Below, one piece after another: positions 1-64,000 of a DNA stretch of 64,000 bases (position 1 is its first letter; the number at the start of each line of letters is the position of its first letter). The notes below the pieces were generated by a model. The model was not told the origin of the DNA. It saw only the letters and a list, made by a program, of their open reading frames with translations, and searched no databases. The position numbers and the translations under genes were made by a program. The DNA comes from an uncultured Acidobacteriota bacterium (GTDB taxonomy: Bacteria > Acidobacteriota > UBA6911 > RPQK01 > JAPXNP01). Where the stretch lies: NCBI GenBank assembly GCA_963777605.1, contig CAVZRV010000031.1, positions 1-64,000 on the forward strand, in the 5' to 3' direction.

Positions 1-3
1 ACT

Positions 4-54
4 TTATGCGGTGCACCGCATAACTTGTTTAATGCGGAGCGTACTGTAATGCGG
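4..54. repeat. RIT1 left end: 20-bp palindrome, 6-bp spacer, terminal inverted repeat
   Basis: TTATGCGGTGCACCGCATAA (4-23), CTTGTT, TAATGCGGAGCGTACTGTAATGCGG (30-54). Confidence 0.9.
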
Positions 55-182
55 TGTCAGTGACGGAAAGCTGGGGATGCTCCATGTGACCGGTGGTTTC
101 ACTTCCCGTCAAAGCGGTTGGTAACTCCGCATAAAGGTGACACCCTTCTTCTCCCCTACAACACAAGAGAAGGAGGTTCGTC

Positions 183-1430
183 ATGCTTTCCCATTTCTTT
201 GAATCACCTGCACGGATCCACGAGATTCGCAATGGTCCCTGCGGGGAGTTGTTCGAGGCTTTTGCCGGTTACCTGTTTCAAAACGGATACGCGAAGATTA
301 CAGCGCGCCGACACATCCGATCAGCGGAGCATATCGTTCAGTGGGCGGGCAGGCAGGCCCTGTCCGTGAGCGAGCTGGATGATGACGCTCTGAAACGCTT
401 CGGCCATCACCTTACACACTGCAGCTGTGGCCGGTACTCCCGAGTAAATCAGCGAGATACCGTGACGGGAGCACGGCTGTTCTTGAACCGCTCTCAAGGC
501 GTCGATGCTCCGCCGGTCAAGATGCGTGCCCCCGTGGATCCGTCCCCGGTGCTGTTGAACTCGTTCCGCCGCTGGATGCGCGAGCACCGAGGCACCTCCG
601 AACTTACACTCTACAACTATGGCCTACCGATTCGAGAGCTGATCCGAAGTTTGGGTGAAGACCCGGGTAAGCTGGATGCACGCGGCTTGCGGAGTTTCGT
701 ACTCAGTCAAAGTCGTAACGCCGGATGGGCCAAGGCTAAGCTCTGCACGACGGCGCTGCGGATGTTTCTGCGCTTTTTGATCGCCGAGGGTCGGTGTCGC
801 GCTGGTCTGCTCGGCGCCATTCCCATGCTGGCCCACTGGCGGCTGAGCTCTCTGCCACGATACCTGCCACCCGAAGATGTGGAACGCGTTATTGCGTCCT
901 GTGGCGTGTCCTCTCCGGCAGGTCAGCGTGACCGAGCCATCCTCCTCTTGCTCGCCCGCCTCGGACTACGCGCAGGAGACATTGTGCAACTCCGCCTTCA
1001 AGACATCGACTGGAAGGGAGCCTGGATTCATGTGAGTGGCAAGAGTCGGCGCCAGACACGGTTGCCGCTCACCCAGGAGGTCGGTGATGCCATCGCCTCG
1101 TACCTGCAGGAAAGTCGAGCTCCGTCGCCCACCGACACTCTGTTTCTCCGCTCTCGCGCCCCCTATCGCGCACTGCGATCTCATGCGGCAGTCTCGGCGA
1201 TTGTCGCCAGTGCCATGCGACGGGGCGGCATCAAACGCCCGGGCCGGGGTGCGGCGCACTTGTTGCGTCATTCCGTAGCCAGCTCGATGTTGCGACAAGG
1301 AGCATCCTTGCAGGAGCTTTCCGCGCTGCTTCGACATCGCTCGATCGACACGACCCAAATCTACGCCAAAATCGATGTGGCAGCCCTGAAACAGATCGCA
1401 CAGCCCTGGCCGGAGGTGTCGCTATGTTAG
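183..1430 (+). CDS. RitA-type tyrosine recombinase
   Basis: RDRAILLLLARLGLRAGD, HLLRHS, LRHRSIDTTQIY catalytic motifs. Confidence 0.92.
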   Translation: MLSHFFESPARIHEIRNGPCGELFEAFAGYLFQNGYAKITARRHIRSAEHIVQWAGRQALSVSELDDDALKRFGHHLTHCSCGRYSRVNQRDTVTGARLFLNRSQGVDAPPVKMRAPVDPSPVLLNSFRRWMREHRGTSELTLYNYGLPIRELIRSLGEDPGKLDARGLRSFVLSQSRNAGWAKAKLCTTALRMFLRFLIAEGRCRAGLLGAIPMLAHWRLSSLPRYLPPEDVERVIASCGVSSPAGQRDRAILLLLARLGLRAGDIVQLRLQDIDWKGAWIHVSGKSRRQTRLPLTQEVGDAIASYLQESRAPSPTDTLFLRSRAPYRALRSHAAVSAIVASAMRRGGIKRPGRGAAHLLRHSVASSMLRQGASLQELSALLRHRSIDTTQIYAKIDVAALKQIAQPWPEVSLC

Positions 1431-2333
1431 CTGTTGCCGTCCAATCCTATCTATCCGTCCGTCAAGCCGCCGGCTACCGCCTCAAAGAGGTTGCCCTGCA
1501 CCTGAGAAGCTTCGCCACATACTCCGATGCCAAAGCTCAACCCTACGTCAGCACCGAGATCGCGATTGAGTGGGCGCGGCAATCACCTTCGGTATTCCAA
1601 CGTGCTCGGCGACTGGCAGACGTTCGACGCTTGTGCTCATATCTCCATGCAGAAGACGACCGTCATGAGATACCGCCCCAGGTCTTTGGCAGCGAGCGTC
1701 GACCACGACCCAGTCCTTACATCCTCTCCGCTGAGCAGATCTCCCGGATTATTGAGCTGGCCTCCCAATCGGGCTATCGCACACTGCGCCGCCAAACTTA
1801 CAGCACCCTTTTCGCCCTGCTGGCCTGCACCGGCCTTCGCGTTTCCGAGGCGATCCGTCTCAGATATGGCGATATCACGCCGGATGGGCTGGTGATCCGC
1901 GACTACCAAGTTCCGGAAGAGTCGCCTGGTTCCCTTACACGAGACGGCCCGCGCCGGGCTTGAATGCTACTTGAAACAACGCCGTCCGTATGCCCCTTTC
2001 GACGACCACGTCTTCATCTCCCTGCGGCGAAAACCGCTCCGGCTCTCCGACGTTGAGCGGGCATTCGGAACGGTAGCCGAGAAGATGGGCTTGCCCCGAG
2101 GACAGGGAAGACGACGACCGACACCCCATTCTCTGAGGCACACTTTCGCCGTCCGAGCTCTACAAGACTGCCCGGACAGCCGGGATCACATCACCCAGCA
2201 CATGTTGATGCTCTCGACGTATCTGGGACATAGCAAGGCAGAACTCACGTACTGGTACCTGGAAGCCGTTCCCGATCTCATGCGAAGCATCGCCGACCAC
2301 TGCGAGGCCTACGTCACAGGAGGCAGGCCATGA
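1424..2333 (+). pseudogene. RitB-type tyrosine recombinase, frameshift near 1900
   Basis: ACTGLRVSEA in ORF 1424-1963. TKFRKSRLVPL...HSLRHTF...LSTYLGH...TYWY continues in another frame to 2333. Confidence 0.85.
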
Positions 2334-3353
2334 CCCCACTCGCTCCCCACGTGACCGCTTTCTTTCAAGAACGTCTCACCCTCGAAAGGCGAGCGAGCGC
2401 CAATACCTGTGACTCCTACGCCTACGCCTTCAAGCTGCTGCTGAACTATGCGAGCAAACGCTTGAAAGTTGCCCCCTCCCGGCTCGAGTTTGAACAGATC
2501 GATGCACGCTTGGTGATTGGCTTTCTCAATGATCTGGAGAGCCAACGCTCGAATGCGGCCAGCTCGCGCAATGTGCGTCTTGCAGCGATCCAGTCCTTCA
2601 TGCAGTTCATGGAATACCGCCTGCCGTCCGGCCTTCGAGCAAATCCAGCGTGTACTCGCTATTCCGATGAAGAAGACCGATACGCGCCTGGTGCGCCACC
2701 TAACACAGAAGAAATCCAAGCGCTTCTGGATGCACCTAGACCCATTGACTGGTCCGGCATCCGCGATCGGGCGATGCTGCACCTGTGCTTCGCCGCCGGC
2801 TTGCGCGTCTCTGAACTGACCGGTCTTCGGATCGAGGACTTGTCGCTACATCCTCACGCCAGCATTCTCGTCCGCGGCAAAGGACGCAGTGAACGTTGTT
2901 TGCCGTTATGGAAGCAGACCGTCACGGCGTTGCGAGCATGGTTGGCCGTACGCGGAACCGCTTGCCGCCCCAGAGCTCTTCGTCAATGCCAGCGACGCGA
3001 ACCTCTGACCCGTGCCGGGTTCGAGTACATCTTGGAGAAGCACGTCAAGACTGCGGGCCTGCGTTGTCCATCATTGGCGGCGAAACGCATATCTCCCCAC
3101 GTCCTGCGCCACAGCTGCGCATTGACCATACTGGAAGCTACCAAGGATCTACGAAAGGTCTCTCTTGTGGCTCGGTCACGCCAATATGCAAACTACCGAG
3201 ATGTACACGCGTGTCGACCCGTCCATCAAGCTGGAAATGCTCGAGGCGGCCACCGCACCCCAGCTGCGGTCGGGCCGCTTCCGTGCCAGCGACAAGCTGA
3301 TTGCTTCTCTCACATCCCGCTCTTTTATGCGGAGAGAAGAGCCTTCAAGATAA
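2330..3353 (+). pseudogene. RitC-type tyrosine recombinase, several frameshifts
   Basis: GLRVSEL, RGKGR, SPHVLRHS. IQRVLAIPMKK and WLGHANMQTTEMY fall in other frames. Confidence 0.85.
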
Positions 3354-3383
3354 TGGCAATTCCGGGCTCTCATCGACGAGAGC

Positions 3384-3440
3384 CCGCATTACAATACGCT
3401 CCGCATTAAACACTTTATGCGGTGCACCGCATAAAGTGTT
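3384..3440. repeat. RIT1 right end: inverted repeat, spacer, palindrome, inverted spacer
   Basis: CCGCATTACAATACGCTCCGCATTA (3384-3408), AACACT, palindrome 3415-3434, AGTGTT. Confidence 0.9.
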
Positions 3441-3486
3441 GGTCGTGATGATCAGTGAGAAGCGCTCGTAGGCGCGACTGACCAGC
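3438..3486 (-). pseudogene. IS21-family IstB ATPase fragment at the RIT1 junction
   Basis: Minus strand reads LVSRAYERFSLIITTN, which resembles the IstB YER-S-IITTN segment; only 16 codons. Confidence 0.6.
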
Positions 3487-3492
3487 CGGAAC

Positions 3493-3606
3493 GGCTTTGT
3501 CAAGTTGAGCCAAGGTCAGCGTGATCAGCAAGAATTGTTGAATGAGCGCCAGCTATAAAGGCCATCGTTTCCCTCCGGAAATCATCAGTCACGCTGTGTG
3601 GCTATT
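3493..3606 (+). mobile_element. IS6-family left end with transposase N-terminal stub
   Basis: IR GGCTTTGTCAAGTTG, then from 3542 MSASYKGHRFPPEIISHAVWL, matching the IS6 at 54651. Confidence 0.8.
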
Positions 3607-4027
3607 TGCGACACGAAGTCGTTTGATGAAGTTGTCCCCACGTAGTTTCGGGGACCACCCGTACCACCGGGTGAATCTAGGGGCATGAATCAAGAGCTGC
3701 CCTGACAATGTAACGAAGCGCGACAGTTGGTCGCGCGGGACGCAAATCGCGAGAGGCGTGCCCTCCCGGTAACCACAAACCGGGTGAGTGCTAGATAGCG
3801 GGCAAGGTGAAGCTATCTAAATCTGTGATAAAGATCGTGAACCGCAGCAAGTGTAAGTGGTTGAGACGCTTGACCAAACGGTATTGGAGGCGGGTAGAAC
3901 GTTTAGGGCCTGCGTTCTCGTGGTCCACACGCCTCTCGGTCAATAGCAGACACCTAACCCGGTGCACTTCTCAATCGGAACGTGGAAACCCCTTATCGCT
4001 CCCGCCGCCGGACCACCCGAGACGCCG

Positions 4028-5035
4028 TCACCCTCCAACAATTTCAGGAGTTTCCGTCAAAACCGCATGGCGCAATGATTCGATCGCCACTCGCGTCATC
4101 TCGTGTACTGCAGGAAGCCGATCACCGACGACCTCCGCAAAATCCGGGAGGAAGCCGCGTCGACACAACCCGACCAGCCGATCCCTGTCATTGTTCGAAA
4201 CCGCGTCGCGCTCTCTCGCAAGGAGCCAAAACCAGAGCAACCCGTACCAGACGAAATAGGCATCCATCATGGACTGGAGAGAAATCGACGCACCGGTCCA
4301 GGGCGATTCGACTTTCGAAGCACCTGACTTGCCCTCGGCGATAAGAGAGCCGCCGATCTCACTTACGTCGATCAGCGAGTGAATGGCCTCGTGCAGTAGA
4401 GCAGCAGTCAGGTCATAGTGGCCCGCGACGTCCGGATTGACCAAAACCGTGCGTCCCGGATACCAACTTGAGGAGAATGAGCCGTATCGGGATTCCAGGT
4501 TCGGGACCGATATGGGAACAACGACCTTGGTGAACCTTCTCGTGAATAGTGCCGCAGCGGGAGCACCTCGGTCGAGCAAGCCCATGGCGGCTTCCAACCC
4601 TTCTGGCAAGGTCGTCCGGCTCTCCGCCGCAGGTGCCCCGTATACCGGGAACCGCTTCACAACATCTCCCCGGTTGAAGGGACCTTCAAAATCAATCGCC
4701 AAGGTGTTCTCAAGGAGTGGGCCTTCGCTCAACGCCACGGCCAGCTCAGTCTCGAAAGCCTTACCCAAAAACATCGCCAAGCTCTCCGATTTGCCTCCTT
4801 CCGTGCGGCATAGTCTCAGCTGGAACTCTAACTCCGGCGCCTGCGCGATGCGCAAGACGGAATTCTCCGGAAGATCTTTGACCAGGGCGATCAGCTGTTC
4901 GCCGAGAACCGGCGCTCGTTCCTGGACGAGCCCCAATGAGGCGCTCAGCCGTTCTTCGGCCCGTCGATCGAATTCCTCAGCATACCCGGACCCGATAACA
5001 TCAAGGTCCCACCGAAGAAACTGTTCCAGAGTCAC
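4028..5035 (-). CDS. HExxH-motif protein, aKG-HExxH-type RiPP beta-hydroxylase-like
   Basis: GSFSSSWYPG, LLHEAIHSL, VESPWTG and AYFVW motifs; overlaps the rSAM stop by 4 nt. Confidence 0.8.
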   Translation of the reverse strand: MTLEQFLRWDLDVIGSGYAEEFDRRAEERLSASLGLVQERAPVLGEQLIALVKDLPENSVLRIAQAPELEFQLRLCRTEGGKSESLAMFLGKAFETELAVALSEGPLLENTLAIDFEGPFNRGDVVKRFPVYGAPAAESRTTLPEGLEAAMGLLDRGAPAAALFTRRFTKVVVPISVPNLESRYGSFSSSWYPGRTVLVNPDVAGHYDLTAALLHEAIHSLIDVSEIGGSLIAEGKSGASKVESPWTGASISLQSMMDAYFVWYGLLWFWLLARERDAVSNNDRDRLVGLCRRGFLPDFAEVVGDRLPAVHEMTRVAIESLRHAVLTETPEIVGG

Positions 5036-6228
5036 GTGTCACTCTCAATCTCGAGTGTTTCCATCGCTTTCAGGTACGGCGCGATCGAGGCCCGGACAGC
5101 GTTAAAGTAGTACATCTGGTCGTGGCACAAGACGGACCGCTTGCGCGGGGAAAAGCCGTCGGCTGACGATCTACCAGCCAGGAAGCCACCTCCGCAAACG
5201 TCTTCGTTCGGACAGCCGCGGCACTCATCCGGGATTGACTCGCGCAACCGCAGCAAGCTCTGGAACATCGGATCGGCTGCACGGACCTCGTCGAGGCTGT
5301 GGGTGTGCACATTGTACGGAGTCCGTGAACCTCCGTCCTGGTGGGCCCGAAGGTAGTCAGGATACTCGACTCCCCCATCAGTATTGACCACGAACATGTC
5401 GACAAAATCGTTGCCGACACTGTCTGAATGCTGAAAGCCTCCCATTAGGCGACAGATCGTGTCGAGAAATTGTCGAAGTCGGATCTCCTCCACCCGGTGC
5501 TCCCACCATTCCGAAAACGCGGCAGACATCCACATCCCATAGCGCGGCAAGGCCGCATACTCGGATTCTTTCCCTGTCTCCCATGGGGGAGACGCCCAGG
5601 AGTATTCGATCGGCCACAGCAGGCTCACGTTCCGTACAGGGAGTTCCGCAACCCAGTCAAAGTATTCACGCGGTGTCATGGTCGGATTCATGACGCTCAA
5701 GACTCCGACGCGAGCCTGAGGAAACCCCCAATCAAATACCCGCGCCATCGACTGGATCACTCGATCGTAGGAGCCTTTTCCCTTGTGAGTAACTCGAAAC
5801 CGATCGTTGATCTCCTTCGGGCCGTCCAAGCTGAAGCCAAGAGTAACGTCGTGCTCGCTGAGCAACGCGATCACCGCTTTTGGGGTAGCCAGTCCGTTGG
5901 TCTGCAACGAAACATTGACCGAGACACCGGCGGCACGGACCCGGGCAATTTCCTTGAACAGCTCTTCGAAGTGATCAAAAGGCCAAAGCAGCGGCTCACC
6001 ACCGTGGAGGACGACGTTGACCGAACGACGCCCCTCATCCTGAACGTGCTCAACCAGCCGGCGAACCGCCTTGGTTGCGGTCACGAGGGAACACCGCCGG
6101 GGAACCCGGCCGTATGTAAGATCGGCCAGGTTGAACATGTAGCAATAGCTGCAGTTCAGATTACAGAACGCCGTCAGTTTGAGAATGACGGTCGAGAAGG
6201 GAGCGGCCTTCGCCACACGATCGCCCAC
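5032..6228 (-). CDS. Radical SAM/SPASM peptide maturase, FxsB/cyclophane-forming-like
   Basis: CNLNCSYCY, LHGGEPLL, QTNG, SLDGP, VVNTDG, CRGC-x4-VCGGG...SVLC. Confidence 0.9.
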   Translation of the reverse strand: MGDRVAKAAPFSTVILKLTAFCNLNCSYCYMFNLADLTYGRVPRRCSLVTATKAVRRLVEHVQDEGRRSVNVVLHGGEPLLWPFDHFEELFKEIARVRAAGVSVNVSLQTNGLATPKAVIALLSEHDVTLGFSLDGPKEINDRFRVTHKGKGSYDRVIQSMARVFDWGFPQARVGVLSVMNPTMTPREYFDWVAELPVRNVSLLWPIEYSWASPPWETGKESEYAALPRYGMWMSAAFSEWWEHRVEEIRLRQFLDTICRLMGGFQHSDSVGNDFVDMFVVNTDGGVEYPDYLRAHQDGGSRTPYNVHTHSLDEVRAADPMFQSLLRLRESIPDECRGCPNEDVCGGGFLAGRSSADGFSPRKRSVLCHDQMYYFNAVRASIAPYLKAMETLEIESDT

Positions 6229-6280
6229 GGAAGTTTCACTTCCCCGCCGGACTTGGCCGACTGAGCATTCGGACGCGAAA

Positions 6281-6673
6281 TTAGAACCCGAATCCAGCAG
6301 GACCGCCCGGCAGTTCGGGAAGAACGGGCTGGTCGATCAGGTCTGGAATCCGTCGGCAGCTCAAATCGAACGCCAAATCAAACGACTGAACATCTCCCGC
6401 GTTCGCGATAACGTGCTGCTTGATCCCTTGGAGGATACGGAATCGAGCGGCATCCGCTTTCAATCGTTCGGCTGAGACGGCCTTACCCGAGGCGGTCGCA
6501 CCTTCCTTCGTCCGAACATTGAAATCCATCTTCAACTCGCCGGGATCTCTCGTGATGCTCCGCATCGTCCGGTAGACCTCGTACATCGACTTCAATTCAG
6601 CCGCCTGCTTGTCTAAATCGGAAAGCGTCGCATTCTTGATGTGCATCTCCAAGGCATTGCGCTCATGAGCCAT
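6281..6673 (-). CDS. Putative RiPP precursor (130 aa)
   Basis: GGAGG RBS, first gene of the rSAM/HExxH operon, SFDLAFDLSC repeat near the C-terminus. Confidence 0.6.
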   Translation of the reverse strand: MAHERNALEMHIKNATLSDLDKQAAELKSMYEVYRTMRSITRDPGELKMDFNVRTKEGATASGKAVSAERLKADAARFRILQGIKQHVIANAGDVQSFDLAFDLSCRRIPDLIDQPVLPELPGGPAGFGF

Positions 6674-6832
6674 TCAGGCACCTCCAGGTTGGTTTCCACG
6701 AGTATTCAATAAGTCCCTCCATTTTGTCAATCAATGAAAATGACGACTTCCTCAATTCTTCAGATTACTGACAGAAACGGCAGGGTATTAGCGTCTGACG
6801 ATGGGGCTGGCGTGGCCCGAGGTTTGCAGCTC

Positions 6833-6902
6833 GGGTCCTGTCTACCAGGGGATTCTGAGAGAAAGAGAATCATAAGAGTTCGGTATCGAGCAGCCGTAGA
6901 AA
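6833..6902. repeat. ~65-bp dispersed repeat, copy 1 (probable IS terminus)
   Basis: CTGTCTACCA..GGATTCTGAGAGAAAGAGAATCATAAGAGTTCGGTATC.AGCAGCCG.AGAA, also at 13110-13177. Confidence 0.75.
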
Positions 6903-7513
6903 CTGTGGAAACGGTGGAAAACGGTGAGCGGACGCGAACCGTTTTCCAACAGAATGAAGGCATAGACGCCTTCGGGGAGCTGCGTTCCCAATTTCCTATG
7001 GCACTGCTTCGCCAGCTCCTTCTCGCGGAGGATGATGACCTTGGCGATTCGGGCGTGAGGAGTTCATCGAGGTCAAGGGGATGCACATCCGGGAGGATGG
7101 CTTGCTCACGTTTACGATCGCGAGAATCCGGTTCCCGGAACCCGGCTGGTCGCCAGTCAACTTTGCGGCAGCGAATAGCCATCGCCTTTCATTTGGCGGA
7201 TAAGATTGAATTCCCCGTCATTACGCTCTTGCCTGACGAAGGTTCCGAGGGACGCGTGGAAGGCGTCCTTCAGGTCGGGCTCGGACCGCAAGATGACGCC
7301 GGTCCGGCTGTTGCGGATGAACCTGTTCGTGCATCGCGACTTATGGGCCTGGCTGAACGAGCCGTTCGAGTCCCCGCCCGAGCTCCCTGAGGCCGCTCAG
7401 GCAGCCCTTCCATTCTCTTAACCTGGACAGCAGAATTGGAGGCCTGGACATGGAAAACGCGAAAATCGAGTCGGGAACCCGGTCAGGGCGCGGGAGTCAT
7501 TCTCAAATCTCCG

Positions 7514-7970
7514 CTAATTTGGAGTGGTTTCCAATGGACCCATCAAATCACGATCGATATCAAGCAGGTCGACGCCATCTGCCGCGAAGCCAGTCCCCGG
7601 TGAGATCTGGAATTGAGCACTCCCAATCAACCCACCGTTGTCGTCGAGGGCTTCCAGTTCAACGCTGGCCTTGGCAGTACCGAGATTAACCAACTGGATC
7701 AAACTCGTGCCGTCGCAGCTGACGAAGAAATGAGGTGCCATCAACTCGTCATCGTCTGAAGGTTCCTGTGCGAACAATGAACTGTAAGATTCCTCTGTCA
7801 ATTGATAGGAGAACGCGACGACTGGGGAATCCGATTCGATCATCAAGTAACCCTGGGAGATGTCCAGCGGCGTTCCAATCACCTCGTCCAGAGGACCTGA
7901 AAGGCTGACATGGGGAGCCAGCTGGGCCCGCTGCTCGGCAACAACGTTTCCGCTGGCGTCCTTTCTCCGT
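7514..7970 (-). pseudogene. Fragment of a large secreted/surface protein
   Basis: Protein-like stretch (GYLMIESDSPVVAF, IQLVNLG...VELEALDDNG) without a credible start, bounded by an IS6 end. Confidence 0.4.
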
Positions 7971-8004
7971 GGCAAATGCAAGCGGATTGAATACGAAAAC
8001 GTAG

Positions 8005-8081
8005 GATGTGACCTCCGCCTACTGAGAGGGAGGATCGCTGGCCCTTTTCTCGCCCTCAGCGAGTTAAGTTGACAGTACCCC
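8005..8081 (+). mobile_element. IS6-family right-end remnant
   Basis: GTGACCTCCGCCTACTGA resembles the last codons of the IS6 transposase at 55327-55344; IR GTTAAGTTGACAGTACCCC. Confidence 0.7.
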
Positions 8082-8333
8082 AAGCGATACTCGAATCGTC
8101 CGCACTGAGTTCGCCCCCGGGGACAACTTCGGGATTGACTTGAGGACTCCGTGGGGGGAAACTGAGAGGCAATTCACCAACGCGTTAAGAACCCCAGCAG
8201 TGAGGCTTGCAGGAATCTGAAGGCAGTTCTTGCGTCGATGTCTACCAGGCGAGTTTCGGGACCTCGTTTCTTGTCCGCGGCTTACGCCACCTGGGATTAT
8301 TCGAGGCGGGAACGCTGCTGGCTCGAGGACAAT

Positions 8334-8984
8334 ATGCATGTCGGCCTCTTGATATCGCTGATCCGGGATTCTGCGAATCTGACCCAGGATGAAAAGGAGA
8401 GCATAATCGAGGCTCTTCAGCGGGCCGCTCGCCGCTCACAGCCTCGACCCGGCGCGACACGTCTCCGGGATCTGAAGCCGGGGCTTCAGTCTGTTTCCGA
8501 ACTCGTTCGCTTCTGCCGTTCAGAGCCGGGCATTCGACGTTGGTACGTGGCTCGACTATTTCGGGGAACGGGAGAACCCGCTGAATCGATGACCTTTCTC
8601 GACCTCTATTTCGCCCCGGCCGCCAAGACACTACTTAAAAATCTGGAAACCCACCTGGGAGAAAGCTTTGACACCAAGAAGGCCGAGGCTTTCTTCCTTG
8701 GGCTCCGCAAGGACAATCTGGAATGGTGGGAGGAAGAGGACTTCGAACTGCCGGCTCATTTGACGCTCGGGGACTTCCGCGCGTTTCTCATCGACTTCAG
8801 CGGCTATCCGGGCGACCAGCCGGTTGAAGAGGGAATGGTGTTTATCGAAATCTCCGGACCCGGGCGCATCCGGTTCGTCCAGTTTTCTCTCCAAGCTCGG
8901 GAAGTTGGGAAGGCAGTGATGTCCCGGCTGATGTCTCAGCCCGGATCGGAAGGGGAAGCAGATGGCCGCTCTGAACCACGTTAG
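8334..8984 (+). CDS. Hypothetical protein, first gene of the MBL-patatin triad
   Basis: Long ORF; GAGGA RBS before ATG 8334; overlaps the next gene. Confidence 0.65.
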   Translation: MHVGLLISLIRDSANLTQDEKESIIEALQRAARRSQPRPGATRLRDLKPGLQSVSELVRFCRSEPGIRRWYVARLFRGTGEPAESMTFLDLYFAPAAKTLLKNLETHLGESFDTKKAEAFFLGLRKDNLEWWEEEDFELPAHLTLGDFRAFLIDFSGYPGDQPVEEGMVFIEISGPGRIRFVQFSLQAREVGKAVMSRLMSQPGSEGEADGRSEPR

Positions 8985-9948
8985 GCTCCACGTCGTCGAT
9001 GTGGATCACGGCGACGCGATGATCCTCGAACTTCCTGATTATGGCGGCTTCGCGCACTTCGGCGTGATTGACACCGGACGTCCGGAACGAACCTACCGAA
9101 GCAGGCTGGCCGATTACCTGGAGGAACTGGTGCGGCTTCGAAACGTCGGCTCGACGTTCGCTGTGGAGTTCGTCTGCATCACGCATCCCCATGAGGACCA
9201 CTACGGGGGGTTGGGCCACTTACTGGATCGTTTCGAAACCCGGATCCGCCAGTTCTGGGATTGCGGCTTCCGGACTTCGGCGGCGACGTACAACAAACTG
9301 CTCGACCGAATTGCCGGAATCGATTCGATTGCGTACCTCCGGCTTGCCTCCGGATTCGAGGTGGAATTTGGGCCCACCCGGATCGTTGCCCTCGCTCCGT
9401 CTCTCGACCTCCGAAATCGATTCGATACCTACGGAGTCGATCGCAACAACGCCTCGGTGATCATACAGGTTCGGTTCGGCAACTCAGTGGCGATTCTGGC
9501 CGGCGATGCGTTTTTCGACTCGTGGGGAAAGGTGGCTGAAGAGTTCCCGCGGCAAACCAAGATCACGTATTTCCGGGATGCGCAGGTGGACCGGTCGGAG
9601 GGTACGAATCAGCTCAACTGCCAGTTGCTCAAGGTCTCGCATCATGGAAGCAAACACGGGACGAGTCTCGAATACCTGGAAAAGTTGAACCCCTCTCATT
9701 TCATGATCACCTGTGCCGACCAGCAATGGTACCTAGCCTCGAAGCCCGGTTGGGGTACTGACTGGCCGCACCCGCTGACGCTCGAGACCATTGCGGTCCT
9801 CGATCCGTCGGCCGACGTTAAGACGTCCGCCCAGGACGGCAACGTTATCTACGAATTGACCGGGACTCGGACGATCCGTTGCCAGCCTCCATTCAAGATT
9901 CCGCCGGGCGACCCCCAGTTTGCCGGCGAACTGCAGGCGAGGATTTGA
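8962..9948 (+). CDS. ComEC/Rec2-like MBL-fold metallo-hydrolase
   Basis: VDVDHGD, IDTG, THPHEDHYGG, NNASV, LAGD, KVSHHGS motifs. Confidence 0.88.
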   Translation: MAALNHVRLHVVDVDHGDAMILELPDYGGFAHFGVIDTGRPERTYRSRLADYLEELVRLRNVGSTFAVEFVCITHPHEDHYGGLGHLLDRFETRIRQFWDCGFRTSAATYNKLLDRIAGIDSIAYLRLASGFEVEFGPTRIVALAPSLDLRNRFDTYGVDRNNASVIIQVRFGNSVAILAGDAFFDSWGKVAEEFPRQTKITYFRDAQVDRSEGTNQLNCQLLKVSHHGSKHGTSLEYLEKLNPSHFMITCADQQWYLASKPGWGTDWPHPLTLETIAVLDPSADVKTSAQDGNVIYELTGTRTIRCQPPFKIPPGDPQFAGELQARI

Positions 9949-11237
9949 TGGATCGAGAGAACGGCCCGATCCGGATCGCGCTCGCTCTTTCTGGCGGAGG
10001 ATTCCGGGCGTCGATCTTCCATCTAGGGATGCTTCGCCGCGTGGCCGAAGCCGGATGGCTGGACCAGATCGACTTCTTGTCAACCGTCTCGGGCGGGAGC
10101 CTGGTCGGAGCCTTCTCGGCGCTTCGCTGGGAGGAAGTTCTGACAGCAGGCGGAACCGTCGACGCGCTGCAGAAAAACATCATCACACCCTTTCTCGATC
10201 TCATTCAATCCCGGAATTTCATCCGGGACTGGGTCCTCCGGTGGCCCTTGATTCCATTTCACAAGTTCGACAGGACCTACACCCGGACCAAGCTCGCCGC
10301 GCGCCTCCTGGACCGCCGGTTCTTCGACCGGAAACGCTGCTCCGAGCTCCCGGAACGGCCCCGCCTCGTGATCAACGCCACGGGACTCGTCTCCATCCGC
10401 TCGTGGCGATTTACCCGAAGCGGCCTGGGTGATTCAAGACAGGGGCATGCAGCTTGGGGCGACCATCCCTTGACCCTGGGCGAAGCCGCCGGAGCCAGTG
10501 CCGCGTTTCCCCCGGTCTTTCCCCCCACCCGAATCCGCCGGGGCGACTACCATTTCGGCCCGCCAATATACTCCGAAGCGCCCCTGCCCGAACGGGCGAT
10601 TATCCCGCTGACCGACGGCGGCGTCTATGACAACATGGGGCTGGAGGTACTTACAAAGCCCACCCCGATCCCGGTTGACGAGACTCTGGATGTCAGCCAG
10701 ATGTTGGTCTCAAGCGATGCCGGCTACCCGGCGCAGTTCCGGTTTCGGAACAGCGGCATCCCGCTCGTCTCGGAAGGGCTCCTGCTCTACCGCGCCGACG
10801 ACATTGCCCGGGCTCAGGTCAATGCCCTGAGAACCCGAAACCTGATCAATGAATTTCGGGATCCGCAGAGCCCGGTCAATGGCATCCTTGTTTCGCTCGG
10901 TAGCAGCCTCGACCGTCTTCCCCCGAAAGCCTTCCAGGAATACACGGAGGCGGTTCCTTCGAACCTGCAGATCCCTTCGGAGTTCATCGGGCGCATTCAG
11001 TCAATCCGGACCCACCTCGACCGGTTTTCGTCGGTCGAATGCGAGGCCCTGATGTACCACGCCTACCTCCTCACAGACGCCTTCCTTTGGCATTACCGCG
11101 ATACCCTCCCTGCAGCATACCGAGTGCCCAGGGAATCCAGCCCGGCGTGGCAAATCGATTTTGACAGCGCCAAGAATTCTGAGTGGAAGAAGGGTCTGGC
11201 CAACTCCCACAAGCGACGCATCCTCTGGCCCCGGTGA
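9948..11237 (+). CDS. Patatin-like phospholipase
   Basis: LSGGGFRA, STVSGG, SAAFP, DGGVYDN; TGATG coupling to the MBL gene. Confidence 0.9.
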   Translation: MDRENGPIRIALALSGGGFRASIFHLGMLRRVAEAGWLDQIDFLSTVSGGSLVGAFSALRWEEVLTAGGTVDALQKNIITPFLDLIQSRNFIRDWVLRWPLIPFHKFDRTYTRTKLAARLLDRRFFDRKRCSELPERPRLVINATGLVSIRSWRFTRSGLGDSRQGHAAWGDHPLTLGEAAGASAAFPPVFPPTRIRRGDYHFGPPIYSEAPLPERAIIPLTDGGVYDNMGLEVLTKPTPIPVDETLDVSQMLVSSDAGYPAQFRFRNSGIPLVSEGLLLYRADDIARAQVNALRTRNLINEFRDPQSPVNGILVSLGSSLDRLPPKAFQEYTEAVPSNLQIPSEFIGRIQSIRTHLDRFSSVECEALMYHAYLLTDAFLWHYRDTLPAAYRVPRESSPAWQIDFDSAKNSEWKKGLANSHKRRILWPR

Positions 11238-11428
11238 ACTGAGAGCAGGTCGCGCGGGGCTTCGGATTAATGAAGGCCTCGAGCAACCAGCTGAGTCTCT
11301 CCAGCCAACTCCACAAAACGATAAGTGGCTCAAAGGAAGGAGTTTAATCGATCCGAAAGGATGCCCCGGTCGAGGGCAATGAAGGAGATGGCCGAGTGGA
11401 AAACCTCCCGGCGTACCAACCATACTAA

Positions 11429-11453
11429 GGGCATTGTCAACTTAAGGCGATAG
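11429..11453 (-). mobile_element. IS6-type terminal inverted repeat remnant
   Basis: GGGCATTGTCAACTTAAGGCGATAG, identical to 19845-19869. Confidence 0.65.
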
Positions 11454-11696
11454 CGGAAGGCAAGAGAAAGAAGACTCGAGGCGCGGAAAAGGATCCGACT
11501 CAGGGAGGCTTTGCGAGATCCGTGCCTCGATCGCACCTTACGCGCTGAAACTCGAAACCTCGGAACCCCGAAAATCTCGCGGAATCGGAAACCCGCCACC
11601 GGGGAGTTCCCGGCCGGTCCGGAGAACCTTCCAAGTACTGGATGCGTTCTCCTGCTGTGGCCTCTGCGCCAGATTCAGAGTGCCCGAGGAGTTCAC

Positions 11697-13058
11697 ATGC
11701 ACTGCGACCGACACGCGATTCTGTTTCCAGCCTTCACGATGCTGCTGTCTTCCTTTCTGGGGGCGGCTCCGGTGATGGACAATTCCCCTGCCCGGAAAGT
11801 AGATGCCTTGTTTCAGACGATTGGCGCAACGGCACCGGGAGCCGCGATCCTGGTTACCGAAAACGGCCGGGTGCTGTACGAGCAGGGATACGGCCTGGCA
11901 GACGTCGAAAAAGAGGTGCCCCTGACCCCGACCACCCGGGTCTGTATCGCATCGGTGACCAAACAGTTCACCGCTGCCGCCGTCCTGATTTTGAGCGAGC
12001 GAGGTCGGATCAATCTCGATCAGCCGGTTCAGGCTTATCTGCCCGACTTCTCACACAGCGATATCACGGTCCGACAGCTGCTCACCCACACCTCCGGCTT
12101 GCCGGACTTTGTCAGTTATGATCAGGCGAACGCGATGCCTCTCGACGCGAGCCCGGGGGATCGGCTGAACTACAGCAACACGGGGTACATGGTGCTGGGC
12201 AAACTCATCGAGGAAGTCTCGGGCCTCTCTTATGCCGTGTTTCTGGATGAGAACATCTTCAAGCCCCTGATGATGGAAAACACGGGTCTCGACTCGGCGG
12301 CATCGGTCTCCTCGCGAGCCCAGGGCTACCTGAACGACGGCAATGGTCTTCGGGCGACGCCTCCCCATTCCGTGGAAGACGCCTATGCCGCAGGCGGTCT
12401 GCATTCTACGGTCGAGGATCTCTATCTGTGGGACCAGTCCTGGTATGACAATCGCCTGCTTCGTCCCGCCAGTATCGAGGCAGCATTGACGCCGGTACAG
12501 TTAAACGATGGCCGAAAGGCCCCCTATGGATTCGGCTGGATGATCACCGAGTTTCGCGGTGCGCGTGAAATCTCCCACGGAGGCGACATCACCGGGTTCA
12601 ACTCGTTCATCGCTCGATATCCGGACCTGCACTTCAGTGTTGTGGTGCTGAGCAATATCGGGATGCGTCCGCCCGGGCCCCTGCCCAGCGCCGCCGATCT
12701 GGCCCACGCGATTGCAGCCATTTACCTGGATGAGAAGCTGGCTCCCGACCAGGTTCCAGTTCCCGTTGAGGTCGATGCGTCCGTTTTGCGCACCTACGTG
12801 GGGCGCTATCGCCTTGATGCCCCGGCACAGATCACCAGCGAGTCCGGCGAAATTTTCACCATCACCCTCGAAGACGGCCACCTCCTGGGAGAAAGCAAGA
12901 ATGGGAAAGAGGAGCTGTTTGCGGACTCGGAGACGGTGTTTCATCCGGTTGGATTTCCGGTCAAGATTACGTTCCTCCGCAGCCCGGGTGGAACGGTCGA
13001 TGAACTACTCTTCAGCCTGATGGGACTGCGCGAATTCGCGGCCCACCGTGTAGACTGA
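11697..13058 (+). CDS. Serine hydrolase, class C beta-lactamase family, with C-terminal DUF3471-like domain
   Basis: SVTK, LLTHTSG, YSN and HGG motifs; signal-like N-terminus; GAGGAG RBS. Confidence 0.9.
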   Translation: MHCDRHAILFPAFTMLLSSFLGAAPVMDNSPARKVDALFQTIGATAPGAAILVTENGRVLYEQGYGLADVEKEVPLTPTTRVCIASVTKQFTAAAVLILSERGRINLDQPVQAYLPDFSHSDITVRQLLTHTSGLPDFVSYDQANAMPLDASPGDRLNYSNTGYMVLGKLIEEVSGLSYAVFLDENIFKPLMMENTGLDSAASVSSRAQGYLNDGNGLRATPPHSVEDAYAAGGLHSTVEDLYLWDQSWYDNRLLRPASIEAALTPVQLNDGRKAPYGFGWMITEFRGAREISHGGDITGFNSFIARYPDLHFSVVVLSNIGMRPPGPLPSAADLAHAIAAIYLDEKLAPDQVPVPVEVDASVLRTYVGRYRLDAPAQITSESGEIFTITLEDGHLLGESKNGKEELFADSETVFHPVGFPVKITFLRSPGGTVDELLFSLMGLREFAAHRVD

Positions 13059-13109
13059 GGGGACCACAGCAACAGCCGAGGGGTTCTGGAAATCGGCCGG
13101 TCGAGGGAT

Positions 13110-13177
13110 GGCACTGTCTACCATAGGATTCTGAGAGAAAGAGAATCATAAGAGTTCGGTATCCAGCAGCCGCAGAA
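13110..13177. repeat. ~65-bp dispersed repeat, copy 2 (probable IS terminus)
   Basis: Begins GGCACTGTCTACC; near-identical to 6833-6902. Confidence 0.75.
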
Positions 13178-13264
13178 CGACACCCCGCTAATGGTCGCTT
13201 CGCCCTTCATCCCAACCTTCGCCATCGGCCATCGGATCATCGGCCTCATCCGCCATCGGTGTCA

Positions 13265-13651
13265 TCAGCGCTTCCCCTTCTCGCACATCAACGAGAAGAC
13301 GTTCCCCTCGGGGTCGCGGTAGAAGGCCATCCAGAGGTCGTGGTCGGGCATCGGGGCGACGAAGCGGGGTTCGTGCTCGACGGCGACGTCGTGTGCGACG
13401 AGCGCAGCGTGGGATGCGTCGATGTCGGGGGTCTTGTAGTAGATGATCGACGCCGGGTTGTCGAGCTCCGGCTTCTCGGCGGTTCCGAGCATCAGGCGGA
13501 CTCCGCCGCAGTCGAAAAAGGCAAGATTGCCGCCCGGCTGGAAAAGAAATCTGAGACCGACGGCGTCGCGATAGAAGGCGACGGCACGACCGAGATCTTT
13601 GACGTTGACGTGGATCTGTCCGATGGAAGTGACTGCTGGGGTCTGGTTCAT
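13265..13651 (-). CDS. VOC/glyoxalase family protein
   Basis: IGQIHVNV.D...AVAFYRD..GL, FYRDPEGN. Confidence 0.9.
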   Translation of the reverse strand: MNQTPAVTSIGQIHVNVKDLGRAVAFYRDAVGLRFLFQPGGNLAFFDCGGVRLMLGTAEKPELDNPASIIYYKTPDIDASHAALVAHDVAVEHEPRFVAPMPDHDLWMAFYRDPEGNVFSLMCEKGKR

Positions 13652-13669
13652 AGCGACTCTCCTATTTAT

Positions 13670-13693
13670 TTAGCTAGGCTAACGAATTATAAT
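13670..13693. promoter_or_regulatory. Putative MarR operator and -10 box
   Basis: Inverted repeat TTAGC-TAG-GCTAA (13670-13682); TATAAT (13688-13693) 6 nt before the marR ATG. Confidence 0.55.
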
Positions 13694-13699
13694 CAGGGC

Positions 13700-14152
13700 A
13701 TGAGTGGAAAGGCAACCGCTTCGAATCGCGCGGCCGACCGGGCCGCGGTCGCCGACCGTCTTCATTCTCTGGCGATCCATCTTCTGCGCCGGATCCGGAG
13801 GCACGACGACGCGACGGCCGTTCCGGCGCCGTCGCTCTCGGCGCTATCGGTCGTCGTTTTCGGCGGACCGATGACGCTCGGCGATCTCGCCCGCGCGGAG
13901 CAGGTCCGGCCGCCGTCGATGACGCGCGTGGTGCAGGACCTTGAGGCGCGCGGGCTCGTGGCGCGCGACCCGGACCGCGAGGACAAGCGCGTCACCCGAA
14001 TCCGCGCGACGGCGAAGGGGCGGAGGCTGATGACCACCGGGCGCAGTCGGAGGATTCACGCAATCGTCGAGATGCTGGATGGAGCGGGGCGCGACGACCT
14101 TCGCGCGATCGAACACGCGATCGACCTGCTCGAACCGATCGTGAAGAGGTAG
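13700..14152 (+). CDS. MarR family transcriptional regulator
   Basis: LARAEQVRPPSMTRVVQDLEARGLV.R..D.EDKR...T.KGR. Confidence 0.92.
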   Translation: MSGKATASNRAADRAAVADRLHSLAIHLLRRIRRHDDATAVPAPSLSALSVVVFGGPMTLGDLARAEQVRPPSMTRVVQDLEARGLVARDPDREDKRVTRIRATAKGRRLMTTGRSRRIHAIVEMLDGAGRDDLRAIEHAIDLLEPIVKR

Positions 14153-14189
14153 CTATGGCCCGGGACCGTATCAAAATATGTACCATGAG

Positions 14190-14790
14190 AATACTTTCAA
14201 CTTCGGGGCGGGCTGACGGGGTTCCCGACGAGGACTGTTTTCCCGACCCTGAAGATTGGACTGCTTTTCCCCGTTCAGGACCTCGATCCGGCCGATCTGG
14301 ACCCCCGATTCCGGGTTAGATCGGCTTCCCCTTCGGACTGGCCAACCGTATCAGATTCATAGCCGTCACCAGGTCGCCGACCTCCAGCGTCTCCTTCGCC
14401 CATCCCCACAGCCGGAACCGCGTAAAACCAAGATTCCGTTTCAACATTCCAAATCGGGTCTCCACCTCCCAGCCGCGTCGTTTCCTCAACGCCACTCCTT
14501 CCTCCGACGTCAGCCGTTTCCGAACCTTTGCCTGATGCGCCCCGAGTGACCCCCGTCATGCGGACTCTGACTCAGCGAATACCCCACAATGAACCCGTTC
14601 TCCGTCCCGATCTGCAGGTTGTAGACCGCCCGTAACTCCCCACTTTTCATGCGCATGAACGTCGCCCAGGATCCGTCTTCGAGTACGAGTTCCGTTCTCC
14701 TAACTCCGCCTCCTGCTCAAGCTTGCGCACCTGCCGACGTCGCTCCTGCCTCCCCTGTGGCTTCTGCTCAAGCAGAAGCATGAGACCAGT
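14190..14790 (-). mobile_element. IS1182-family transposase remnant (broken)
   Basis: Minus strand NSYSKTDP / ATFMRMKSGELRAVYNLQIGTENGFIVGYS, with frameshifts. Confidence 0.7.
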
Positions 14791-14923
14791 TATCCGAGAG
14801 CTGCCCTAATAAAGGCATTTCTAAACCGGAGTGGACCTTTCAAACACGAAAACCAGAAGGAGATGGCCATGAGTCTAGACAATATGATCGGGCGAATGTG
14901 GCACCGCGCCAAACTCTTGTCGG

Positions 14924-15025
14924 TCAACGTTCGCGCTCAGCTGACGTGCGGCGGTCGCGGGAGTGGACTCGTTGTCGGAAGGCGGCTACAGCTTTCTTGA
15001 CGGTGTGTCTTGCGTAGTAGCGGGG
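14924..15025 (-). pseudogene. C-terminal part of the RepB-primase gene split by RIT2
   Basis: Joining at GCGGGG restores ...DKTNPR-YYARHTVKKAVAAFRQ...ERER*. Confidence 0.8.
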
Positions 15026-15290
15026 TTATGCCGAGCTCGGCATAACCCCGCTTATGCCGAGTCCCGGATTATGCCGAGCGATTCGAGTGTTTCCAGGATG
15101 AATCGGGAAAGCACTGATATGTCCTCGGCATAACCTCCCGCCTCTTCTATAGTCCCCTCATCGCGGCACCTTCCCGCCTTGGTCAGACTGGGTTTCGAGG
15201 TGATTGAAGCCAGTCGAGGTGCCGGTCCACTTTTGTGAATGGCCGGGACAGCTCCGATCTGTGTCAGCTGACCTGACCGAGGAGGACACG

Positions 15291-16514
15291 ATGACGGTGA
15301 GGCACTTCTTTCGTCGCCCAGAGACGCTTCGACGATTTCGTGAAGGCCCATTGGGACCTTACGTCGACGCATACGCCGAGCTACTGCATGCCGAGAACTA
15401 CACTCGGTGGACCGCTCGCCAACAGATTCGATCCGTGGCCCAGTTCAGTCACTGGTTGAAGGATCGAGGCATTCGTTTCGAAGATGTGCGCCGTGAACAC
15501 TTCGAGGACTATCCTCGAAGTCGCCTGCGCTGGGTTCGCCCGGCGCTGGAGCGGTTCATGCGGCTCGCCTTCCCTCGCAATCACTGTGCCGAGCAGCCGA
15601 AGCCCCGGGTCGATGGCACGATCGAGTCGGTGACGGAGGACTTCGCTCGGTTCCTCCTGCAGGAAAGGGGGCTGGCTTCCGGCACCTGCCGCTACTATGT
15701 CCGCTTCGCTGAGGGCTTCCTGAGACAGCAGTCCGGTACCGGCCCACTTGATCTGACACGCCTGTCTGCAGCCCAAATCGCAGGATTCGTTCAGGCGGAA
15801 GCCGTTTGCCTGTCGAAGGGTCGAGTGGGTCTGATCACAGCCGCCCTTCGGTCCTTTCTCCGCTTCGCTTATTACCGCGGTCACTTACCTCGAGACTTAG
15901 CAGGTTGCGTGCCGCCAGTGGCGCATTGGGCGCAGGCAAGTCTGCCGAAGTATCTCTCGCCTCATCAGGTCCAACGGGTCCTCTCCCACTGCGACCGCCT
16001 GACGGCACGAGGCAAACGGGACTACGCGATTTTGCTTTTGCTTGCCCGACTGGGCCTGCGGGCGGGAGAGGTCGCCGCTTTGAGACTGGAGGACATCGAC
16101 TGGCACACGGGAGTCCTGACCGTACAGAGCAAGGGGGGACACCTTCGACAGTATCCCTTACTTCCCGACGTCGGGGCCGCTCTGGCCGACTATCTCCAAG
16201 ACGGTCGCCCGAAGTGTGGACAGCGACTGCTCTTTCTTCGTGCGGTGGCTCCGGTCAAGGCGCTTCACGGTCAGGCGGCGATCAGCTCCATCGTGAAAGC
16301 TGTACTCCAGCGGGCCGGCGTACAGACCCCCCGGCAGGGCGCGCATGTCTTTCGCCACACTTTGGCGACCACGCTGTTGCGACAAGGAGCTTCATTGACG
16401 GAGGTCGGTACGGTCCTGGGGCATCAGAGCCCGACGACTACCGCGCTCTATGCCAAAGTCGACATGGATTCCTTACGGTCGATCGCGCCGAGTTGGCCGG
16501 GAGGTGAGCGATGA
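15291..16514 (+). CDS. RitA-type tyrosine recombinase
   Basis: RDYAILLLLARLGLRAGE, HVFRHT, LGHQSPTTTALY; GGAGG RBS. Confidence 0.92.
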   Translation: MTVRHFFRRPETLRRFREGPLGPYVDAYAELLHAENYTRWTARQQIRSVAQFSHWLKDRGIRFEDVRREHFEDYPRSRLRWVRPALERFMRLAFPRNHCAEQPKPRVDGTIESVTEDFARFLLQERGLASGTCRYYVRFAEGFLRQQSGTGPLDLTRLSAAQIAGFVQAEAVCLSKGRVGLITAALRSFLRFAYYRGHLPRDLAGCVPPVAHWAQASLPKYLSPHQVQRVLSHCDRLTARGKRDYAILLLLARLGLRAGEVAALRLEDIDWHTGVLTVQSKGGHLRQYPLLPDVGAALADYLQDGRPKCGQRLLFLRAVAPVKALHGQAAISSIVKAVLQRAGVQTPRQGAHVFRHTLATTLLRQGASLTEVGTVLGHQSPTTTALYAKVDMDSLRSIAPSWPGGER

Positions 16515-17434
16515 TGGCGGCGGTGGGAGATTACCTGGCTTTGCGCCGTTCGCTCGGGTTTCGTCTCGAGGACTATGAACGTTATCTGGAGTCGTTTGTC
16601 CGGTTCATGGAAAGGAGACGAGCCCCCTATATCACTATCCCTCTGGCGTTGGAGTGGGCCCAGGACACGCCCTCAAGACGTCCGGCCGAATGGGCACGTC
16701 GATTGAGTCGCGTGCGTGGTTTTGCCGAATACTGGAGGGCCATCGATCCCCGTACCGAAGTCCCACCCTGGTTTCTCCTACCCTTCCGTTCGCGTCGTGC
16801 CCGCCCGTACCTCTACTCTCTCGAGGAGATTCAGCGACTGCTCAACGAGGCTTTGCACCTGCCGCCGGAAGGCGGGCTCCGAGCTCACACCTACTATACG
16901 TTGTTGGGGCTGTTGGCTTGTACAGGTTTGCGACTCGGGGAAGCGCTCAACCTCCGTGTGGAAGATGTTGATCTGAGGGAGCGTTTCCTGACCATTGAGC
17001 AGACCAAGTTCGGGAAGTCGAGACTGGTTCCTCTTCACGCTTCAACGATCGCCGCCCTGAAAGACTATGCCTCCCGTCGGGATCGCTTTCTGGGCGGACG
17101 GCCCGCCGTCCGATTTCTCGTATCCCAGCGGGCCAAGCGCCTCGTCGAATGCGTCGTTCATCAGACCTTCAATCAGTTGTCCCGGCAGACCGGTCTGCGC
17201 GGTCCCTCGGACAGCCACGGTCCCCGCCTGCACGATTTTCGTCACCGCTTCGCGATGGAAACACTGCGAACATGGTATCGATCCGGAGAGGACGTCGAGC
17301 GCCGCTTGCCGATCCTTTCCACCTACCTGGGCCATGTGAGAGTTGAAGACACGTACTGGTACTTGCAGGCGTGTCCGGAACTACTGGGGCTGGCCATTCA
17401 GCGCTTGGAGGATCGGTGGGAGGCTCCTCTATGA
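16511..17434 (+). CDS. RitB-type tyrosine recombinase
   Basis: TGLRLGEA, TKFGKSRLVPLH, HDFRHRF, LSTYLGH...TYWY. Confidence 0.92.
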   Translation: MMAAVGDYLALRRSLGFRLEDYERYLESFVRFMERRRAPYITIPLALEWAQDTPSRRPAEWARRLSRVRGFAEYWRAIDPRTEVPPWFLLPFRSRRARPYLYSLEEIQRLLNEALHLPPEGGLRAHTYYTLLGLLACTGLRLGEALNLRVEDVDLRERFLTIEQTKFGKSRLVPLHASTIAALKDYASRRDRFLGGRPAVRFLVSQRAKRLVECVVHQTFNQLSRQTGLRGPSDSHGPRLHDFRHRFAMETLRTWYRSGEDVERRLPILSTYLGHVRVEDTYWYLQACPELLGLAIQRLEDRWEAPL

Positions 17435-18432
17435 ACTCGACTCAAAGCAATTTTGCCGGCTTGCTACAGACCTTCTTCAGCAAGCGGCTGATGAGCCAAC
17501 GTCAGGTCAGCCGGCACACGATCGGAGTCTATCGCGACACGTTTCGTCTGCTGCTTGTATTCGCTCACAAGCGCCTGGGTAAGAGTCCCTCCCGGCTTTC
17601 CTTGAGTGATCTGAGCGCCCCCTTGATCGCCGCTTTCTTGGAGGACCTGGAGCAGACCCGCCGAAACAGTGTGCGTACGCGCAATCTGAGGCTCAGTGCC
17701 ATCCGCTCTTTCTTTCACTTCGCGGCGTATGAATCGCCGGCACAAGCGGCCGACATTCAGCGGGTGCTGGCGATTCCCCGCAAGAGATACTCCCGCAAAC
17801 TGGTCCACTTCCTGGAACCGAAGGAGATTGAGTCACTGCTGGCGGCGCCGAGCCAAAGCACTTGGTCCGGAAGGCGTGACCACGCACTTCTCTTGGTTGC
17901 CGTGCAAACCGGATTACGTGTCTCCGAGTTGACGGCGCTGAACAGACAGGACATAACGTTCGGGATTGGAGCCCACCTGTCTTGCCTCGGCAAAGGGCGT
18001 AAGCAACGCTGTGTGCCCTTGACCAAGCAGACAGCCCGTGTGCTGAAGAGGTGGATGGAGGACCCAGCCAATCGTGATCAGGAAGTCCTGTTCCCCAACG
18101 CCCGCGGTGGCAGGTTGAGCAACGATGGAGTCCAATACCTGTTGGCCAAGCACGCGCGAGCGGCCGCTCAGACCTGTCCCTCTATCCAGGGAAAGTCAAT
18201 CAGTCCACACGTTCTGCGGCATACGACAGCGATGGAGCTCATGCAGGCGGGGGTTGACCGCTCGGTCATTGCTCTTTGGCTGGGACATGAATCCGTTGAG
18301 ACTACTCAAGTCTACCTGGACGCCAACCTCGCTCTCAAAGAACAGATCCTCGCCAGGACCTCTTCCACCGAAGAGCGTCTGCAGCGTTACCGCCCTGAAG
18401 ACAACCTTCTGGCTTTCCTCCGGAATCTGTAG
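17431..18432 (+). CDS. RitC-type tyrosine recombinase
   Basis: TGLRVSEL, GKGRKQR, SPHVLRHT, WLGHESVETTQVY. Confidence 0.92.
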   Translation: MNSTQSNFAGLLQTFFSKRLMSQRQVSRHTIGVYRDTFRLLLVFAHKRLGKSPSRLSLSDLSAPLIAAFLEDLEQTRRNSVRTRNLRLSAIRSFFHFAAYESPAQAADIQRVLAIPRKRYSRKLVHFLEPKEIESLLAAPSQSTWSGRRDHALLLVAVQTGLRVSELTALNRQDITFGIGAHLSCLGKGRKQRCVPLTKQTARVLKRWMEDPANRDQEVLFPNARGGRLSNDGVQYLLAKHARAAAQTCPSIQGKSISPHVLRHTTAMELMQAGVDRSVIALWLGHESVETTQVYLDANLALKEQILARTSSTEERLQRYRPEDNLLAFLRNL

Positions 18433-18548
18433 AGGACAGAAAGCTATGTCGAGTGATTCCGATCTAGACTCTGCCGGAATCCGGGAGATTCCAACTCTTC
18501 TTCGGGGTCCTCCCTCCGGTACTCGGCATAATCCGGGACTCGGCATAA

Positions 18549-19344
18549 GCGGGGGTTGGTCTTGTCAGAACGAAACTCGGCCATGGCGGTGATGATCTTT
18601 TCCTCGGGGACTCCTCGGGCCAGGGCTCGCATGGCGTAGGCCCAATCTCTTTCTGATTGAGAGCGGTGGCCGTCGGGGAGTTGGCGTTCTCCGGAGATCG
18701 GGGAGAGCTGCTCTGGGGTGAAGCGAGGGAATTGGTCGGGGCGGTAGATTTCGTCGGAGAGTTTCTCGGCCGTGACCGGATGGGGCGGGTCGTACTTGTG
18801 GTTGAGGAAGCCGGGGATTCGGAGGACCCGGGAGGAGTCGGTTGCGGCGGGGTCGGCTCCGGTTTCCCGGACGAGGGCGCGCTGGATGCCTTCGGCCTGG
18901 TCTGGTTCGAAGCCTTCCGCCTTCCAGATGATCTGGTACTTTCCGGCCGAGCTCTGGACGACATAGTTGGGGGTCGGGATGTCGGGTCGTTCCAGCAGGC
19001 GATTCAGCGCTTCGGGGCCGCCGTTGTCGAAATCCAGATAGATGTGGCGGATGGTGCCGATGTCCTCCTTGGTGCGGCCGGTTGCCTGGGGCCGGAGGGC
19101 ATTCATGGAGAGATAGACTTCGTAGCGGCGGGAGTTCATGAAGCGGAGCCACCGCTGGAAGTCTTCGGCGGCGATCCGCTCGGTCGAAGCAATCCGCTGA
19201 ACGACCCCGCCATGTCTTCGGTTGACGAGGACGAGCGCGACTCGGTCTTTGGGTTCGAAGTTGTCGCGGATGTAAGCGGCAGCCGTTTTCGAGTCGGTTC
19301 TCTTGGTCTTTCAAAGTGTCGGTTTGTGAGGTCCGGTCACTCAT
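18549..19344 (-). pseudogene. RepB-type DNA primase domain protein, N-terminal part, interrupted by RIT2
   Basis: YLSMNAL, HIYLDFD, SSAGKYQIIW, DPAATDSSRVLRIPGFLNHKY, SQSERDW; apparent frameshift near 19285. Confidence 0.8.
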
Positions 19345-19840
19345 GGTCTGCTCCATTTCGCCGGTACAAGACCTGCAGCTCATACCGGTCTCTGCCCGGA
19401 TCGTAGTGTTGGATTTCGAGGACCTCCGCGACCTGACGCCTGCCTTTTCGTCGTTCGATGTGCAGGAGGAGATGAATCGAGTCGGCGATGCTGCTTCGGA
19501 CCGCCATGTAGGGCAGCTCGACTCCGCTTTGAAGCACACAGCTCGTAAAGCGGGCGACGGCCTGTTCGGCTGAGTTGGCGTGGATCGTCGAAAGCGTTCC
19601 GGAGTGGCCAGTGTTGAGCGCCTGGAGAAGATCAAAGGCTTCCCCGCCCCGCACTTCGCCCAGGATGATCCGATCGGGCCGGTGGCGAAGGGCCGCCCGC
19701 AGGAGATCCCGGATCGTGACCGCCGGCAAGCCGGGATGATCGCGACGGGCTTCGAGGCGCACCAGGTTGGCCTTGTCGATCTGGATCTCGGCCCTGTCTT
19801 CGATGAGAATCAATCGACAGGAAGCGGGGACAAAGGCCGT
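19337..19840 (-). pseudogene. CpaF/TrbB/VirB11-family secretion ATPase, C-terminal fragment
   Basis: ALRHRPDRIILGEVRGGEA, NTGHSGTLSTIHANS; Walker A missing, truncated at the IS6 end. Confidence 0.85.
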
Positions 19841-19844
19841 CAGC

Positions 19845-19869
19845 GGGCATTGTCAACTTAAGGCGATAG
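19845..19869 (-). mobile_element. IS6-type terminal inverted repeat remnant
   Basis: GGGCATTGTCAACTTAAGGCGATAG. Confidence 0.65.
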
Positions 19870-20181
19870 TGGCGCAGATCAGGCTTTTCACCTTTCTCCC
19901 CGACGTCAACTACATTTCTCAAGGAAATGTAATTGTCGCTGAGCACCTTTCCTCCCCTTCCCTGATACAATCCTCCGAAGCAGGCCAACGTGGCTCAATC
20001 CAGACGGGTTGCATCTCCAACGCCCAGCCAAAAGAAGTTGTTAGAAGCCGCAGCCAGGAGCGGCGCTGTGGATACAACCCTAGTCGCTCTGGCGCACGGG
20101 AAAGAAAGCTGGGATTCCGGAGCTCCGGTGTACTTCGTGGGCGAGTTTGCCTGACCTGCTATTGGAAGGGGAGGGAGTAAA

Positions 20182-23100
20182 ATGGCACCACAAATCGGGA
20201 AGAGCCCCGGGTTTGATTTGCAGTACCAACCGACGCAGGAGATACGCTATGCCGTCGTGATGTACGGCGGGGTTTCGCTGGCCATCTATATGAACGGAAT
20301 CGCCCAGGAACTGCTCCGGATGGTCCGCTCCACAGCGCCTCTCGAGGCTCACGATCATTCGGCCGGATCCCAGGCGCCACTCCTTCCCCCCGCAGATCTC
20401 AAGCAGGAATCGACCTCCCAGGTCTATCGGAAGATCGGTCAGATCCTCTCCCAGGGAGAACGGGTCAAGAACCTCGACGAAGTCACGGACGACTCTCCAA
20501 TCCTGACCCGGTTTGTAGTCGATATCCTTTCTGGAACGTCGGCGGGCGGGATCAATGCAATTTACCTCTCCAAGGCCCTCGCCAACAATCAGCCTCTGGG
20601 CCTTCTTGAAGACCTCTGGATGAAGGAAGCCGATATCGACAAACTCCTCAACGACGCAAAGTCCTTTCACAACAGCCTTCCGTCCCGCCGAACGACATCC
20701 TCCCTCCTCAACAGCCAGCGCATGTACCACAAGCTCTTCTCGGCATTCCAGCTCATGGATGAAGCCGGCGGCGCCAGGCAGCAGGGCTATTCATCCCCAC
20801 TGGTGGACGAACTCGATCTCTTCGTCACCGCCACCGACCTTCAGGGAATCGAGGTGCCGATCTCGACGACCGACCTCGTCGTCAAAGAGAGGCTCCACAA
20901 AATAGACTTCAGTTTCAGCTGCCGGCATCGCAAGCCCCGTGTCAATCACTTCATGCACGGTTACAACGGAATGCTGGCCTTTGCGGCCCGCTGCACCTCT
21001 TCGTTTCCCGTGGCTTTCGAGCCGATGAAGCTGTCCGACGTCAAAAGAGTGCCTGAGCTTTCAGAGGCCGACTTTACGACGAAATACTGGAAGCCCTTTT
21101 TCCCGATCTATCTCAATGCTCAGGAATTCGATCGAAACTATGTCGAGCGTGAACTTGCCGACGGAGGGTACCTTCAGAACAAGCCTTTCCGATACGCCCT
21201 CGACTCGATCAAGTACCGGGACGCCTGGGGGCCCGTAGACCGCAAACTCCTGTTCCTCGAGCCGTTCCCGGAGGACACGAGTGCAACTCGGACCAATGTC
21301 CCGACGAACTTCATCTCGAATTTGATCAAGGCTGCCAGCACGCTCCCCAGTTACCAGGCAATCCTGCAGGACCTCAGCGCCCTGAATGCCCGGAATCGGC
21401 AGATTTATCGCATCCAGGCACTCCGGCAACGGCTCGACCTGGAAGGGCAGGAACCGACCTGGAAGCCCCACGACAGCGGGAGCTTTGCGTCCGAGACGCT
21501 CGACAGCCTGATCGAAGAGCGCGGGAATTGCTTTGCCACGTACCACCACTTGCGAGTCTTTCAGGTGACGGACGAACTGGCCAGGCTGGTCACGTCGCTT
21601 CTCGGTTTCAGCAAGGACTCGGATGAGTTTCGCGCCGTCAGGCACCTGGTCCGTGCCTGGCGCGAAGCGCGTTACGATCCGAATCCTCCAGACCAGGAAA
21701 AGGCCTCGGAGACGAAATTCCTTCTCGAATTCGATCTCGCCTATCGGATGCGCCGGCTCGACAACCTCCGGCTGAGGATCGACCGGCGCCTGGGAGAGGT
21801 TCGCGCCGAATTCTCCGCGGCTCAGGACTCCGACAGTTCCCGCCACACGAGTCCTCGGGTGGTGGAACTCAAAGTAATCCGGAGTAAAGTCCAGGAGGCG
21901 CTCCAGAATATAAAGGAGACCTGTGACGAACTCTGGGCTCGCGAGCTGGAGCCGTCTCCCCTGCGGGAGAAGCTGCGGGGCCACATTGCAGCATTCTCGA
22001 TCAGCCTGGACGAGATTAACGAGATCCTCTCTCCCCCGAGCGAATCGGCATCCTACGCAAGAGCCGTCGACCTGCTCGGGCGCAAAGAGGCCGAGTTTAG
22101 GGAGCGTCAAGCCGGCCGGGTTGAACTCCCGCTGGATGCTCTCGCCCAAGAGCTTGCAAACGAGCTTGCGCAGACCTTTGCCCGATCTTACAGCAAGGTG
22201 CGCAGTGCGCTCGGCCTCACTCGCAAGAGCGGCCTGACTCAAACGCAGGTGGAACTCAAAGCCGCCTACAACGTTTTCGACTACTTCGACTCGCTGATCT
22301 TCCCGGTTCTCTCATCCATGGAAGTCGGTGAAGGGGACGAGGTCGAGACCTATCGAGTCAGCCCCTTCGATGCCGACTTCTCGAACCAGGCGCGGGACAG
22401 AGGCGGCAAGGAGAAGCTCGCCGGAAGTGCCCTGATGCATTTCGGGGCCTTTCTAAAGGAGGAATGGCGTGAGAATGACATCATGTGGGGCCGCCTCGAT
22501 GGCGCCGAGAGAATCATCGATTCCCTTCTCCCTGGAGACCACCTTGCCGGGATTCGGGCGGAACTGACCCGGCAGGCCCACGAGATCATCATCAGTGAAT
22601 GCTTCACTCCCCAGAGGCAGGCGGAGTTTTTCGAGATGCTGTCCACCTGTCTCCCCATGGCTGGAGAGAGCCGAAGCGAGGGTTTCGATCTCAAGAGCCT
22701 GATGCAGAGGGTTCGACTTGAAGTGGCGGAGGACCCGAACAGTGTCGTCGCCTTACTGCTCAGAAACGCTCTGGACGATCCGAAGCGGCACGATTTGTTC
22801 AGGAGAGCTTATCGCAAGCCTTCCCCTCCGACCCCTGAAAGAAATCTGGAACGTACCCGCAGGGCGATCAAGATTCTCGGGCAAATGATCAAAGGGCTCG
22901 ACCGGGGAGACGGGCAAATGACGAAATGGGGTGCCCGTCTGGCCAGAGCCGGCGGTTTTCTCGGGTCGATCGTCGAGCTTTCCCTGCCGGAAAGTCGTCT
23001 CGGTCGATTGAGGAACCGGTTCTTTGGTTTCCTGGCATCCGCCTCCGGACTTCTCCTCATCGCAGGCTATCTCGGCAACGAAGCTGTGAAATACACGGGT

Positions 23101-23364
23101 TGGGCCTGGCTCGGAGTCACAGTCTTACTGTACCTGGTCACGCTGGCGATCCAGAGTTTTCTCGGTTTGTTTACCAAGCCGGGCCTCTTTCGGCACATCT
23201 TCTTTCTGATCCTCTTGGTCACGGCTGGAATTCTGTATCTGATCCCCCGCTTTGGGTATGGCGAGTATTCGGCGCGGGGGGCGCTTGCCCTGGCGGTTGT
23301 CGCCGTCGTCGGCTGGATCGTCTCGTGGTTCTTTCGAAAACCGGGTTACGGAGTGAGCGACTGA
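20182..23364 (+). CDS. Large patatin-related protein (DUF3376-like C-terminus, terminal TM helices)
   Basis: YGGVSLAIYMNG, GTSAGG, TSSFP, DGGYL.NKP, HFGAFL..WRENDIMWGRLDGAE. Confidence 0.9.
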   Translation: MAPQIGKSPGFDLQYQPTQEIRYAVVMYGGVSLAIYMNGIAQELLRMVRSTAPLEAHDHSAGSQAPLLPPADLKQESTSQVYRKIGQILSQGERVKNLDEVTDDSPILTRFVVDILSGTSAGGINAIYLSKALANNQPLGLLEDLWMKEADIDKLLNDAKSFHNSLPSRRTTSSLLNSQRMYHKLFSAFQLMDEAGGARQQGYSSPLVDELDLFVTATDLQGIEVPISTTDLVVKERLHKIDFSFSCRHRKPRVNHFMHGYNGMLAFAARCTSSFPVAFEPMKLSDVKRVPELSEADFTTKYWKPFFPIYLNAQEFDRNYVERELADGGYLQNKPFRYALDSIKYRDAWGPVDRKLLFLEPFPEDTSATRTNVPTNFISNLIKAASTLPSYQAILQDLSALNARNRQIYRIQALRQRLDLEGQEPTWKPHDSGSFASETLDSLIEERGNCFATYHHLRVFQVTDELARLVTSLLGFSKDSDEFRAVRHLVRAWREARYDPNPPDQEKASETKFLLEFDLAYRMRRLDNLRLRIDRRLGEVRAEFSAAQDSDSSRHTSPRVVELKVIRSKVQEALQNIKETCDELWARELEPSPLREKLRGHIAAFSISLDEINEILSPPSESASYARAVDLLGRKEAEFRERQAGRVELPLDALAQELANELAQTFARSYSKVRSALGLTRKSGLTQTQVELKAAYNVFDYFDSLIFPVLSSMEVGEGDEVETYRVSPFDADFSNQARDRGGKEKLAGSALMHFGAFLKEEWRENDIMWGRLDGAERIIDSLLPGDHLAGIRAELTRQAHEIIISECFTPQRQAEFFEMLSTCLPMAGESRSEGFDLKSLMQRVRLEVAEDPNSVVALLLRNALDDPKRHDLFRRAYRKPSPPTPERNLERTRRAIKILGQMIKGLDRGDGQMTKWGARLARAGGFLGSIVELSLPESRLGRLRNRFFGFLASASGLLLIAGYLGNEAVKYTGWAWLGVTVLLYLVTLAIQSFLGLFTKPGLFRHIFFLILLVTAGILYLIPRFGYGEYSARGALALAVVAVVGWIVSWFFRKPGYGVSD

Positions 23365-23629
23365 ATGGGAACGCAAACCCACTGGCCCGTTCGCCCTGGC
23401 CGGAAGACAGCGGTCTATCCAGAATGATTGCAACCATCAGGAACTCCGGGATAGCCTGAAGAAACAGTTCCGGACACCGGAGGCAAGTCCATCCATCAGG
23501 GGGTAAACATGCCTGCAGTCAATGACACGCCGCCCGAATTCGTCGGACAGCACCTTGGTCGCCTCTGGCAACATCGGGACGCTCAGTTGCCTGTCTACAG
23601 CCAGCTCTTCGATCAGAGGATCTTCCTTG

Positions 23630-25786
23630 ATGCCAAATATAGAGCTCACTGACAAGTTCGGTCTGGATGTCACACTTGAATTGGGTGACGGTTCCGCTTT
23701 GATAAGCAACTTCAAGAACCTAAGAGAATTGAAGTTCCCAGAGCTGGACGTTGCCAAGATCAGAGACCTCCCGATAGCGGAGCTGGGAGAAGAACTCAAT
23801 CCGTTCGGTGTTCACGTATCGACCGATCCGCCGCTCAAAATAGGGCTGGGCGGTGCCGTAATGACTGCCAAAGCGGGCGCGGGAATGACGCTCCGAATAC
23901 GAACCCCTGATCACCCTGTTGCCATCATGCATGACTATTATGGCGCGCCGATTGGCATCGAAGAGGGACAGTGCTGCGTTTCTTTGGAGCTGGTCGTGTC
24001 GTTTTCAGAAAAGGCATCCCAAGGCCCGTTCGGTTTTTCAGCAGGTAGTGAAATCAACATAGGACACCATCGCCTCTTTTCCGTGAATGACGAGAGAGGC
24101 TTCATTGAAATCCTCTCGGAATTCCTCAACGGGGTTTCTCTTCCCTCTGAAGTTGAAGACATCAAGACGATGCCGAAAGACTCTGTCACGACTTATGCGG
24201 GGCTGGGTGCTCTGAAACTCTCCGGGACGGTCAACTTGTTCTCGGCTGTCAATCCCCTGGCAACTGCCTCAAGTGTGCCAATCGGTGTCCTCAAGGTCTC
24301 CTCAGCTCAGTTGATCGGAGCTGGAGCCTCATTTACCTGCTCAGGTGCGTATCAGATTCGACTTCACAGACGCGACGATCGCTCGGTACAACTTGGGCTT
24401 TACCGAAAGCAGGGCACGCAGTTTGCCGTCTCTGCAGCAGTCTCAGCCGGCATCTCCACTCAATTTGGGGAAACCGACATGATCGAGAAACTCCTTCGTG
24501 CTGTAAGTACGGACCCGAACGCGGATGCAGAGCAACTGAAGCGGGCCGGCCTCGATGACGGGCGGGTCAAAGCAATCGGAGATGCAGTTGCGGCCGGTAT
24601 TCAACGCAGTCTCGAGCTGGCACTGCACTTTGAGTTTGGCCTGCTTCGAACAGGTGAAGCTGCCTTTCAGTACCGAATTGACCCTGAAAAACTGGACGTA
24701 GCTGCTGGAGCGGCGATTACCGCTGCACTTCGAGGCGAGTGGGCCCAGTTGATCCAGGACGAGAATCCTCTCCCTCGGGGAATTGGCTTGGCCAAGAGCA
24801 TCCTGATCGATTCTCGAGCCAGAAAACACACCCTCAAGGTCAATCTTCTGGGGATTTACAACTGCATCTCCGTCAGCGAACTGCTCCTTAAGGGAGTCGT
24901 GCTCTATGATGCTGACACCGGTGAACTGACGATTTCCGACACTGTCTCGGCCTCCCGCATCCGGTCGAGTGCCATCAACTTTGGCTCGAACTTCGAAAAG
25001 CTTCGCAGCATTCTGGCCGAGTCCTTCTTGATTACAGCCATCTACCGGGGGAGCCAGTTCATCGTCAGTCCCCCGGAGCTGAAGTCCGCCCACAGCTATT
25101 TCGAGATACATGCCCGAACCAACCGCCAGACCATGAAGGACAACCTGGATGTGGCTGAGGCCCTCGGTTTGCTTTCCCCAGGTGATGCAGAGGATTACTT
25201 GGGTAATCGCTTCGAGTTTGGCAGGAGCCTATTTCTGGCTGAGACGCGATACGACGACCAGACCGCACGAGCACTTTTCCTGGAGAAAGGCCGACCGCGA
25301 CCTCAGAGAGATTTCGAAAGGGTGGGAAGAGAGGCTTTAGGGCTCCTGATTCGACAGGGTGATCCGAACGACTATCGTAGAGTCATTCTCCAGGACAGAG
25401 TATGGATGAAGATGAAGAAGGCCGGGCAAGCCAACTTTACGGCCATCCTGCCTGGCCTCACTCGGGAGCAGGTCCTCCTCGTCGTCGGTGACTATACGAT
25501 CATCGTGTGGTGGGCCGAAACGATGGCCAAAGCCGCTGAGAGTCTGCACCAAATCGATCGGCTGCTTGCGAAATCTCGGGGTCCGGAGAGTCAAGCGTTC
25601 AAATCCGCCCGAAAAGAGTTAGCGAAAAGCCTTCATGATGTGGCAGGGCGGACAAAGGAGCGTTTCGGCGAACCCTGGGGCCTCATTACCATGGACCTGG
25701 CTGCTAACCGACGCTCTGCAGCCGAGGTTAGAGTTATCGCGGACCTTGTGACGCTGCACTCGAGTCGCCCTGAACTGCCCGCGTAG
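23630..25786 (+). CDS. Large hypothetical protein (~718 aa)
   Basis: Long uninterrupted ORF with AGAGGA RBS; no motif recognised. Confidence 0.8.
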   Translation: MPNIELTDKFGLDVTLELGDGSALISNFKNLRELKFPELDVAKIRDLPIAELGEELNPFGVHVSTDPPLKIGLGGAVMTAKAGAGMTLRIRTPDHPVAIMHDYYGAPIGIEEGQCCVSLELVVSFSEKASQGPFGFSAGSEINIGHHRLFSVNDERGFIEILSEFLNGVSLPSEVEDIKTMPKDSVTTYAGLGALKLSGTVNLFSAVNPLATASSVPIGVLKVSSAQLIGAGASFTCSGAYQIRLHRRDDRSVQLGLYRKQGTQFAVSAAVSAGISTQFGETDMIEKLLRAVSTDPNADAEQLKRAGLDDGRVKAIGDAVAAGIQRSLELALHFEFGLLRTGEAAFQYRIDPEKLDVAAGAAITAALRGEWAQLIQDENPLPRGIGLAKSILIDSRARKHTLKVNLLGIYNCISVSELLLKGVVLYDADTGELTISDTVSASRIRSSAINFGSNFEKLRSILAESFLITAIYRGSQFIVSPPELKSAHSYFEIHARTNRQTMKDNLDVAEALGLLSPGDAEDYLGNRFEFGRSLFLAETRYDDQTARALFLEKGRPRPQRDFERVGREALGLLIRQGDPNDYRRVILQDRVWMKMKKAGQANFTAILPGLTREQVLLVVGDYTIIVWWAETMAKAAESLHQIDRLLAKSRGPESQAFKSARKELAKSLHDVAGRTKERFGEPWGLITMDLAANRRSAAEVRVIADLVTLHSSRPELPA

Positions 25787-25913
25787 GCAAAGGAGAACCA
25801 CGCCTCAAACTCTCCAAGAATCTCATTTCAAACCAGCGAATCGATATTTTCGCTGACGGCCTGCGAACCTCGAAGGGTGAACTTGACTGGCGCTTTGCTG
25901 TCTGCGATGGCCT

Positions 25914-25932
25914 GTTAAGTTGACAGTACCCC
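25914..25932 (+). mobile_element. IS6-type terminal inverted repeat remnant
   Basis: GTTAAGTTGACAGTACCCC, identical to 8063-8081. Confidence 0.65.
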
Positions 25933-26527
25933 TTTGAATGCCTGACTGGGGCACTAACTGCAAAGTCCAATTCAACAGGGATCACGAATAATACAGTTGT
26001 CGGAGAACTTTACTTTAGTACCAAATTGGTCCCATTAGACGTTATTTGATGGTGCGGATTGGACTTTCGGTTTCCGTTTCAGAAATGAGTCAAGTTCGGA
26101 CTCCCGGCGTTGTTGGAGGCATTTACAAGACCCGATCCGCCACGGGTTGAGCCCCGGCGCTGCGGATCCTCTCGTAAAAGACTGATTGTGAATCCTTTAC
26201 CAGAAATATTGGAAAGTCTGAAGAGTTTGGCACTCCAATTGCCTTGCCTATTCCGTCTTTGCCTCTCAGGGGGGAGGTTGACATCGTTGTAGGCGATCGT
26301 TTCTGAGGCAATTCCGTCGTGAACAATTGGCTCAGTAGGCCCGCATGATCCGCCCGGATCGTGGGGGTGACGTGTAGGCATCAGGCTCGCCCGAGGACGG
26401 TCCTCGGTCCGGACAGCGTGTGTTCGGAAAATTTGAACTGCACTGCAAGTAGGAAGATGTGCGCCCGCTCAATCCGCCGCCATCGCGAACCAGAGAGGCG
26501 GAGAGTGGACCAACAGAAGGAGATCGA

Positions 26528-27268
26528 ATGAGCGAAGCATTCAAAAAGGTTTTACCTGGGTTGTTCGTTGTTGTCTTCATGGTGGGCATGACGGTGCCGT
26601 CACATGCGGACACCATCACTGTCTATGCTGTCGCCGACGCCGAAATCACTGGCTATCTCACTGGAAGTTCCGCCAACACCAGTAATTGGGGAGGGCTTGG
26701 GTATCTGACGGGAAATGTTGGCAGAGCAGGTGGGCCTACTTCGGCTCAATTCCCCAATTACGGCGATTCGCGCGGCCTGTTCTTATTTGACCTGGCTTCG
26801 ATTCCAGTAGGGTCTACCATCACGTCCGTCAATGTAACGCTATTTGAAAACTGGAAGTTCGGAACTAGTTCAAGTTCACTTAGCCTGTATCAAGTGACAT
26901 CCAGTTGGAGTGAGACGGGCGTCACCTATGACTCAAGACCGACCTGGAATTTCGGCCAATCTTGGGGAATGGGCTATTCCTCTTCCGGGCATAGGTTTAG
27001 CACCGGCACAACTACTGGAACCCTCGCAACTCTGGTTCAGAAATGGGTTGACAATCCTGGCACCAATTTCGGTCTCATCACCTCGGATACCTACTCATCT
27101 ACTAGCCTACTGCGCATTCTTGCCCATGAGGCGACGGGTACCAGCACGGACCCGAAACTTACCATAACGTATACTCCTCCGCCTCTGCCTGTACCGGAAC
27201 CCGCCACTCTCTCGCTTTTGGGTTTGGGAATGGTCGGACTGATGGTCAGGAGAGGAAGAAGAGACTGA
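26528..27268 (+). CDS. PEP-CTERM sorting domain protein with DNRLRE-like domain
   Basis: Signal peptide; FDL.SIP.G.TITS, W.E..VTY..RP, PKL.ITY; VPEPATLSLLGLG...RRGRRD. Confidence 0.88.
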   Translation: MSEAFKKVLPGLFVVVFMVGMTVPSHADTITVYAVADAEITGYLTGSSANTSNWGGLGYLTGNVGRAGGPTSAQFPNYGDSRGLFLFDLASIPVGSTITSVNVTLFENWKFGTSSSSLSLYQVTSSWSETGVTYDSRPTWNFGQSWGMGYSSSGHRFSTGTTTGTLATLVQKWVDNPGTNFGLITSDTYSSTSLLRILAHEATGTSTDPKLTITYTPPPLPVPEPATLSLLGLGMVGLMVRRGRRD

Positions 27269-28216
27269 GACGACAGATGGTTTAGTTGCGGCCCGATTTG
27301 GACAGTTCTCGGGCCGCAGCAGCTCAGTGCGGGACGAGTTGCCTCCTTCATTGTTCAATTTGAGAATTCAGGCCCGACGGGCTGAGCCGCTCCCCTTCGA
27401 GCGATTGGGTTCTTCATGAGAATCGGTCGAAGAGGAGGACTCAGCCCGTGTTTCGATTTCGCAGCATCTTCAGCCGACTTCTGCAGCCTTAACCATGCCG
27501 CGAGTGCCAGAGACCGGCCCAGGAGACGATACCACGTCACACCCGGGGAGCTGCCAGCCTGACCCGGTTCGTCCTCACCTCAACCGGATCTTATCCCGAT
27601 CTATGGCTGAATACTAAGGACACGCCTCAATCCGTCGTCGAGCCGGGAACGCTGGTCCTGTTCGGCGGCAACCTTCTTCGCAGGAGACGCTTCGTCTTCA
27701 CGATTGCGACGTTGGTGGTGGTGTTCGTGGATGGTAACAACCCGGCCCCGAAAGGGGGCCACGATTCAAGCCGATGCATTTGCCTGGGTCAAGGGTCCGC
27801 CCCAACCAGTGAATGCGGCCCTTTGATGGCCGGCGATTGCTCCGTGGTGAAATTTCCCGCGACCTTTCGGGCCGCAATCATCCCACCCGCCCAGCACAGG
27901 AAGTCGTCTGTCGCCGACATAAAACAAGTGCTCGACATCTGCAGGAGGGCCCCGCAATCCACGCTATCCTTTGCTGGGATCGATTGGCACCTTACCTGCG
28001 ACTATGCGGGCATCAGCGGGAAGCGCCCGTATCCAACAGTGACAGGAAACCAGCCTGTGACGCCATTGTCCAGTTTCTAACGTCTGACCTGCTGTCACGT
28101 CTGACCTGCTTGACTTTACCCAACTCGTGGTGGTAAGAACTTGCCAAACTCTCTCGGGGCCCCAATCCAACCTCCCCAGTGTCCCGAAAGACAAAATCTT
28201 GAAAAGGAGAACAGTG

Positions 28217-30637
28217 ATGCTGAAGGGTTATCAGTCCCTGTTGGCGCTGTCCCTGCTTGTCCTCACGACACCCGTCTGCGCCGGGGAACGAATCGTTTAC
28301 CCGCAAGCGGCCGTGGGCCCTATCGGGGATCAATGGTTTGAGATTCAGCTGAAGATCGGTAACCGGAGCCCGAACTTTCCCTGGGACGGAACGGTCCGGC
28401 TTCTCCAAAAGACTTCGCTCGGGGGAATGTCTTCGCTCGACATAAACGGCCCCGAGGGCGCGCTAAGCGCAACGGAGGGAGCATGGAACGTCACTCTCCC
28501 GGCGAGCGGGTCGGCCACCTTTACGATTTCCAGCCAGGATCTGCAAGTGGGGATTTTGACCATCGAGGGAGCGAGCGGAAGTCCACTCTCGAGGCTCACG
28601 CCGTCATTCTTTTACCGCCTTCGCAAACAGCAAGGTGGGACCGTGACGGATCTGATCGCCATTCAGCCCGTGAGAGAGCCCGGACTCTCGTTCGACACCA
28701 TGATATCCAGGGACGCGACCCTCAATGTGGGATTGGCTCTCGTCTCCGATGAGGCCATCGACGCGGCCGGGGGCGAGGTACCGGAAACCGAAGTAACCGT
28801 TACGGTTGTCCTGGATAGTGGTGAGGAAATCCAAGGTCTGGTACAGCTCGGTGGCGCGGAAGACGCGCAGAAGGCGGTTTTCCCCAACGAGCTGCTGGAC
28901 TCGCTGCCAGAATCGATTGATGCCGCCCGGCTTCGATTGGCGGCTTCCGACCCGATCTACGTGTCGCTGCTCGCCGTGGGCACTCCCCCGCTTTTCGACG
29001 ACATCCAGATCGGTGCGGCGCCGGCCGAGGTCGCGACTTCCGGAAAATTCAGACTTCGAGACGGATGGGAATTCGTCCCGACGGGCGAAGATATCCTGAC
29101 TGGCAACTCCTGGGCTTGTGCCGGGCCCTACTTGACGGAGTTCCCCGGCGGATTGATCAGCAGCGCCCCGAACGGGTTTCAGACCCGGACCAACCTCTGG
29201 GGCACCTCGTTCGAAGTGAGTGGCGACTTCGGCCTTTTCACGAGCCTTAGAACCGGAGAATCGGCTTACCTCGTCGCCTTTGGACATCTTTCGGACGGAC
29301 CGGAGTGGTGGCGGGGCCTGCGCAGAATCGATTTCGGGATCCGCGACGGAAAGGTCGTCGCCGACGAGTACAACAACAGTCCCACCAAAGTTGTGCACAC
29401 ATTCTTTGACTCGGAGACTTTCCAGGGCGAGACCACCTTGGAACTGGCCCGGGTCGGAGGCACATTTTCGGTTTACGCCAACGATCGCTTCGGCGGTAGT
29501 TTCCCGGATTTCGGCCTGATCGACAACGGGCGTTTGTGGGTGGGGGCCAACGTCGAACCTCAGAGTTCACTCACAATGTTCTCCGCTGGAGCAGAACGCC
29601 GCCAGAGCAACCCTGAAGCCGTTACCGCCGTACCTCCGATTGCCCGGCAAGAGATTCCCCCACAAATTCCATCACTGCGTACAGAAGCGAGTGGGCACGG
29701 CGTGCTCGTGGGGGCAGCGGTGAGACTGAACCCGTTCGTCAGTGAGGATGTCTACCGTCAGACCTTGGCTGGAGTCTTTAACGAGTTGGTGGCGGAGAAC
29801 GCCATGAAGTGGGATTCCATCCACCCGGAGAGGCACCGCTACAATTTCTGCGGCGGTGACAGCCTCGTGGCCTTTGCCGAAACCAACGGAATGTCGGTGA
29901 GAGGTCACACGCTGCTGTGGCACAACCAGCTTCCGCAGTGGCTAACCGGGGGAGCCTTCAGCCGCAACGAGTTGATAGGGATTCTACGGGACCATGTCTT
30001 CCGCGTAGCGGGCCATTACCGCGGAAAGATCAAAGAGTGGGATGTGCTCAATGAAGCATTCGAGACGGACGGTTCCCTCCGGCACACGCTCTTTCTGGAT
30101 ACCATTGGTCCGGAATACATTGACATGGTGTTTCGCTGGACACATGAGGCGGATCCGGAGGCACTGCTTGTTTACAATGACTACGGTGCGGAAGTAATCA
30201 ACCCAAAGTCCACCGCGATTCTGGAATACATCAAGGGAATGCTCGAGCGGGGAGTACCCATCGACGGCATTGGTTTTCAGGGCCACATCGGACTTCTTAC
30301 CAACGGGAGACCGTCGAAAGGGGAACTGCTGGAGAATTTCGCCCGCTTCCGAGACCTCGGGCTCAACATCAGTTTGACCGAAATTGACGTGATCCTCCCG
30401 GTCGAGAACGGTCAGGCGACCGCCGGGAATCTACAGTACCAGGCCGGCGTCTTTCGGGATCTGTTGGAGGCCTGCCTGGAGTCCGGTTCCTGTTCCTCGT
30501 TTGTCACTTGGGGTTTCACCGACAAGCATTCCTGGATCCCTGAGCTTTTCGACGGGTACGGTGCCGCCCTTCTCTTTGGAGAAGACTACAACCCCAAACC
30601 TGCCTACGAAGCCCTCCTCGATGTGCTGAGCAACTGA
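28217..30637 (+). CDS. Secreted multidomain GH10 endo-1,4-beta-xylanase
   Basis: ENAMKW, RGHTLLWH, WDVLNE, YNDY, GIGFQGH, TEID, TWGFTD..SW. Confidence 0.92.
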   Translation: MLKGYQSLLALSLLVLTTPVCAGERIVYPQAAVGPIGDQWFEIQLKIGNRSPNFPWDGTVRLLQKTSLGGMSSLDINGPEGALSATEGAWNVTLPASGSATFTISSQDLQVGILTIEGASGSPLSRLTPSFFYRLRKQQGGTVTDLIAIQPVREPGLSFDTMISRDATLNVGLALVSDEAIDAAGGEVPETEVTVTVVLDSGEEIQGLVQLGGAEDAQKAVFPNELLDSLPESIDAARLRLAASDPIYVSLLAVGTPPLFDDIQIGAAPAEVATSGKFRLRDGWEFVPTGEDILTGNSWACAGPYLTEFPGGLISSAPNGFQTRTNLWGTSFEVSGDFGLFTSLRTGESAYLVAFGHLSDGPEWWRGLRRIDFGIRDGKVVADEYNNSPTKVVHTFFDSETFQGETTLELARVGGTFSVYANDRFGGSFPDFGLIDNGRLWVGANVEPQSSLTMFSAGAERRQSNPEAVTAVPPIARQEIPPQIPSLRTEASGHGVLVGAAVRLNPFVSEDVYRQTLAGVFNELVAENAMKWDSIHPERHRYNFCGGDSLVAFAETNGMSVRGHTLLWHNQLPQWLTGGAFSRNELIGILRDHVFRVAGHYRGKIKEWDVLNEAFETDGSLRHTLFLDTIGPEYIDMVFRWTHEADPEALLVYNDYGAEVINPKSTAILEYIKGMLERGVPIDGIGFQGHIGLLTNGRPSKGELLENFARFRDLGLNISLTEIDVILPVENGQATAGNLQYQAGVFRDLLEACLESGSCSSFVTWGFTDKHSWIPELFDGYGAALLFGEDYNPKPAYEALLDVLSN

Positions 30638-31005
30638 CGGCATCGAGTCTATGCTCAAGGCGAGCCTTCAACCGGTCCTCCCGATACCCTGTCTACTCCT
30701 CTCTTTGACCTGACAGGGTTTGTTACGATTCAAAGTGAGTTTCCAGAATTCCAAATCCGATTGCGTTAAGACCCGTCTGGCCATCAGGAGTACATAGGCT
30801 CCGGCGCGGTTTGCCGGCGATCGTGCCTTTTCCGAAGTCTGCGGGCGTAATCAGATCCGACTTGAGGCACGAGTATCGAACGGATTCCCGGGAGACCGGA
30901 ATGCCTCGCTCAGCCAGAGGCCCTCGATGTCTCGAAAACTGAGGGCAAATCGGAATCCAGTACTTGCCGATCGGCGGAACTCGCGACCGAACCATGCAGC
31001 ATGGG

Positions 31006-31544
31006 TCGCTCCACCCGCCGGACCACCCGAGACGCCGTCACCCTCCAACAATTTCAGGAGTTTCCGTCAAAACCGCATGGCGCAATGATTCGATCGCCAC
31101 TCGCGTCATCTCGTGTACTGCAGGAAGCCGATCACCGACGACCCCCGCAAAATCCGGGAGGAAGCCGCGTCGACACAACCCGATCCGCCGATCCCCGTCA
31201 TTGTTCGAAACTGCGTCGCGCTCTCTTGCAAGGAGCCAAAACCAGAGCAACCCGTACCAGACGAAATAGGCATCCATCATGGACTGGAGAGAAATCGACG
31301 CACCGGTCCAGGGCGATTCGACTTTCGAAGCACCTGACTTGCCATCGGCGATAAGAGAGCCGCCGATCTCACTTACGTCGATCAGCGAGTGAATGGCCTC
31401 GTGCAGTAGAGCAGCAGTCAGGTCATAGTGGCCCGCGACGTCCGGATTCACCAAAACCGTGCGTCCCGGATACCAACCCGAGGAGAAGGAGCCGTATCGG
31501 GATTCCAGGTTAGGGACCGATAAGGGAACAACGACCTAGGTGAA
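31006..31544 (-). pseudogene. Diverged duplicate of the 3' half of the HExxH gene (copy of ~3996-4534)
   Basis: ~540-bp direct repeat at offset 27010, about 15 substitutions including AAG>TAG. Confidence 0.9.
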
Positions 31545-31663
31545 TCGTTCGCGGAGGCAGACCGGGCAACCGATGCTCGCACCGCTCCGCATTAATGGCT
31601 ATTGCAATCCGGCTGGAATTGTCATAACCTCTGAGTCAATACATCGCTCCAATTTTACATAAT

Positions 31664-32005
31664 ATGGACGAGTTCATTCGCGCCAGATCAATGCTTGCAC
31701 CGGGGATTGCCGGGGCTACTACCACGTTGATTACGGGGACCCTGGTGACCCAGTTCGACTCCCTACCCGGTAATTGGACCGCGCTGATCATCAGCTTCCT
31801 GATCGGCCTCGTGATCCTGGGCGACCGCTCGGTTTCGGGCGGACAGCGGATCCTTCTCTACTTCATCAACTCCCTGATCATCTTCTCGGTGGCATCGGGC
31901 ATCAACACCGCCGGGGTCGCAGCAACGCAAAGTCGGAAGCCGGCAACGCGGGTCCTTCAGCCGGCGGAAATGGGTCCCAAACCCTTCTTTCATGAATGGT
32001 TCTGA
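31664..32005 (+). CDS. Small multi-pass membrane protein
   Basis: Three hydrophobic segments; first gene of the + strand cluster. Confidence 0.7.
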   Translation: MDEFIRARSMLAPGIAGATTTLITGTLVTQFDSLPGNWTALIISFLIGLVILGDRSVSGGQRILLYFINSLIIFSVASGINTAGVAATQSRKPATRVLQPAEMGPKPFFHEWF

Positions 32006-32138
32006 AGGACCTTTGTGTTACAGATCACCAGGCTCGGGCCGTCCAGCGTGTCGAGACCAGTTGGAGCAAACCAGGGTGGCCTTCTCGGCGCGCCGAGAGG
32101 TAAGGCCCCCCTTTTGAGCCGGACAGAGGGAGTCCTCC

Positions 32139-32981
32139 ATGCGGACCGCAACACGTCTTTGCCTTCTGATGTCACTCGCGCTTCCGGTCGCCAACTGTTC
32201 CCTGGTTCAAGAGGCCGCCCGGCCGGTCGCCCCGGGTCAATTCCGACTGATTCGCCTGCCGGTACTCATTCTTGGGCAGGAGGCGCCCGGGCCGGCTGAG
32301 GCGAGGCTCACCCTGTCCATCGGGACCGATGATGAACTGCCTCAAGGCCCTCAGGGCTTTGAAGTCCTTCCTGACGAGAGCATTGTTGTCACCGACCCCC
32401 TGGCGCATCGCCTAGCGATTTTCGACGGCCAGGGAGATTTTTTGCGGGCCTTCGACATCGGCTTTGCCGCTGACAGCGTTCGCTTCGAAGACAGCCTGCT
32501 CCTGATCCGGCGCGCGTTCACGGGAGAGGAGTACTCACTCGATCTCACGGGAAATCTCCCGCCTCAGCTCCGTGGCCGTGCCCGCGACCTGGCGGGTGGT
32601 GACCGGGCACTGATGGTGGAGCCGGGAGTTGGAGAGATCACCCCCAGTTCAGCTCGCGGGCTGGAGCAAGCCTCTTTCCCGGTGCGGATGAATGGGGATG
32701 AGAATCCCCTGATCTCACTTCGTTATCTGGGCAGCGATAAAAACGGTTTTCATTATGTTGCCCTGGAGACCGCAGAGGTCGGAGACGCAGTTGAAGTCGC
32801 CAAGCGTCTGCGAAAATACGGGCCGAACGGCGAACTGATCGCCGAGGCTCCAGACATTCCCAACGACTACTTTGTGAGTCCGGTTGACGAGTTTCGCCTT
32901 CACGGCCAGTCAGTTTTCCACCTGGTCCCACTTCGCAACGAGGTGCGGATCGAAATCTGGGAGACCGGCGATGAGCGCTGA
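32139..32981 (+). CDS. Exported protein with NHL/beta-propeller-like segment
   Basis: Signal peptide with Cys; GPQGFEV...IVVTDPLAHRLAIFD. Confidence 0.7.
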   Translation: MRTATRLCLLMSLALPVANCSLVQEAARPVAPGQFRLIRLPVLILGQEAPGPAEARLTLSIGTDDELPQGPQGFEVLPDESIVVTDPLAHRLAIFDGQGDFLRAFDIGFAADSVRFEDSLLLIRRAFTGEEYSLDLTGNLPPQLRGRARDLAGGDRALMVEPGVGEITPSSARGLEQASFPVRMNGDENPLISLRYLGSDKNGFHYVALETAEVGDAVEVAKRLRKYGPNGELIAEAPDIPNDYFVSPVDEFRLHGQSVFHLVPLRNEVRIEIWETGDER

Positions 32982-33025
32982 GGCCTCGGACGGACAGACC
33001 CGGCAGGATAAACGGTGAAACCTCG

Positions 33026-33670
33026 ATGAAAGCCATCTCCCGAATCTCGATTATTGCGCTCGCATCCGGGATGCTTTTCACCCTCCGGGGCCAGCCGGTT
33101 CGTGAATTGCCTCCCCTGACACGTGACCAGATCATCAGCACTGCACGCCAGTTCGCGGAACACCGGTGGACCTGCAAAGAGAGAAACCGCCACGCTCCGT
33201 GCGTCCCCAGCGGTTACTCCAGTGACTGGAAGGCCCAAGAGACCGTAACCGGGGTTCCCTACGATTGGGGCGGCATGGACTCGCCCGAAGTCTTCGACAG
33301 AAAGCTGGCTTCGGGTCAGGCGGCCGGCTCTCATTCCAGGCACGGAATTACCGACTGCACTGCGGGCATCGATTGCTCGGGTTTCGTCTGCTTTTGCTGG
33401 GGCCAGCCGGCTGTACACGAGTTTTCGACCCAGACCATTCGGTCCATCTCGGGGCGGCCCCGATACAACTGGTACACGGACATGAAGCCCGGAGATGCCC
33501 TCAATAAGCCCGGCAGCCACGTGGTGTTGTTCGCCGGGTACCGGCCGGATGGGAATCCCATAGTCTTCGAGGCTTCCGGCAGTGCAGGCAGGGTAATTCT
33601 AAACGACTGGAGTACTTGGTCCCGATTCAAGGGCTACTACCCTCTCCAATACAGCAGGGTCGTGCAATGA
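33026..33670 (+). CDS. Secreted NlpC/P60-like cysteine peptidase
   Basis: PYDWGG, GIDCSGFV, KPGDAL....SHVVLF. Confidence 0.8.
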   Translation: MKAISRISIIALASGMLFTLRGQPVRELPPLTRDQIISTARQFAEHRWTCKERNRHAPCVPSGYSSDWKAQETVTGVPYDWGGMDSPEVFDRKLASGQAAGSHSRHGITDCTAGIDCSGFVCFCWGQPAVHEFSTQTIRSISGRPRYNWYTDMKPGDALNKPGSHVVLFAGYRPDGNPIVFEASGSAGRVILNDWSTWSRFKGYYPLQYSRVVQ

Positions 33671-33692
33671 GACTCCCTCCTGGAGGATTAAG

Positions 33693-35738
33693 ATGAGAGC
33701 ATCCTGGCCTACCATCATTCTTTGCCTCACTTGCCTGCTTGTCGGCTGTTCGGACACTACCGGCGTGCCAGATTCTTCGAGTCCTTCGGGCCGCCGGCAG
33801 GAGTTTGGGCAACCGCCAGCCGGCAGCGAAGTCGAGTACGCTGACCCGACCCGACCGGCAACCAAGTGGGCACTGCTAGTGGGGATTAACGAATATCGTT
33901 ATCCTTCCCGGGTGTCTTCCCTGGCCGGCTGCGTCAACGACGTTGAGCTGATGAAGAGCGTGTTGATCGGGAAGTACGAGTACCCTGAAAGCCAAGTCCT
34001 GGTACTAACCAATGAGGCCGCTACCCACCAGGGGATTCTCCATGCATTCAGGGACCACCTGATTCGCAACGCCCAGCGCGATGACGTAGTCATTTTTCAT
34101 TACAGCGGTCACGGTTCGCAAATGCGAGACACTTCCGGGGACGAACTGGACGGCTGGGACGAGACGCTGGTCCCCCATGACAGCCGGGATCCGGAAGGTA
34201 AGGTTTTCGATATCAGCGACGACGAACTCAACACGCTTTTCCTCGAGCTCCAGCAGCGCACGCGAAATATCACGTTCATACTCGACAGCTGCAACTCGGG
34301 TACGGCTCTTCGAGCCGCAGGAAACGTCCGGAGGATCGCCCCTGACGAACGCACGCCGCCGGCTGAGCCTGGCGATTCCGGAACGCGGGGCGTCAGTGAA
34401 GGGTCCAACGATTGGAGGCCGGACAATCTCAACTACACTCTGATTTCGGGATGCCTTGCCGGAGAAAGTTCCTTTGAGCACTGGGCTGACAACCGGGAGC
34501 ACGGTGCCCTAACCTACTTCCTGGCCAGCCAGTTACGACAGGCAAGTCCCCAAAGTACCTACCGCGATGTCATGGATGCGGTCAGTGGAAAGGTCAACGC
34601 CCGCTATCCCGCTCAGCACCCTCAATTGGAGGGCGCGGGCTCGGACAAGGTCATTTTCGGGGACACTACCGTCCTGGCGAGACCCTTTGTCCTCTGCTCT
34701 CCACGGAGCCAGGGCACGGTTGAACTTCAGGCCGGCCAGGCATACGGAGCGACCATTGGCTCGGTTTTTGAGATCTTTGCCCCCGGCACGAAAGACTTCG
34801 GCAACACGGATAATCCCCTTGGCAGGTGCCAGGTGACACAGGTCGGGAATTTTAGTTCCGTCGCGAAACTGTCTACTCCGGTCACCATCCCGAACTTCTC
34901 CCGGGCGGTTGAATGGGATCACAGCTACCCGGAGTTTCGCCTGCGGGTCCATCTCCAGGGACTGGGGAACTCGCCGGCGCTGCGGGGAGTCCGGGAGGAA
35001 CTGGAGCAGTATCACCACCTCGAGTTCCAGCTGCAGCCCCGTGACTACCACGTACTGTTGCGCCAGGCCGGTGCTGAAATTGTCATGGAAGGGGGAGACC
35101 AGACGGAAATTGCACCCCGTACTCCCATCGACGACGCCGATGCTGTGGGGCTCGTGGTCCGCCGAACCCTGGATTGGGCCAAGTGGTTCAATATTCTATC
35201 GATTGCAAACCCGTCTCCGGGTCTCGATGTTCGATTGTCGGTTTCGGAGGCGGAGGGGGACGGAGGACGGGGGACCCCACTCCGCCGGATCGGGGCTCCG
35301 ACGCTCGTGCTGCAAGACGGTCAAGCGTTCGAGTGCAAGGTCGAAAACCGGTCGGACAAGGGCGTCTATCTTTCGATCCTGGATCTGTCCACGGACGGCA
35401 GCGTATCGATGGTGTATCCCCAATCGGGCACCGCCGACTTGCTGGTCCCAAACGGTGTCTGGCAGCGGCGCCTGAACACCTTTGTGCCAGATGGTCGGAG
35501 CTCCGTCAGGGATGTACTGAAAGTGTTCGCGACAACGAGCCCGGTGGACTTCCGATTCCTGCAACGGGACCCAGTGCGAGGGGGAGTCGCGCCGGAGGAG
35601 TTGAGCCGAAGCCTCGGGACGCCCTTGCGACAGCTGATTTCGTCGGTCGCCCTCGGCACGACCCGGAACGTGTCTTCCCCGGTTCCCTTGGGGGACTGGA
35701 GCACTTCCGAGCAGGTGATTGAAGTCAGGCGCGAGTAA
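33693..35738 (+). CDS. Lipoprotein caspase-family (C14) protease with C-terminal DUF4384-like domain
   Basis: LLVGC lipobox, ALLVGINEY, HYSGHG, DETLVPHD, LDSCNSG, HGALT, QHPQLEG. Confidence 0.9.
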   Translation: MRASWPTIILCLTCLLVGCSDTTGVPDSSSPSGRRQEFGQPPAGSEVEYADPTRPATKWALLVGINEYRYPSRVSSLAGCVNDVELMKSVLIGKYEYPESQVLVLTNEAATHQGILHAFRDHLIRNAQRDDVVIFHYSGHGSQMRDTSGDELDGWDETLVPHDSRDPEGKVFDISDDELNTLFLELQQRTRNITFILDSCNSGTALRAAGNVRRIAPDERTPPAEPGDSGTRGVSEGSNDWRPDNLNYTLISGCLAGESSFEHWADNREHGALTYFLASQLRQASPQSTYRDVMDAVSGKVNARYPAQHPQLEGAGSDKVIFGDTTVLARPFVLCSPRSQGTVELQAGQAYGATIGSVFEIFAPGTKDFGNTDNPLGRCQVTQVGNFSSVAKLSTPVTIPNFSRAVEWDHSYPEFRLRVHLQGLGNSPALRGVREELEQYHHLEFQLQPRDYHVLLRQAGAEIVMEGGDQTEIAPRTPIDDADAVGLVVRRTLDWAKWFNILSIANPSPGLDVRLSVSEAEGDGGRGTPLRRIGAPTLVLQDGQAFECKVENRSDKGVYLSILDLSTDGSVSMVYPQSGTADLLVPNGVWQRRLNTFVPDGRSSVRDVLKVFATTSPVDFRFLQRDPVRGGVAPEELSRSLGTPLRQLISSVALGTTRNVSSPVPLGDWSTSEQVIEVRRE

Positions 35739-35885
35739 GCTGATCCCGATGGTGGCCAGGTATGAGATTTTGACGCAGTCGAAAATCGACCCTCTGGGAG
35801 TCTATTTCAAGCGAAAGGCCAAGATGAATTCTGTCATTTCTGGCGTATCCGGGAATTCGCCGACTAAATCGAGGGAGGGCCCAGC

Positions 35886-37931
35886 ATGTCGCTGATCCGA
35901 CTCACAGCCGCATTCACTCTAGTCGCTCTACTGGTCAGCTGCCAGACCACCGACGTTCGGGATCGCGGAGTCGTGCTCAAGCCCGAACCACTTGAGATCA
36001 GCGATTTCGGCACCTTCCGCGCCCTAATCATCGGCATCAACGGTTACAAGCATTGGCCGGTCCTCCAGTTTGCGGAATCGGACGCGCGAGACATCCGGGA
36101 GATATTGATCTCCAGCTACGGTTTCCAGCCTGAGAACGTACTGTCTCTCATCGGGTCGGAGGCGACGGAGAGCCGCATCCTGAACTCACTGAAAAGCCTG
36201 CTGAACCAGGCCACCGGGCAGGACAACATCCTCGTGTATTACGCAGGACACGGTCAACTGGATCCGCTGACTGACACGGGCAACTGGATACCGGTCGACG
36301 GAGAGCTTTACGACGAGTCCTCCTGGATTCCATTTTCCGTCGTTCGAACTCTCGTCACGGCCGAAAAGGTGAAGGCGGGAAGGATCCTGATCATTACCGA
36401 TTCCTGTTACGGTGGAGCGCTGGCTCGCTCCGGGCCGACTCCGGGAAAGCTCAATCCCGAGGACTCCGGTTATATCGAGTCATTGAAGAAAGTGCTTGGC
36501 AAGAAGAGCCGCCAGACCATAGCGTCCGGCGGGTTCGAGCAGGTTCCAGACCGAAGCCATTTTGCTGAGCTGCTGAAGGGCGCCCTCCGAATGAACCCGT
36601 ATCCGGTGATTGACATGGAGTTCATCTTCTACACCGAAGTGTTTCCCCATCTCAGGCTCATCGGGACTCAGTACCCGACTATGGTTCGCATGGTGAACGG
36701 GCCGGAGGAGAACGGACAATTCATTCTCGTCAAGGACGGCGCGACCCTGGATGCGCTGAACAGCGAAGAGGGGGAAACGGACGACAGACCCGATCAGACC
36801 CCGAAAGAGCCGGACGCCAAGACCCAGGCGGACATGGAGTTCTGGAATGAGATCAAGGACTCTTCGGACCCTGAGTTTCTGCAGGAGTACCTCCGTCAGT
36901 TCCCGGACGGGATCTTTGCCCTGATTGCCCAGAAACGCCTGGACGACTTGATTTCACCCGATCAGCCGAGCTTGAGGGTTCCCAAGCTTGTGGGGATGAA
37001 CGTCAAAAGCGCGCTGGACATCCTGGTTGGACTGGGGTTCAAAGAAGGCCGCATCACCACCGAGAACAGCGGAGCGAGCGACGGCACGGTACTTACGCAG
37101 GACCCGGCTCCCGAGTCCCCTGCTGCCGATGGCGCATTGATCAATCTGGTCGTGGCCAAAGCGTCGGAAAAACTCAGAATGCCCCAACTCATCGGCTCCA
37201 GCCGCGCCAAAGTGGCAGACGCACTCGCCAAGTACGGACTGCTCATTGGAAAAGTAGCGTACGTCAGTCCGAAGGAGGCCGGAGTAAAGGAAGCGGGCAT
37301 CGTGGTGAAGCAGTCTCCTGAGCAGGGAATACCGGTCGAACCGAAGACGTCGGTCGACCTCGTTTTCACTCAGTGGGAGTTGACTGTGCCGGACCTGGCC
37401 GATATGCCTGAAGAGCGGGCGGTCGCGCTGATCCAGAAATCCGGCCTGACGGTCGGCGAGATCAAGCGGGTCCAGAAAGGCGAGGTCGGCAAAGTCATCG
37501 GCCAGTCACCCAGGGCCGGAACTCCGGTTGAGCCCGGCGCTGAAATCCTGCTCTATATAGCTTCGGCGTCCCCAGGCAAGTCTCTCGAAGCCATTGCGAA
37601 GTCGAGAAATATCGTCGCCCGGACTCTGAACCCCAGCTTGGCTGCCCCTGGCCTCAACAGCCCATCCAATGGGCAAGTGTTCGGTCACTATCCCCGCAAG
37701 ACTGAATTGAGCTGGAACCCGGTTGGAGGGGCGGTGAGCTATGTTGTTGAAGCCGAGTTTCAATCGGGCTCGGTCTGGCAGCCTCTCTTCACACAGGACG
37801 GCGTCGGGTCTACTCGATACACCTTCAACTTCATCGGAGCCCAGCCAGGTCGATGGAGGGTTTGGGCGATCGACTCGCATGGAAAAGCAGGACAAAGATC
37901 CGGTTGGTGGAGTTTCCGATACACCCGTTAG
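35886..37931 (+). CDS. Lipoprotein caspase-family protease with three PASTA repeats and FN3-like C-terminus
   Basis: LLVSC lipobox, YYAGHG, DSCYGG; VPKLVG/MPQLIG/VPDLAD repeats each followed by V..QxP. Confidence 0.88.
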   Translation: MSLIRLTAAFTLVALLVSCQTTDVRDRGVVLKPEPLEISDFGTFRALIIGINGYKHWPVLQFAESDARDIREILISSYGFQPENVLSLIGSEATESRILNSLKSLLNQATGQDNILVYYAGHGQLDPLTDTGNWIPVDGELYDESSWIPFSVVRTLVTAEKVKAGRILIITDSCYGGALARSGPTPGKLNPEDSGYIESLKKVLGKKSRQTIASGGFEQVPDRSHFAELLKGALRMNPYPVIDMEFIFYTEVFPHLRLIGTQYPTMVRMVNGPEENGQFILVKDGATLDALNSEEGETDDRPDQTPKEPDAKTQADMEFWNEIKDSSDPEFLQEYLRQFPDGIFALIAQKRLDDLISPDQPSLRVPKLVGMNVKSALDILVGLGFKEGRITTENSGASDGTVLTQDPAPESPAADGALINLVVAKASEKLRMPQLIGSSRAKVADALAKYGLLIGKVAYVSPKEAGVKEAGIVVKQSPEQGIPVEPKTSVDLVFTQWELTVPDLADMPEERAVALIQKSGLTVGEIKRVQKGEVGKVIGQSPRAGTPVEPGAEILLYIASASPGKSLEAIAKSRNIVARTLNPSLAAPGLNSPSNGQVFGHYPRKTELSWNPVGGAVSYVVEAEFQSGSVWQPLFTQDGVGSTRYTFNFIGAQPGRWRVWAIDSHGKAGQRSGWWSFRYTR

Positions 37932-37981
37932 CGGAGAGGAACCACAAGTGAGTCCCCCCAATTTCTAAGGAGATTCAATTC

Positions 37982-38338
37982 ATGAAAAAGAAGCTATCAA
38001 TGGCCGATCACAAGACCCTGTCACTGGTGTCAAGTGTCCTGCTGCTGTGGTCCTTTTCCCAGACCATGGCTGTCCCTCCGCTCTTCTTCCGGCCCGAGCT
38101 GGTCCAACCAGCGGCAACCGTTTGCCCGGGGCCCGCGGAGGGGTTTGAGCTGCTCGTTCAAGACGCAGACGCTGACCGAGGTTGCTGCCAGTGGAAAGAC
38201 TCCAAGGGAAACAAGTGCTCCTATACGAACCGGGGTTACTGCCGCAAGAAGGCTGAAGAACTTCAGGTCCAGTTCGAGTTTCACAAAGACAAGACCTGCC
38301 AGACGGTTGGCGGCTGCCCGGCGGTGACACCCCCTTGA
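37982..38338 (+). CDS. Small secreted Cys-rich protein
   Basis: AAGGAG RBS, signal peptide, 7 Cys in the mature part. Confidence 0.7.
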   Translation: MKKKLSMADHKTLSLVSSVLLLWSFSQTMAVPPLFFRPELVQPAATVCPGPAEGFELLVQDADADRGCCQWKDSKGNKCSYTNRGYCRKKAEELQVQFEFHKDKTCQTVGGCPAVTPP

Positions 38339-38570
38339 AGCTCGCTGAACCATCGCGTGAAGTTCTTGTGAGTGAAATTCACGAAATCACGGGACTCTTG
38401 GCTCTGCTGAGGATATAATCGCTCTCAAATATCCAATCCATTCCATCATCAAGTACGGGTTCCAGATAACTTGAAGCCTTCCTGAAGAAAACCCGGGCTG
38501 GTGTCCAGGTTAGATGGTCGGTTTCTGCTGGCCCGACGCACTGCACCATCACGGTGCGAAAGGGGGGACT

Positions 38571-38891
38571 ATGGATTTGGCGAAACTGCTTTCCTGGATC
38601 CCAGGCTGGCTCGGATTCCTCCTGCTCATTCTGGTCGGCCTGGCCATGACGCTCAACGGTGCGGCCAATTCGAACCTCGATTCGGTGAATCGACTCGGCT
38701 TCCTCGTCTTCGGAATCTGCGCGATCTTGATCGGCGTGTTTTCCTGGATTGCCGGGGGCACTTCGAAGGTGAAGGGACGGGAGGGAACGGTCGGAGTCAA
38801 GGTTGCCGCCTCGGATATGCCCTGGTGGGCGTGGCTCGTTGATGTGGGAGTGCTGGTGATTTCCATCCTGATCTTTGTGATCGGACGATGA
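38571..38891 (+). CDS. Small membrane protein
   Basis: Three hydrophobic helices. Confidence 0.7.
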   Translation: MDLAKLLSWIPGWLGFLLLILVGLAMTLNGAANSNLDSVNRLGFLVFGICAILIGVFSWIAGGTSKVKGREGTVGVKVAASDMPWWAWLVDVGVLVISILIFVIGR

Positions 38892-38916
38892 TCCCACAGA
38901 TTCCACTGGAGGAGTC

Positions 38917-39738
38917 ATGAAAGAGTTGGTCGTTTTTCTCGTGGTCACGCTCGGCGTACTGATCCCATTCTCTTGCTTCGTTGCCCTTGGCTGGCCTGGA
39001 TCTCCAGATCCGTGTGTGACTGATTCCTCTCCCGAACGATCCAACACCTGCTACTGCGAGGCGTTCAATCCCGACGAGATCGGCGAACCCGGAATTCGAC
39101 AACCATTCAGCACCCTTTCAAACCTCTACTCGATCGTTACCGGGGGAATCCTTGCCGGATTTATCTTCTTCTACCGTTCGCGCGGGTTCCCCCCGGGCTC
39201 CAATCGCATGCGGAGCACTCATTTCTACCCCTTGCTGTACCTCGCTGTCGTGATTTTCCTGGGGCTGGGGAGCATGTGGTTTCACGCCTCACTCGTGCAG
39301 TGGGGAGGGGTTTTCGACAACCTGTCCATGTATGCGTTCGCCAATTTCCTGTGGTTCTACACCCTGGTCAGAATGACCGACAACGACCTGGTTTTCTACA
39401 TCGGATACCCAACGAGTGTTGTTGCCTTTACGATTCTTAACGCCCTCGGAGTCCCCGGTTTCGTGATCGTCGCCGTGGTGGCTGCGGTCTACATTATCCT
39501 CGAACTCTGTATCGCGATCTGGATGCCAATGGTGAGAGCCTCGTGGGACACGGCCCTGGCGATATATCTTCCGGCCTGTCTGTCGTTCCTGACTGCCACG
39601 ATCATTTGGCAGTTAGCTCAGACAGGGGGGCCACTCTGTCGGGAGAAATGGGTGTTCCAGTGGCACGGAGTCTGGCATTGGGGTGCAGGCGCGACAGCGA
39701 TGTTGCTGTACTTCTACTGGCGGAAAGCTCCGCGATAG
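38917..39738 (+). CDS. CREST-superfamily (ceramidase-like) membrane hydrolase
   Basis: YCE, STLSN, GSMWFH, D.LSM, WHGVWH; ~7 TM. Confidence 0.8.
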   Translation: MKELVVFLVVTLGVLIPFSCFVALGWPGSPDPCVTDSSPERSNTCYCEAFNPDEIGEPGIRQPFSTLSNLYSIVTGGILAGFIFFYRSRGFPPGSNRMRSTHFYPLLYLAVVIFLGLGSMWFHASLVQWGGVFDNLSMYAFANFLWFYTLVRMTDNDLVFYIGYPTSVVAFTILNALGVPGFVIVAVVAAVYIILELCIAIWMPMVRASWDTALAIYLPACLSFLTATIIWQLAQTGGPLCREKWVFQWHGVWHWGAGATAMLLYFYWRKAPR

Positions 39739-39748
39739 AAAGGCTGGA

Positions 39749-40453
39749 ATGCTGGAGCGACTCCGCCGACCCTTCTTCATCGCCTCCCTCGTCTGCCTGG
39801 TTCTGACGCTCCTGGTGGAACTTGGTTCCTCTGCCCTGCTCGGCCAGGGTGGCTTCGCCGAGCAACTCGATCTGCCGACGCCCGGATATGGAGTCCCCTA
39901 CCTGGCGTTACTTGACGGGCTCCTGCTTCTGACCGTTTCCCTGATCGCACTTGCCCTCTTGCTGCCCGAGCGGGTTCACGGCCGAACCCAGGGAATCGTG
40001 ACTCTTGTTGCCTCTATTCTGATTCTATTCGGTGGGATCAAGGCTGCCATCTCGGCCTTAATCGGCCTGATCCTGATGGTGAGTCTGTTCCTGGCTCCGA
40101 TCTTCGGAACCATCGCCTACATGGCCATGTATTCCCATTTTGACCGTTCGGGAGCGGCCATTGCGTTGAGCATGGCCATGTTCCTGAAGATCCTCTTCGC
40201 CATCCTCCTCGTACTCGGACACCAGCGGTTCCTGGAAAACAAGAGCTTGGTCCTGGTCACGTTGACATCACTCATCGCGACCTGGCTGACTGGTTTTCTT
40301 CACGCCTTCCCGCCAGGAATCCTCGTCAGCATCACCGACGCCCTCGCAGGGCTGATCGTTGCAATCCTCGCGATTATCTGGGCGATTCTCTATCTTCTGT
40401 TCTCGATCTTCTCGGTCATCCGCGTGCTTCGAGTGGATCGAGCGACGGGCTGA
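39749..40453 (+). CDS. Multi-pass membrane protein
   Basis: About 6 hydrophobic helices; PGYGVPYLALLDG, FLAPIFGT.AY, HQRFL.NK. Confidence 0.8.
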   Translation: MLERLRRPFFIASLVCLVLTLLVELGSSALLGQGGFAEQLDLPTPGYGVPYLALLDGLLLLTVSLIALALLLPERVHGRTQGIVTLVASILILFGGIKAAISALIGLILMVSLFLAPIFGTIAYMAMYSHFDRSGAAIALSMAMFLKILFAILLVLGHQRFLENKSLVLVTLTSLIATWLTGFLHAFPPGILVSITDALAGLIVAILAIIWAILYLLFSIFSVIRVLRVDRATG

Positions 40454-40507
40454 CGAAAACAGTCCAGCGCCCTGCTCAGCAGCAGCGGCGCCATTCCACG
40501 CCGCTGT

Positions 40508-41010
40508 CTACTTGAATCGGATCCGACAGGGATTTGAACCGACACAGTCCAGCATCAGTTGCCCGCCGCCTGAAACCACAATGAAGGAACCGCAACGAGG
40601 ATTGTCGAAAGGGCCCTGGCTCTCTCCCCGGGGCAGTTCCATTTTGCACTTGCCGTCCTCGCATCCGTCGTCCCGGGACATCATCTCCATCAATTGCTGG
40701 TCGCCCGTTCCCTGGACCGTGGCCTCATAGACCGCCTCGACCCGGGAATTCGACTCGAGGCAGAACTTCAGAATCCGCACGGAGCTCTTGCTCGGGGAAC
40801 AATCTTCTCCCAGCCGGCGCCTGCAGAGAGGTCCAGGGGAGCAGCCTGCAGCTGGATCGATGGGCTCAGGGAACTGAACGCATCCCGGACACTGTAGGCC
40901 CATCCCGGAGGAGACACCTTCTCGCCCCTGCCTCCATCCATGAACAGAACGAGCACAAATAGCAGCCCAAGGAGAATCAGCACCAGGCAGACGAGCCGAA
41001 AAGAAGTCAT
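40508..41010 (-). pseudogene. Membrane-anchored hypothetical protein, probably frameshifted near 40770
   Basis: ORF 40768-41010 (TM N-terminus) appears to continue in the frame of 40508-40903 (Cys-containing beta domain). Confidence 0.55.
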
Positions 41011-41019
41011 TGCAGTGCC

Positions 41020-42021
41020 CTATTGATTTGGCGGCAGCGGGGTGATGTGTTGAAGCAGTTCATTATCTCGAACGAGGTTCCGGTGATTCTCAAGGATCGC
41101 GATATCAGCCCGGGAGAAGACCGCATTCCACCGACGGTCCCGTTTGTTGCACAGCCAAACGGCGACTTCGGAACCCTCCAGCACTCGAGAATCGGGGGCC
41201 GGATCCTGCTTTCCAACCTTTCCGACGAGGGCATTATCGGTCGTCGATACCTTGTCCACGCCGCCGAGCTTCAATCCCCTGCTCTGCAGCGCTGCCACAG
41301 CCTGCTCCAGACTCGACCGCGCCAGATCTGGCACGAGTTTCGCGTCCGCCTCGAGAACCAGCTCCACTCTCGACTGCTTTTCTACTTCAGTACCGGCCTG
41401 GGGCTCCATGCGAAGCACTGTTCCTGGAGCCGGAGGGAAGCTCTCCACTCCCTGGGGCAATTGGTCTGCCGAGGCCGTGAGCTCGCGTCCTGACTCAGAT
41501 GGGCTCAGATCTACGTCCGTCAGTGCTTGCATAGCCTGGTCGACGGGCAGACCGACCACATTCGGGATCTCCACTGCGGAGCCGCTCAGAATGAGCCACA
41601 ATGTTACTCCGCCTCCCACCAGGAGGATCGCCGCAGCGACAGCGATCAATGGCCACCACTTGAAGCCCTCGGGGGCGGGCGCCTTTGGAACTTGAAAGGC
41701 GATCATTTGCCCTTCGTCAAACTCATCGTTGGGCCGTTGAAAGGAGGCTACCACAGGTCGCAGGGTGTAGGTCCCTTCCACGGTACCGGAAGGAACCTGA
41801 ATCTGAACGGTAAAGGAATGGGTCTCGTCAACCCCAAAGTCCTTTTCCGTTTCACCGATAACGGTCAGCCAGTCTTTATGGGTCTCCCCAAGAGCATTGA
41901 GCCAGACCTGCCCACGGATCGGGCGGCCACTCACGTTGGTTACGGTCAACGTGACCTCGCCGTGTCCGCCCAGCAGGACCCCCGGATCCTTGGCCGTAAT
42001 ACTGAAAAATCTTGCAGCCAT
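41020..42021 (-). CDS. Bitopic protein: Ig-like N-domain, TM helix, two PASTA domains
   Basis: VTLTVTNVSG...W, TM WWPLIAVAAAILLVGGGVTLWLIL, IPNVVG and VPDL...V.KQDP repeats. Confidence 0.8.
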   Translation of the reverse strand: MAARFFSITAKDPGVLLGGHGEVTLTVTNVSGRPIRGQVWLNALGETHKDWLTVIGETEKDFGVDETHSFTVQIQVPSGTVEGTYTLRPVVASFQRPNDEFDEGQMIAFQVPKAPAPEGFKWWPLIAVAAAILLVGGGVTLWLILSGSAVEIPNVVGLPVDQAMQALTDVDLSPSESGRELTASADQLPQGVESFPPAPGTVLRMEPQAGTEVEKQSRVELVLEADAKLVPDLARSSLEQAVAALQSRGLKLGGVDKVSTTDNALVGKVGKQDPAPDSRVLEGSEVAVWLCNKRDRRWNAVFSRADIAILENHRNLVRDNELLQHITPLPPNQ

Positions 42022-42213
42022 GTGTCACTTCCTCTCGTTCAACTGGTGCCCTTGCTCCCGAGTTCCCGGCCGGGGCACTCAGTTCGATGTCGTAATGTTC
42101 GAAGTCTGGGCGATCCCAGACCCACTGCTCACTTGTTTCGCTCGTTCCGTCATGGACGCCGGCTTTCCAGGCGAACTGGACCGGGATCCTTAATCTTCGT
42201 CAACCCGGAATCC

Positions 42214-42765
42214 TCAAGCGAAGTTCAGATCGTAGGTAACATGAGCGGGCTTCTCCATCTCGATGATGCGCTGGATAAGCCTGCGATGAGTTTCAGCTTC
42301 AGCCGGGGCCTCGATCCGAACATGAAATGGAATGACCCATCCCTGCGCATCACAGATCGTTTCATCGATCCGGAAGCCCTTTATTCCGGTCGCAATCTCC
42401 AGGAATCGAACGATGCCGTCTCGAGTCCCCTGCTCACGGGCGAGGCTCGCCGACGCCGCCACGAGTTCCCTCAGTCGTCCGATCCCCGAAGAAATCGGTT
42501 CCGACGAATTCCCCCAGTCTGACCGGTCTTGAGACGCTTGATCCAGGACCCAACTGAGATCGACCCACTGAGCCAGGTATTCCACCATCCGGTCCGAGGT
42601 GGTCACAGGATTGAAGTGGGCCGCAAGATCGCTCAGAATCGCTTCCGAGGGAGCATGCAATGCCTCCATGATGTCCAACACTCCGGCGAGTGGGGATCCC
42701 TCTCGCAACGTCCGGCGAATGATCTCGGGCAGCAGGGCTGCAATCTCATTCCGGTTCATGTTCAC
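42214..42765 (-). CDS. CIS baseplate wedge protein (P2 gpI-like tail protein)
   Basis: LLP...YLAQWV, GT..G...FLE..TG, EKPAHV.Y. Confidence 0.85.
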   Translation of the reverse strand: MNMNRNEIAALLPEIIRRTLREGSPLAGVLDIMEALHAPSEAILSDLAAHFNPVTTSDRMVEYLAQWVDLSWVLDQASQDRSDWGNSSEPISSGIGRLRELVAASASLAREQGTRDGIVRFLEIATGIKGFRIDETICDAQGWVIPFHVRIEAPAEAETHRRLIQRIIEMEKPAHVTYDLNFA

Positions 42766-45322
42766 TCACCGTCTCGATTTCGTGCTCTCCTGAGCAAAAG
42801 AGCCAGGTTTCGGGCAGCGTTACCGTTTCCAGAAACTCGCGCCTGGAGGAAGATTCGTAGCTGAGGCCTCCATTGTCAGATCGATGAACACCCTCGCTCG
42901 TACCGGTCATCAAGAACCGATGGTCAACATCGGAGGCCAGTGATCTGATCGAATGGTACTTCCCCACCTCACGCATCGGGAGACCGCAGCCGACTTTCGG
43001 CGGCTGCCACTTGGGCTCGTGAGAGGCCGGCTCGATCTTGAAGACTCCGGCCTGGTCCGTCGCCGCGAACAACACCTCGCCTTGAAAAGCCAGTGCCCAG
43101 CAGGTTCCTCCCTGCCATCCCTCACTGAAGAACTGCCCTTCCAACTGAATCTGGGAGCCCCGGAGCTCCCACCGGTAGCAGCCCTTTCCCTCCGCTTTCC
43201 CGGGAACTGCAATGCCGGCCCACAAATAGCGAAGGGGACCAACTTCCTGAACCTCGAGCACCCTGACATCTTCTCCTTCCAGGCCAATCCGCGTGAAACT
43301 GCCGGCCTTCGCTCCTTGAGTGGAGAGAAAGACACCAACAACGCCTCGCCCCGCGACCGCAACCGACACCTCCCCCTGGGCATCTGACGACGACGCCACT
43401 GCGTAGAATCCCAGATCCTGGTTGCCAGGCTCGACCAGAATCTGGAGGGGGACTGCCTCCGGCTTCATCGCAAGTTCATAAAGCCCGACGTCCGTGGCCA
43501 GGATCAGGATCGGCTCTCCTTCCCTATTGATCCAGTCCATGTCAAAGACGGTGAAACCCGTTTGAGCGGCCCTGCGCCACGTCTCACCACAGTCAGATGA
43601 GACGTGGACCCGTGAAGCCCCCGGCTCTGACTCCACTGCCGAGGTCACGGCCAGCAACCCGGGCCGGGACCGATGGACCTTAACCTGACGCAAATCCTCT
43701 CCGGGGAACCTGCCTGCCGTTTCCCACCCGTTACCGTCGTCCAGCGACCGGAATAGAACAGAGCCGGCAGCCGCATACCAGGCACCCCTCTGGAAGGTAT
43801 CCGCGGCGATCGAGGTCACGTCCCTTTCGGGCACCTCGTCGACGAGAAGTCGAACCTGATCGGCGTAGCTCACGCCCGAGTCGGAAAGCAGGAGGTCATA
43901 AACGTGGGATGCCCGCAAGGGATAACCGAACCTCCAGCCAGCAGATCGCTCCGAGGGGAGTGGATTGATGGCCGAATGGAGCCGGTCCAGGACCCGGGTC
44001 CTCACCGCCTCAGGCGATTCCCCCATGTGAACAACAACCCGCGCTTTGATGCGAACCTGCTTGTAGCGAACCCAGTTCACCAGGCAGGTGGTTCCCAGGG
44101 GTCGCCTGCGATCCAACTCTCCCTGAATTCTCTCCCTTTCGGTTTCCGTCTGGTGCTCGGACAACGTATCCAGCGACACCCGTTCCCCGCTCCGGGCCGC
44201 CTCAAGAACATTCGGAACCAGCAAAACCTCCACAGTCCCCGGCGCCGCGTGGACCCAGAGAGCAGCCTTTGTAAACGCCTTGGCGCGGGCTACGGCCCCG
44301 GAAGCCCGCAGGGCAGCCAACTCATAGTCTCGACCGGTCACTGCCCGGCTGAGTGACCTCAACTCCTGGGGCCCTCTGATTAGGGCGTTCTCCAGGCTTT
44401 CTGTGTTCCTTCCGCCGGTGGCCGGAGTAGGATTGACCACACTGATACCGGGAAGGGGATCGCGAAGGACTGTGAGGAGCCCGGCGCTTACATTACCCTC
44501 GGCTCCGCCTCCATGACGATACCACAATCTGATTTCCCGTTCCGCCGGAGGAACCTCGGCCAGGAGACTCGACGAATCGGCCAGCATCTGACCGGAGGCG
44601 GACATCCGGGCAGATGGTGCGAAGACGATGCTTCCAGTGAAGCGGTCGGCCAAATAGACAAAGCGCTCCCGTTCAATGTCGGTAAAACTGCCGACCTCTC
44701 GCCAGATCCGGAAGGCCTTTCCCTGGAATTCGACGGCCCTGGCCCGGCCGTCCAAGGCTGTGCGATCCGTTTCGACGCCGACCATGAGGTCCAAATCATC
44801 TCCCGTTGGAGAGATCAACGGAGAATGGGAGGTGTACACCCTTTGGCCGGCCAGCCCAGTTCCTCGACCCGCGAGTTCTCCTTCGACCAGTTCGCAGTGA
44901 CAGGCGAGGACATCTACTCCCGAGGCTTCGGGAGTAAGGGTTGCGGACGCGGTCGTCGCAAAGGAGACAATCTTCTGGGCACTGCCTCCCCTGGCCATGG
45001 TTACCCGGGTTCCCCGGGGGACCTCGAGGGATGCCGTCCCGGGGCGACTGCGACTGAATCGGAGCATAACCTGGGCGGCCGAAGGCGGCATCAATTGAAC
45101 TCCCATCAAGCGCAGAAATTCGATGAATGCCTTCTCTGGAAGCCGGTTCAGGCGGTAGATCATCGCTTCAGTGAGATAGGCGAAGAGCTCGAGCAGGACC
45201 ATGCCGGGATCGCTGGGAGAGAAGTCGGTCCATTCCGAGGTCTGTTGTGGAATCCGACTGCGTGCCTCCTCCAGGAGTTGCCGAAAATCACGATCATCGA
45301 GGTTTGGCGGAGTCAGAGACAT
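42746..45322 (-). CDS. CIS baseplate J-like protein fused to an Asp-box beta-propeller
   Basis: PNLDDRDF, WTD.SPSDPG..LLELFA, GGG..GNV, RAVT..DYE; SLDDGNGW, SSDCGETW, SDNGGLSY. Confidence 0.9.
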   Translation of the reverse strand: MSLTPPNLDDRDFRQLLEEARSRIPQQTSEWTDFSPSDPGMVLLELFAYLTEAMIYRLNRLPEKAFIEFLRLMGVQLMPPSAAQVMLRFSRSRPGTASLEVPRGTRVTMARGGSAQKIVSFATTASATLTPEASGVDVLACHCELVEGELAGRGTGLAGQRVYTSHSPLISPTGDDLDLMVGVETDRTALDGRARAVEFQGKAFRIWREVGSFTDIERERFVYLADRFTGSIVFAPSARMSASGQMLADSSSLLAEVPPAEREIRLWYRHGGGAEGNVSAGLLTVLRDPLPGISVVNPTPATGGRNTESLENALIRGPQELRSLSRAVTGRDYELAALRASGAVARAKAFTKAALWVHAAPGTVEVLLVPNVLEAARSGERVSLDTLSEHQTETERERIQGELDRRRPLGTTCLVNWVRYKQVRIKARVVVHMGESPEAVRTRVLDRLHSAINPLPSERSAGWRFGYPLRASHVYDLLLSDSGVSYADQVRLLVDEVPERDVTSIAADTFQRGAWYAAAGSVLFRSLDDGNGWETAGRFPGEDLRQVKVHRSRPGLLAVTSAVESEPGASRVHVSSDCGETWRRAAQTGFTVFDMDWINREGEPILILATDVGLYELAMKPEAVPLQILVEPGNQDLGFYAVASSSDAQGEVSVAVAGRGVVGVFLSTQGAKAGSFTRIGLEGEDVRVLEVQEVGPLRYLWAGIAVPGKAEGKGCYRWELRGSQIQLEGQFFSEGWQGGTCWALAFQGEVLFAATDQAGVFKIEPASHEPKWQPPKVGCGLPMREVGKYHSIRSLASDVDHRFLMTGTSEGVHRSDNGGLSYESSSRREFLETVTLPETWLFCSGEHEIETVSEHEPE

Positions 45323-45753
45323 CAGGAGGCCTCTCCGGACAGGTTGAAGGGAAATGAAAGTCGGGCCCTCTCCAGCGTTTTACGCACCCGGTACTCCAGA
45401 AGAATGTCGAGTCTGCCCGGGTCCGACTTGTTCGGTTCAGCATCCAGAAAGAGGATCTCGATCCGGGGTTCCCACCGGACCAGGCACTGTCGGACATAAT
45501 GAATCGCAAGACCGGCAGTCGTTTGATCGTTAGGCGAAAACTGGAGCCGGGCCAGTTCGCACCCGTACTGGGGGCGCATCACCCGCTCACCGGGGCGCGT
45601 GGAGAGCAGGAGGAAAATGGCCTGTCGCACTGAGGCCTGATCCTCAACCATCCCGATTCCTCCCGTTGGGGAGATGCGAATACCTGCATCGCTTTCCGGA
45701 ACATCGAGGTCAGGGAGATCGAATCGCCACGCCCGATATCTTGGAACCGTCAT
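45322..45753 (-). CDS. CIS GPW/gp25 baseplate protein
   Basis: LLSTRPGERVMRPQYGC, RWEPRI. Confidence 0.92.
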   Translation of the reverse strand: MTVPRYRAWRFDLPDLDVPESDAGIRISPTGGIGMVEDQASVRQAIFLLLSTRPGERVMRPQYGCELARLQFSPNDQTTAGLAIHYVRQCLVRWEPRIEILFLDAEPNKSDPGRLDILLEYRVRKTLERARLSFPFNLSGEAS

Positions 45754-46094
45754 TCCGTCCCCTCCCCCACAAGGTCCTGTCCCGGGTTTCTCACTTTGTA
45801 ATCAACCGTTCCCGGCGGAGTCCCGTCGGTCAGCCCGCGCACGCTCTCCAGGCAAACCTTGCGGCTGTCAATCCGAAGGAGATCCGAGTAGCCCACTCGG
45901 ACCTTCAGGGTCACCTGGCATGGCTTGATTCCGATCCCGACGTTTGGACAGCCCTTGATCTCTTTCCTTTCGGGATCGGCTTCGACCAGCACTCTGCGGT
46001 CCTCGACCGTAACCAGGTCCTGCGTGGGCGGCACCTCAATGTTGCCCAATTCGTGCAGGCAGACGAGAATTGCGTCTTCGGTCAGCCAGTTCAA
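45750..46094 (-). CDS. PAAR-like spike tip protein
   Basis: C.H, GCP....PC metal-ligand pattern; between VgrG and gp25. Confidence 0.7.
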   Translation of the reverse strand: MNWLTEDAILVCLHELGNIEVPPTQDLVTVEDRRVLVEADPERKEIKGCPNVGIGIKPCQVTLKVRVGYSDLLRIDSRKVCLESVRGLTDGTPPGTVDYKVRNPGQDLVGEGTE

Positions 46095-47615
46095 TCATGC
46101 CCTCCGAAAATCAATGTTGCTCCCTCGAATCACAATCGGGTTTCCAGGTGCCCGGATCTCGAGACCGGTCATGGCGTGCAAAAGCACCTTCTCGGGGGTC
46201 AGTTCCACAAAGCTGCCCTGGCTATTCTCGAGGCGAATGCGGGACCCGGAGTCGTCCAGGGTAATCTTCTGACCAGCTGGCGTCTGCAAGGTATACCTGC
46301 GGACTCGGCCGTCCTCGAGGCCCCAGTCGGGAACGGACTTGACTCCGAACAGGCCTCCAAGGACAACCCCCTGGCTGAGATCCTCACGGGCAAACAGCAC
46401 CAGCACCTGATCGTCCAGGTCGGGCAATGCCACCAGCCCTTTGCCAGCTCCGGCCCCGACTGTGACCACCCCCAGCCAGTTCGTCTCGATTCCCCCGAGC
46501 GATGGCAGGACCGCCTGGATCCGTCCCAGACCTTCGGGATCATCAACACTCGTCACAACCCCAACGGTTACGATGGGGCCTCGAGCGCGTTGCGAGAACG
46601 GTGCAACCGCGGTCGACAACTCCGACAGGTGACCTCGGGCGGCGTCAACTGTGTGGGTCACCTCGGTCACGACATAGTCTCCATCCAGAGAAGCGCCCAG
46701 CCCATCGACCTCGGCAACCACCCCGGGCTCCAGATCGGAATTGCCCGCAGCTATTCCCCAGAGCACAACTTCGTTGGCGATGCGGATGTCGAGTTCGGCC
46801 TGAGCCGTCGCATCGGCCAGGGCGTCATCGGTCCAGACATCGTTCAAAATCAGGCGCTCTCCGGTTCCCCCGAGCCGGCCAGGCGAGACTTCGCGCGAGA
46901 TCCGGCGACCGTTACGACCCGCCTCCGCCTCGCCGCGACGTTCTTCAACCCGACCCAGATCCCAACCGAGTGATGCGACACTTCTGCATGAAGGATCACC
47001 GTTGATCTCTACTCGCGCTTCAAGGAGCGTGGTTCCGACCGAGAGCGGCACCCGCTGATCACGTCCGGCGAGACTGAAGAGCTGCACTGAAGGCCCATCG
47101 AGGAAGAAGAACAAACCGGCACGCTCACAGGATTCTCGCAACAACTCCAAATCCGTCTGTCCCCACTGCGCCAGGCGATTCCAGACCGGCCCGGTTTCCC
47201 CGGCCTCGATGGAAAGACCCAGGTCCCCGACCAGTTCGCGGGCCAGCCCCTCACAATTCAGCGAAGTGAAAACTCGGGTCGGCTGGCGCTTCTGGAGCCG
47301 ATGGAGCAGGTCATAAGCTCGAATCGTCATCAGATGTCCGCCCGCACTTTCAAAAACGTGTTCAACCGCGGTGATCTCGCCTTCAAAAATGGAGCCGGAA
47401 AGACCTTCGGCCTCAACCCGCAATTTGGATCCTGGTTCCACCGGACTCGCCGGTTCTCCTCGATTGGGTGGATCCAGAAAGGTCAGTATGCAAAGTGCAG
47501 GCATCGAAAGGCGCTGCTGAACCCGGACCGCACCGAGATTGCCGTGCCGCACTGGATCGGTCGCAGTGCCATCGATTTCGACAATGATCGAGGGCACGGA
47601 TGCCGAATGCGCCAT
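46095..47615 (-). CDS. VgrG-like hub/spike protein
   Basis: Q..QTDLELL, GVVT..DDPEGLGRI, G...LP...DQVLV.F, G.KI.LDD. Confidence 0.9.
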   Translation of the reverse strand: MAHSASVPSIIVEIDGTATDPVRHGNLGAVRVQQRLSMPALCILTFLDPPNRGEPASPVEPGSKLRVEAEGLSGSIFEGEITAVEHVFESAGGHLMTIRAYDLLHRLQKRQPTRVFTSLNCEGLARELVGDLGLSIEAGETGPVWNRLAQWGQTDLELLRESCERAGLFFFLDGPSVQLFSLAGRDQRVPLSVGTTLLEARVEINGDPSCRSVASLGWDLGRVEERRGEAEAGRNGRRISREVSPGRLGGTGERLILNDVWTDDALADATAQAELDIRIANEVVLWGIAAGNSDLEPGVVAEVDGLGASLDGDYVVTEVTHTVDAARGHLSELSTAVAPFSQRARGPIVTVGVVTSVDDPEGLGRIQAVLPSLGGIETNWLGVVTVGAGAGKGLVALPDLDDQVLVLFAREDLSQGVVLGGLFGVKSVPDWGLEDGRVRRYTLQTPAGQKITLDDSGSRIRLENSQGSFVELTPEKVLLHAMTGLEIRAPGNPIVIRGSNIDFRRA

Positions 47616-47618
47616 TCG

Positions 47619-48359
47619 CTAGCTCCTTTCCCCGTGGATCGATGGGATTCTGAGCAGAGCGCCCGACGCGATTCGGAGCGGATCCTCCACGTTATTGGCC
47701 CACGCGATCAGCCTCCAGAACACCGGACTTCCATAGCGGCGAAACGCGATGTCCGACAGACTCTCGCTGGCTCTTCCTCCATCCGGATCCGTGCCCCCGA
47801 TCACCTCGAAAACCCCGTCCGTGTCCTGCGGTTCGCCCGAAACGGACTCAGTTGATAAAGCAGCAGGCAGGCTTTCGGGAGCGTTCTGCGCCTCTTTGAA
47901 CATCTCCGGAACGCGGACGAGTCTCATCCGCAGCCAGGATCTTCTGGGCGATCCGACCGAATCGAACTGCTCGAACCGCTCCGAGACTGCGGTAATAACG
48001 CCGGGAATGTTCCAGATTTTGCCCCAGACGAACCGAACGACTGGAGGCCTGGCTGAAGATCCGTCGGAGGCGCTGTTTTCGGCCAGCTGCCAAAGGGGGG
48101 CCGTCAGATTCCGAACGTTTTCGGTCTGAATGGATGAACCGGACAGCGTCGTGTCGAAGAGCAGGTCCAACGTCAACTCCGTGGTTCCTCCTCCGGTGAA
48201 CACCAGGGGATCGTCGGATAGTCCTCCGCCGGACACCCGGCCATTCAGCGATTTTCGGGCCTGAACACCGGCCAGTCGCCGCACCACGAGCGAGTCCGGG
48301 TTGAGGAGACACCGGATGCGTTCCCCGGTTTCCTCGACGAGAAGGGCTACCCGTTCCAT
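47619..48359 (-). CDS. CIS tube initiator with LysM-like C-terminus
   Basis: NP..L, L.LDLLFDT, PPVVRFVWG, F...G.PRR, IA.RRYG....WRLIA..N...DP. Confidence 0.85.
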   Translation of the reverse strand: MERVALLVEETGERIRCLLNPDSLVVRRLAGVQARKSLNGRVSGGGLSDDPLVFTGGGTTELTLDLLFDTTLSGSSIQTENVRNLTAPLWQLAENSASDGSSARPPVVRFVWGKIWNIPGVITAVSERFEQFDSVGSPRRSWLRMRLVRVPEMFKEAQNAPESLPAALSTESVSGEPQDTDGVFEVIGGTDPDGGRASESLSDIAFRRYGSPVFWRLIAWANNVEDPLRIASGALLRIPSIHGERS

Positions 48360-49390
48360 CGTCTACCTTCCTGTTCCCGACTGAGCCGCCTCTTTCGCTT
48401 TTCGTCCTGCTCCCCCGATTGGATCTCAGCGTACCAGTCCCCGCCCGGGTCAAGGAGGGACGGCCACGGATCATCCGGTGGCAGTGGGAACTGACCCGGC
48501 CGGACATCCGCAATCGGCTGACTGAGGTTCAGCTGACTTGCTCCATCTGGTGAAAGCACAAACGCGGCAGTGCTCAGCGGCTCGAACGGCGCTGGAAACA
48601 CGCCGGCTCCCGGTAAGGTTGCGACGGCCTGCTCCGTAACGTTCCGGCCGGGCACCGTCGCGCCCGGGTCCCGGCGGTCACCTCCCCCATGCGGAGGAAG
48701 AACCCTGGCGCGGTTCCCGTTGAGTCGGTTTTCCGCGATCGCTGCTTTCTGGTTCTGGGGGCAGGTAAAGGGTAGCTCCCGTGAAACTGGTTTGGCAATC
48801 GAATGGCGTACTCCTCCGGGACCCGCAACGGAAGCAGGTTCGGAAGCGGAACTCTCCTCAGACAATCGACCCTCGACCAGACGATTCCGGGTTACAGATA
48901 CGCCTTCTTTTCTCCGCTGGAAAGCCGTTTCCTTCCGATCTGTCGACCCGTCCGAATCTGACGGTTCAACCGGAGGAACGAACGCTGAGCCGGAGTCCCG
49001 CGATTCAAGCGCCCGGTGGCTCACAACCGCGGGTTGGAAAACGGGCTGAGGTCGGCCTTCCCGATCAGTCCGAATCCCTTTGACGCGGCGAGACCTTACC
49101 CCAGGCTTTCTTCCCTGACCCCAGTGGACCCACTTCAGCTCCCCGGCCTTTATGGATTTGCCGGCACCGTACTCGGAACGTTCCCGGATGTGCTCCAGCC
49201 AGTGCGGCGGGGGCTCGGGATAGCTCGCCAGAAAAGCCCGTTCGAGCCAATCCGGCGCCACAGACGGGCGGTGAGGAGACATTGGCGGTCTGCGGTCGAA
49301 CCCGAGTTTTCCTGCCAGCACGTTGCTCCAGGCGATGACTATGCGAAGCAATCTGAGAAAGAGTCTTCTTGCCAGATCGAGCAGCATCAT
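48347..49390 (-). CDS. CIS-associated low-complexity hypothetical protein
   Basis: Tightly packed between the tube and initiator genes; Pro/Ser/Arg-rich. Confidence 0.6.
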   Translation of the reverse strand: MMLLDLARRLFLRLLRIVIAWSNVLAGKLGFDRRPPMSPHRPSVAPDWLERAFLASYPEPPPHWLEHIRERSEYGAGKSIKAGELKWVHWGQGRKPGVRSRRVKGIRTDREGRPQPVFQPAVVSHRALESRDSGSAFVPPVEPSDSDGSTDRKETAFQRRKEGVSVTRNRLVEGRLSEESSASEPASVAGPGGVRHSIAKPVSRELPFTCPQNQKAAIAENRLNGNRARVLPPHGGGDRRDPGATVPGRNVTEQAVATLPGAGVFPAPFEPLSTAAFVLSPDGASQLNLSQPIADVRPGQFPLPPDDPWPSLLDPGGDWYAEIQSGEQDEKRKRRLSREQEGRRWNG

Positions 49391-49393
49391 CCG

Positions 49394-49876
49394 TTAGCCT
49401 CGATCCAGAGATTCGAATACCAACGTGATTGACTCAATGGCGGCTTCATTCGTCAAGGCATCCAGCGGAGCTCCACACCATTCGGCAGGCCAGGCATTAA
49501 TCAAGTTCCAACGGAGCATCTCGGTCACCCCATCAGCATCGAGCATCACAATCGAGACATTCCGGCGTTCGACCCGACCCTGAACGGCGGTCAAAAACCA
49601 CTCCCACAGGTCGGTTGATGTCGTCAGACCGTATCGCAGGGTGATGTCCCCATAATCAACCTGGCCCGGCAGCCTGCGGACCACCTGGCTGGTCCCACCC
49701 TCACGATAACGAATGGCATCGACACTGATACGCATACCGCTGCAGGCAGTGAAATGACCCTCGGTCACACCCTGGACTTCGAGTTTGAAATTGTAAGCGC
49801 GGAAGGGATCCACCCAACCACCTGTCTGAGCGCCTGTTTCTGTCTCCTGAGGCGGGGTTTCGGCAGGTTCCGGCAT
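49394..49876 (-). CDS. CIS tail tube protein (T4 gp19-like)
   Basis: DPFRAYNF, YREGG, PG...Y.DITLRYG, W....AWP..W. Confidence 0.92.
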   Translation of the reverse strand: MPEPAETPPQETETGAQTGGWVDPFRAYNFKLEVQGVTEGHFTACSGMRISVDAIRYREGGTSQVVRRLPGQVDYGDITLRYGLTTSTDLWEWFLTAVQGRVERRNVSIVMLDADGVTEMLRWNLINAWPAEWCGAPLDALTNEAAIESITLVFESLDRG

Positions 49877-49888
49877 GGTTCATCTCCT

Positions 49889-51082
49889 TTATTCGGTTTC
49901 GATTTCGGCACCGGAGGCACTCTGGCCAATCCGGAAAACGATAAATTCAGCAGGTTTTACGGGGGCCATTCCGATCAGAATGACGACGCGGCCAGCGTCG
50001 ATCGATTCCGGGGGATTGGTCTCTTCGTCGCATTTGACGAAAAATGCCTCTTCTGGAGTGCGCCCCATCAAGGCACCGTCCCTCCAGATATTGGTGAGAA
50101 AGGCGCTCACATCACGCCGGATCTTCTTCCACAGGGTCTGATCGTTCGGCTCGAAAACGATCCACCGGGTACTGTTCGCGATTGACTCCTCGACCATGCT
50201 GAACAGTCGGCGGACGTTTAGATACGTCCACTCGCTCCCCTGCTCGGCCAGAGTCCGGGCTCCCCAAACCAGGATCCCGTCACGGGGAAACAGGCGGATA
50301 CAGTTGACTCCGTGCTGGTTCAGTTCTCCCTGTTCCTCTCGGGTCAACCGGTACGTCACGTTCAGGGCGCCACGAATTCTCTCGTTCGCGGGAGCCTTGT
50401 GAACGCCGCGAGTGGCGTCCGACCGAGCATAGATCCCGGCCAGGTGGCCCGATGGGGCTATATCCACAAAGTCATTCGGCGGCAGCGGATCCCTCACGGT
50501 AATTCTCGGAAAGTAGACCGCCCCCCAGGGGGATGCGGGAGGCCTCAGTCCACCAGCGGGCTCTCCCTCTGACTCATCCTCGCCTGGTTTCTTCTTCTTG
50601 GTCGAGACGACGGCAACCTGCGTCAGGAGGTCCAATCTGGGGATTGCTTCCGGGCAGTCAAGGATCGCAAAGCGGTCCTTCATCCCCTCGCAGTGATCGA
50701 GCAATGCGGCGTACGAGGCCGCGTCTGCATAACCTGGTGCCGCCACGATCGCGACCTCATCGATTTCCCTGAGAACGTCGAGCCCGGATCGTTTCGTTCC
50801 CCCTCCGGAAATATCTGTGCAGTTGACCACGAAGCACCGACGTCCGCCATTGGCAAAGAAGCCATAGACCGCCTGGGACAGAGGAGTGCTGGGGCTGCCG
50901 TTCGGCACGTACTCGCCCACGAACTGGGTCCAATTGTTGATCGCAATGGCCTGGTTCACGTGCGCGCCCGCATCCGGGGCTTTTCCTACGAACCCGGCTG
51001 TACTCGTGCCGGTTGGCTGGATCGGACGAGGTCCCATCGAAACTTCTTCAACATAGATGCCCGGTGCAAGGTAGGTCGGCAT
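49889..51082 (-). CDS. CIS tail sheath protein
   Basis: PGIYVEE, RGVHKAPAN, VWGARTL, Y.NVRR, FEPND, PVKPAEF. Confidence 0.95.
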   Translation of the reverse strand: MPTYLAPGIYVEEVSMGPRPIQPTGTSTAGFVGKAPDAGAHVNQAIAINNWTQFVGEYVPNGSPSTPLSQAVYGFFANGGRRCFVVNCTDISGGGTKRSGLDVLREIDEVAIVAAPGYADAASYAALLDHCEGMKDRFAILDCPEAIPRLDLLTQVAVVSTKKKKPGEDESEGEPAGGLRPPASPWGAVYFPRITVRDPLPPNDFVDIAPSGHLAGIYARSDATRGVHKAPANERIRGALNVTYRLTREEQGELNQHGVNCIRLFPRDGILVWGARTLAEQGSEWTYLNVRRLFSMVEESIANSTRWIVFEPNDQTLWKKIRRDVSAFLTNIWRDGALMGRTPEEAFFVKCDEETNPPESIDAGRVVILIGMAPVKPAEFIVFRIGQSASGAEIETE

Positions 51083-51083
51083 G

Positions 51084-51773
51084 TCAATCCTCCATCAATT
51101 GGAATCGAATCAAGAGTGGCCCTTCATCTTTCGTCCAGCCTGGTGACGGATCCACCCGGACCTCTCGCCCCCTGGCCTTGACCTCGATCATTGCCGGAGG
51201 AGGATCCGTTGGAACTTGGGCGAAATGAAATCTGCCCTGTGCGTCGGTCGTCGTGTATTGCCCGGTTCCCGGAATCTCGATCCGAGCCCCCATCACAGGG
51301 ACATCTCCCGGGCCGAGAACTCTTCCAGCCAAAGGCCTGACCGGTGACTGCCTGACTACCAAAGGCTGCAGTACAGGTCTTGACTTCGGCTGACGGCGGA
51401 CCTGCCTGCACGGCACTCCGAGTTTGAAACTCGGCCGGGGAGAGACCCCGAAGCCCGCCCAGACAGCAGGGGAAACCCGGTTCAGGTCAAGCTGGAACTC
51501 GGCCTGCTCCATGGCGGCAAACAGCAACTGTCCCAGCCACTTATGCGCCTCCTCCGGGTCAGTCGACCAGGTGGTGACCAGGTACTGAAGGGAAACCTGG
51601 AGAGGCGGCCGAAGGTTCGTGCGAAGAGGAGGGCTGTCCGACAGTTCGAGCAAGTAAAGACTGACACCCCTGAACTCGCTGCCGGAAGGCCCCGGCTCTG
51701 TCAGAATGACATCCACTCGATCTAAAACAGCCAGGATCCAGTCACGGACCCGCCGATCGATTTCATCGATCAT
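51084..51773 (-). CDS. Pvc16/DUF4255-like CIS terminator with carboxypeptidase-regulatory-like domain
   Basis: VSLYL, L.YLVT.W, W...G...RPSF; GRVLGPGDVP..GA...TTD..GRF. Confidence 0.8.
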   Translation of the reverse strand: MIDEIDRRVRDWILAVLDRVDVILTEPGPSGSEFRGVSLYLLELSDSPPLRTNLRPPLQVSLQYLVTTWSTDPEEAHKWLGQLLFAAMEQAEFQLDLNRVSPAVWAGFGVSPRPSFKLGVPCRQVRRQPKSRPVLQPLVVRQSPVRPLAGRVLGPGDVPVMGARIEIPGTGQYTTTDAQGRFHFAQVPTDPPPAMIEVKARGREVRVDPSPGWTKDEGPLLIRFQLMED

Positions 51774-52015
51774 GGGCAGACTTCCCTAGTGTTCGAGGTC
51801 TAATAATGTTCTAAAGAGATGAAAGAGTTGAGAAGTATACTACTGCGAAAGAAATCCGGAGGCAAACAGATTCGAGAAGAAGACACAACATTTGGCCGGT
51901 TCCAATGCGTGAAACGCCGGCAACTCTTTGCGGAAGGCGAAAGGTCAATGGCGGTCTCGCCACTGAAATATTGTGGCAATTCACAACCTCGATAATGCAG
52001 TGCTATTCGTGATCC

Positions 52016-52188
52016 AGTTCAGAATCTGTTCCGGGTCGGTCGCCACCACCTGAGAGCGGTTCATCAACGACTACTCCGCGACAGAGCTTTCTCCCATTGG
52101 AGAGAGGTGACCTGCGCCCGCTGAGCAGCACTCTGCCGGGGCGTTTTCTGTCTTCAATTCTCTTCGCCACCATTAACTTGACAGAGCC
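52016..52188 (+). mobile_element. IS6 right-end fragment (near-identical to 55236-55408)
   Basis: ~170-bp direct repeat ending AACTTGACAGAGCC. Confidence 0.9.
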
Positions 52189-52251
52189 CTCTGGGGAGTT
52201 CTGGTGCCTTCTTGAAATCGGAGAACAGCGGCTTTGCATTTCTATATTCTT

Positions 52252-52270
52252 ATTAACCTATTCGGTTAAT
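52252..52270. promoter_or_regulatory. Putative HigA operator
   Basis: ATTAACC-N5-GGTTAAT in the AT-rich region before the toxin gene. Confidence 0.6.
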
Positions 52271-52291
52271 GATTATTGACGGAGGACGGTT

Positions 52292-52639
52292 TTGCACGTA
52301 TGCTTCAAGAGTAAGAAGCTGAAGAAGGAGTTTGCTGAAGGGGCGCAGCTCGACCGGGTGCATGGGGCCAGGCGGGCCAAGAAGATTCGCATGCGCATGG
52401 CTGAGTTTCGGGCCGCCCGGAGCCTGATGGACTTCTGGCCACCGAAGAGCGGCCCGGGCCGATGTCACGAGCTGACGCAAGGCAAGCGGAAGGGGCAACT
52501 CTCCGTGGACCTGGATCACCCTTATCGTCTGATTTTCACCCCGGCTCATGACCCGGTCCCTACGCGGGAGGATGGAGGGCTGGATTGGGCAGAAGTAACC
52601 GCAATCGAAATCCTGGGGATAGAGGATACGCATGAGTAA
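52292..52639 (+). CDS. HigB/RelE-like toxin
   Basis: RCHEL..GKRKGQLSVDLDHPYRLIF; toxin-first order; GGAGG RBS. Confidence 0.85.
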   Translation: MHVCFKSKKLKKEFAEGAQLDRVHGARRAKKIRMRMAEFRAARSLMDFWPPKSGPGRCHELTQGKRKGQLSVDLDHPYRLIFTPAHDPVPTREDGGLDWAEVTAIEILGIEDTHE

Positions 52640-53729
52640 CCTGCAATCAGACCGGTTTCTTCCCGACTATCTGGTCACGCCCGGTGAGATTCTCGAGGAG
52701 TACCTTGACGCACTCGGCATGACTCAGGCCGAACTCGCCGAGAGAACAGGGCTGGCTAGGAAGACCATCAACGAGATCATCAAAGCCAAGTCGCCGATTA
52801 CGCCTGAGACAGCCTTGAAGTTCGAGCGGACTCTCGGTCGCCCGGCACATTTCTGGAGCAACCTGGAGCGACAGTACCAGGACGATCGGACGAGACTCGC
52901 CGAAAAGGACCGCATGGAGGCCTATCTTCAGTGGCTGGCCCGAGTGCCGGTTAAAGAAATGGCCAAGCGGGGTTGGATTCCCAAGCTCAAAGACAAGTTT
53001 CAACAGCTGGAGGTTGTGCTGCGCTACTTCGGAGTCGCCTCACCCGCGCAGTGGGAAACCGTTTGGGGCCAAGAACTTAAGGTCGCCTTCCGTCAAAGCA
53101 TTCGAACAGAGAAGTGCGCCGAGGCGGTTTCCGCATGGTTGCGACAAGGGGAAATCGAGGCACATAAGATCAAGTGCGCGCAATACGATCGAAAGATCTT
53201 TCAAGCCGTCCTTGACGAGATTCGTGACCTCACCAGAGAAGTTCCGGAAGTCTTCGCTCCGAGGCTGACGGAGCTGTGCGCCTCGGCCGGGGTTGCGGTG
53301 GTGTTCGTTCCGGAGTTGCCCAAGATCGGCATTTACGGCGCAACGCGCTGGATGGGAGGTAAACCGGTCATGCAGCTCAGTCTCTACCGGAAGAGCAACG
53401 ACCATCTCTGGTTCACCGTCTTTCATGAAGCCGGGCACATTCTGAAGCATGGTCGCAAGGAAGTGTTTATTGAAGGTAAAGGCCTGGCTGGTGAAAAGGA
53501 GGAGGAGGCTAACGCGTTCGCCCGCGATCGGCTCATACCCCCGGCGCAACTGCGTCGGTTCCTGAACGAGTGCAGACCCACACTGGCAAAAATCGAGCGT
53601 TTTGCCGATCAGGTCGGCATCGCCCCCGGAATCGTTGTAGGCAGACTGCAGTGGGACAAGGTGCTCCCGATGAATACGGGCAATAAACTCAAGGTCTTCT
53701 ACCGGTGGACCGACCAAGACACGAACTAA
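52632..53729 (+). CDS. HigA-like antitoxin (Xre HTH) fused to ImmA/IrrE-type peptidase domain
   Basis: PGEILEE.L...MTQAELA.R, ITPETALK, WFTVFHEAGH, E.EAN.FA. Confidence 0.88.
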   Translation: MSNLQSDRFLPDYLVTPGEILEEYLDALGMTQAELAERTGLARKTINEIIKAKSPITPETALKFERTLGRPAHFWSNLERQYQDDRTRLAEKDRMEAYLQWLARVPVKEMAKRGWIPKLKDKFQQLEVVLRYFGVASPAQWETVWGQELKVAFRQSIRTEKCAEAVSAWLRQGEIEAHKIKCAQYDRKIFQAVLDEIRDLTREVPEVFAPRLTELCASAGVAVVFVPELPKIGIYGATRWMGGKPVMQLSLYRKSNDHLWFTVFHEAGHILKHGRKEVFIEGKGLAGEKEEEANAFARDRLIPPAQLRRFLNECRPTLAKIERFADQVGIAPGIVVGRLQWDKVLPMNTGNKLKVFYRWTDQDTN

Positions 53730-53820
53730 GAGGGAGTGGCTTACTTTCTGGAAGACGGCAGAAACACTGAGTGTTCTATCCGATTGGTTTAAGCTGTATT
53801 TCCTGGGTGCCGAATCGAAT

Positions 53821-54470
53821 TCAAGTAGGGCCCAAGACAACACCTACTACTTCAACCGGATTCCCAGCTCGGTCAAAGGCCATCCTTGGTCCACAGTAGT
53901 CAGCGAAGAGTTTCGCGTATCCGCCCTTATCTAAGAGTGAAATTATGACTGTTTCGCCTTCGTTTCCCTCGGCCAGGCCGGCACCGAAATCCACGCCTCC
54001 GCAGTCTGTCAAGATAAATCGATCATGCAGTTTCTCGCCGCCTGATTTCTGAGTCAATCGCTGAATTAGAAGTCGTGCGCCAGCTGGAATTTCTTGGCTC
54101 AAGTGAGCCTTACACTCCTGGGCAAAATGCGAATTTGACGGTGCACGTTCTATGTCGGCCGAGCAGAACAGGACAACTCTGCCCGGGACGGTGCGCACAT
54201 TCTCACGGATGCAGCGCAGAAACTCGTCAATGGGGCGGCGCCAGTTCGGGCGGTGGGCACGGAAATAAGGGTCAACGAAGTAGATCAGCGTTGCGCTGGC
54301 AAGCAAACCCTGGACGGCCGCGGCCATATCCTCGGCTCGGCGACTCGGGAAAACGGTCCTCGCCAAGTTCCAGAGGGGACTGGATTCCAAAAGATCCGAC
54401 ACAATTACGCATGGATCCTTGCGGGGATTCGATCGTGCGACGATCGCATGAAATCCCGTCCGGTGATGCT
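53821..54470 (-). pseudogene. 5'-truncated hypothetical protein with PLD-like HDRF motif
   Basis: FVDPYF, KLHDRFILTD.GG..FG.GL; 5' end replaced by an integrase fragment. Confidence 0.55.
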
Positions 54471-54474
54471 CGGC

Positions 54475-54610
54475 TTCCATCCTCCGTCCTTCTTCGTATC
54501 TGACTACGGCGGCCGTCCCACCGACTGCAGCATTCGCTATCACTTCGCCCGCGTGTGCCAGAAGATCGGGTTACGCCCTCCTCAGAAGTTCCATAAACAT
54601 GGACGAGGCC
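54475..54610 (+). pseudogene. Fragment of a third RitB-like recombinase
   Basis: FFVSDYGGRPTDCSIRYHFARVCQKIGLR...HGRG aligns with FLVSQRAKRLVECVVHQTF.....TGLR....HGPR of RitB2; cut by IS6. Confidence 0.65.
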
Positions 54611-55408
54611 GGCACTGTCAAGTTGATGGGCTCGGTGAGAGAATACAGGAATGAACTCGCTCTACAAAGGTCATCGTTTTCCTGCTGAGATCATTGGTTA
54701 TAGTGTCTGGCTCTAGCATCGATTCACACTCAGCTTTCGGGATGTCGAGGATCTGCTCGCCGAGCGCGGAATCATTGTCTCCTACGAGACAATCCGATTC
54801 TGGTGTCTCAAGTTCGGGCCAGAATTCGCCCGGAAGATTCGAATGAGACATGGGCGAGGCGGTGATATCTGGCACGTAGACGAAATCTTCGTGAAGATTC
54901 AGGGCCAACAGTTCTCTCTTTGGAGAGCAGTCGATCAGGATGGCGATGTTCTCGACATCCTGGTAACCAGGAGGCGAAACACGAAAGCAGCTAAGCGGTT
55001 CTTCCGTAAGGTGTTGAAAGGACAAGGGGAACCGCCGTGGAAACGGATCACCGACAAGCTTAGAAGCTACTCCGCCGCTCATCGAGAGATCTTTCCATCG
55101 GTTGCGCATCGAACGTCTCCAATACGAGAACAACCGGGCTGAGGTCTCACACCAACATACGCGGGAGAAGGAACGGCAGGTTCGTCGATTCAAATCGATT
55201 GCCCAGGCTCAACGATTGCTGGCTGTCCATGGTCAAGTTCAGAATCTGTTCCGGGTCGGTCGCCACCACCTGAGAGCGGTTCATCAACGACTACTCCGCG
55301 ACAGAGCTTTCTCCCATTGGAGAGAGGTGACCTGCGCCCGCTGAGCAGCACTCTGCCGGGGCGTTTTCTGTCTTCAATTCTCATGGCCACCATTAACTTG
55401 ACAGCGCC
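54611..55408 (+). mobile_element. IS6-family element, full length, transposase (54651-55344) inactivated
   Basis: IRs GGCACTGTCAAGTT / AACTTGACAGCGCC; WHVDE, WRAVD, TDKL.SY, NNRAE.SH; early TAG and frameshift near 55115. Confidence 0.92.
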
Positions 55409-55529
55409 TGATGGCATTGGGGCCCCGGAACGGTCGCGACCGAGTTTTCGGATAGGACGGCGTTGTTGTTTCCCGTTGTGGGCTTTGCAATAATTCGGGA
55501 AACGAATTTCTTCGAAAGGATCCGTTGGA

Positions 55530-56363
55530 TTGAACTACATTGATTCGCACATGCATGTCTGGACGGACGAAGAAGCCTACCCAATGGACCCCAACGTGAT
55601 CCAGAATGGCCTGGAAATGCGCAAATTCCTTCCCAGTCAGGCCCTCGCCCACGCAAATCCCAGCGGCGTATCGAGAATCGTGCTCGTTCAAATGAGTTAT
55701 TACGGCATTGATAACTCCTACCTACTCGACGTCATTGCGGAGGATCCGTCCACATTCAGGGGAATTGCAGTGATCGATCCTCTGTCTCCGAATCTGGCCT
55801 CGCAGATGCGCACTCTGAGAGCCGCGGGGATCAGAGGATTCCGTCTCGTGATAACCGATGAGTCCTCGGCGGCTTCCATGACAGGTGGTGCCTGGAATGA
55901 GATGTTCGAGTGTGCAGCCAGGGAAGGCATGGCGATTTGCCTGCTGATCAATCCAGAGTACCTCTCACTGCTGCCTGATGTGTGCGCAAGTTTTCCGGAT
56001 ACCGGGATCGTCATTGATCATCTTGCGCGGATCGGGATGTCCACCCCTGTTCGTGAAGAAGAAGTCAGGATGCTGTCTGCCCTGGCGAAATCCCCGGGAG
56101 TCGCAGTCAAGATTTCGGCTTTCTACGCCCTTGGCTCCAGGAGAGCGCCCCATCTCGATCTGGTCGAACTGATTCACCAGGTTCTCGATGCCTACGGAGC
56201 GGAACGACTGATGTGGGGCTCGGATTGCCCTTTTCAGATTATGGAAGAGCCTTATGAGTCGAGCCTGGCTCTGATCCGGGATCACCTCGAATTGCCGGGT
56301 GCAGACCGCGACATGATTTTGAGAGGAACGGCCGAACGGCTTTTCTTTTCACCAAACGAGTGA
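55530..56363 (+). CDS. Amidohydrolase-2 family protein (sugar-lactonase-like)
   Basis: IDSHMHVW, IDHLA, VKIS, RLMWGSDCP. Confidence 0.88.
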   Translation: MNYIDSHMHVWTDEEAYPMDPNVIQNGLEMRKFLPSQALAHANPSGVSRIVLVQMSYYGIDNSYLLDVIAEDPSTFRGIAVIDPLSPNLASQMRTLRAAGIRGFRLVITDESSAASMTGGAWNEMFECAAREGMAICLLINPEYLSLLPDVCASFPDTGIVIDHLARIGMSTPVREEEVRMLSALAKSPGVAVKISAFYALGSRRAPHLDLVELIHQVLDAYGAERLMWGSDCPFQIMEEPYESSLALIRDHLELPGADRDMILRGTAERLFFSPNE

Positions 56364-56416
56364 CTCGTGCTCGAGCGGCATCTTTGCCTGCAAGGCTTTT
56401 AGCCTGGCGTGACCTG

Positions 56417-57559
56417 TTATCCCGGTTTCTTTTGCAAAATCCTTCTCAGGCTCCCGATGAATTGTTCGGCGTCGGTAAGATCGTTGTAGAGATGGACCGA
56501 GATTCGAACGCGGCCATCTCCGCCCCAAACATGGACGCGCTCCGCGGCGAGGCGACGCGCGATTTCTTCGCAGTTGGCATTCTCAAAGGAAATCAGGCCG
56601 GCCCGTCGTTCGGGCTGACGAGGAGTCATGAGCGAGACGGGAAGCCGGGAGAGTTCCTCAATCAGAAAATCGCAAACCGGCTCGAGGTCTCCAGCAATCT
56701 TCGCGACTCCAACTTCCTGGAGATAGGCGGCGGAGTCGTTCAAGCCATACAGCGTTAGAAAATTGGGCATCCCCAACTCAAACCGGGCCGAAGTCGGCTT
56801 GAAATCCACGGTTCGAAACCGCTCCTCACTGAACAGGTCGCGAACGGACCACCAACCCGCGGCCGCCGGTTGGAGCTTCGGCAGAAGGGTCGGGGAGCAA
56901 TAGAGGACTCCTCCTCCGTGCGGGGCCAGGAGCCATTTGTAAGTGCTGGCAACCAGATAGTCGACCCCTTCCAGGGGGACGGGGATCCGGCCGAGCGACT
57001 GGGTGGCGTCCACGCAGAAGACCGCACCGCGAGAGTGAGCGATTTTCGCGATTTCGGCAATGTCGAGACGGGCGCCGCTGGAATAGCTGACGTGGCTGAC
57101 CGACACCAGCCTTGTCCTTGAGCTGATAGCCGCCGAGAAGTCTTCGGGCGTAAGGAACCAGCTCCGGCTTTTCAGCACTTTGACCTCGACTCCCTTTCGC
57201 TTCAGGTTGAGCCACGGCAGGACATTGGAGGGGAACTCCAGGTCGTCGATGATGACCTCGTCGTGACCCGGCTTCCAGTCGATCGCGTTACAGAGCCGGT
57301 TGATGCACTCCGAAGCATTGCCAAGAAAGGCGATCGATTCAGCCGACGTGCTGAGGAGTTGACCGATTCTCTGCTTGCAGGCCGTCTCGAGCGCGTAGAG
57401 GTCAGGACGGCCTTCCGCCCCCCTGCTCTTGGCGGAAAGGTATTGCTCAAGAGCTGCGTGACACCTTTTCGGAGGGATCCCCTCGGCCCCGGTGTTGAGA
57501 TAGGCCCGGTTTTCAAGGCCTGGAAAATCTGGTTTGTAAGGAGACCTTCGAGTATTCAC
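56417..57559 (-). CDS. Class V PLP-dependent aminotransferase
   Basis: YLNTG, EFPSN, VDATQSLG, STYKWLL, RISVHLYN. Confidence 0.9.
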   Translation of the reverse strand: MNTRRSPYKPDFPGLENRAYLNTGAEGIPPKRCHAALEQYLSAKSRGAEGRPDLYALETACKQRIGQLLSTSAESIAFLGNASECINRLCNAIDWKPGHDEVIIDDLEFPSNVLPWLNLKRKGVEVKVLKSRSWFLTPEDFSAAISSRTRLVSVSHVSYSSGARLDIAEIAKIAHSRGAVFCVDATQSLGRIPVPLEGVDYLVASTYKWLLAPHGGGVLYCSPTLLPKLQPAAAGWWSVRDLFSEERFRTVDFKPTSARFELGMPNFLTLYGLNDSAAYLQEVGVAKIAGDLEPVCDFLIEELSRLPVSLMTPRQPERRAGLISFENANCEEIARRLAAERVHVWGGDGRVRISVHLYNDLTDAEQFIGSLRRILQKKPG

Positions 57560-57573
57560 TTCGATTCCTCTTC

Positions 57574-58729
57574 TCAGAAACTGACCATCATTAACCGGTA
57601 GAGTTCTGCTGCCTGCCTGACCTGCTCCAGGTTGACATATTCGACCGTGTTGTGAGCCTGATCGATGCTGCCCGGGCCAACGACGATACTCGGTATCCCG
57701 GCTCGACTCAGTTTGCTCGCATCGGTCCCAAACGGAACACCGACGATTTCACAATGTCCAAACACTTTCTCGAACGCTGCACTCGCCGTGGACACAATCC
57801 TTTCGTGCTCTCCCGTTTCAAGAGCCTGGTCTTCAAGCATCGGATCCTCCATCTCAACCTGAAGCGAAGGATCTTCACGCCTCAACCCAGCCAGAACCTC
57901 TTCGAACTCATTCCACACCGAATCCCGGTCTTCCCCCGGAAGAAGTCGCCGATCGATTTCAATTTCACAGTGATCCGGAACGTTGTTCACCTGAGTTCCA
58001 CCCCTGATCAATCCGATGTTGAGCGTGGCACAGGAAAGAAGCGGATGCCGGTTCTGCTCCAGCTTTGGGATGATCCTGTTCTCGATGGCGACCGCAATCT
58101 TGGCCATCGCCGTTATCGCATTGACGCCAAGGTGGGTCTTCGAGCTGTGAGCGACCTTACCCCGGGTGTGAACCTTCCACCGGAGACAACCCTTGTGAGC
58201 AGTCACCAACTGGAGATCTGTGGGCTCTGCGACGACTGCCCCATCGGCGGTAAACCCCGCTTCAACAAGCGCGCGCACTCCCATAAAAGAATGCTCTTCG
58301 TCTACCGTAGCGGCCATCGTAATCGTGGCAGGCGGCGGCTGTCCCGATTCACTCACCAGCCTGAGGGCGTGAAGCATCGCAGCGAGACCTCCCTTGGTGT
58401 CGCAAGAACCGCGGCCATACAACAACCCCGCCTCGATCCGGGGATCGAAGGGCTCAATCTCCATCCCCTCTACGGAGGCCGTATCCATGTGAGCCTCAAA
58501 CAGCAGGTGCCTCTTTCCCCGATCCCTCAATTCTTCCAATGACGTTCCAACGCCCGGACATCACTTCCTGTCTCTCGAAAGGAACTCCGATTCCGGACAG
58601 GTAGTCTCCGATGCGCCCGGCAATTTCGCCTTCGTTTGACGGGGGATCGTAGGCTGGATTAACGCTGTTAATGGCCACCAGTTCCTGAAGCAGCGTCACC
58701 AGCGGTTCAGAGGTCTGCCTACAGTTCAA
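57574..58729 (-). CDS. M20 ArgE/DapE-family metallopeptidase (apparent frameshift near 58515)
   Basis: LVAINSVNP in one frame; AHMDT, GRGSCDTKG, DEE, AEPT, GPG...AH in the next. Confidence 0.8.
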
Positions 58730-59717
58730 TTTCCCGATCCTCTTCCGAAGACTTGACAAGCGCAAGTGCAACACGCAGTGCTTCGACGGCTTCCCAGGGT
58801 CTAATCACTTCCGGCTGCCTGCTCTCCCTCACGCACTGGACAAAATAGGCAATCTCGTCCCTCAATGGACCTCTTATTTCTCCGTGGAACCAGGCGTCAT
58901 AGGAAACATTCATGGTCTCCGACCCGCTCTCGTTCCAAAGAGTCAACCCTGAAGGAACCAGGGCAAGATTCGCGACCCCGTTGGTACCGATCACCTGCAT
59001 CGAGTCCTCTGTCACGACACCGGCGCGATCCGGAAGCAGCCAGTGAGTTTCGAGACAGGCTACCCCGCCCCCCTTGAACTCGAGAAAACCCCAGTTGACA
59101 TCCGGATAGGTCTTGCCCTGGATATTGCGCGTGACGCCCCGTACTCTTGCCACGGAATCTCCCGTATACCAGAGACAGAGGTCGATGTCGTGAATGGCGT
59201 TGACAAGCAGGCCGTGAACCCGGTCTCCGTAGGTCTGATAAAGCCGTTTTGCACGATTTCGCCTTGCATGAATGGAGACAATTCGACCGAAAGTCCCTTC
59301 GTTGCAGAGTCGCTTGACGGTCGCGTACCGGCTCTCGAAGCGGAGGATATGGCCCACCATCAGGTACACTCCTGCTTGAGTCACCGAATCGACGATTCGC
59401 CGGGCGTCGTCGAGCGTGGTCGCAATCGGCTTCTCGAGGAAGACATGTTTTCCACACCGCGCGGCCTGTTCAACCGGTCCCGCGTGATCGGACTCCGGCG
59501 TTGCCACAAACACAATCTCTATGTCGTCTCGCTCACAGAGCTGCCGGTAGTCCGTGCAGAGGACTTTGACACCATACTTCGCGCCAATTTCCTCAAGACG
59601 GCTCTGGTTCGAATCACAAACAGCGACGACTTCGACGTCGTTCAGGACCTTACACACCTGTAAATGCAGTTCCCCGAAAGATCCTGCCCCAACCAGCCCT
59701 ACCCCAATCTTCGGCAT
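58719..59717 (-). CDS. Gfo/Idh/MocA oxidoreductase
   Basis: GLVGAGSFG, LEKP, GHILRF, IHDID. Confidence 0.92.
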   Translation of the reverse strand: MPKIGVGLVGAGSFGELHLQVCKVLNDVEVVAVCDSNQSRLEEIGAKYGVKVLCTDYRQLCERDDIEIVFVATPESDHAGPVEQAARCGKHVFLEKPIATTLDDARRIVDSVTQAGVYLMVGHILRFESRYATVKRLCNEGTFGRIVSIHARRNRAKRLYQTYGDRVHGLLVNAIHDIDLCLWYTGDSVARVRGVTRNIQGKTYPDVNWGFLEFKGGGVACLETHWLLPDRAGVVTEDSMQVIGTNGVANLALVPSGLTLWNESGSETMNVSYDAWFHGEIRGPLRDEIAYFVQCVRESRQPEVIRPWEAVEALRVALALVKSSEEDREIEL

Positions 59718-59800
59718 CCTCAGCTTCCTTTCGATTGATCTGATATCTTTCACGCGCCGCCACAAAATCGCATCCCGATCGAGAGCGTTGAGGGAATCAC

Positions 59801-60550
59801 TCAGTATGTAGCCCTGCCCCCGCTCACGTCGTAGACCTGTCCAGTTACAAAGCTCGATTCATCACTGGCGAGGAAATGAATCACGGCGGCGACTTCGGAA
59901 GGCTCACCAATCCGGCCGAGAGGTATCTTGGCCGTCATGTATTCGATTTGCTCGGCGGTCAACTGGTCGAGTATTGGAGTCCTGATGACAGCCGGCGTCA
60001 CCGCATTGACCAGGATGTTGTACTTTGTGACTTCCTTCGCAAGCGCCTTTGTAAACCCAATGAGGCCTGCCTTTGACGTCGAATAGGGAACCATATTCGG
60101 GTTACCCTCCTTTCCTGCGATCGAGGCCACATTTACTATTCTGCCGCTCCGTTGCTGCATCATCGCCGGCAGGCACGCGCGACAGCAGAAGTAAGGTCCG
60201 TCCAGGTTCACTGCCAGAACCCTTCTCCACTCCTCTACCCTCTGCTCGCATAACGGAGATGCCGTCCCCGCAATTCCTGCATTGTTGACCAGGATGTCTA
60301 TCCGACCAAAAGACTTCAGAACTTCCCGGATCATCTCTTCCACGGAACCCTCGTCGGAAACGTCTACGTTGCACGCCGTCGCAGAGCCACCTCCTTCTCT
60401 AATTCGGCTCTCGCCCTTTCGGGCAGCTTTCTCATCCCGGTCAGCGACCACAACTCTTGCACCTGCTTGACTTAGCCGCTCAGCGGTCGCAAGTCCGATG
60501 CCCACCCCTGCGCCGGTAACGATCGCTACTTTGTCATCAAGATTGAACAT
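59801..60550 (-). CDS. SDR family oxidoreductase
   Basis: TGAGVGIG, NNAG, YSTSK. Confidence 0.93.
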   Translation of the reverse strand: MFNLDDKVAIVTGAGVGIGLATAERLSQAGARVVVADRDEKAARKGESRIREGGGSATACNVDVSDEGSVEEMIREVLKSFGRIDILVNNAGIAGTASPLCEQRVEEWRRVLAVNLDGPYFCCRACLPAMMQQRSGRIVNVASIAGKEGNPNMVPYSTSKAGLIGFTKALAKEVTKYNILVNAVTPAVIRTPILDQLTAEQIEYMTAKIPLGRIGEPSEVAAVIHFLASDESSFVTGQVYDVSGGRATY

Positions 60551-60832
60551 TACACGGTCTCCCTGGAAGCCGGATGGTCGGCCGGCTTCGAAATACTTGG
60601 TCCACTCCAGGCAACCGCCGGTTCCAAGCGTTCACGAGTGTTCAAACCGGACAGTGCCATTGCAAACGAATCACCTGTTCTCACACGTACTCCATTCTCA
60701 CCGGAAACCAGGGACGAGGCCAGAACCCTGCCCTGCTGGTCACCGACCCCAAACGACGGTTGACGCCGTCTCCTGTCAGGAACTTGACCGCAAGAATACC
60801 AGAAAAAGATAGATTAGATGCAATCATTCTAT

Positions 60833-60861
60833 TTGACATATCGTCGATTGTCCCGTATCAA
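60833..60861 (+). promoter_or_regulatory. Putative sigma70 promoter
   Basis: TTGACA-17 nt-TATCAA in the divergent intergenic region. Confidence 0.55.
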
Positions 60862-61147
60862 CACTACGCGGGAACACACATAAGTGGGCTGGCGAGCTCA
60901 GTCTGAGACTTCGATTCTGGTCGATTCCGAAATCTCGATACTGTGTAAACTGGGGATTCTATTGGGTTCGAGGAAAGCTAAGATTGCGCGCCAAACGGAC
61001 ACCCGGATGGTGGCGGATCGCTTTCCTCAAAGTCATGTGCGTGTTCATAAAGATGCGCTGGAGATCATTGACAAATCTCGGTCGGGTACAGGCGCTGTCC
61101 GGCCGGCGTCCAAATGCGTGGATTCCGTCATCCGCTTGTGAGGTCTT

Positions 61148-62341
61148 ATGCAGATTGTCGACGTAAAGACGTACATCGTAAGCCTTGGGTTCCGGAATGC
61201 GATTTTTGTGGAAGTGGAAACAGATGAGGGGATTACCGGAGTTGCAGAGACGGTCATGAAGAGGAAAACTCGGACGATCGACCAATCGATCCGAGAGTTA
61301 AAGTCCTACTTGGTTGGCAAGGATCCCACCGACATCGAGATGCACTGGGAAAGCATGTACCGCGACTCGTTCTGGGTTGGAGGCCCGATGCACGCAACTC
61401 CGATAAGCGTTATCGACTGCGCTCTGTGGGATATCCTGGCGAAGAAATGTGGCCTGCCCGTGTACAAGATTTTGGGTGGCCCTACACGCAAATTGATTCC
61501 CAGTTACTGTCACTGTCCGGCAGGCTCGTCCCCCGAAGAGTTCGCGGCCGGCATCCGGGCATGTTCCAATCGCGGGTTCCGGGCCGCCAAGACAACTCTA
61601 CCGCTGTACTACGGGGGCAAGGACACAAATTCCACGATCGAGAATGGGAGTTCATACTCCGGTTTTCCCGGACAGCGCAGAAAGTGCCGCGAGACCGAAC
61701 TTTTTGACCCGCAGGTTTTCTCCAGGATTCGAGAGTTCTTCGTGGCAGCTCGGGAAGCCGGAGGGGGAGACTTCGGACTGGCTCTGGATTGCCACGGGAG
61801 GCTCAACGCCAAGTCAGCGATTCACCTATGCCGAGAACTCGAGGGATTAAACCTGCTCTTTGTCGAGGAACCGGTTCCACCGGAGAATCCGCAGGCCCTC
61901 AGGATCGTCAGGGAAAATACCACCATACCGATAGCGGCAGGAGAACGGTGGGCTACGATCCACGGTGTGCGCGAGTTCGTCGAGATGCAGGCTGTGGATA
62001 TTCTGCAGTGTGACATTGTCAACTGTGGCGGCATCACGGGCATGAAGAAGATCGCAGCCCTCGCCGAAGCCCACTACATCAGCCTCGCGCCGCACAATCC
62101 AAATGGTCCAGTGGCCACAACCATCGCGGTACATTTCGCGGCGGCTATCCCGAATTTCCTGATTCTCGAAACGATCGGCTCCGTCGAGGACAAGACGCTC
62201 TTTGAAATTCTCACAAAACACCATGCAACCGCCGAAGAAGGTTACTTCGAGCTCCCTGAAGACCGCCCTGGTTTCGGAGTTGAGCTCATGAAAGCCTCAT
62301 TCGCAGACTATCCTTATTTCCCCCACACCGGCCTGCGCTAG
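61148..62341 (+). CDS. Mandelate racemase/enolase-superfamily acid-sugar dehydratase (galactonate dehydratase-like)
   Basis: ID.ALWD, DCHG, EEP, GER, PHNP. Confidence 0.9.
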   Translation: MQIVDVKTYIVSLGFRNAIFVEVETDEGITGVAETVMKRKTRTIDQSIRELKSYLVGKDPTDIEMHWESMYRDSFWVGGPMHATPISVIDCALWDILAKKCGLPVYKILGGPTRKLIPSYCHCPAGSSPEEFAAGIRACSNRGFRAAKTTLPLYYGGKDTNSTIENGSSYSGFPGQRRKCRETELFDPQVFSRIREFFVAAREAGGGDFGLALDCHGRLNAKSAIHLCRELEGLNLLFVEEPVPPENPQALRIVRENTTIPIAAGERWATIHGVREFVEMQAVDILQCDIVNCGGITGMKKIAALAEAHYISLAPHNPNGPVATTIAVHFAAAIPNFLILETIGSVEDKTLFEILTKHHATAEEGYFELPEDRPGFGVELMKASFADYPYFPHTGLR

Positions 62342-62380
62342 CCTGGTCCCCGCGATGTCAAGACTGACTGGAGGCACCCT

Positions 62381-63337
62381 ATGAGGAAGAACCTGGAACG
62401 ATTCAAAGGGATCTTTCCTGCTGCGCTCACAATGTTTGACAAGAACGAGGACTTGGACTTAGAACTCACCGCCCGTCACTGGGAGTGGCTGATTCGGCAG
62501 GGTGTGGATGGGCTGGTCATCGCCGGCACGAGCGGCGAGTTCATCGCGATGGAGAAATCCGAGCGCGTGCGCCTCTTCGGCCTCGCCAGATCGGTCGCGG
62601 GGAGCCGTTTGCCGGTCGTCGTCGGCGCCGGACACTACTCGACCAAGCTGACGATTGAAATGTGCCATTCAGCCGAAGAAGCAGGAGCCGATGCGGTCAT
62701 TATCATTCTCCCGTACTATCAACGGCCCTTCAAGTCGGCGGTATTCGAACATTTTCGGATGGTTCGCAGGGAAACCGCCTTGCCGATCATGCTGTACAAT
62801 AACCCGGCAAACTCGGCCTGCGTGGATTTCACTCCACTGGAAATCGCTGAACTCGCAGGAGAGGACGTTGTCCAGATGGTCAAGTCTACGTACGAATCGG
62901 TCGTTCCGATCCATGAACTGCGGTTTCTCCTCGACGACCGGCTCGCCATCTTTTACGGCTCCTTTCTCGCAGCATTCGAAGGCCTGGTAGCAGGAGCACA
63001 CGGATGGATCAGCGGGATACTCAATGTCGTTCCACGTGCGGCAAGAATTCTCTACGAAAGCTGCCGAGAGAACAATGACGCCGACTTCGGTGCACGGGTC
63101 TGGAAGGAGATTCTGGAGATCGTCCACTTGTACACTCACCACCAGGTGGGTCCGGTGAGTGATCTCGCAATCTACAGGGGAATCCTCAAGCATTGGGGTC
63201 ACGATGCCGGCTTCAGCAGGAATCCGACCGCAAATCTCTCTTCCGAGCAGGAGCAGACTCTGTTGAGTCGGCTCAGGGACAATGGATGGATTGACGCCGA
63301 CCGGAAATTGGATCGAATGGTGGCTCGATGCGAGTAG
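62381..63337 (+). CDS. DHDPS/NAL-family aldolase
   Basis: GTSGE, PYY, LYNNP, catalytic Lys in MVKST. Confidence 0.9.
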   Translation: MRKNLERFKGIFPAALTMFDKNEDLDLELTARHWEWLIRQGVDGLVIAGTSGEFIAMEKSERVRLFGLARSVAGSRLPVVVGAGHYSTKLTIEMCHSAEEAGADAVIIILPYYQRPFKSAVFEHFRMVRRETALPIMLYNNPANSACVDFTPLEIAELAGEDVVQMVKSTYESVVPIHELRFLLDDRLAIFYGSFLAAFEGLVAGAHGWISGILNVVPRAARILYESCRENNDADFGARVWKEILEIVHLYTHHQVGPVSDLAIYRGILKHWGHDAGFSRNPTANLSSEQEQTLLSRLRDNGWIDADRKLDRMVARCE

Positions 63338-64000
63338 GGATCTTCGGTTACGGTTACGTGGCGGCGGCGCACGCCCGGCAATTGGGCAGACTCACCGAAG
63401 TCGAATTGACCGCCGTTTACGGACCGAGTCTCGAAAAGGCCAGGCAATTCGCTTCCAGGTACTCGATCAGGACCGCATCCGACAACGTAGAGGAGGCTCT
63501 ATCCTCCGTTGATGCGGCGATTGTCTGCTCTCCGTCTCATGCCCATTATGACCAGACGCGCATTTTACTCGACGCCGGCGTGCACACGCTCGTCGAATTG
63601 CCGCCCTGTAGCGATTCCCAGAGCGCACGGGAACTCCAGGAAACCGCCTCCCGACATGGCATCGTACTGCAATGCGCTCACACGAGCCGATTCCTCCGCG
63701 CCTATCAAATCGTCCGAAAGGCCGTTCAGGAAGGACTCCTCGGCGAAATCAGCCAGATCGTATATACGCGCCATCTGCTCCCCCCGCCGCGCAGCTGGAA
63801 GGACGACGCTCTGCACCACCACTCGATGCACGCCCTGGACCTCTTGCTGGACTGGTTCGGCGAGGTTGAACCTGTAAGTTGCATGACCTTCCAGGCGGAA
63901 GGCGTCGTGACGAGCGCCACTCTTCTCCTCAGCCTGCCAAACGGCGCAAGCGCCTCAGTCTCCATAAGCCACACGGCCAGGCTACCGAGAAATCTTCTGG
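63328..64000 (+). CDS. Gfo/Idh/MocA-like oxidoreductase (runs off the window)
   Basis: MRVGIFGYGYVA, CSPSHAH, HTLVELP, HSMHALD; open to the window end. Confidence 0.85.
   Translation, partial: MRVGIFGYGYVAAAHARQLGRLTEVELTAVYGPSLEKARQFASRYSIRTASDNVEEALSSVDAAIVCSPSHAHYDQTRILLDAGVHTLVELPPCSDSQSARELQETASRHGIVLQCAHTSRFLRAYQIVRKAVQEGLLGEISQIVYTRHLLPPPRSWKDDALHHHSMHALDLLLDWFGEVEPVSCMTFQAEGVVTSATLLLSLPNGASASVSISHTARLPRNLL

Follow-up and report, generated by a model that had tools for sequence, protein, structure and literature searches.

The nearest solved relative of the contractile injection system (CIS) described here is that of Streptomyces coelicolor (CIS-Sc, type IId), which has been linked to stress-induced cell death (PMC10066040). 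Its membrane protein Sco4256 is described as consisting of a pilus-chaperone-like N-terminal domain, a transmembrane (TM) segment and a variable C-terminus; it was found in purified particles and is required for CIS-dependent death (PMC10020575, PMC10066040). Published eCIS and Streptomyces clusters are reported to carry an AAA+ ATPase (PMC10020575). A CIS clade of Chloroflexota and Deinococcota is related to type IId and is described as having crossed between phyla by transfer; its particles lie free in the cytoplasm (PMC12998442). The passages of that text drawn on here make no mention of a membrane module, PASTA domains or caspases.

The 80 relatives of the locus analysed in this work include loci from Chloroflexota and Trueperaceae. 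The CIS of Anabaena is anchored to thylakoids, being reportedly held at this internal membrane by the TM helix of a fibre-like baseplate protein, and a role in cell death is said to have been proposed for it; both the type of anchor and the membrane differ from those considered below.

The contractile injection system and its nearest relatives

Within the window, the 64,000 nucleotides of DNA that were analysed, a block of ~20 kb from a soil acidobacterium comprises an 8.8-kb operon on the + strand (31664-40453) and an 11.3-kb CIS operon on the - strand (51773-40508). The two converge tail to tail, with 54 nt between stop 40453 and stop 40508. These ORFs agree with the initial annotation, which had described a + strand cluster of ~9 kb abutting the CIS operon at ~55 bp with no IS scar; no transposase is seen within the block.

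The CIS genes all lie on the - strand and, except for two proteins without family, were assigned by Pfam. The cap Cis16 (51084..51773), in which Pvc16_N is combined with a CarboxypepD_reg-like domain, is followed by the sheath Cis2 (49889..51082), the tube Cis1 (49394..49876), a 347-aa protein without family placed by position as the tape measure (48347..49390), the tube initiator Cis7 (CIS_tube, 47619..48359), the VgrG-like spike Cis8 (46095..47615), a 114-aa protein without family at the spike-tip position that is conserved in most loci (45750..46094), the gp25-like Cis9 (45322..45753), the baseplate wedge Cis11 (Baseplate_J, 42746..45322) with a C-terminal extension of ~360 aa, the baseplate wedge Cis12 (Tail_P2_I, 42214..42765) and a 333-aa PASTA protein. 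The 347-aa protein is hypervariable, only residues 1-93 being alignable to genome G014 of the same class (34% identity), with neighbouring genes at 66-88%. Tail-fibre or receptor-binding, T6SS membrane-complex and AAA+ ATPase families were not found by Pfam among the scanned ORFs of the block.

In comparison with the PDB, the sheath matches 8bky/9gtp best (2.9e-100), the Anabaena sheath 7b5h (All3325) being a weaker match (1.4e-56). Cis11 likewise matches 9gtp best (6.8e-56), the next entry being 7aeb (1e-5), which we take to be AlgoCIS. Entry 9GTP is the S. coelicolor CIS (PMC12237407), its baseplate in the case of the Cis11 match, and the cytoplasmic Streptomyces system to which the locus had been compared at the outset is thus its nearest solved relative by both proteins. 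Judged by these matches, the CIS belongs to a Streptomyces-like, type IId-like lineage, and the particle is probably cytoplasmic.

The membrane module

The 333-aa protein (41020..42021, - strand) is a Sco4256-type CIS membrane protein with a PapD-like β-sandwich (residues 1-111), a TM helix and two PASTA repeats (Pfam 2.6e-24). Its AF2 model (pLDDT 88) retrieves with Foldseek the PknB PASTA structure 5e10 (5.3e-08), 3py9 (2.2e-07), the PapD-like 6fvi (8e-6) and the FaeE chaperone (3e-5). By single-pass phmmer the PapD-TM family is present in 47 of the 80 related loci, with one to five tandem copies right after cis12; its members share a plan in which a single membrane helix joins a PapD-like domain in the cytoplasm to an outer domain that varies. 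Almost every outer domain is a module for binding (PASTA, Kelch, F5/8 type C, FG-GAP, chagasin-like inhibitor). PASTA occurs in 43 of 75 copies and, rather than being a peculiarity of this locus, is a lineage-wide trait on the CIS side. In the Sco4256 family, as far as described, a similar N-terminal domain is followed by a single TM segment and by a C-terminal domain that varies and binds carbohydrate or cell wall, and the PapD-TM protein appears to match Sco4256-4258 by architecture and fold, not by sequence comparison. The PASTA fold, with repeats outside the membrane directly after the TM helix, is shared with the kinases PknB, PrkC and StkP and with PBP2x, to which the PASTA domains are likened by fold; the block proteins, however, contain neither kinase nor transpeptidase, the inner part being PapD-like or, in one caspase, a protease.

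The last gene of the - strand (41010-40508), previously listed as an ORF of 131 aa, really encodes a small bitopic protein of ~165 aa with a TM helix and a Cys domain, as judged from the intact copy in G014; in this assembly its reading frame breaks near 40798, where a C run is 1 nt short. An iterated HMM finds this TM-Cys family behind the PapD-TM genes in 56 of the 80 loci.

The polytopic membrane protein tm256 is encoded by the last gene of the + operon (39683..40453, likely start 39746). Homologues are present in 57 of the 80 related CIS loci, and in 50 of the 53 with a flank of at least 6 kb, across many phyla; the gene lies on the strand of the CIS operon in Micromonospora and is convergent to it in most diderm loci. 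The AF2 model (pLDDT 93.6) is all-helical and retrieves no PDB fold at E ≤ 1e-3, and the protein has no Pfam or NCBIfam family. By this distribution, tm256 counts among the core accessories of the CIS lineage. The first and seventh genes of the + operon, which code for small membrane proteins, are probably accessories of the lineage as well. The 113-aa tm113 (31664..32005, no family) has orthologues in G014 (79% identity) and G020 (46%), a clear homologue in CIS locus L019, within its accessory operon (3.7e-22), and weak, uncertain matches (1e-4 to 1e-6) in 14 Micromonospora loci; tm125 (38514..38891) has homologues in CIS loci L007, L019 and L029. The + operon had been taken for a separate envelope operon, a view that these accessories contradict. 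Between tm125 and tm256 lies a Ceramidase/CREST-type 7-TM hydrolase (38917..39738, +), whose PF05875 score (2.3e-10, 40.8 bits) exceeds the cut-off of 32.5 and bears out the CREST call of the initial annotation; the gene is missing from the G014 block, and a relative is found near the CIS in L044.

With CIS-Sc the block shares, besides the best solved match for sheath and Cis11, the lack of a tail fibre and a single-pass membrane protein encoded right after the baseplate genes. It differs in its diderm host, the additional ~360-aa region of Cis11, the PASTA outer domain, the exported caspases, the lack of an AAA+ ATPase and the polytopic and small TM-Cys membrane proteins as conserved partners, neither of which is mentioned in the passages of the CIS literature cited here. 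No recognisable CisA was found.

Exported caspases and their linkage to the CIS

Between the small membrane-protein genes of the accessory operon, the acidobacterial clade appears to have inserted a Sec-exported set, all on the + strand, of two lipoprotein caspases (one with PASTA), an NlpC/P60-like peptidase, a Cys-rich protein and a 280-aa exported protein. The latter (32139..32981), without family, has an N-terminal signal sequence as read from the translation, in which 'VANC' is no canonical lipobox, a weak NHL-like match as its sole family match, and an orthologue in G014 only (58% identity). The exported NlpC/P60-like cysteine peptidase (33026..33670) had earlier been called without reservation; the assignment is weak, because Pfam (E 0.0039, 17.6 bits) remains below the cut-off of 23, but a 24-sequence profile retrieves from the PDB only two chains, 8er5 (0.011) and Spr 2k1g (0.074), both NlpC/P60, and 24 homologues all retain Cys117 (in 'DCSGF') and His165. 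Metagenomes hold 244 homologues, the 120 matches listed being 50-75% identical; close copies turned up in just two of 401 Acidobacteriota, G000 and G014.

Caspase 1 (33693..35738) combines Peptidase_C14 (Pfam 2.3e-27) with a C-terminal region of 360 aa without family, and has the lipobox LVGC and the dyad motifs YSGHGSQ and DSCNSG. Caspase 2 (35886..37931) consists of Peptidase_C14 (Pfam 4.3e-14), three PASTA copies (2.1e-32) and a C-terminal domain, with the lipobox LVSC and the motifs YAGHGQ and DSCYGG. In three orthologues each, the dyads (H140 and C200 in caspase 1) are invariant, and the initial claim of an intact His-Cys dyad in both lipoprotein caspases is upheld. A block caspase matches the PADLOC 'caspase' model (2.4e-22) and NCBIfam caspase_w_EACC1 (1.7e-12, below that model's cut-off). 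A secreted 118-aa Cys-rich protein without family but with a signal peptide (37982..38338) is encoded directly after caspase 2, as in G014 and G020. The block caspases share Peptidase_C14 and an intact dyad with the clan-CD proteases (caspase, CHAT) of bacterial conflict systems. Whereas the caspases of such systems are known as cytoplasmic proteins, those of the block are lipoproteins or secreted and fused to surface-binding domains, and neither an NTPase nor a sensor partner adjoins them.

PASTA domains on both sides of the junction, also noted at the outset, are confirmed by Pfam for caspase 2 and the 333-aa protein. Only four PASTA ORFs were found in the 6.7-Mb genome, two of them inside the block; such genome-wide family counts are lower bounds, since the whole-genome search missed the L052 caspase later confirmed by Pfam. 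Within the genome, caspase 2 is the only detectable PASTA relative of the CIS-side protein.

G014 retains 20 of the 21 block genes and none of the 10 flank genes, which excludes a chance neighbourhood. In G020 the adjacency survives a rearrangement: caspase-PASTA, the Cys-rich gene and cis16 follow each other on one strand of one contig, and a second contig has caspase 1 flanked by homologues of tm113 and tm256, divergent from tm256. Co-occurrence of both operons, which had been put forward as a check, is perfect among the 137 genomes of the class: the three that carry the caspase-PASTA orthologue (besides the block's own genome, G014 and G020 only) are also the three with this Cis11, and 134 have neither. 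The three form one clade (support 0.95) in a tree of 71 Cis11 sequences and are not independent kin, so the association may rest on a single acquisition. The genetic coupling of caspases and CIS is nevertheless well supported.

Non-orthologous caspase or CHAT genes are found in or beside 7 of the 80 related loci. Confirmed by Pfam are, in L009, an exported caspase with an FGE-sulfatase, both encoded between the spike-tip gene and gp25 (5 of the 10 PF00656 matches found in that genome lie on the CIS contig); a caspase and TPR upstream of gp25 in L013; CHAT and a lipoprotein Sel1-caspase ending at the cis16 start in Methylomonas aurea (L030); caspase and CHAT in L049; a caspase in Cellulomonas (L052); and CHAT in L058. 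These six carriers stand on separate branches of the Cis11 tree, and related CIS loci of other phyla thus appear to have recruited such genes independently. No caspase or CHAT gene is found in the other 73 loci, with flanks of up to 10 kb searched, or in 35 kb of G336, the third acidobacterial locus; this CIS lineage can therefore do without the proteases.

Alternatively, caspase, CHAT and TIR genes could be common cargo of conflict or cell-death islands that piles up beside CIS in shared mobile regions with no coupling. The patchy distribution, flanks that differ between G000 and G014 and contain a HigB-like gene with an HTH-M78 (PD-Lambda-2_B-like) gene and three tandem integrases, a TIR protein adjoining tm256 in L029, and the absence of CIS genes from all 18 loci holding distant caspase relatives would fit such a scenario. 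We consider it unlikely, as the caspases are intra-operonic here, amid CIS accessories, as well as in L009 and L030, the G020 rearrangement left the adjacency intact, and caspase 2 has PASTA domains in common with the CIS membrane protein.

Possible roles of the combined locus

Whether the block is one ~20-kb unit of a Streptomyces-like CIS, the membrane module of its lineage (PapD-TM-PASTA protein, small TM-Cys protein and tm256) and inserted exported hydrolases, operating by the mechanism outlined here, we regard as an even question. Its composition is directly supported by gene content, synteny, co-occurrence, folds and, by sequence logic, domain topology. The rest, from where the particle lies and how it docks to what it senses, the order of events and their outcome, we infer as follows: the particle would assemble in the cytoplasm and be recruited to the inner membrane by the membrane module, the PASTA ectodomains would signal the condition of peptidoglycan or of its precursors, and firing together with peptidoglycan-tethered periplasmic proteases would end in a regulated death of the cell or breakdown of its envelope. 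The proteases could act either upstream, by processing the module ectodomain, or downstream as executioners. As Sec carries the exported enzymes into the periplasm regardless of CIS firing, the regulatory link is an assumption. The missing AAA+ ATPase and the frameshift of the TM-Cys gene in the assembly also count against this explanation.

A lysis or release cassette, in which an extracellular CIS would be freed by holin-like small membrane proteins while the NlpC/P60-like enzyme and the caspases degrade the producer envelope as in tailocins, is improbable. A peptidoglycan-peptidase-like enzyme does share one operon with the 113- and 125-aa membrane proteins beside a phage-tail-like cluster, and Streptomyces particles are reported also from the extracellular medium (PMC10020575). 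The hydrolases, however, have their own signal peptides or lipoboxes and therefore need no holin; NlpC/P60 and caspases are missing from those 73 loci, whereas tm256 and PapD-TM are nearly universal; the block encodes no tail fibre or receptor-binding protein (Pfam); and the nearest characterised relatives are cytoplasmic. Very unlikely, finally, is an interbacterial weapon fired outward from the inner membrane in a T6SS-like manner, with PapD-TM-PASTA proteins as effectors against rival walls and exported proteases protecting the producer or processing cargo: the tandem paralogues with variable outer domains resemble polymorphic effector arrays, and Sco4256-4258 have been termed effectors and are described as toxic in E. 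coli (PMC10066040), but the variable domains are nearly all binding modules instead of enzymes or toxins, the following gene belongs to the conserved TM-Cys family with no co-varying immunity-like gene, and T6SS membrane-complex families are absent from the block by Pfam.

The presence of exported caspases among the partner genes of this CIS suggests a so far undescribed pathway of self-destruction or envelope remodelling.

Gene content of the two convergent operons

The window covers the first 64 kb of one contig in a genome of 6.7 Mb and 53 contigs. The anatomy proposed in the initial annotation, a plus-strand operon that meets a contractile injection system (CIS) operon tail to tail, was borne out by ORF listing and Pfam searches, with 54 nt separating the stops of the two operons. 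The plus-strand operon (31664–40453) encodes, in order, a 113-aa membrane protein (tm113), a 280-aa exported protein, a 214-aa exported NlpC/P60-like protein, two 681-aa lipoproteins, namely caspase 1 (Peptidase_C14, 2.3e-27) and caspase-PASTA (Peptidase_C14, 4.3e-14, and three PASTA domains, 2.1e-32), a 118-aa secreted Cys-rich protein, a 125-aa membrane protein (tm125), a ceramidase/CREST-type hydrolase (2.3e-10) and, as the ninth gene product, the polytopic membrane protein tm256. The CIS operon (51773–40508, minus strand) runs from the Pvc16-like cap gene (cis16) via sheath, tube, a 347-aa protein without family, tube initiator, VgrG-like spike, a 114-aa protein, gp25, Baseplate_J (Cis11) and P2_I (Cis12) to a 333-aa protein with two PASTA domains (41020–42021) and a small terminal gene.

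This last slot had formerly been assigned to a 131-aa ORF, which proved wrong. Comparison with G014, a genome of the same family and another genus and the nearest relative with this locus, places there a small TM-Cys gene (40508–41010), whose G014 homologue is intact, about 172 aa long and has a membrane helix at its N-terminus. The first 80 codons of the window gene (ATG at 41010) are out of frame with the rest, and DNA alignment with G014 depicts a 1-nt deletion within a C run near 40798; the frameshift may be either an assembly error or a true pseudogene. The window copy also carries a 21-nt in-frame deletion relative to G014. At the tape-measure position (48347–49390, minus strand) the protein has 347 aa in window and G014 alike, the match being confined to residues 1–93 (34% identity), while the surrounding genes are 66–88% identical; by this comparison the gene appears to be a fast-diverging or swapped segment within a conserved operon. 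A PHROGs search with 12 proteins gave no match, a promoter and terminator scan of 31000–42200 returned fewer sites than in shuffles, and tRNA genes are absent from the 64-kb window.

The catalytic assignments are of different quality. Both caspases exceed the Pfam cut-off for Peptidase_C14 (96.6 and 53.2 bits versus 21.4), and the catalytic His and Cys are kept without exception in the three orthologues of each, so that both are predicted clan-CD peptidases with an intact His-Cys dyad. The CREST/alkaline ceramidase match (PF05875) scores 40.8 bits, above the cut-off of 32.5, and the PASTA matches (111.3 and 85.4 bits) likewise exceed theirs, the PASTA fold being supported by Foldseek. The NlpC/P60 assignment is the weakest part of the gene map: its Pfam score of 17.6 bits falls under the cut-off of 23, and a 24-sequence profile searched against the PDB gave only two matches, both of them weak and both to NlpC/P60 proteins (8er5, 0.011; Spr, 0.074), with Cys117 and His165 invariant in the 24 homologues. 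Sec or lipoprotein export signals are present in both caspases and in the NlpC/P60-like, Cys-rich and 280-aa proteins. The PASTA domains are placed outside the membrane because they are preceded by a lipobox or a TM helix.

The CIS core is of Afp/PVC type, with Pfam matches for nine genes (1.5e-5 to 2.6e-38) and sheath, tube, initiator, spike, gp25, Baseplate_J, P2_I and Pvc16-like cap in one cluster. Among all PDB sequences the best match of Cis11 is 9gtp (6.8e-56), followed by 7aeb (AlgoCIS; 1e-5). The sheath is closest to 8bky/9gtp (2.9e-100), with the sheaths of Anabaena, PVC, Afp and AlgoCIS ranking below. According to PMC12237407, 9GTP is the baseplate of the CIS of Streptomyces coelicolor, a cytoplasmic system, and the IId lineage reportedly spans phyla, with cytoplasmic systems in Streptomyces, Chloroflexota and Deinococcota (PMC12998442). 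Published CIS class trees rest on sheath and Afp11, and for the window CIS "IId-like" is to be read as a best-match statement. In the 21 block and 22 flank ORFs scanned, neither an AAA+ ATPase (Cis15/Afp15), nor a family match for a tail fibre, nor type VI secretion components (TssJLM membrane complex, TssBC sheath, ClpV) were found. A tail-fibre role of the 333-aa protein had been considered and was rejected in view of its N-in single-pass topology and its ordered PapD-like N domain.

Cis11 (42746–45322, minus strand) carries a C-terminal extension (residues about 500–858) that is absent from the 652-aa Streptomyces Cis11 chain and kept in all full-length relatives. It shows a weak NCBIfam match to the F510_1955 glycosylhydrolase family (1.5e-6) and, by eye, Asp-box-like "SxDxGxTW" motifs.

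Several further features were observed in the flanks. Diverging from the CIS promoter region, a 115-aa ORF that by eye resembles HigB/RelE-type toxins overlaps the start of an HTH and M78 peptidase gene (52292–53729, plus strand), the latter with a PADLOC match to PD-Lambda-2_B (4.2e-33); the pair is not kept in G014. Three tandem tyrosine recombinase genes (15204–18432, plus strand; Phage_integrase 4e-28, 2e-20 and 2.5e-35) presumably resemble recombinase-in-trio elements. The left flank (20182–30637, plus strand) encodes a 1060-aa patatin and DUF3376 protein, a 754-aa protein without family, a PEP-CTERM protein with CBM96 and an 836-aa protein of the GH10 xylanase family.

A membrane module shared with related injection systems

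Relatives of Cis11 were sought in one genome per species. With the single protein as query none were found, and an alignment query returned 231, the best 80 of which were kept; they span Blastocatellia, Chloroflexota, Gammaproteobacteria, Verrucomicrobiae, Cyanobacteria, Trueperaceae, Cellulomonas and many Micromonospora. The window proteins were then searched against all ORFs of these 80 loci. Homologues of tm256 (33–53% identity) occur in 57 of the 80, and specifically in 50 of the 53 loci with at least 6 kb beyond Cis11 (missing from L008, L058 and L065) and in 7 of the 27 with a shorter flank. Micromonospora loci present the order cis12, PapD-TM gene, small TM-Cys gene and tm256 on a single strand, and most diderm loci share the inverted orientation of tm256 seen in the window. 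The AF2 model of tm256 is an all-helical bundle (pLDDT 93.6) without PDB fold match at E ≤ 1e-3 and without family in Pfam, NCBIfam, PHROG or PADLOC; ESM Atlas/Foldseek searches were uninformative, with YiiP/ZnT transporter TM domains at the top (TM-score about 0.5, E 6e-3).

Residues 1–125 of the 333-aa protein have counterparts in 47/80 loci (75 ORFs), where these PapD-TM genes form arrays of one to five copies immediately after cis12. The AF2 model of the window member (pLDDT 88) consists of a beta-sandwich (residues 1–111), a helix (123–145) and two PASTA domains. Foldseek relates the latter to PknB and PrkC and the N domain to PapD-like/ASH and fimbrial-chaperone folds (6fvi, FaeE chaperone). 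Since there is no signal peptide, the N domain is ordered and the PASTA domains lie beyond the helix, an N-in topology is assigned. PASTA follows directly behind the membrane helix in 43 of the 75 ORFs; other outer domains are Kelch, DUF346, F5/8 type C, FG-GAP, thioredoxin and a chagasin-like inhibitor. The small TM-Cys family trails the PapD-TM genes in many loci, with seven single seeds matching 1 to 18 of the 80 loci each. Iterated HMM searches gave 71/80 loci for IgN, 56/80 for small TM-Cys and 31/80 for HExxH, counts from whole-ORF models in which drift is possible. The corresponding tm113 model drifted clearly onto neighbouring ORFs and was discarded.

Clear homologues of tm113 and tm125 are found in the convergent accessory operon of a further related CIS locus, L019, where a 300-aa ORF occupies the place of the 280-aa exported protein, a relationship between the two being undetectable. 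The last gene of the plus-strand operon, and probably the first and seventh as well, are accessory genes of the CIS lineage; the operon is therefore framed by them, with the hydrolases in between. As far as can be judged from gene content, both operons are predicted to form one system.

Three observations were made in other loci. A 317-aa polytopic membrane protein with an HExxH motif ("HERTH"; locus L009, 15859–16809) recurs in 25 loci in the single-pass search, also in Micromonospora and Cellulomonas CIS loci, and is missing from the window. In locus L039 (13907–15049, plus strand) the C-terminus of a PapD-TM-PASTA protein is formed by a chagasin-type cysteine-protease inhibitor domain (I42, 5.6e-9), which is a further link of the PapD-TM family to cysteine proteases. 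In a Chloroflexia CIS locus (L029, 17261–18919, minus strand) a TIR-domain protein (1e-15) adjoins tm256.

The published description of Sco4256–4258 of Streptomyces gives them a common N domain similar to pilus chaperones, a single TM segment and a C domain that varies; they are reported in purified particles and as required for a filled tube lumen and CIS-dependent death (PMC10020575, PMC10066040). By AF2/Foldseek and published description the PapD-TM protein shares this architecture, and its family likewise has variable C domains and is encoded in IId-like clusters (47/80 loci). CisA (Sco4242) is described differently: its N region is largely disordered, it has a TM segment, and its conserved C domain resembles domains that bind substrates or degrade carbohydrates; the 333-aa protein departs from this description because its N domain is ordered. 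Contrary to the published label "effector", a sensor or adaptor role of the PapD-TM family is favoured over that of a toxin, since the variable outer domains are binding modules and not enzymes.

Association of caspases with the injection system

In G014, 20 of the 21 block genes are found in conserved order, the CREST gene being absent, and none of the 10 flank genes of the window are conserved. In G020, a fragmented assembly from another family of the class, 15 of the 21 were located on the four contigs examined. There caspase-PASTA and the Cys-rich gene immediately precede cis16 and share its strand, and on another contig caspase 1 is flanked by the homologues of tm113 and tm256, being divergent to the latter. 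The block is thus a real conserved unit.

The co-occurrence of both operons, suggested as a check in the initial annotation, was examined at two levels. Caspase-PASTA orthologues (E ≤ 1e-40) were detected in 3 of 137 class genomes and Cis11 in the identical three, leaving 134 with neither. Among 401 sampled genomes of the phylum, three have full-length Cis11 relatives (the window genome, G014 and G336) and two have the caspase-PASTA orthologue; in both tallies genome G018 counts only as a genome without a match. G336, a further acidobacterial CIS genome, has the CIS, two PapD-TM genes, the small gene and tm256, with no caspase within 35 kb. The postulated neighbourhood of caspases and CIS accordingly holds within the class (G014, G020) and does not extend to 73 of the 80 related loci, which are without a Pfam-confirmed clan-CD protease. 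Within the class the caspases do appear tied to the CIS, and that they are mere island neighbours of it is considered unlikely.

The seven loci with Pfam-confirmed clan-CD proteases (7/80, best 80 of 231) are diverse. L007, the locus of G014, contains the two orthologues of the window caspases. L009 harbors a secreted caspase and an FGE-sulfatase between the spike-tip gene and gp25 as well as a secreted caspase-TPR after tm256, and in L013 a caspase-TPR is located immediately upstream of gp25. Methylomonas aurea (L030) encodes a CHAT protein and, with its stop codon directly against the cis16 start, a Sel1-caspase lipoprotein. One caspase and one CHAT protein are present in L049, one caspase in Cellulomonas (L052) and one CHAT protein in L058. 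In an eighth locus, L031, an FGE-sulfatase is accompanied by a sub-threshold C14 match. Compared with the window proteases, those of other loci show 23–35% identity and unlike architectures, and in a FastTree phylogeny of 71 Cis11 sequences the protease loci lie on separate branches, the window, G014 and G020 forming one clade (support 0.95). Separate branches, low identity and unlike architectures fit several independent recruitments plus one in the window clade.

Caspase and PASTA genes are rare genome-wide. The window genome has four PASTA ORFs and at least five C14 genes, two of each in the block, and 5 of 10 C14 matches in the L009 genome and 1 of 2 in the L049 genome fall on the CIS contig; these counts are lower bounds, because the same search missed the L052 caspase later confirmed by Pfam. 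The L009 contig (G043:C385, 33–53 kb) carries five Peptidase_C14 genes, one in the operon, one right after tm256 and three more in the following 8 kb. A metagenome scan with the caspase-PASTA alignment yielded 18 distant caspase loci (25–39% identity), none with CIS genes, and about ten protein clusters combining C14 and PASTA exist, roughly seven of them from outside the loci studied.

Possible mode of action and significance

The arrangement suggests, with about even odds, a cytoplasmic particle docked by the membrane module. The particle would be assembled in the cytoplasm and carried to the inner membrane by this module, the PASTA domains would sense the condition of peptidoglycan or its precursors, and firing together with the wall-tethered proteases would jointly lead to regulated envelope breakdown or death. 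Alternatively, the plus-strand operon might be a release or lysis cassette serving an extracellular particle, which seems improbable. An outward-firing antibacterial weapon is very improbable. If the docked cytoplasmic particle is the correct reading, the proteases could act either before firing, by ectodomain processing, or after firing, as executioners.

A broader proposal is put forward tentatively and is itself rather doubtful. PapD-TM-PASTA, TM-Cys and tm256 would constitute a cross-phylum docking and trigger device of IId-type injectors, in which PASTA reads the wall and caspase or CHAT executioners were added independently. If true, this would amount to wall-damage-triggered, caspase-assisted bacterial suicide built around a phage tail, with proteases attached independently in several diderm and monoderm lineages.

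In the literature searched, neither a published account of the lineage-wide membrane module nor a paper combining a PASTA domain with a contractile injection system was found, among the matches listed no relevant paper links caspases with CIS, and the listed titles and abstracts name no CIS membrane partner besides CisA. The words caspase, PASTA and transmembrane are absent from the main texts of PMC8213781 and PMC12923769. CisA is described as required, as residing outside the particle and as having a trigger signal that is not known; how cytoplasmic injectors find the membrane and are triggered is treated as an open question in this Streptomyces work (PMC12237407). Taken with the best 80 of 231 relatives, the window locus points to a broader conserved membrane module, with peptidoglycan or precursors as the input suggested by the PASTA domains. 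Nisin binds lipid II. In Streptomyces, nisin is reported to trigger CIS-dependent death (PMC10066040). Cultured and tractable carriers among the relatives are Methylomonas aurea SURF-1, Cellulomonas sp. ATA003 and Micromonospora strains. The association of CIS with exported caspase-type proteases is recurrent and very elaborate in the window, and such repeated insertion of caspase-type genes into CIS operons would join two cell-death toolkits that have been studied separately.
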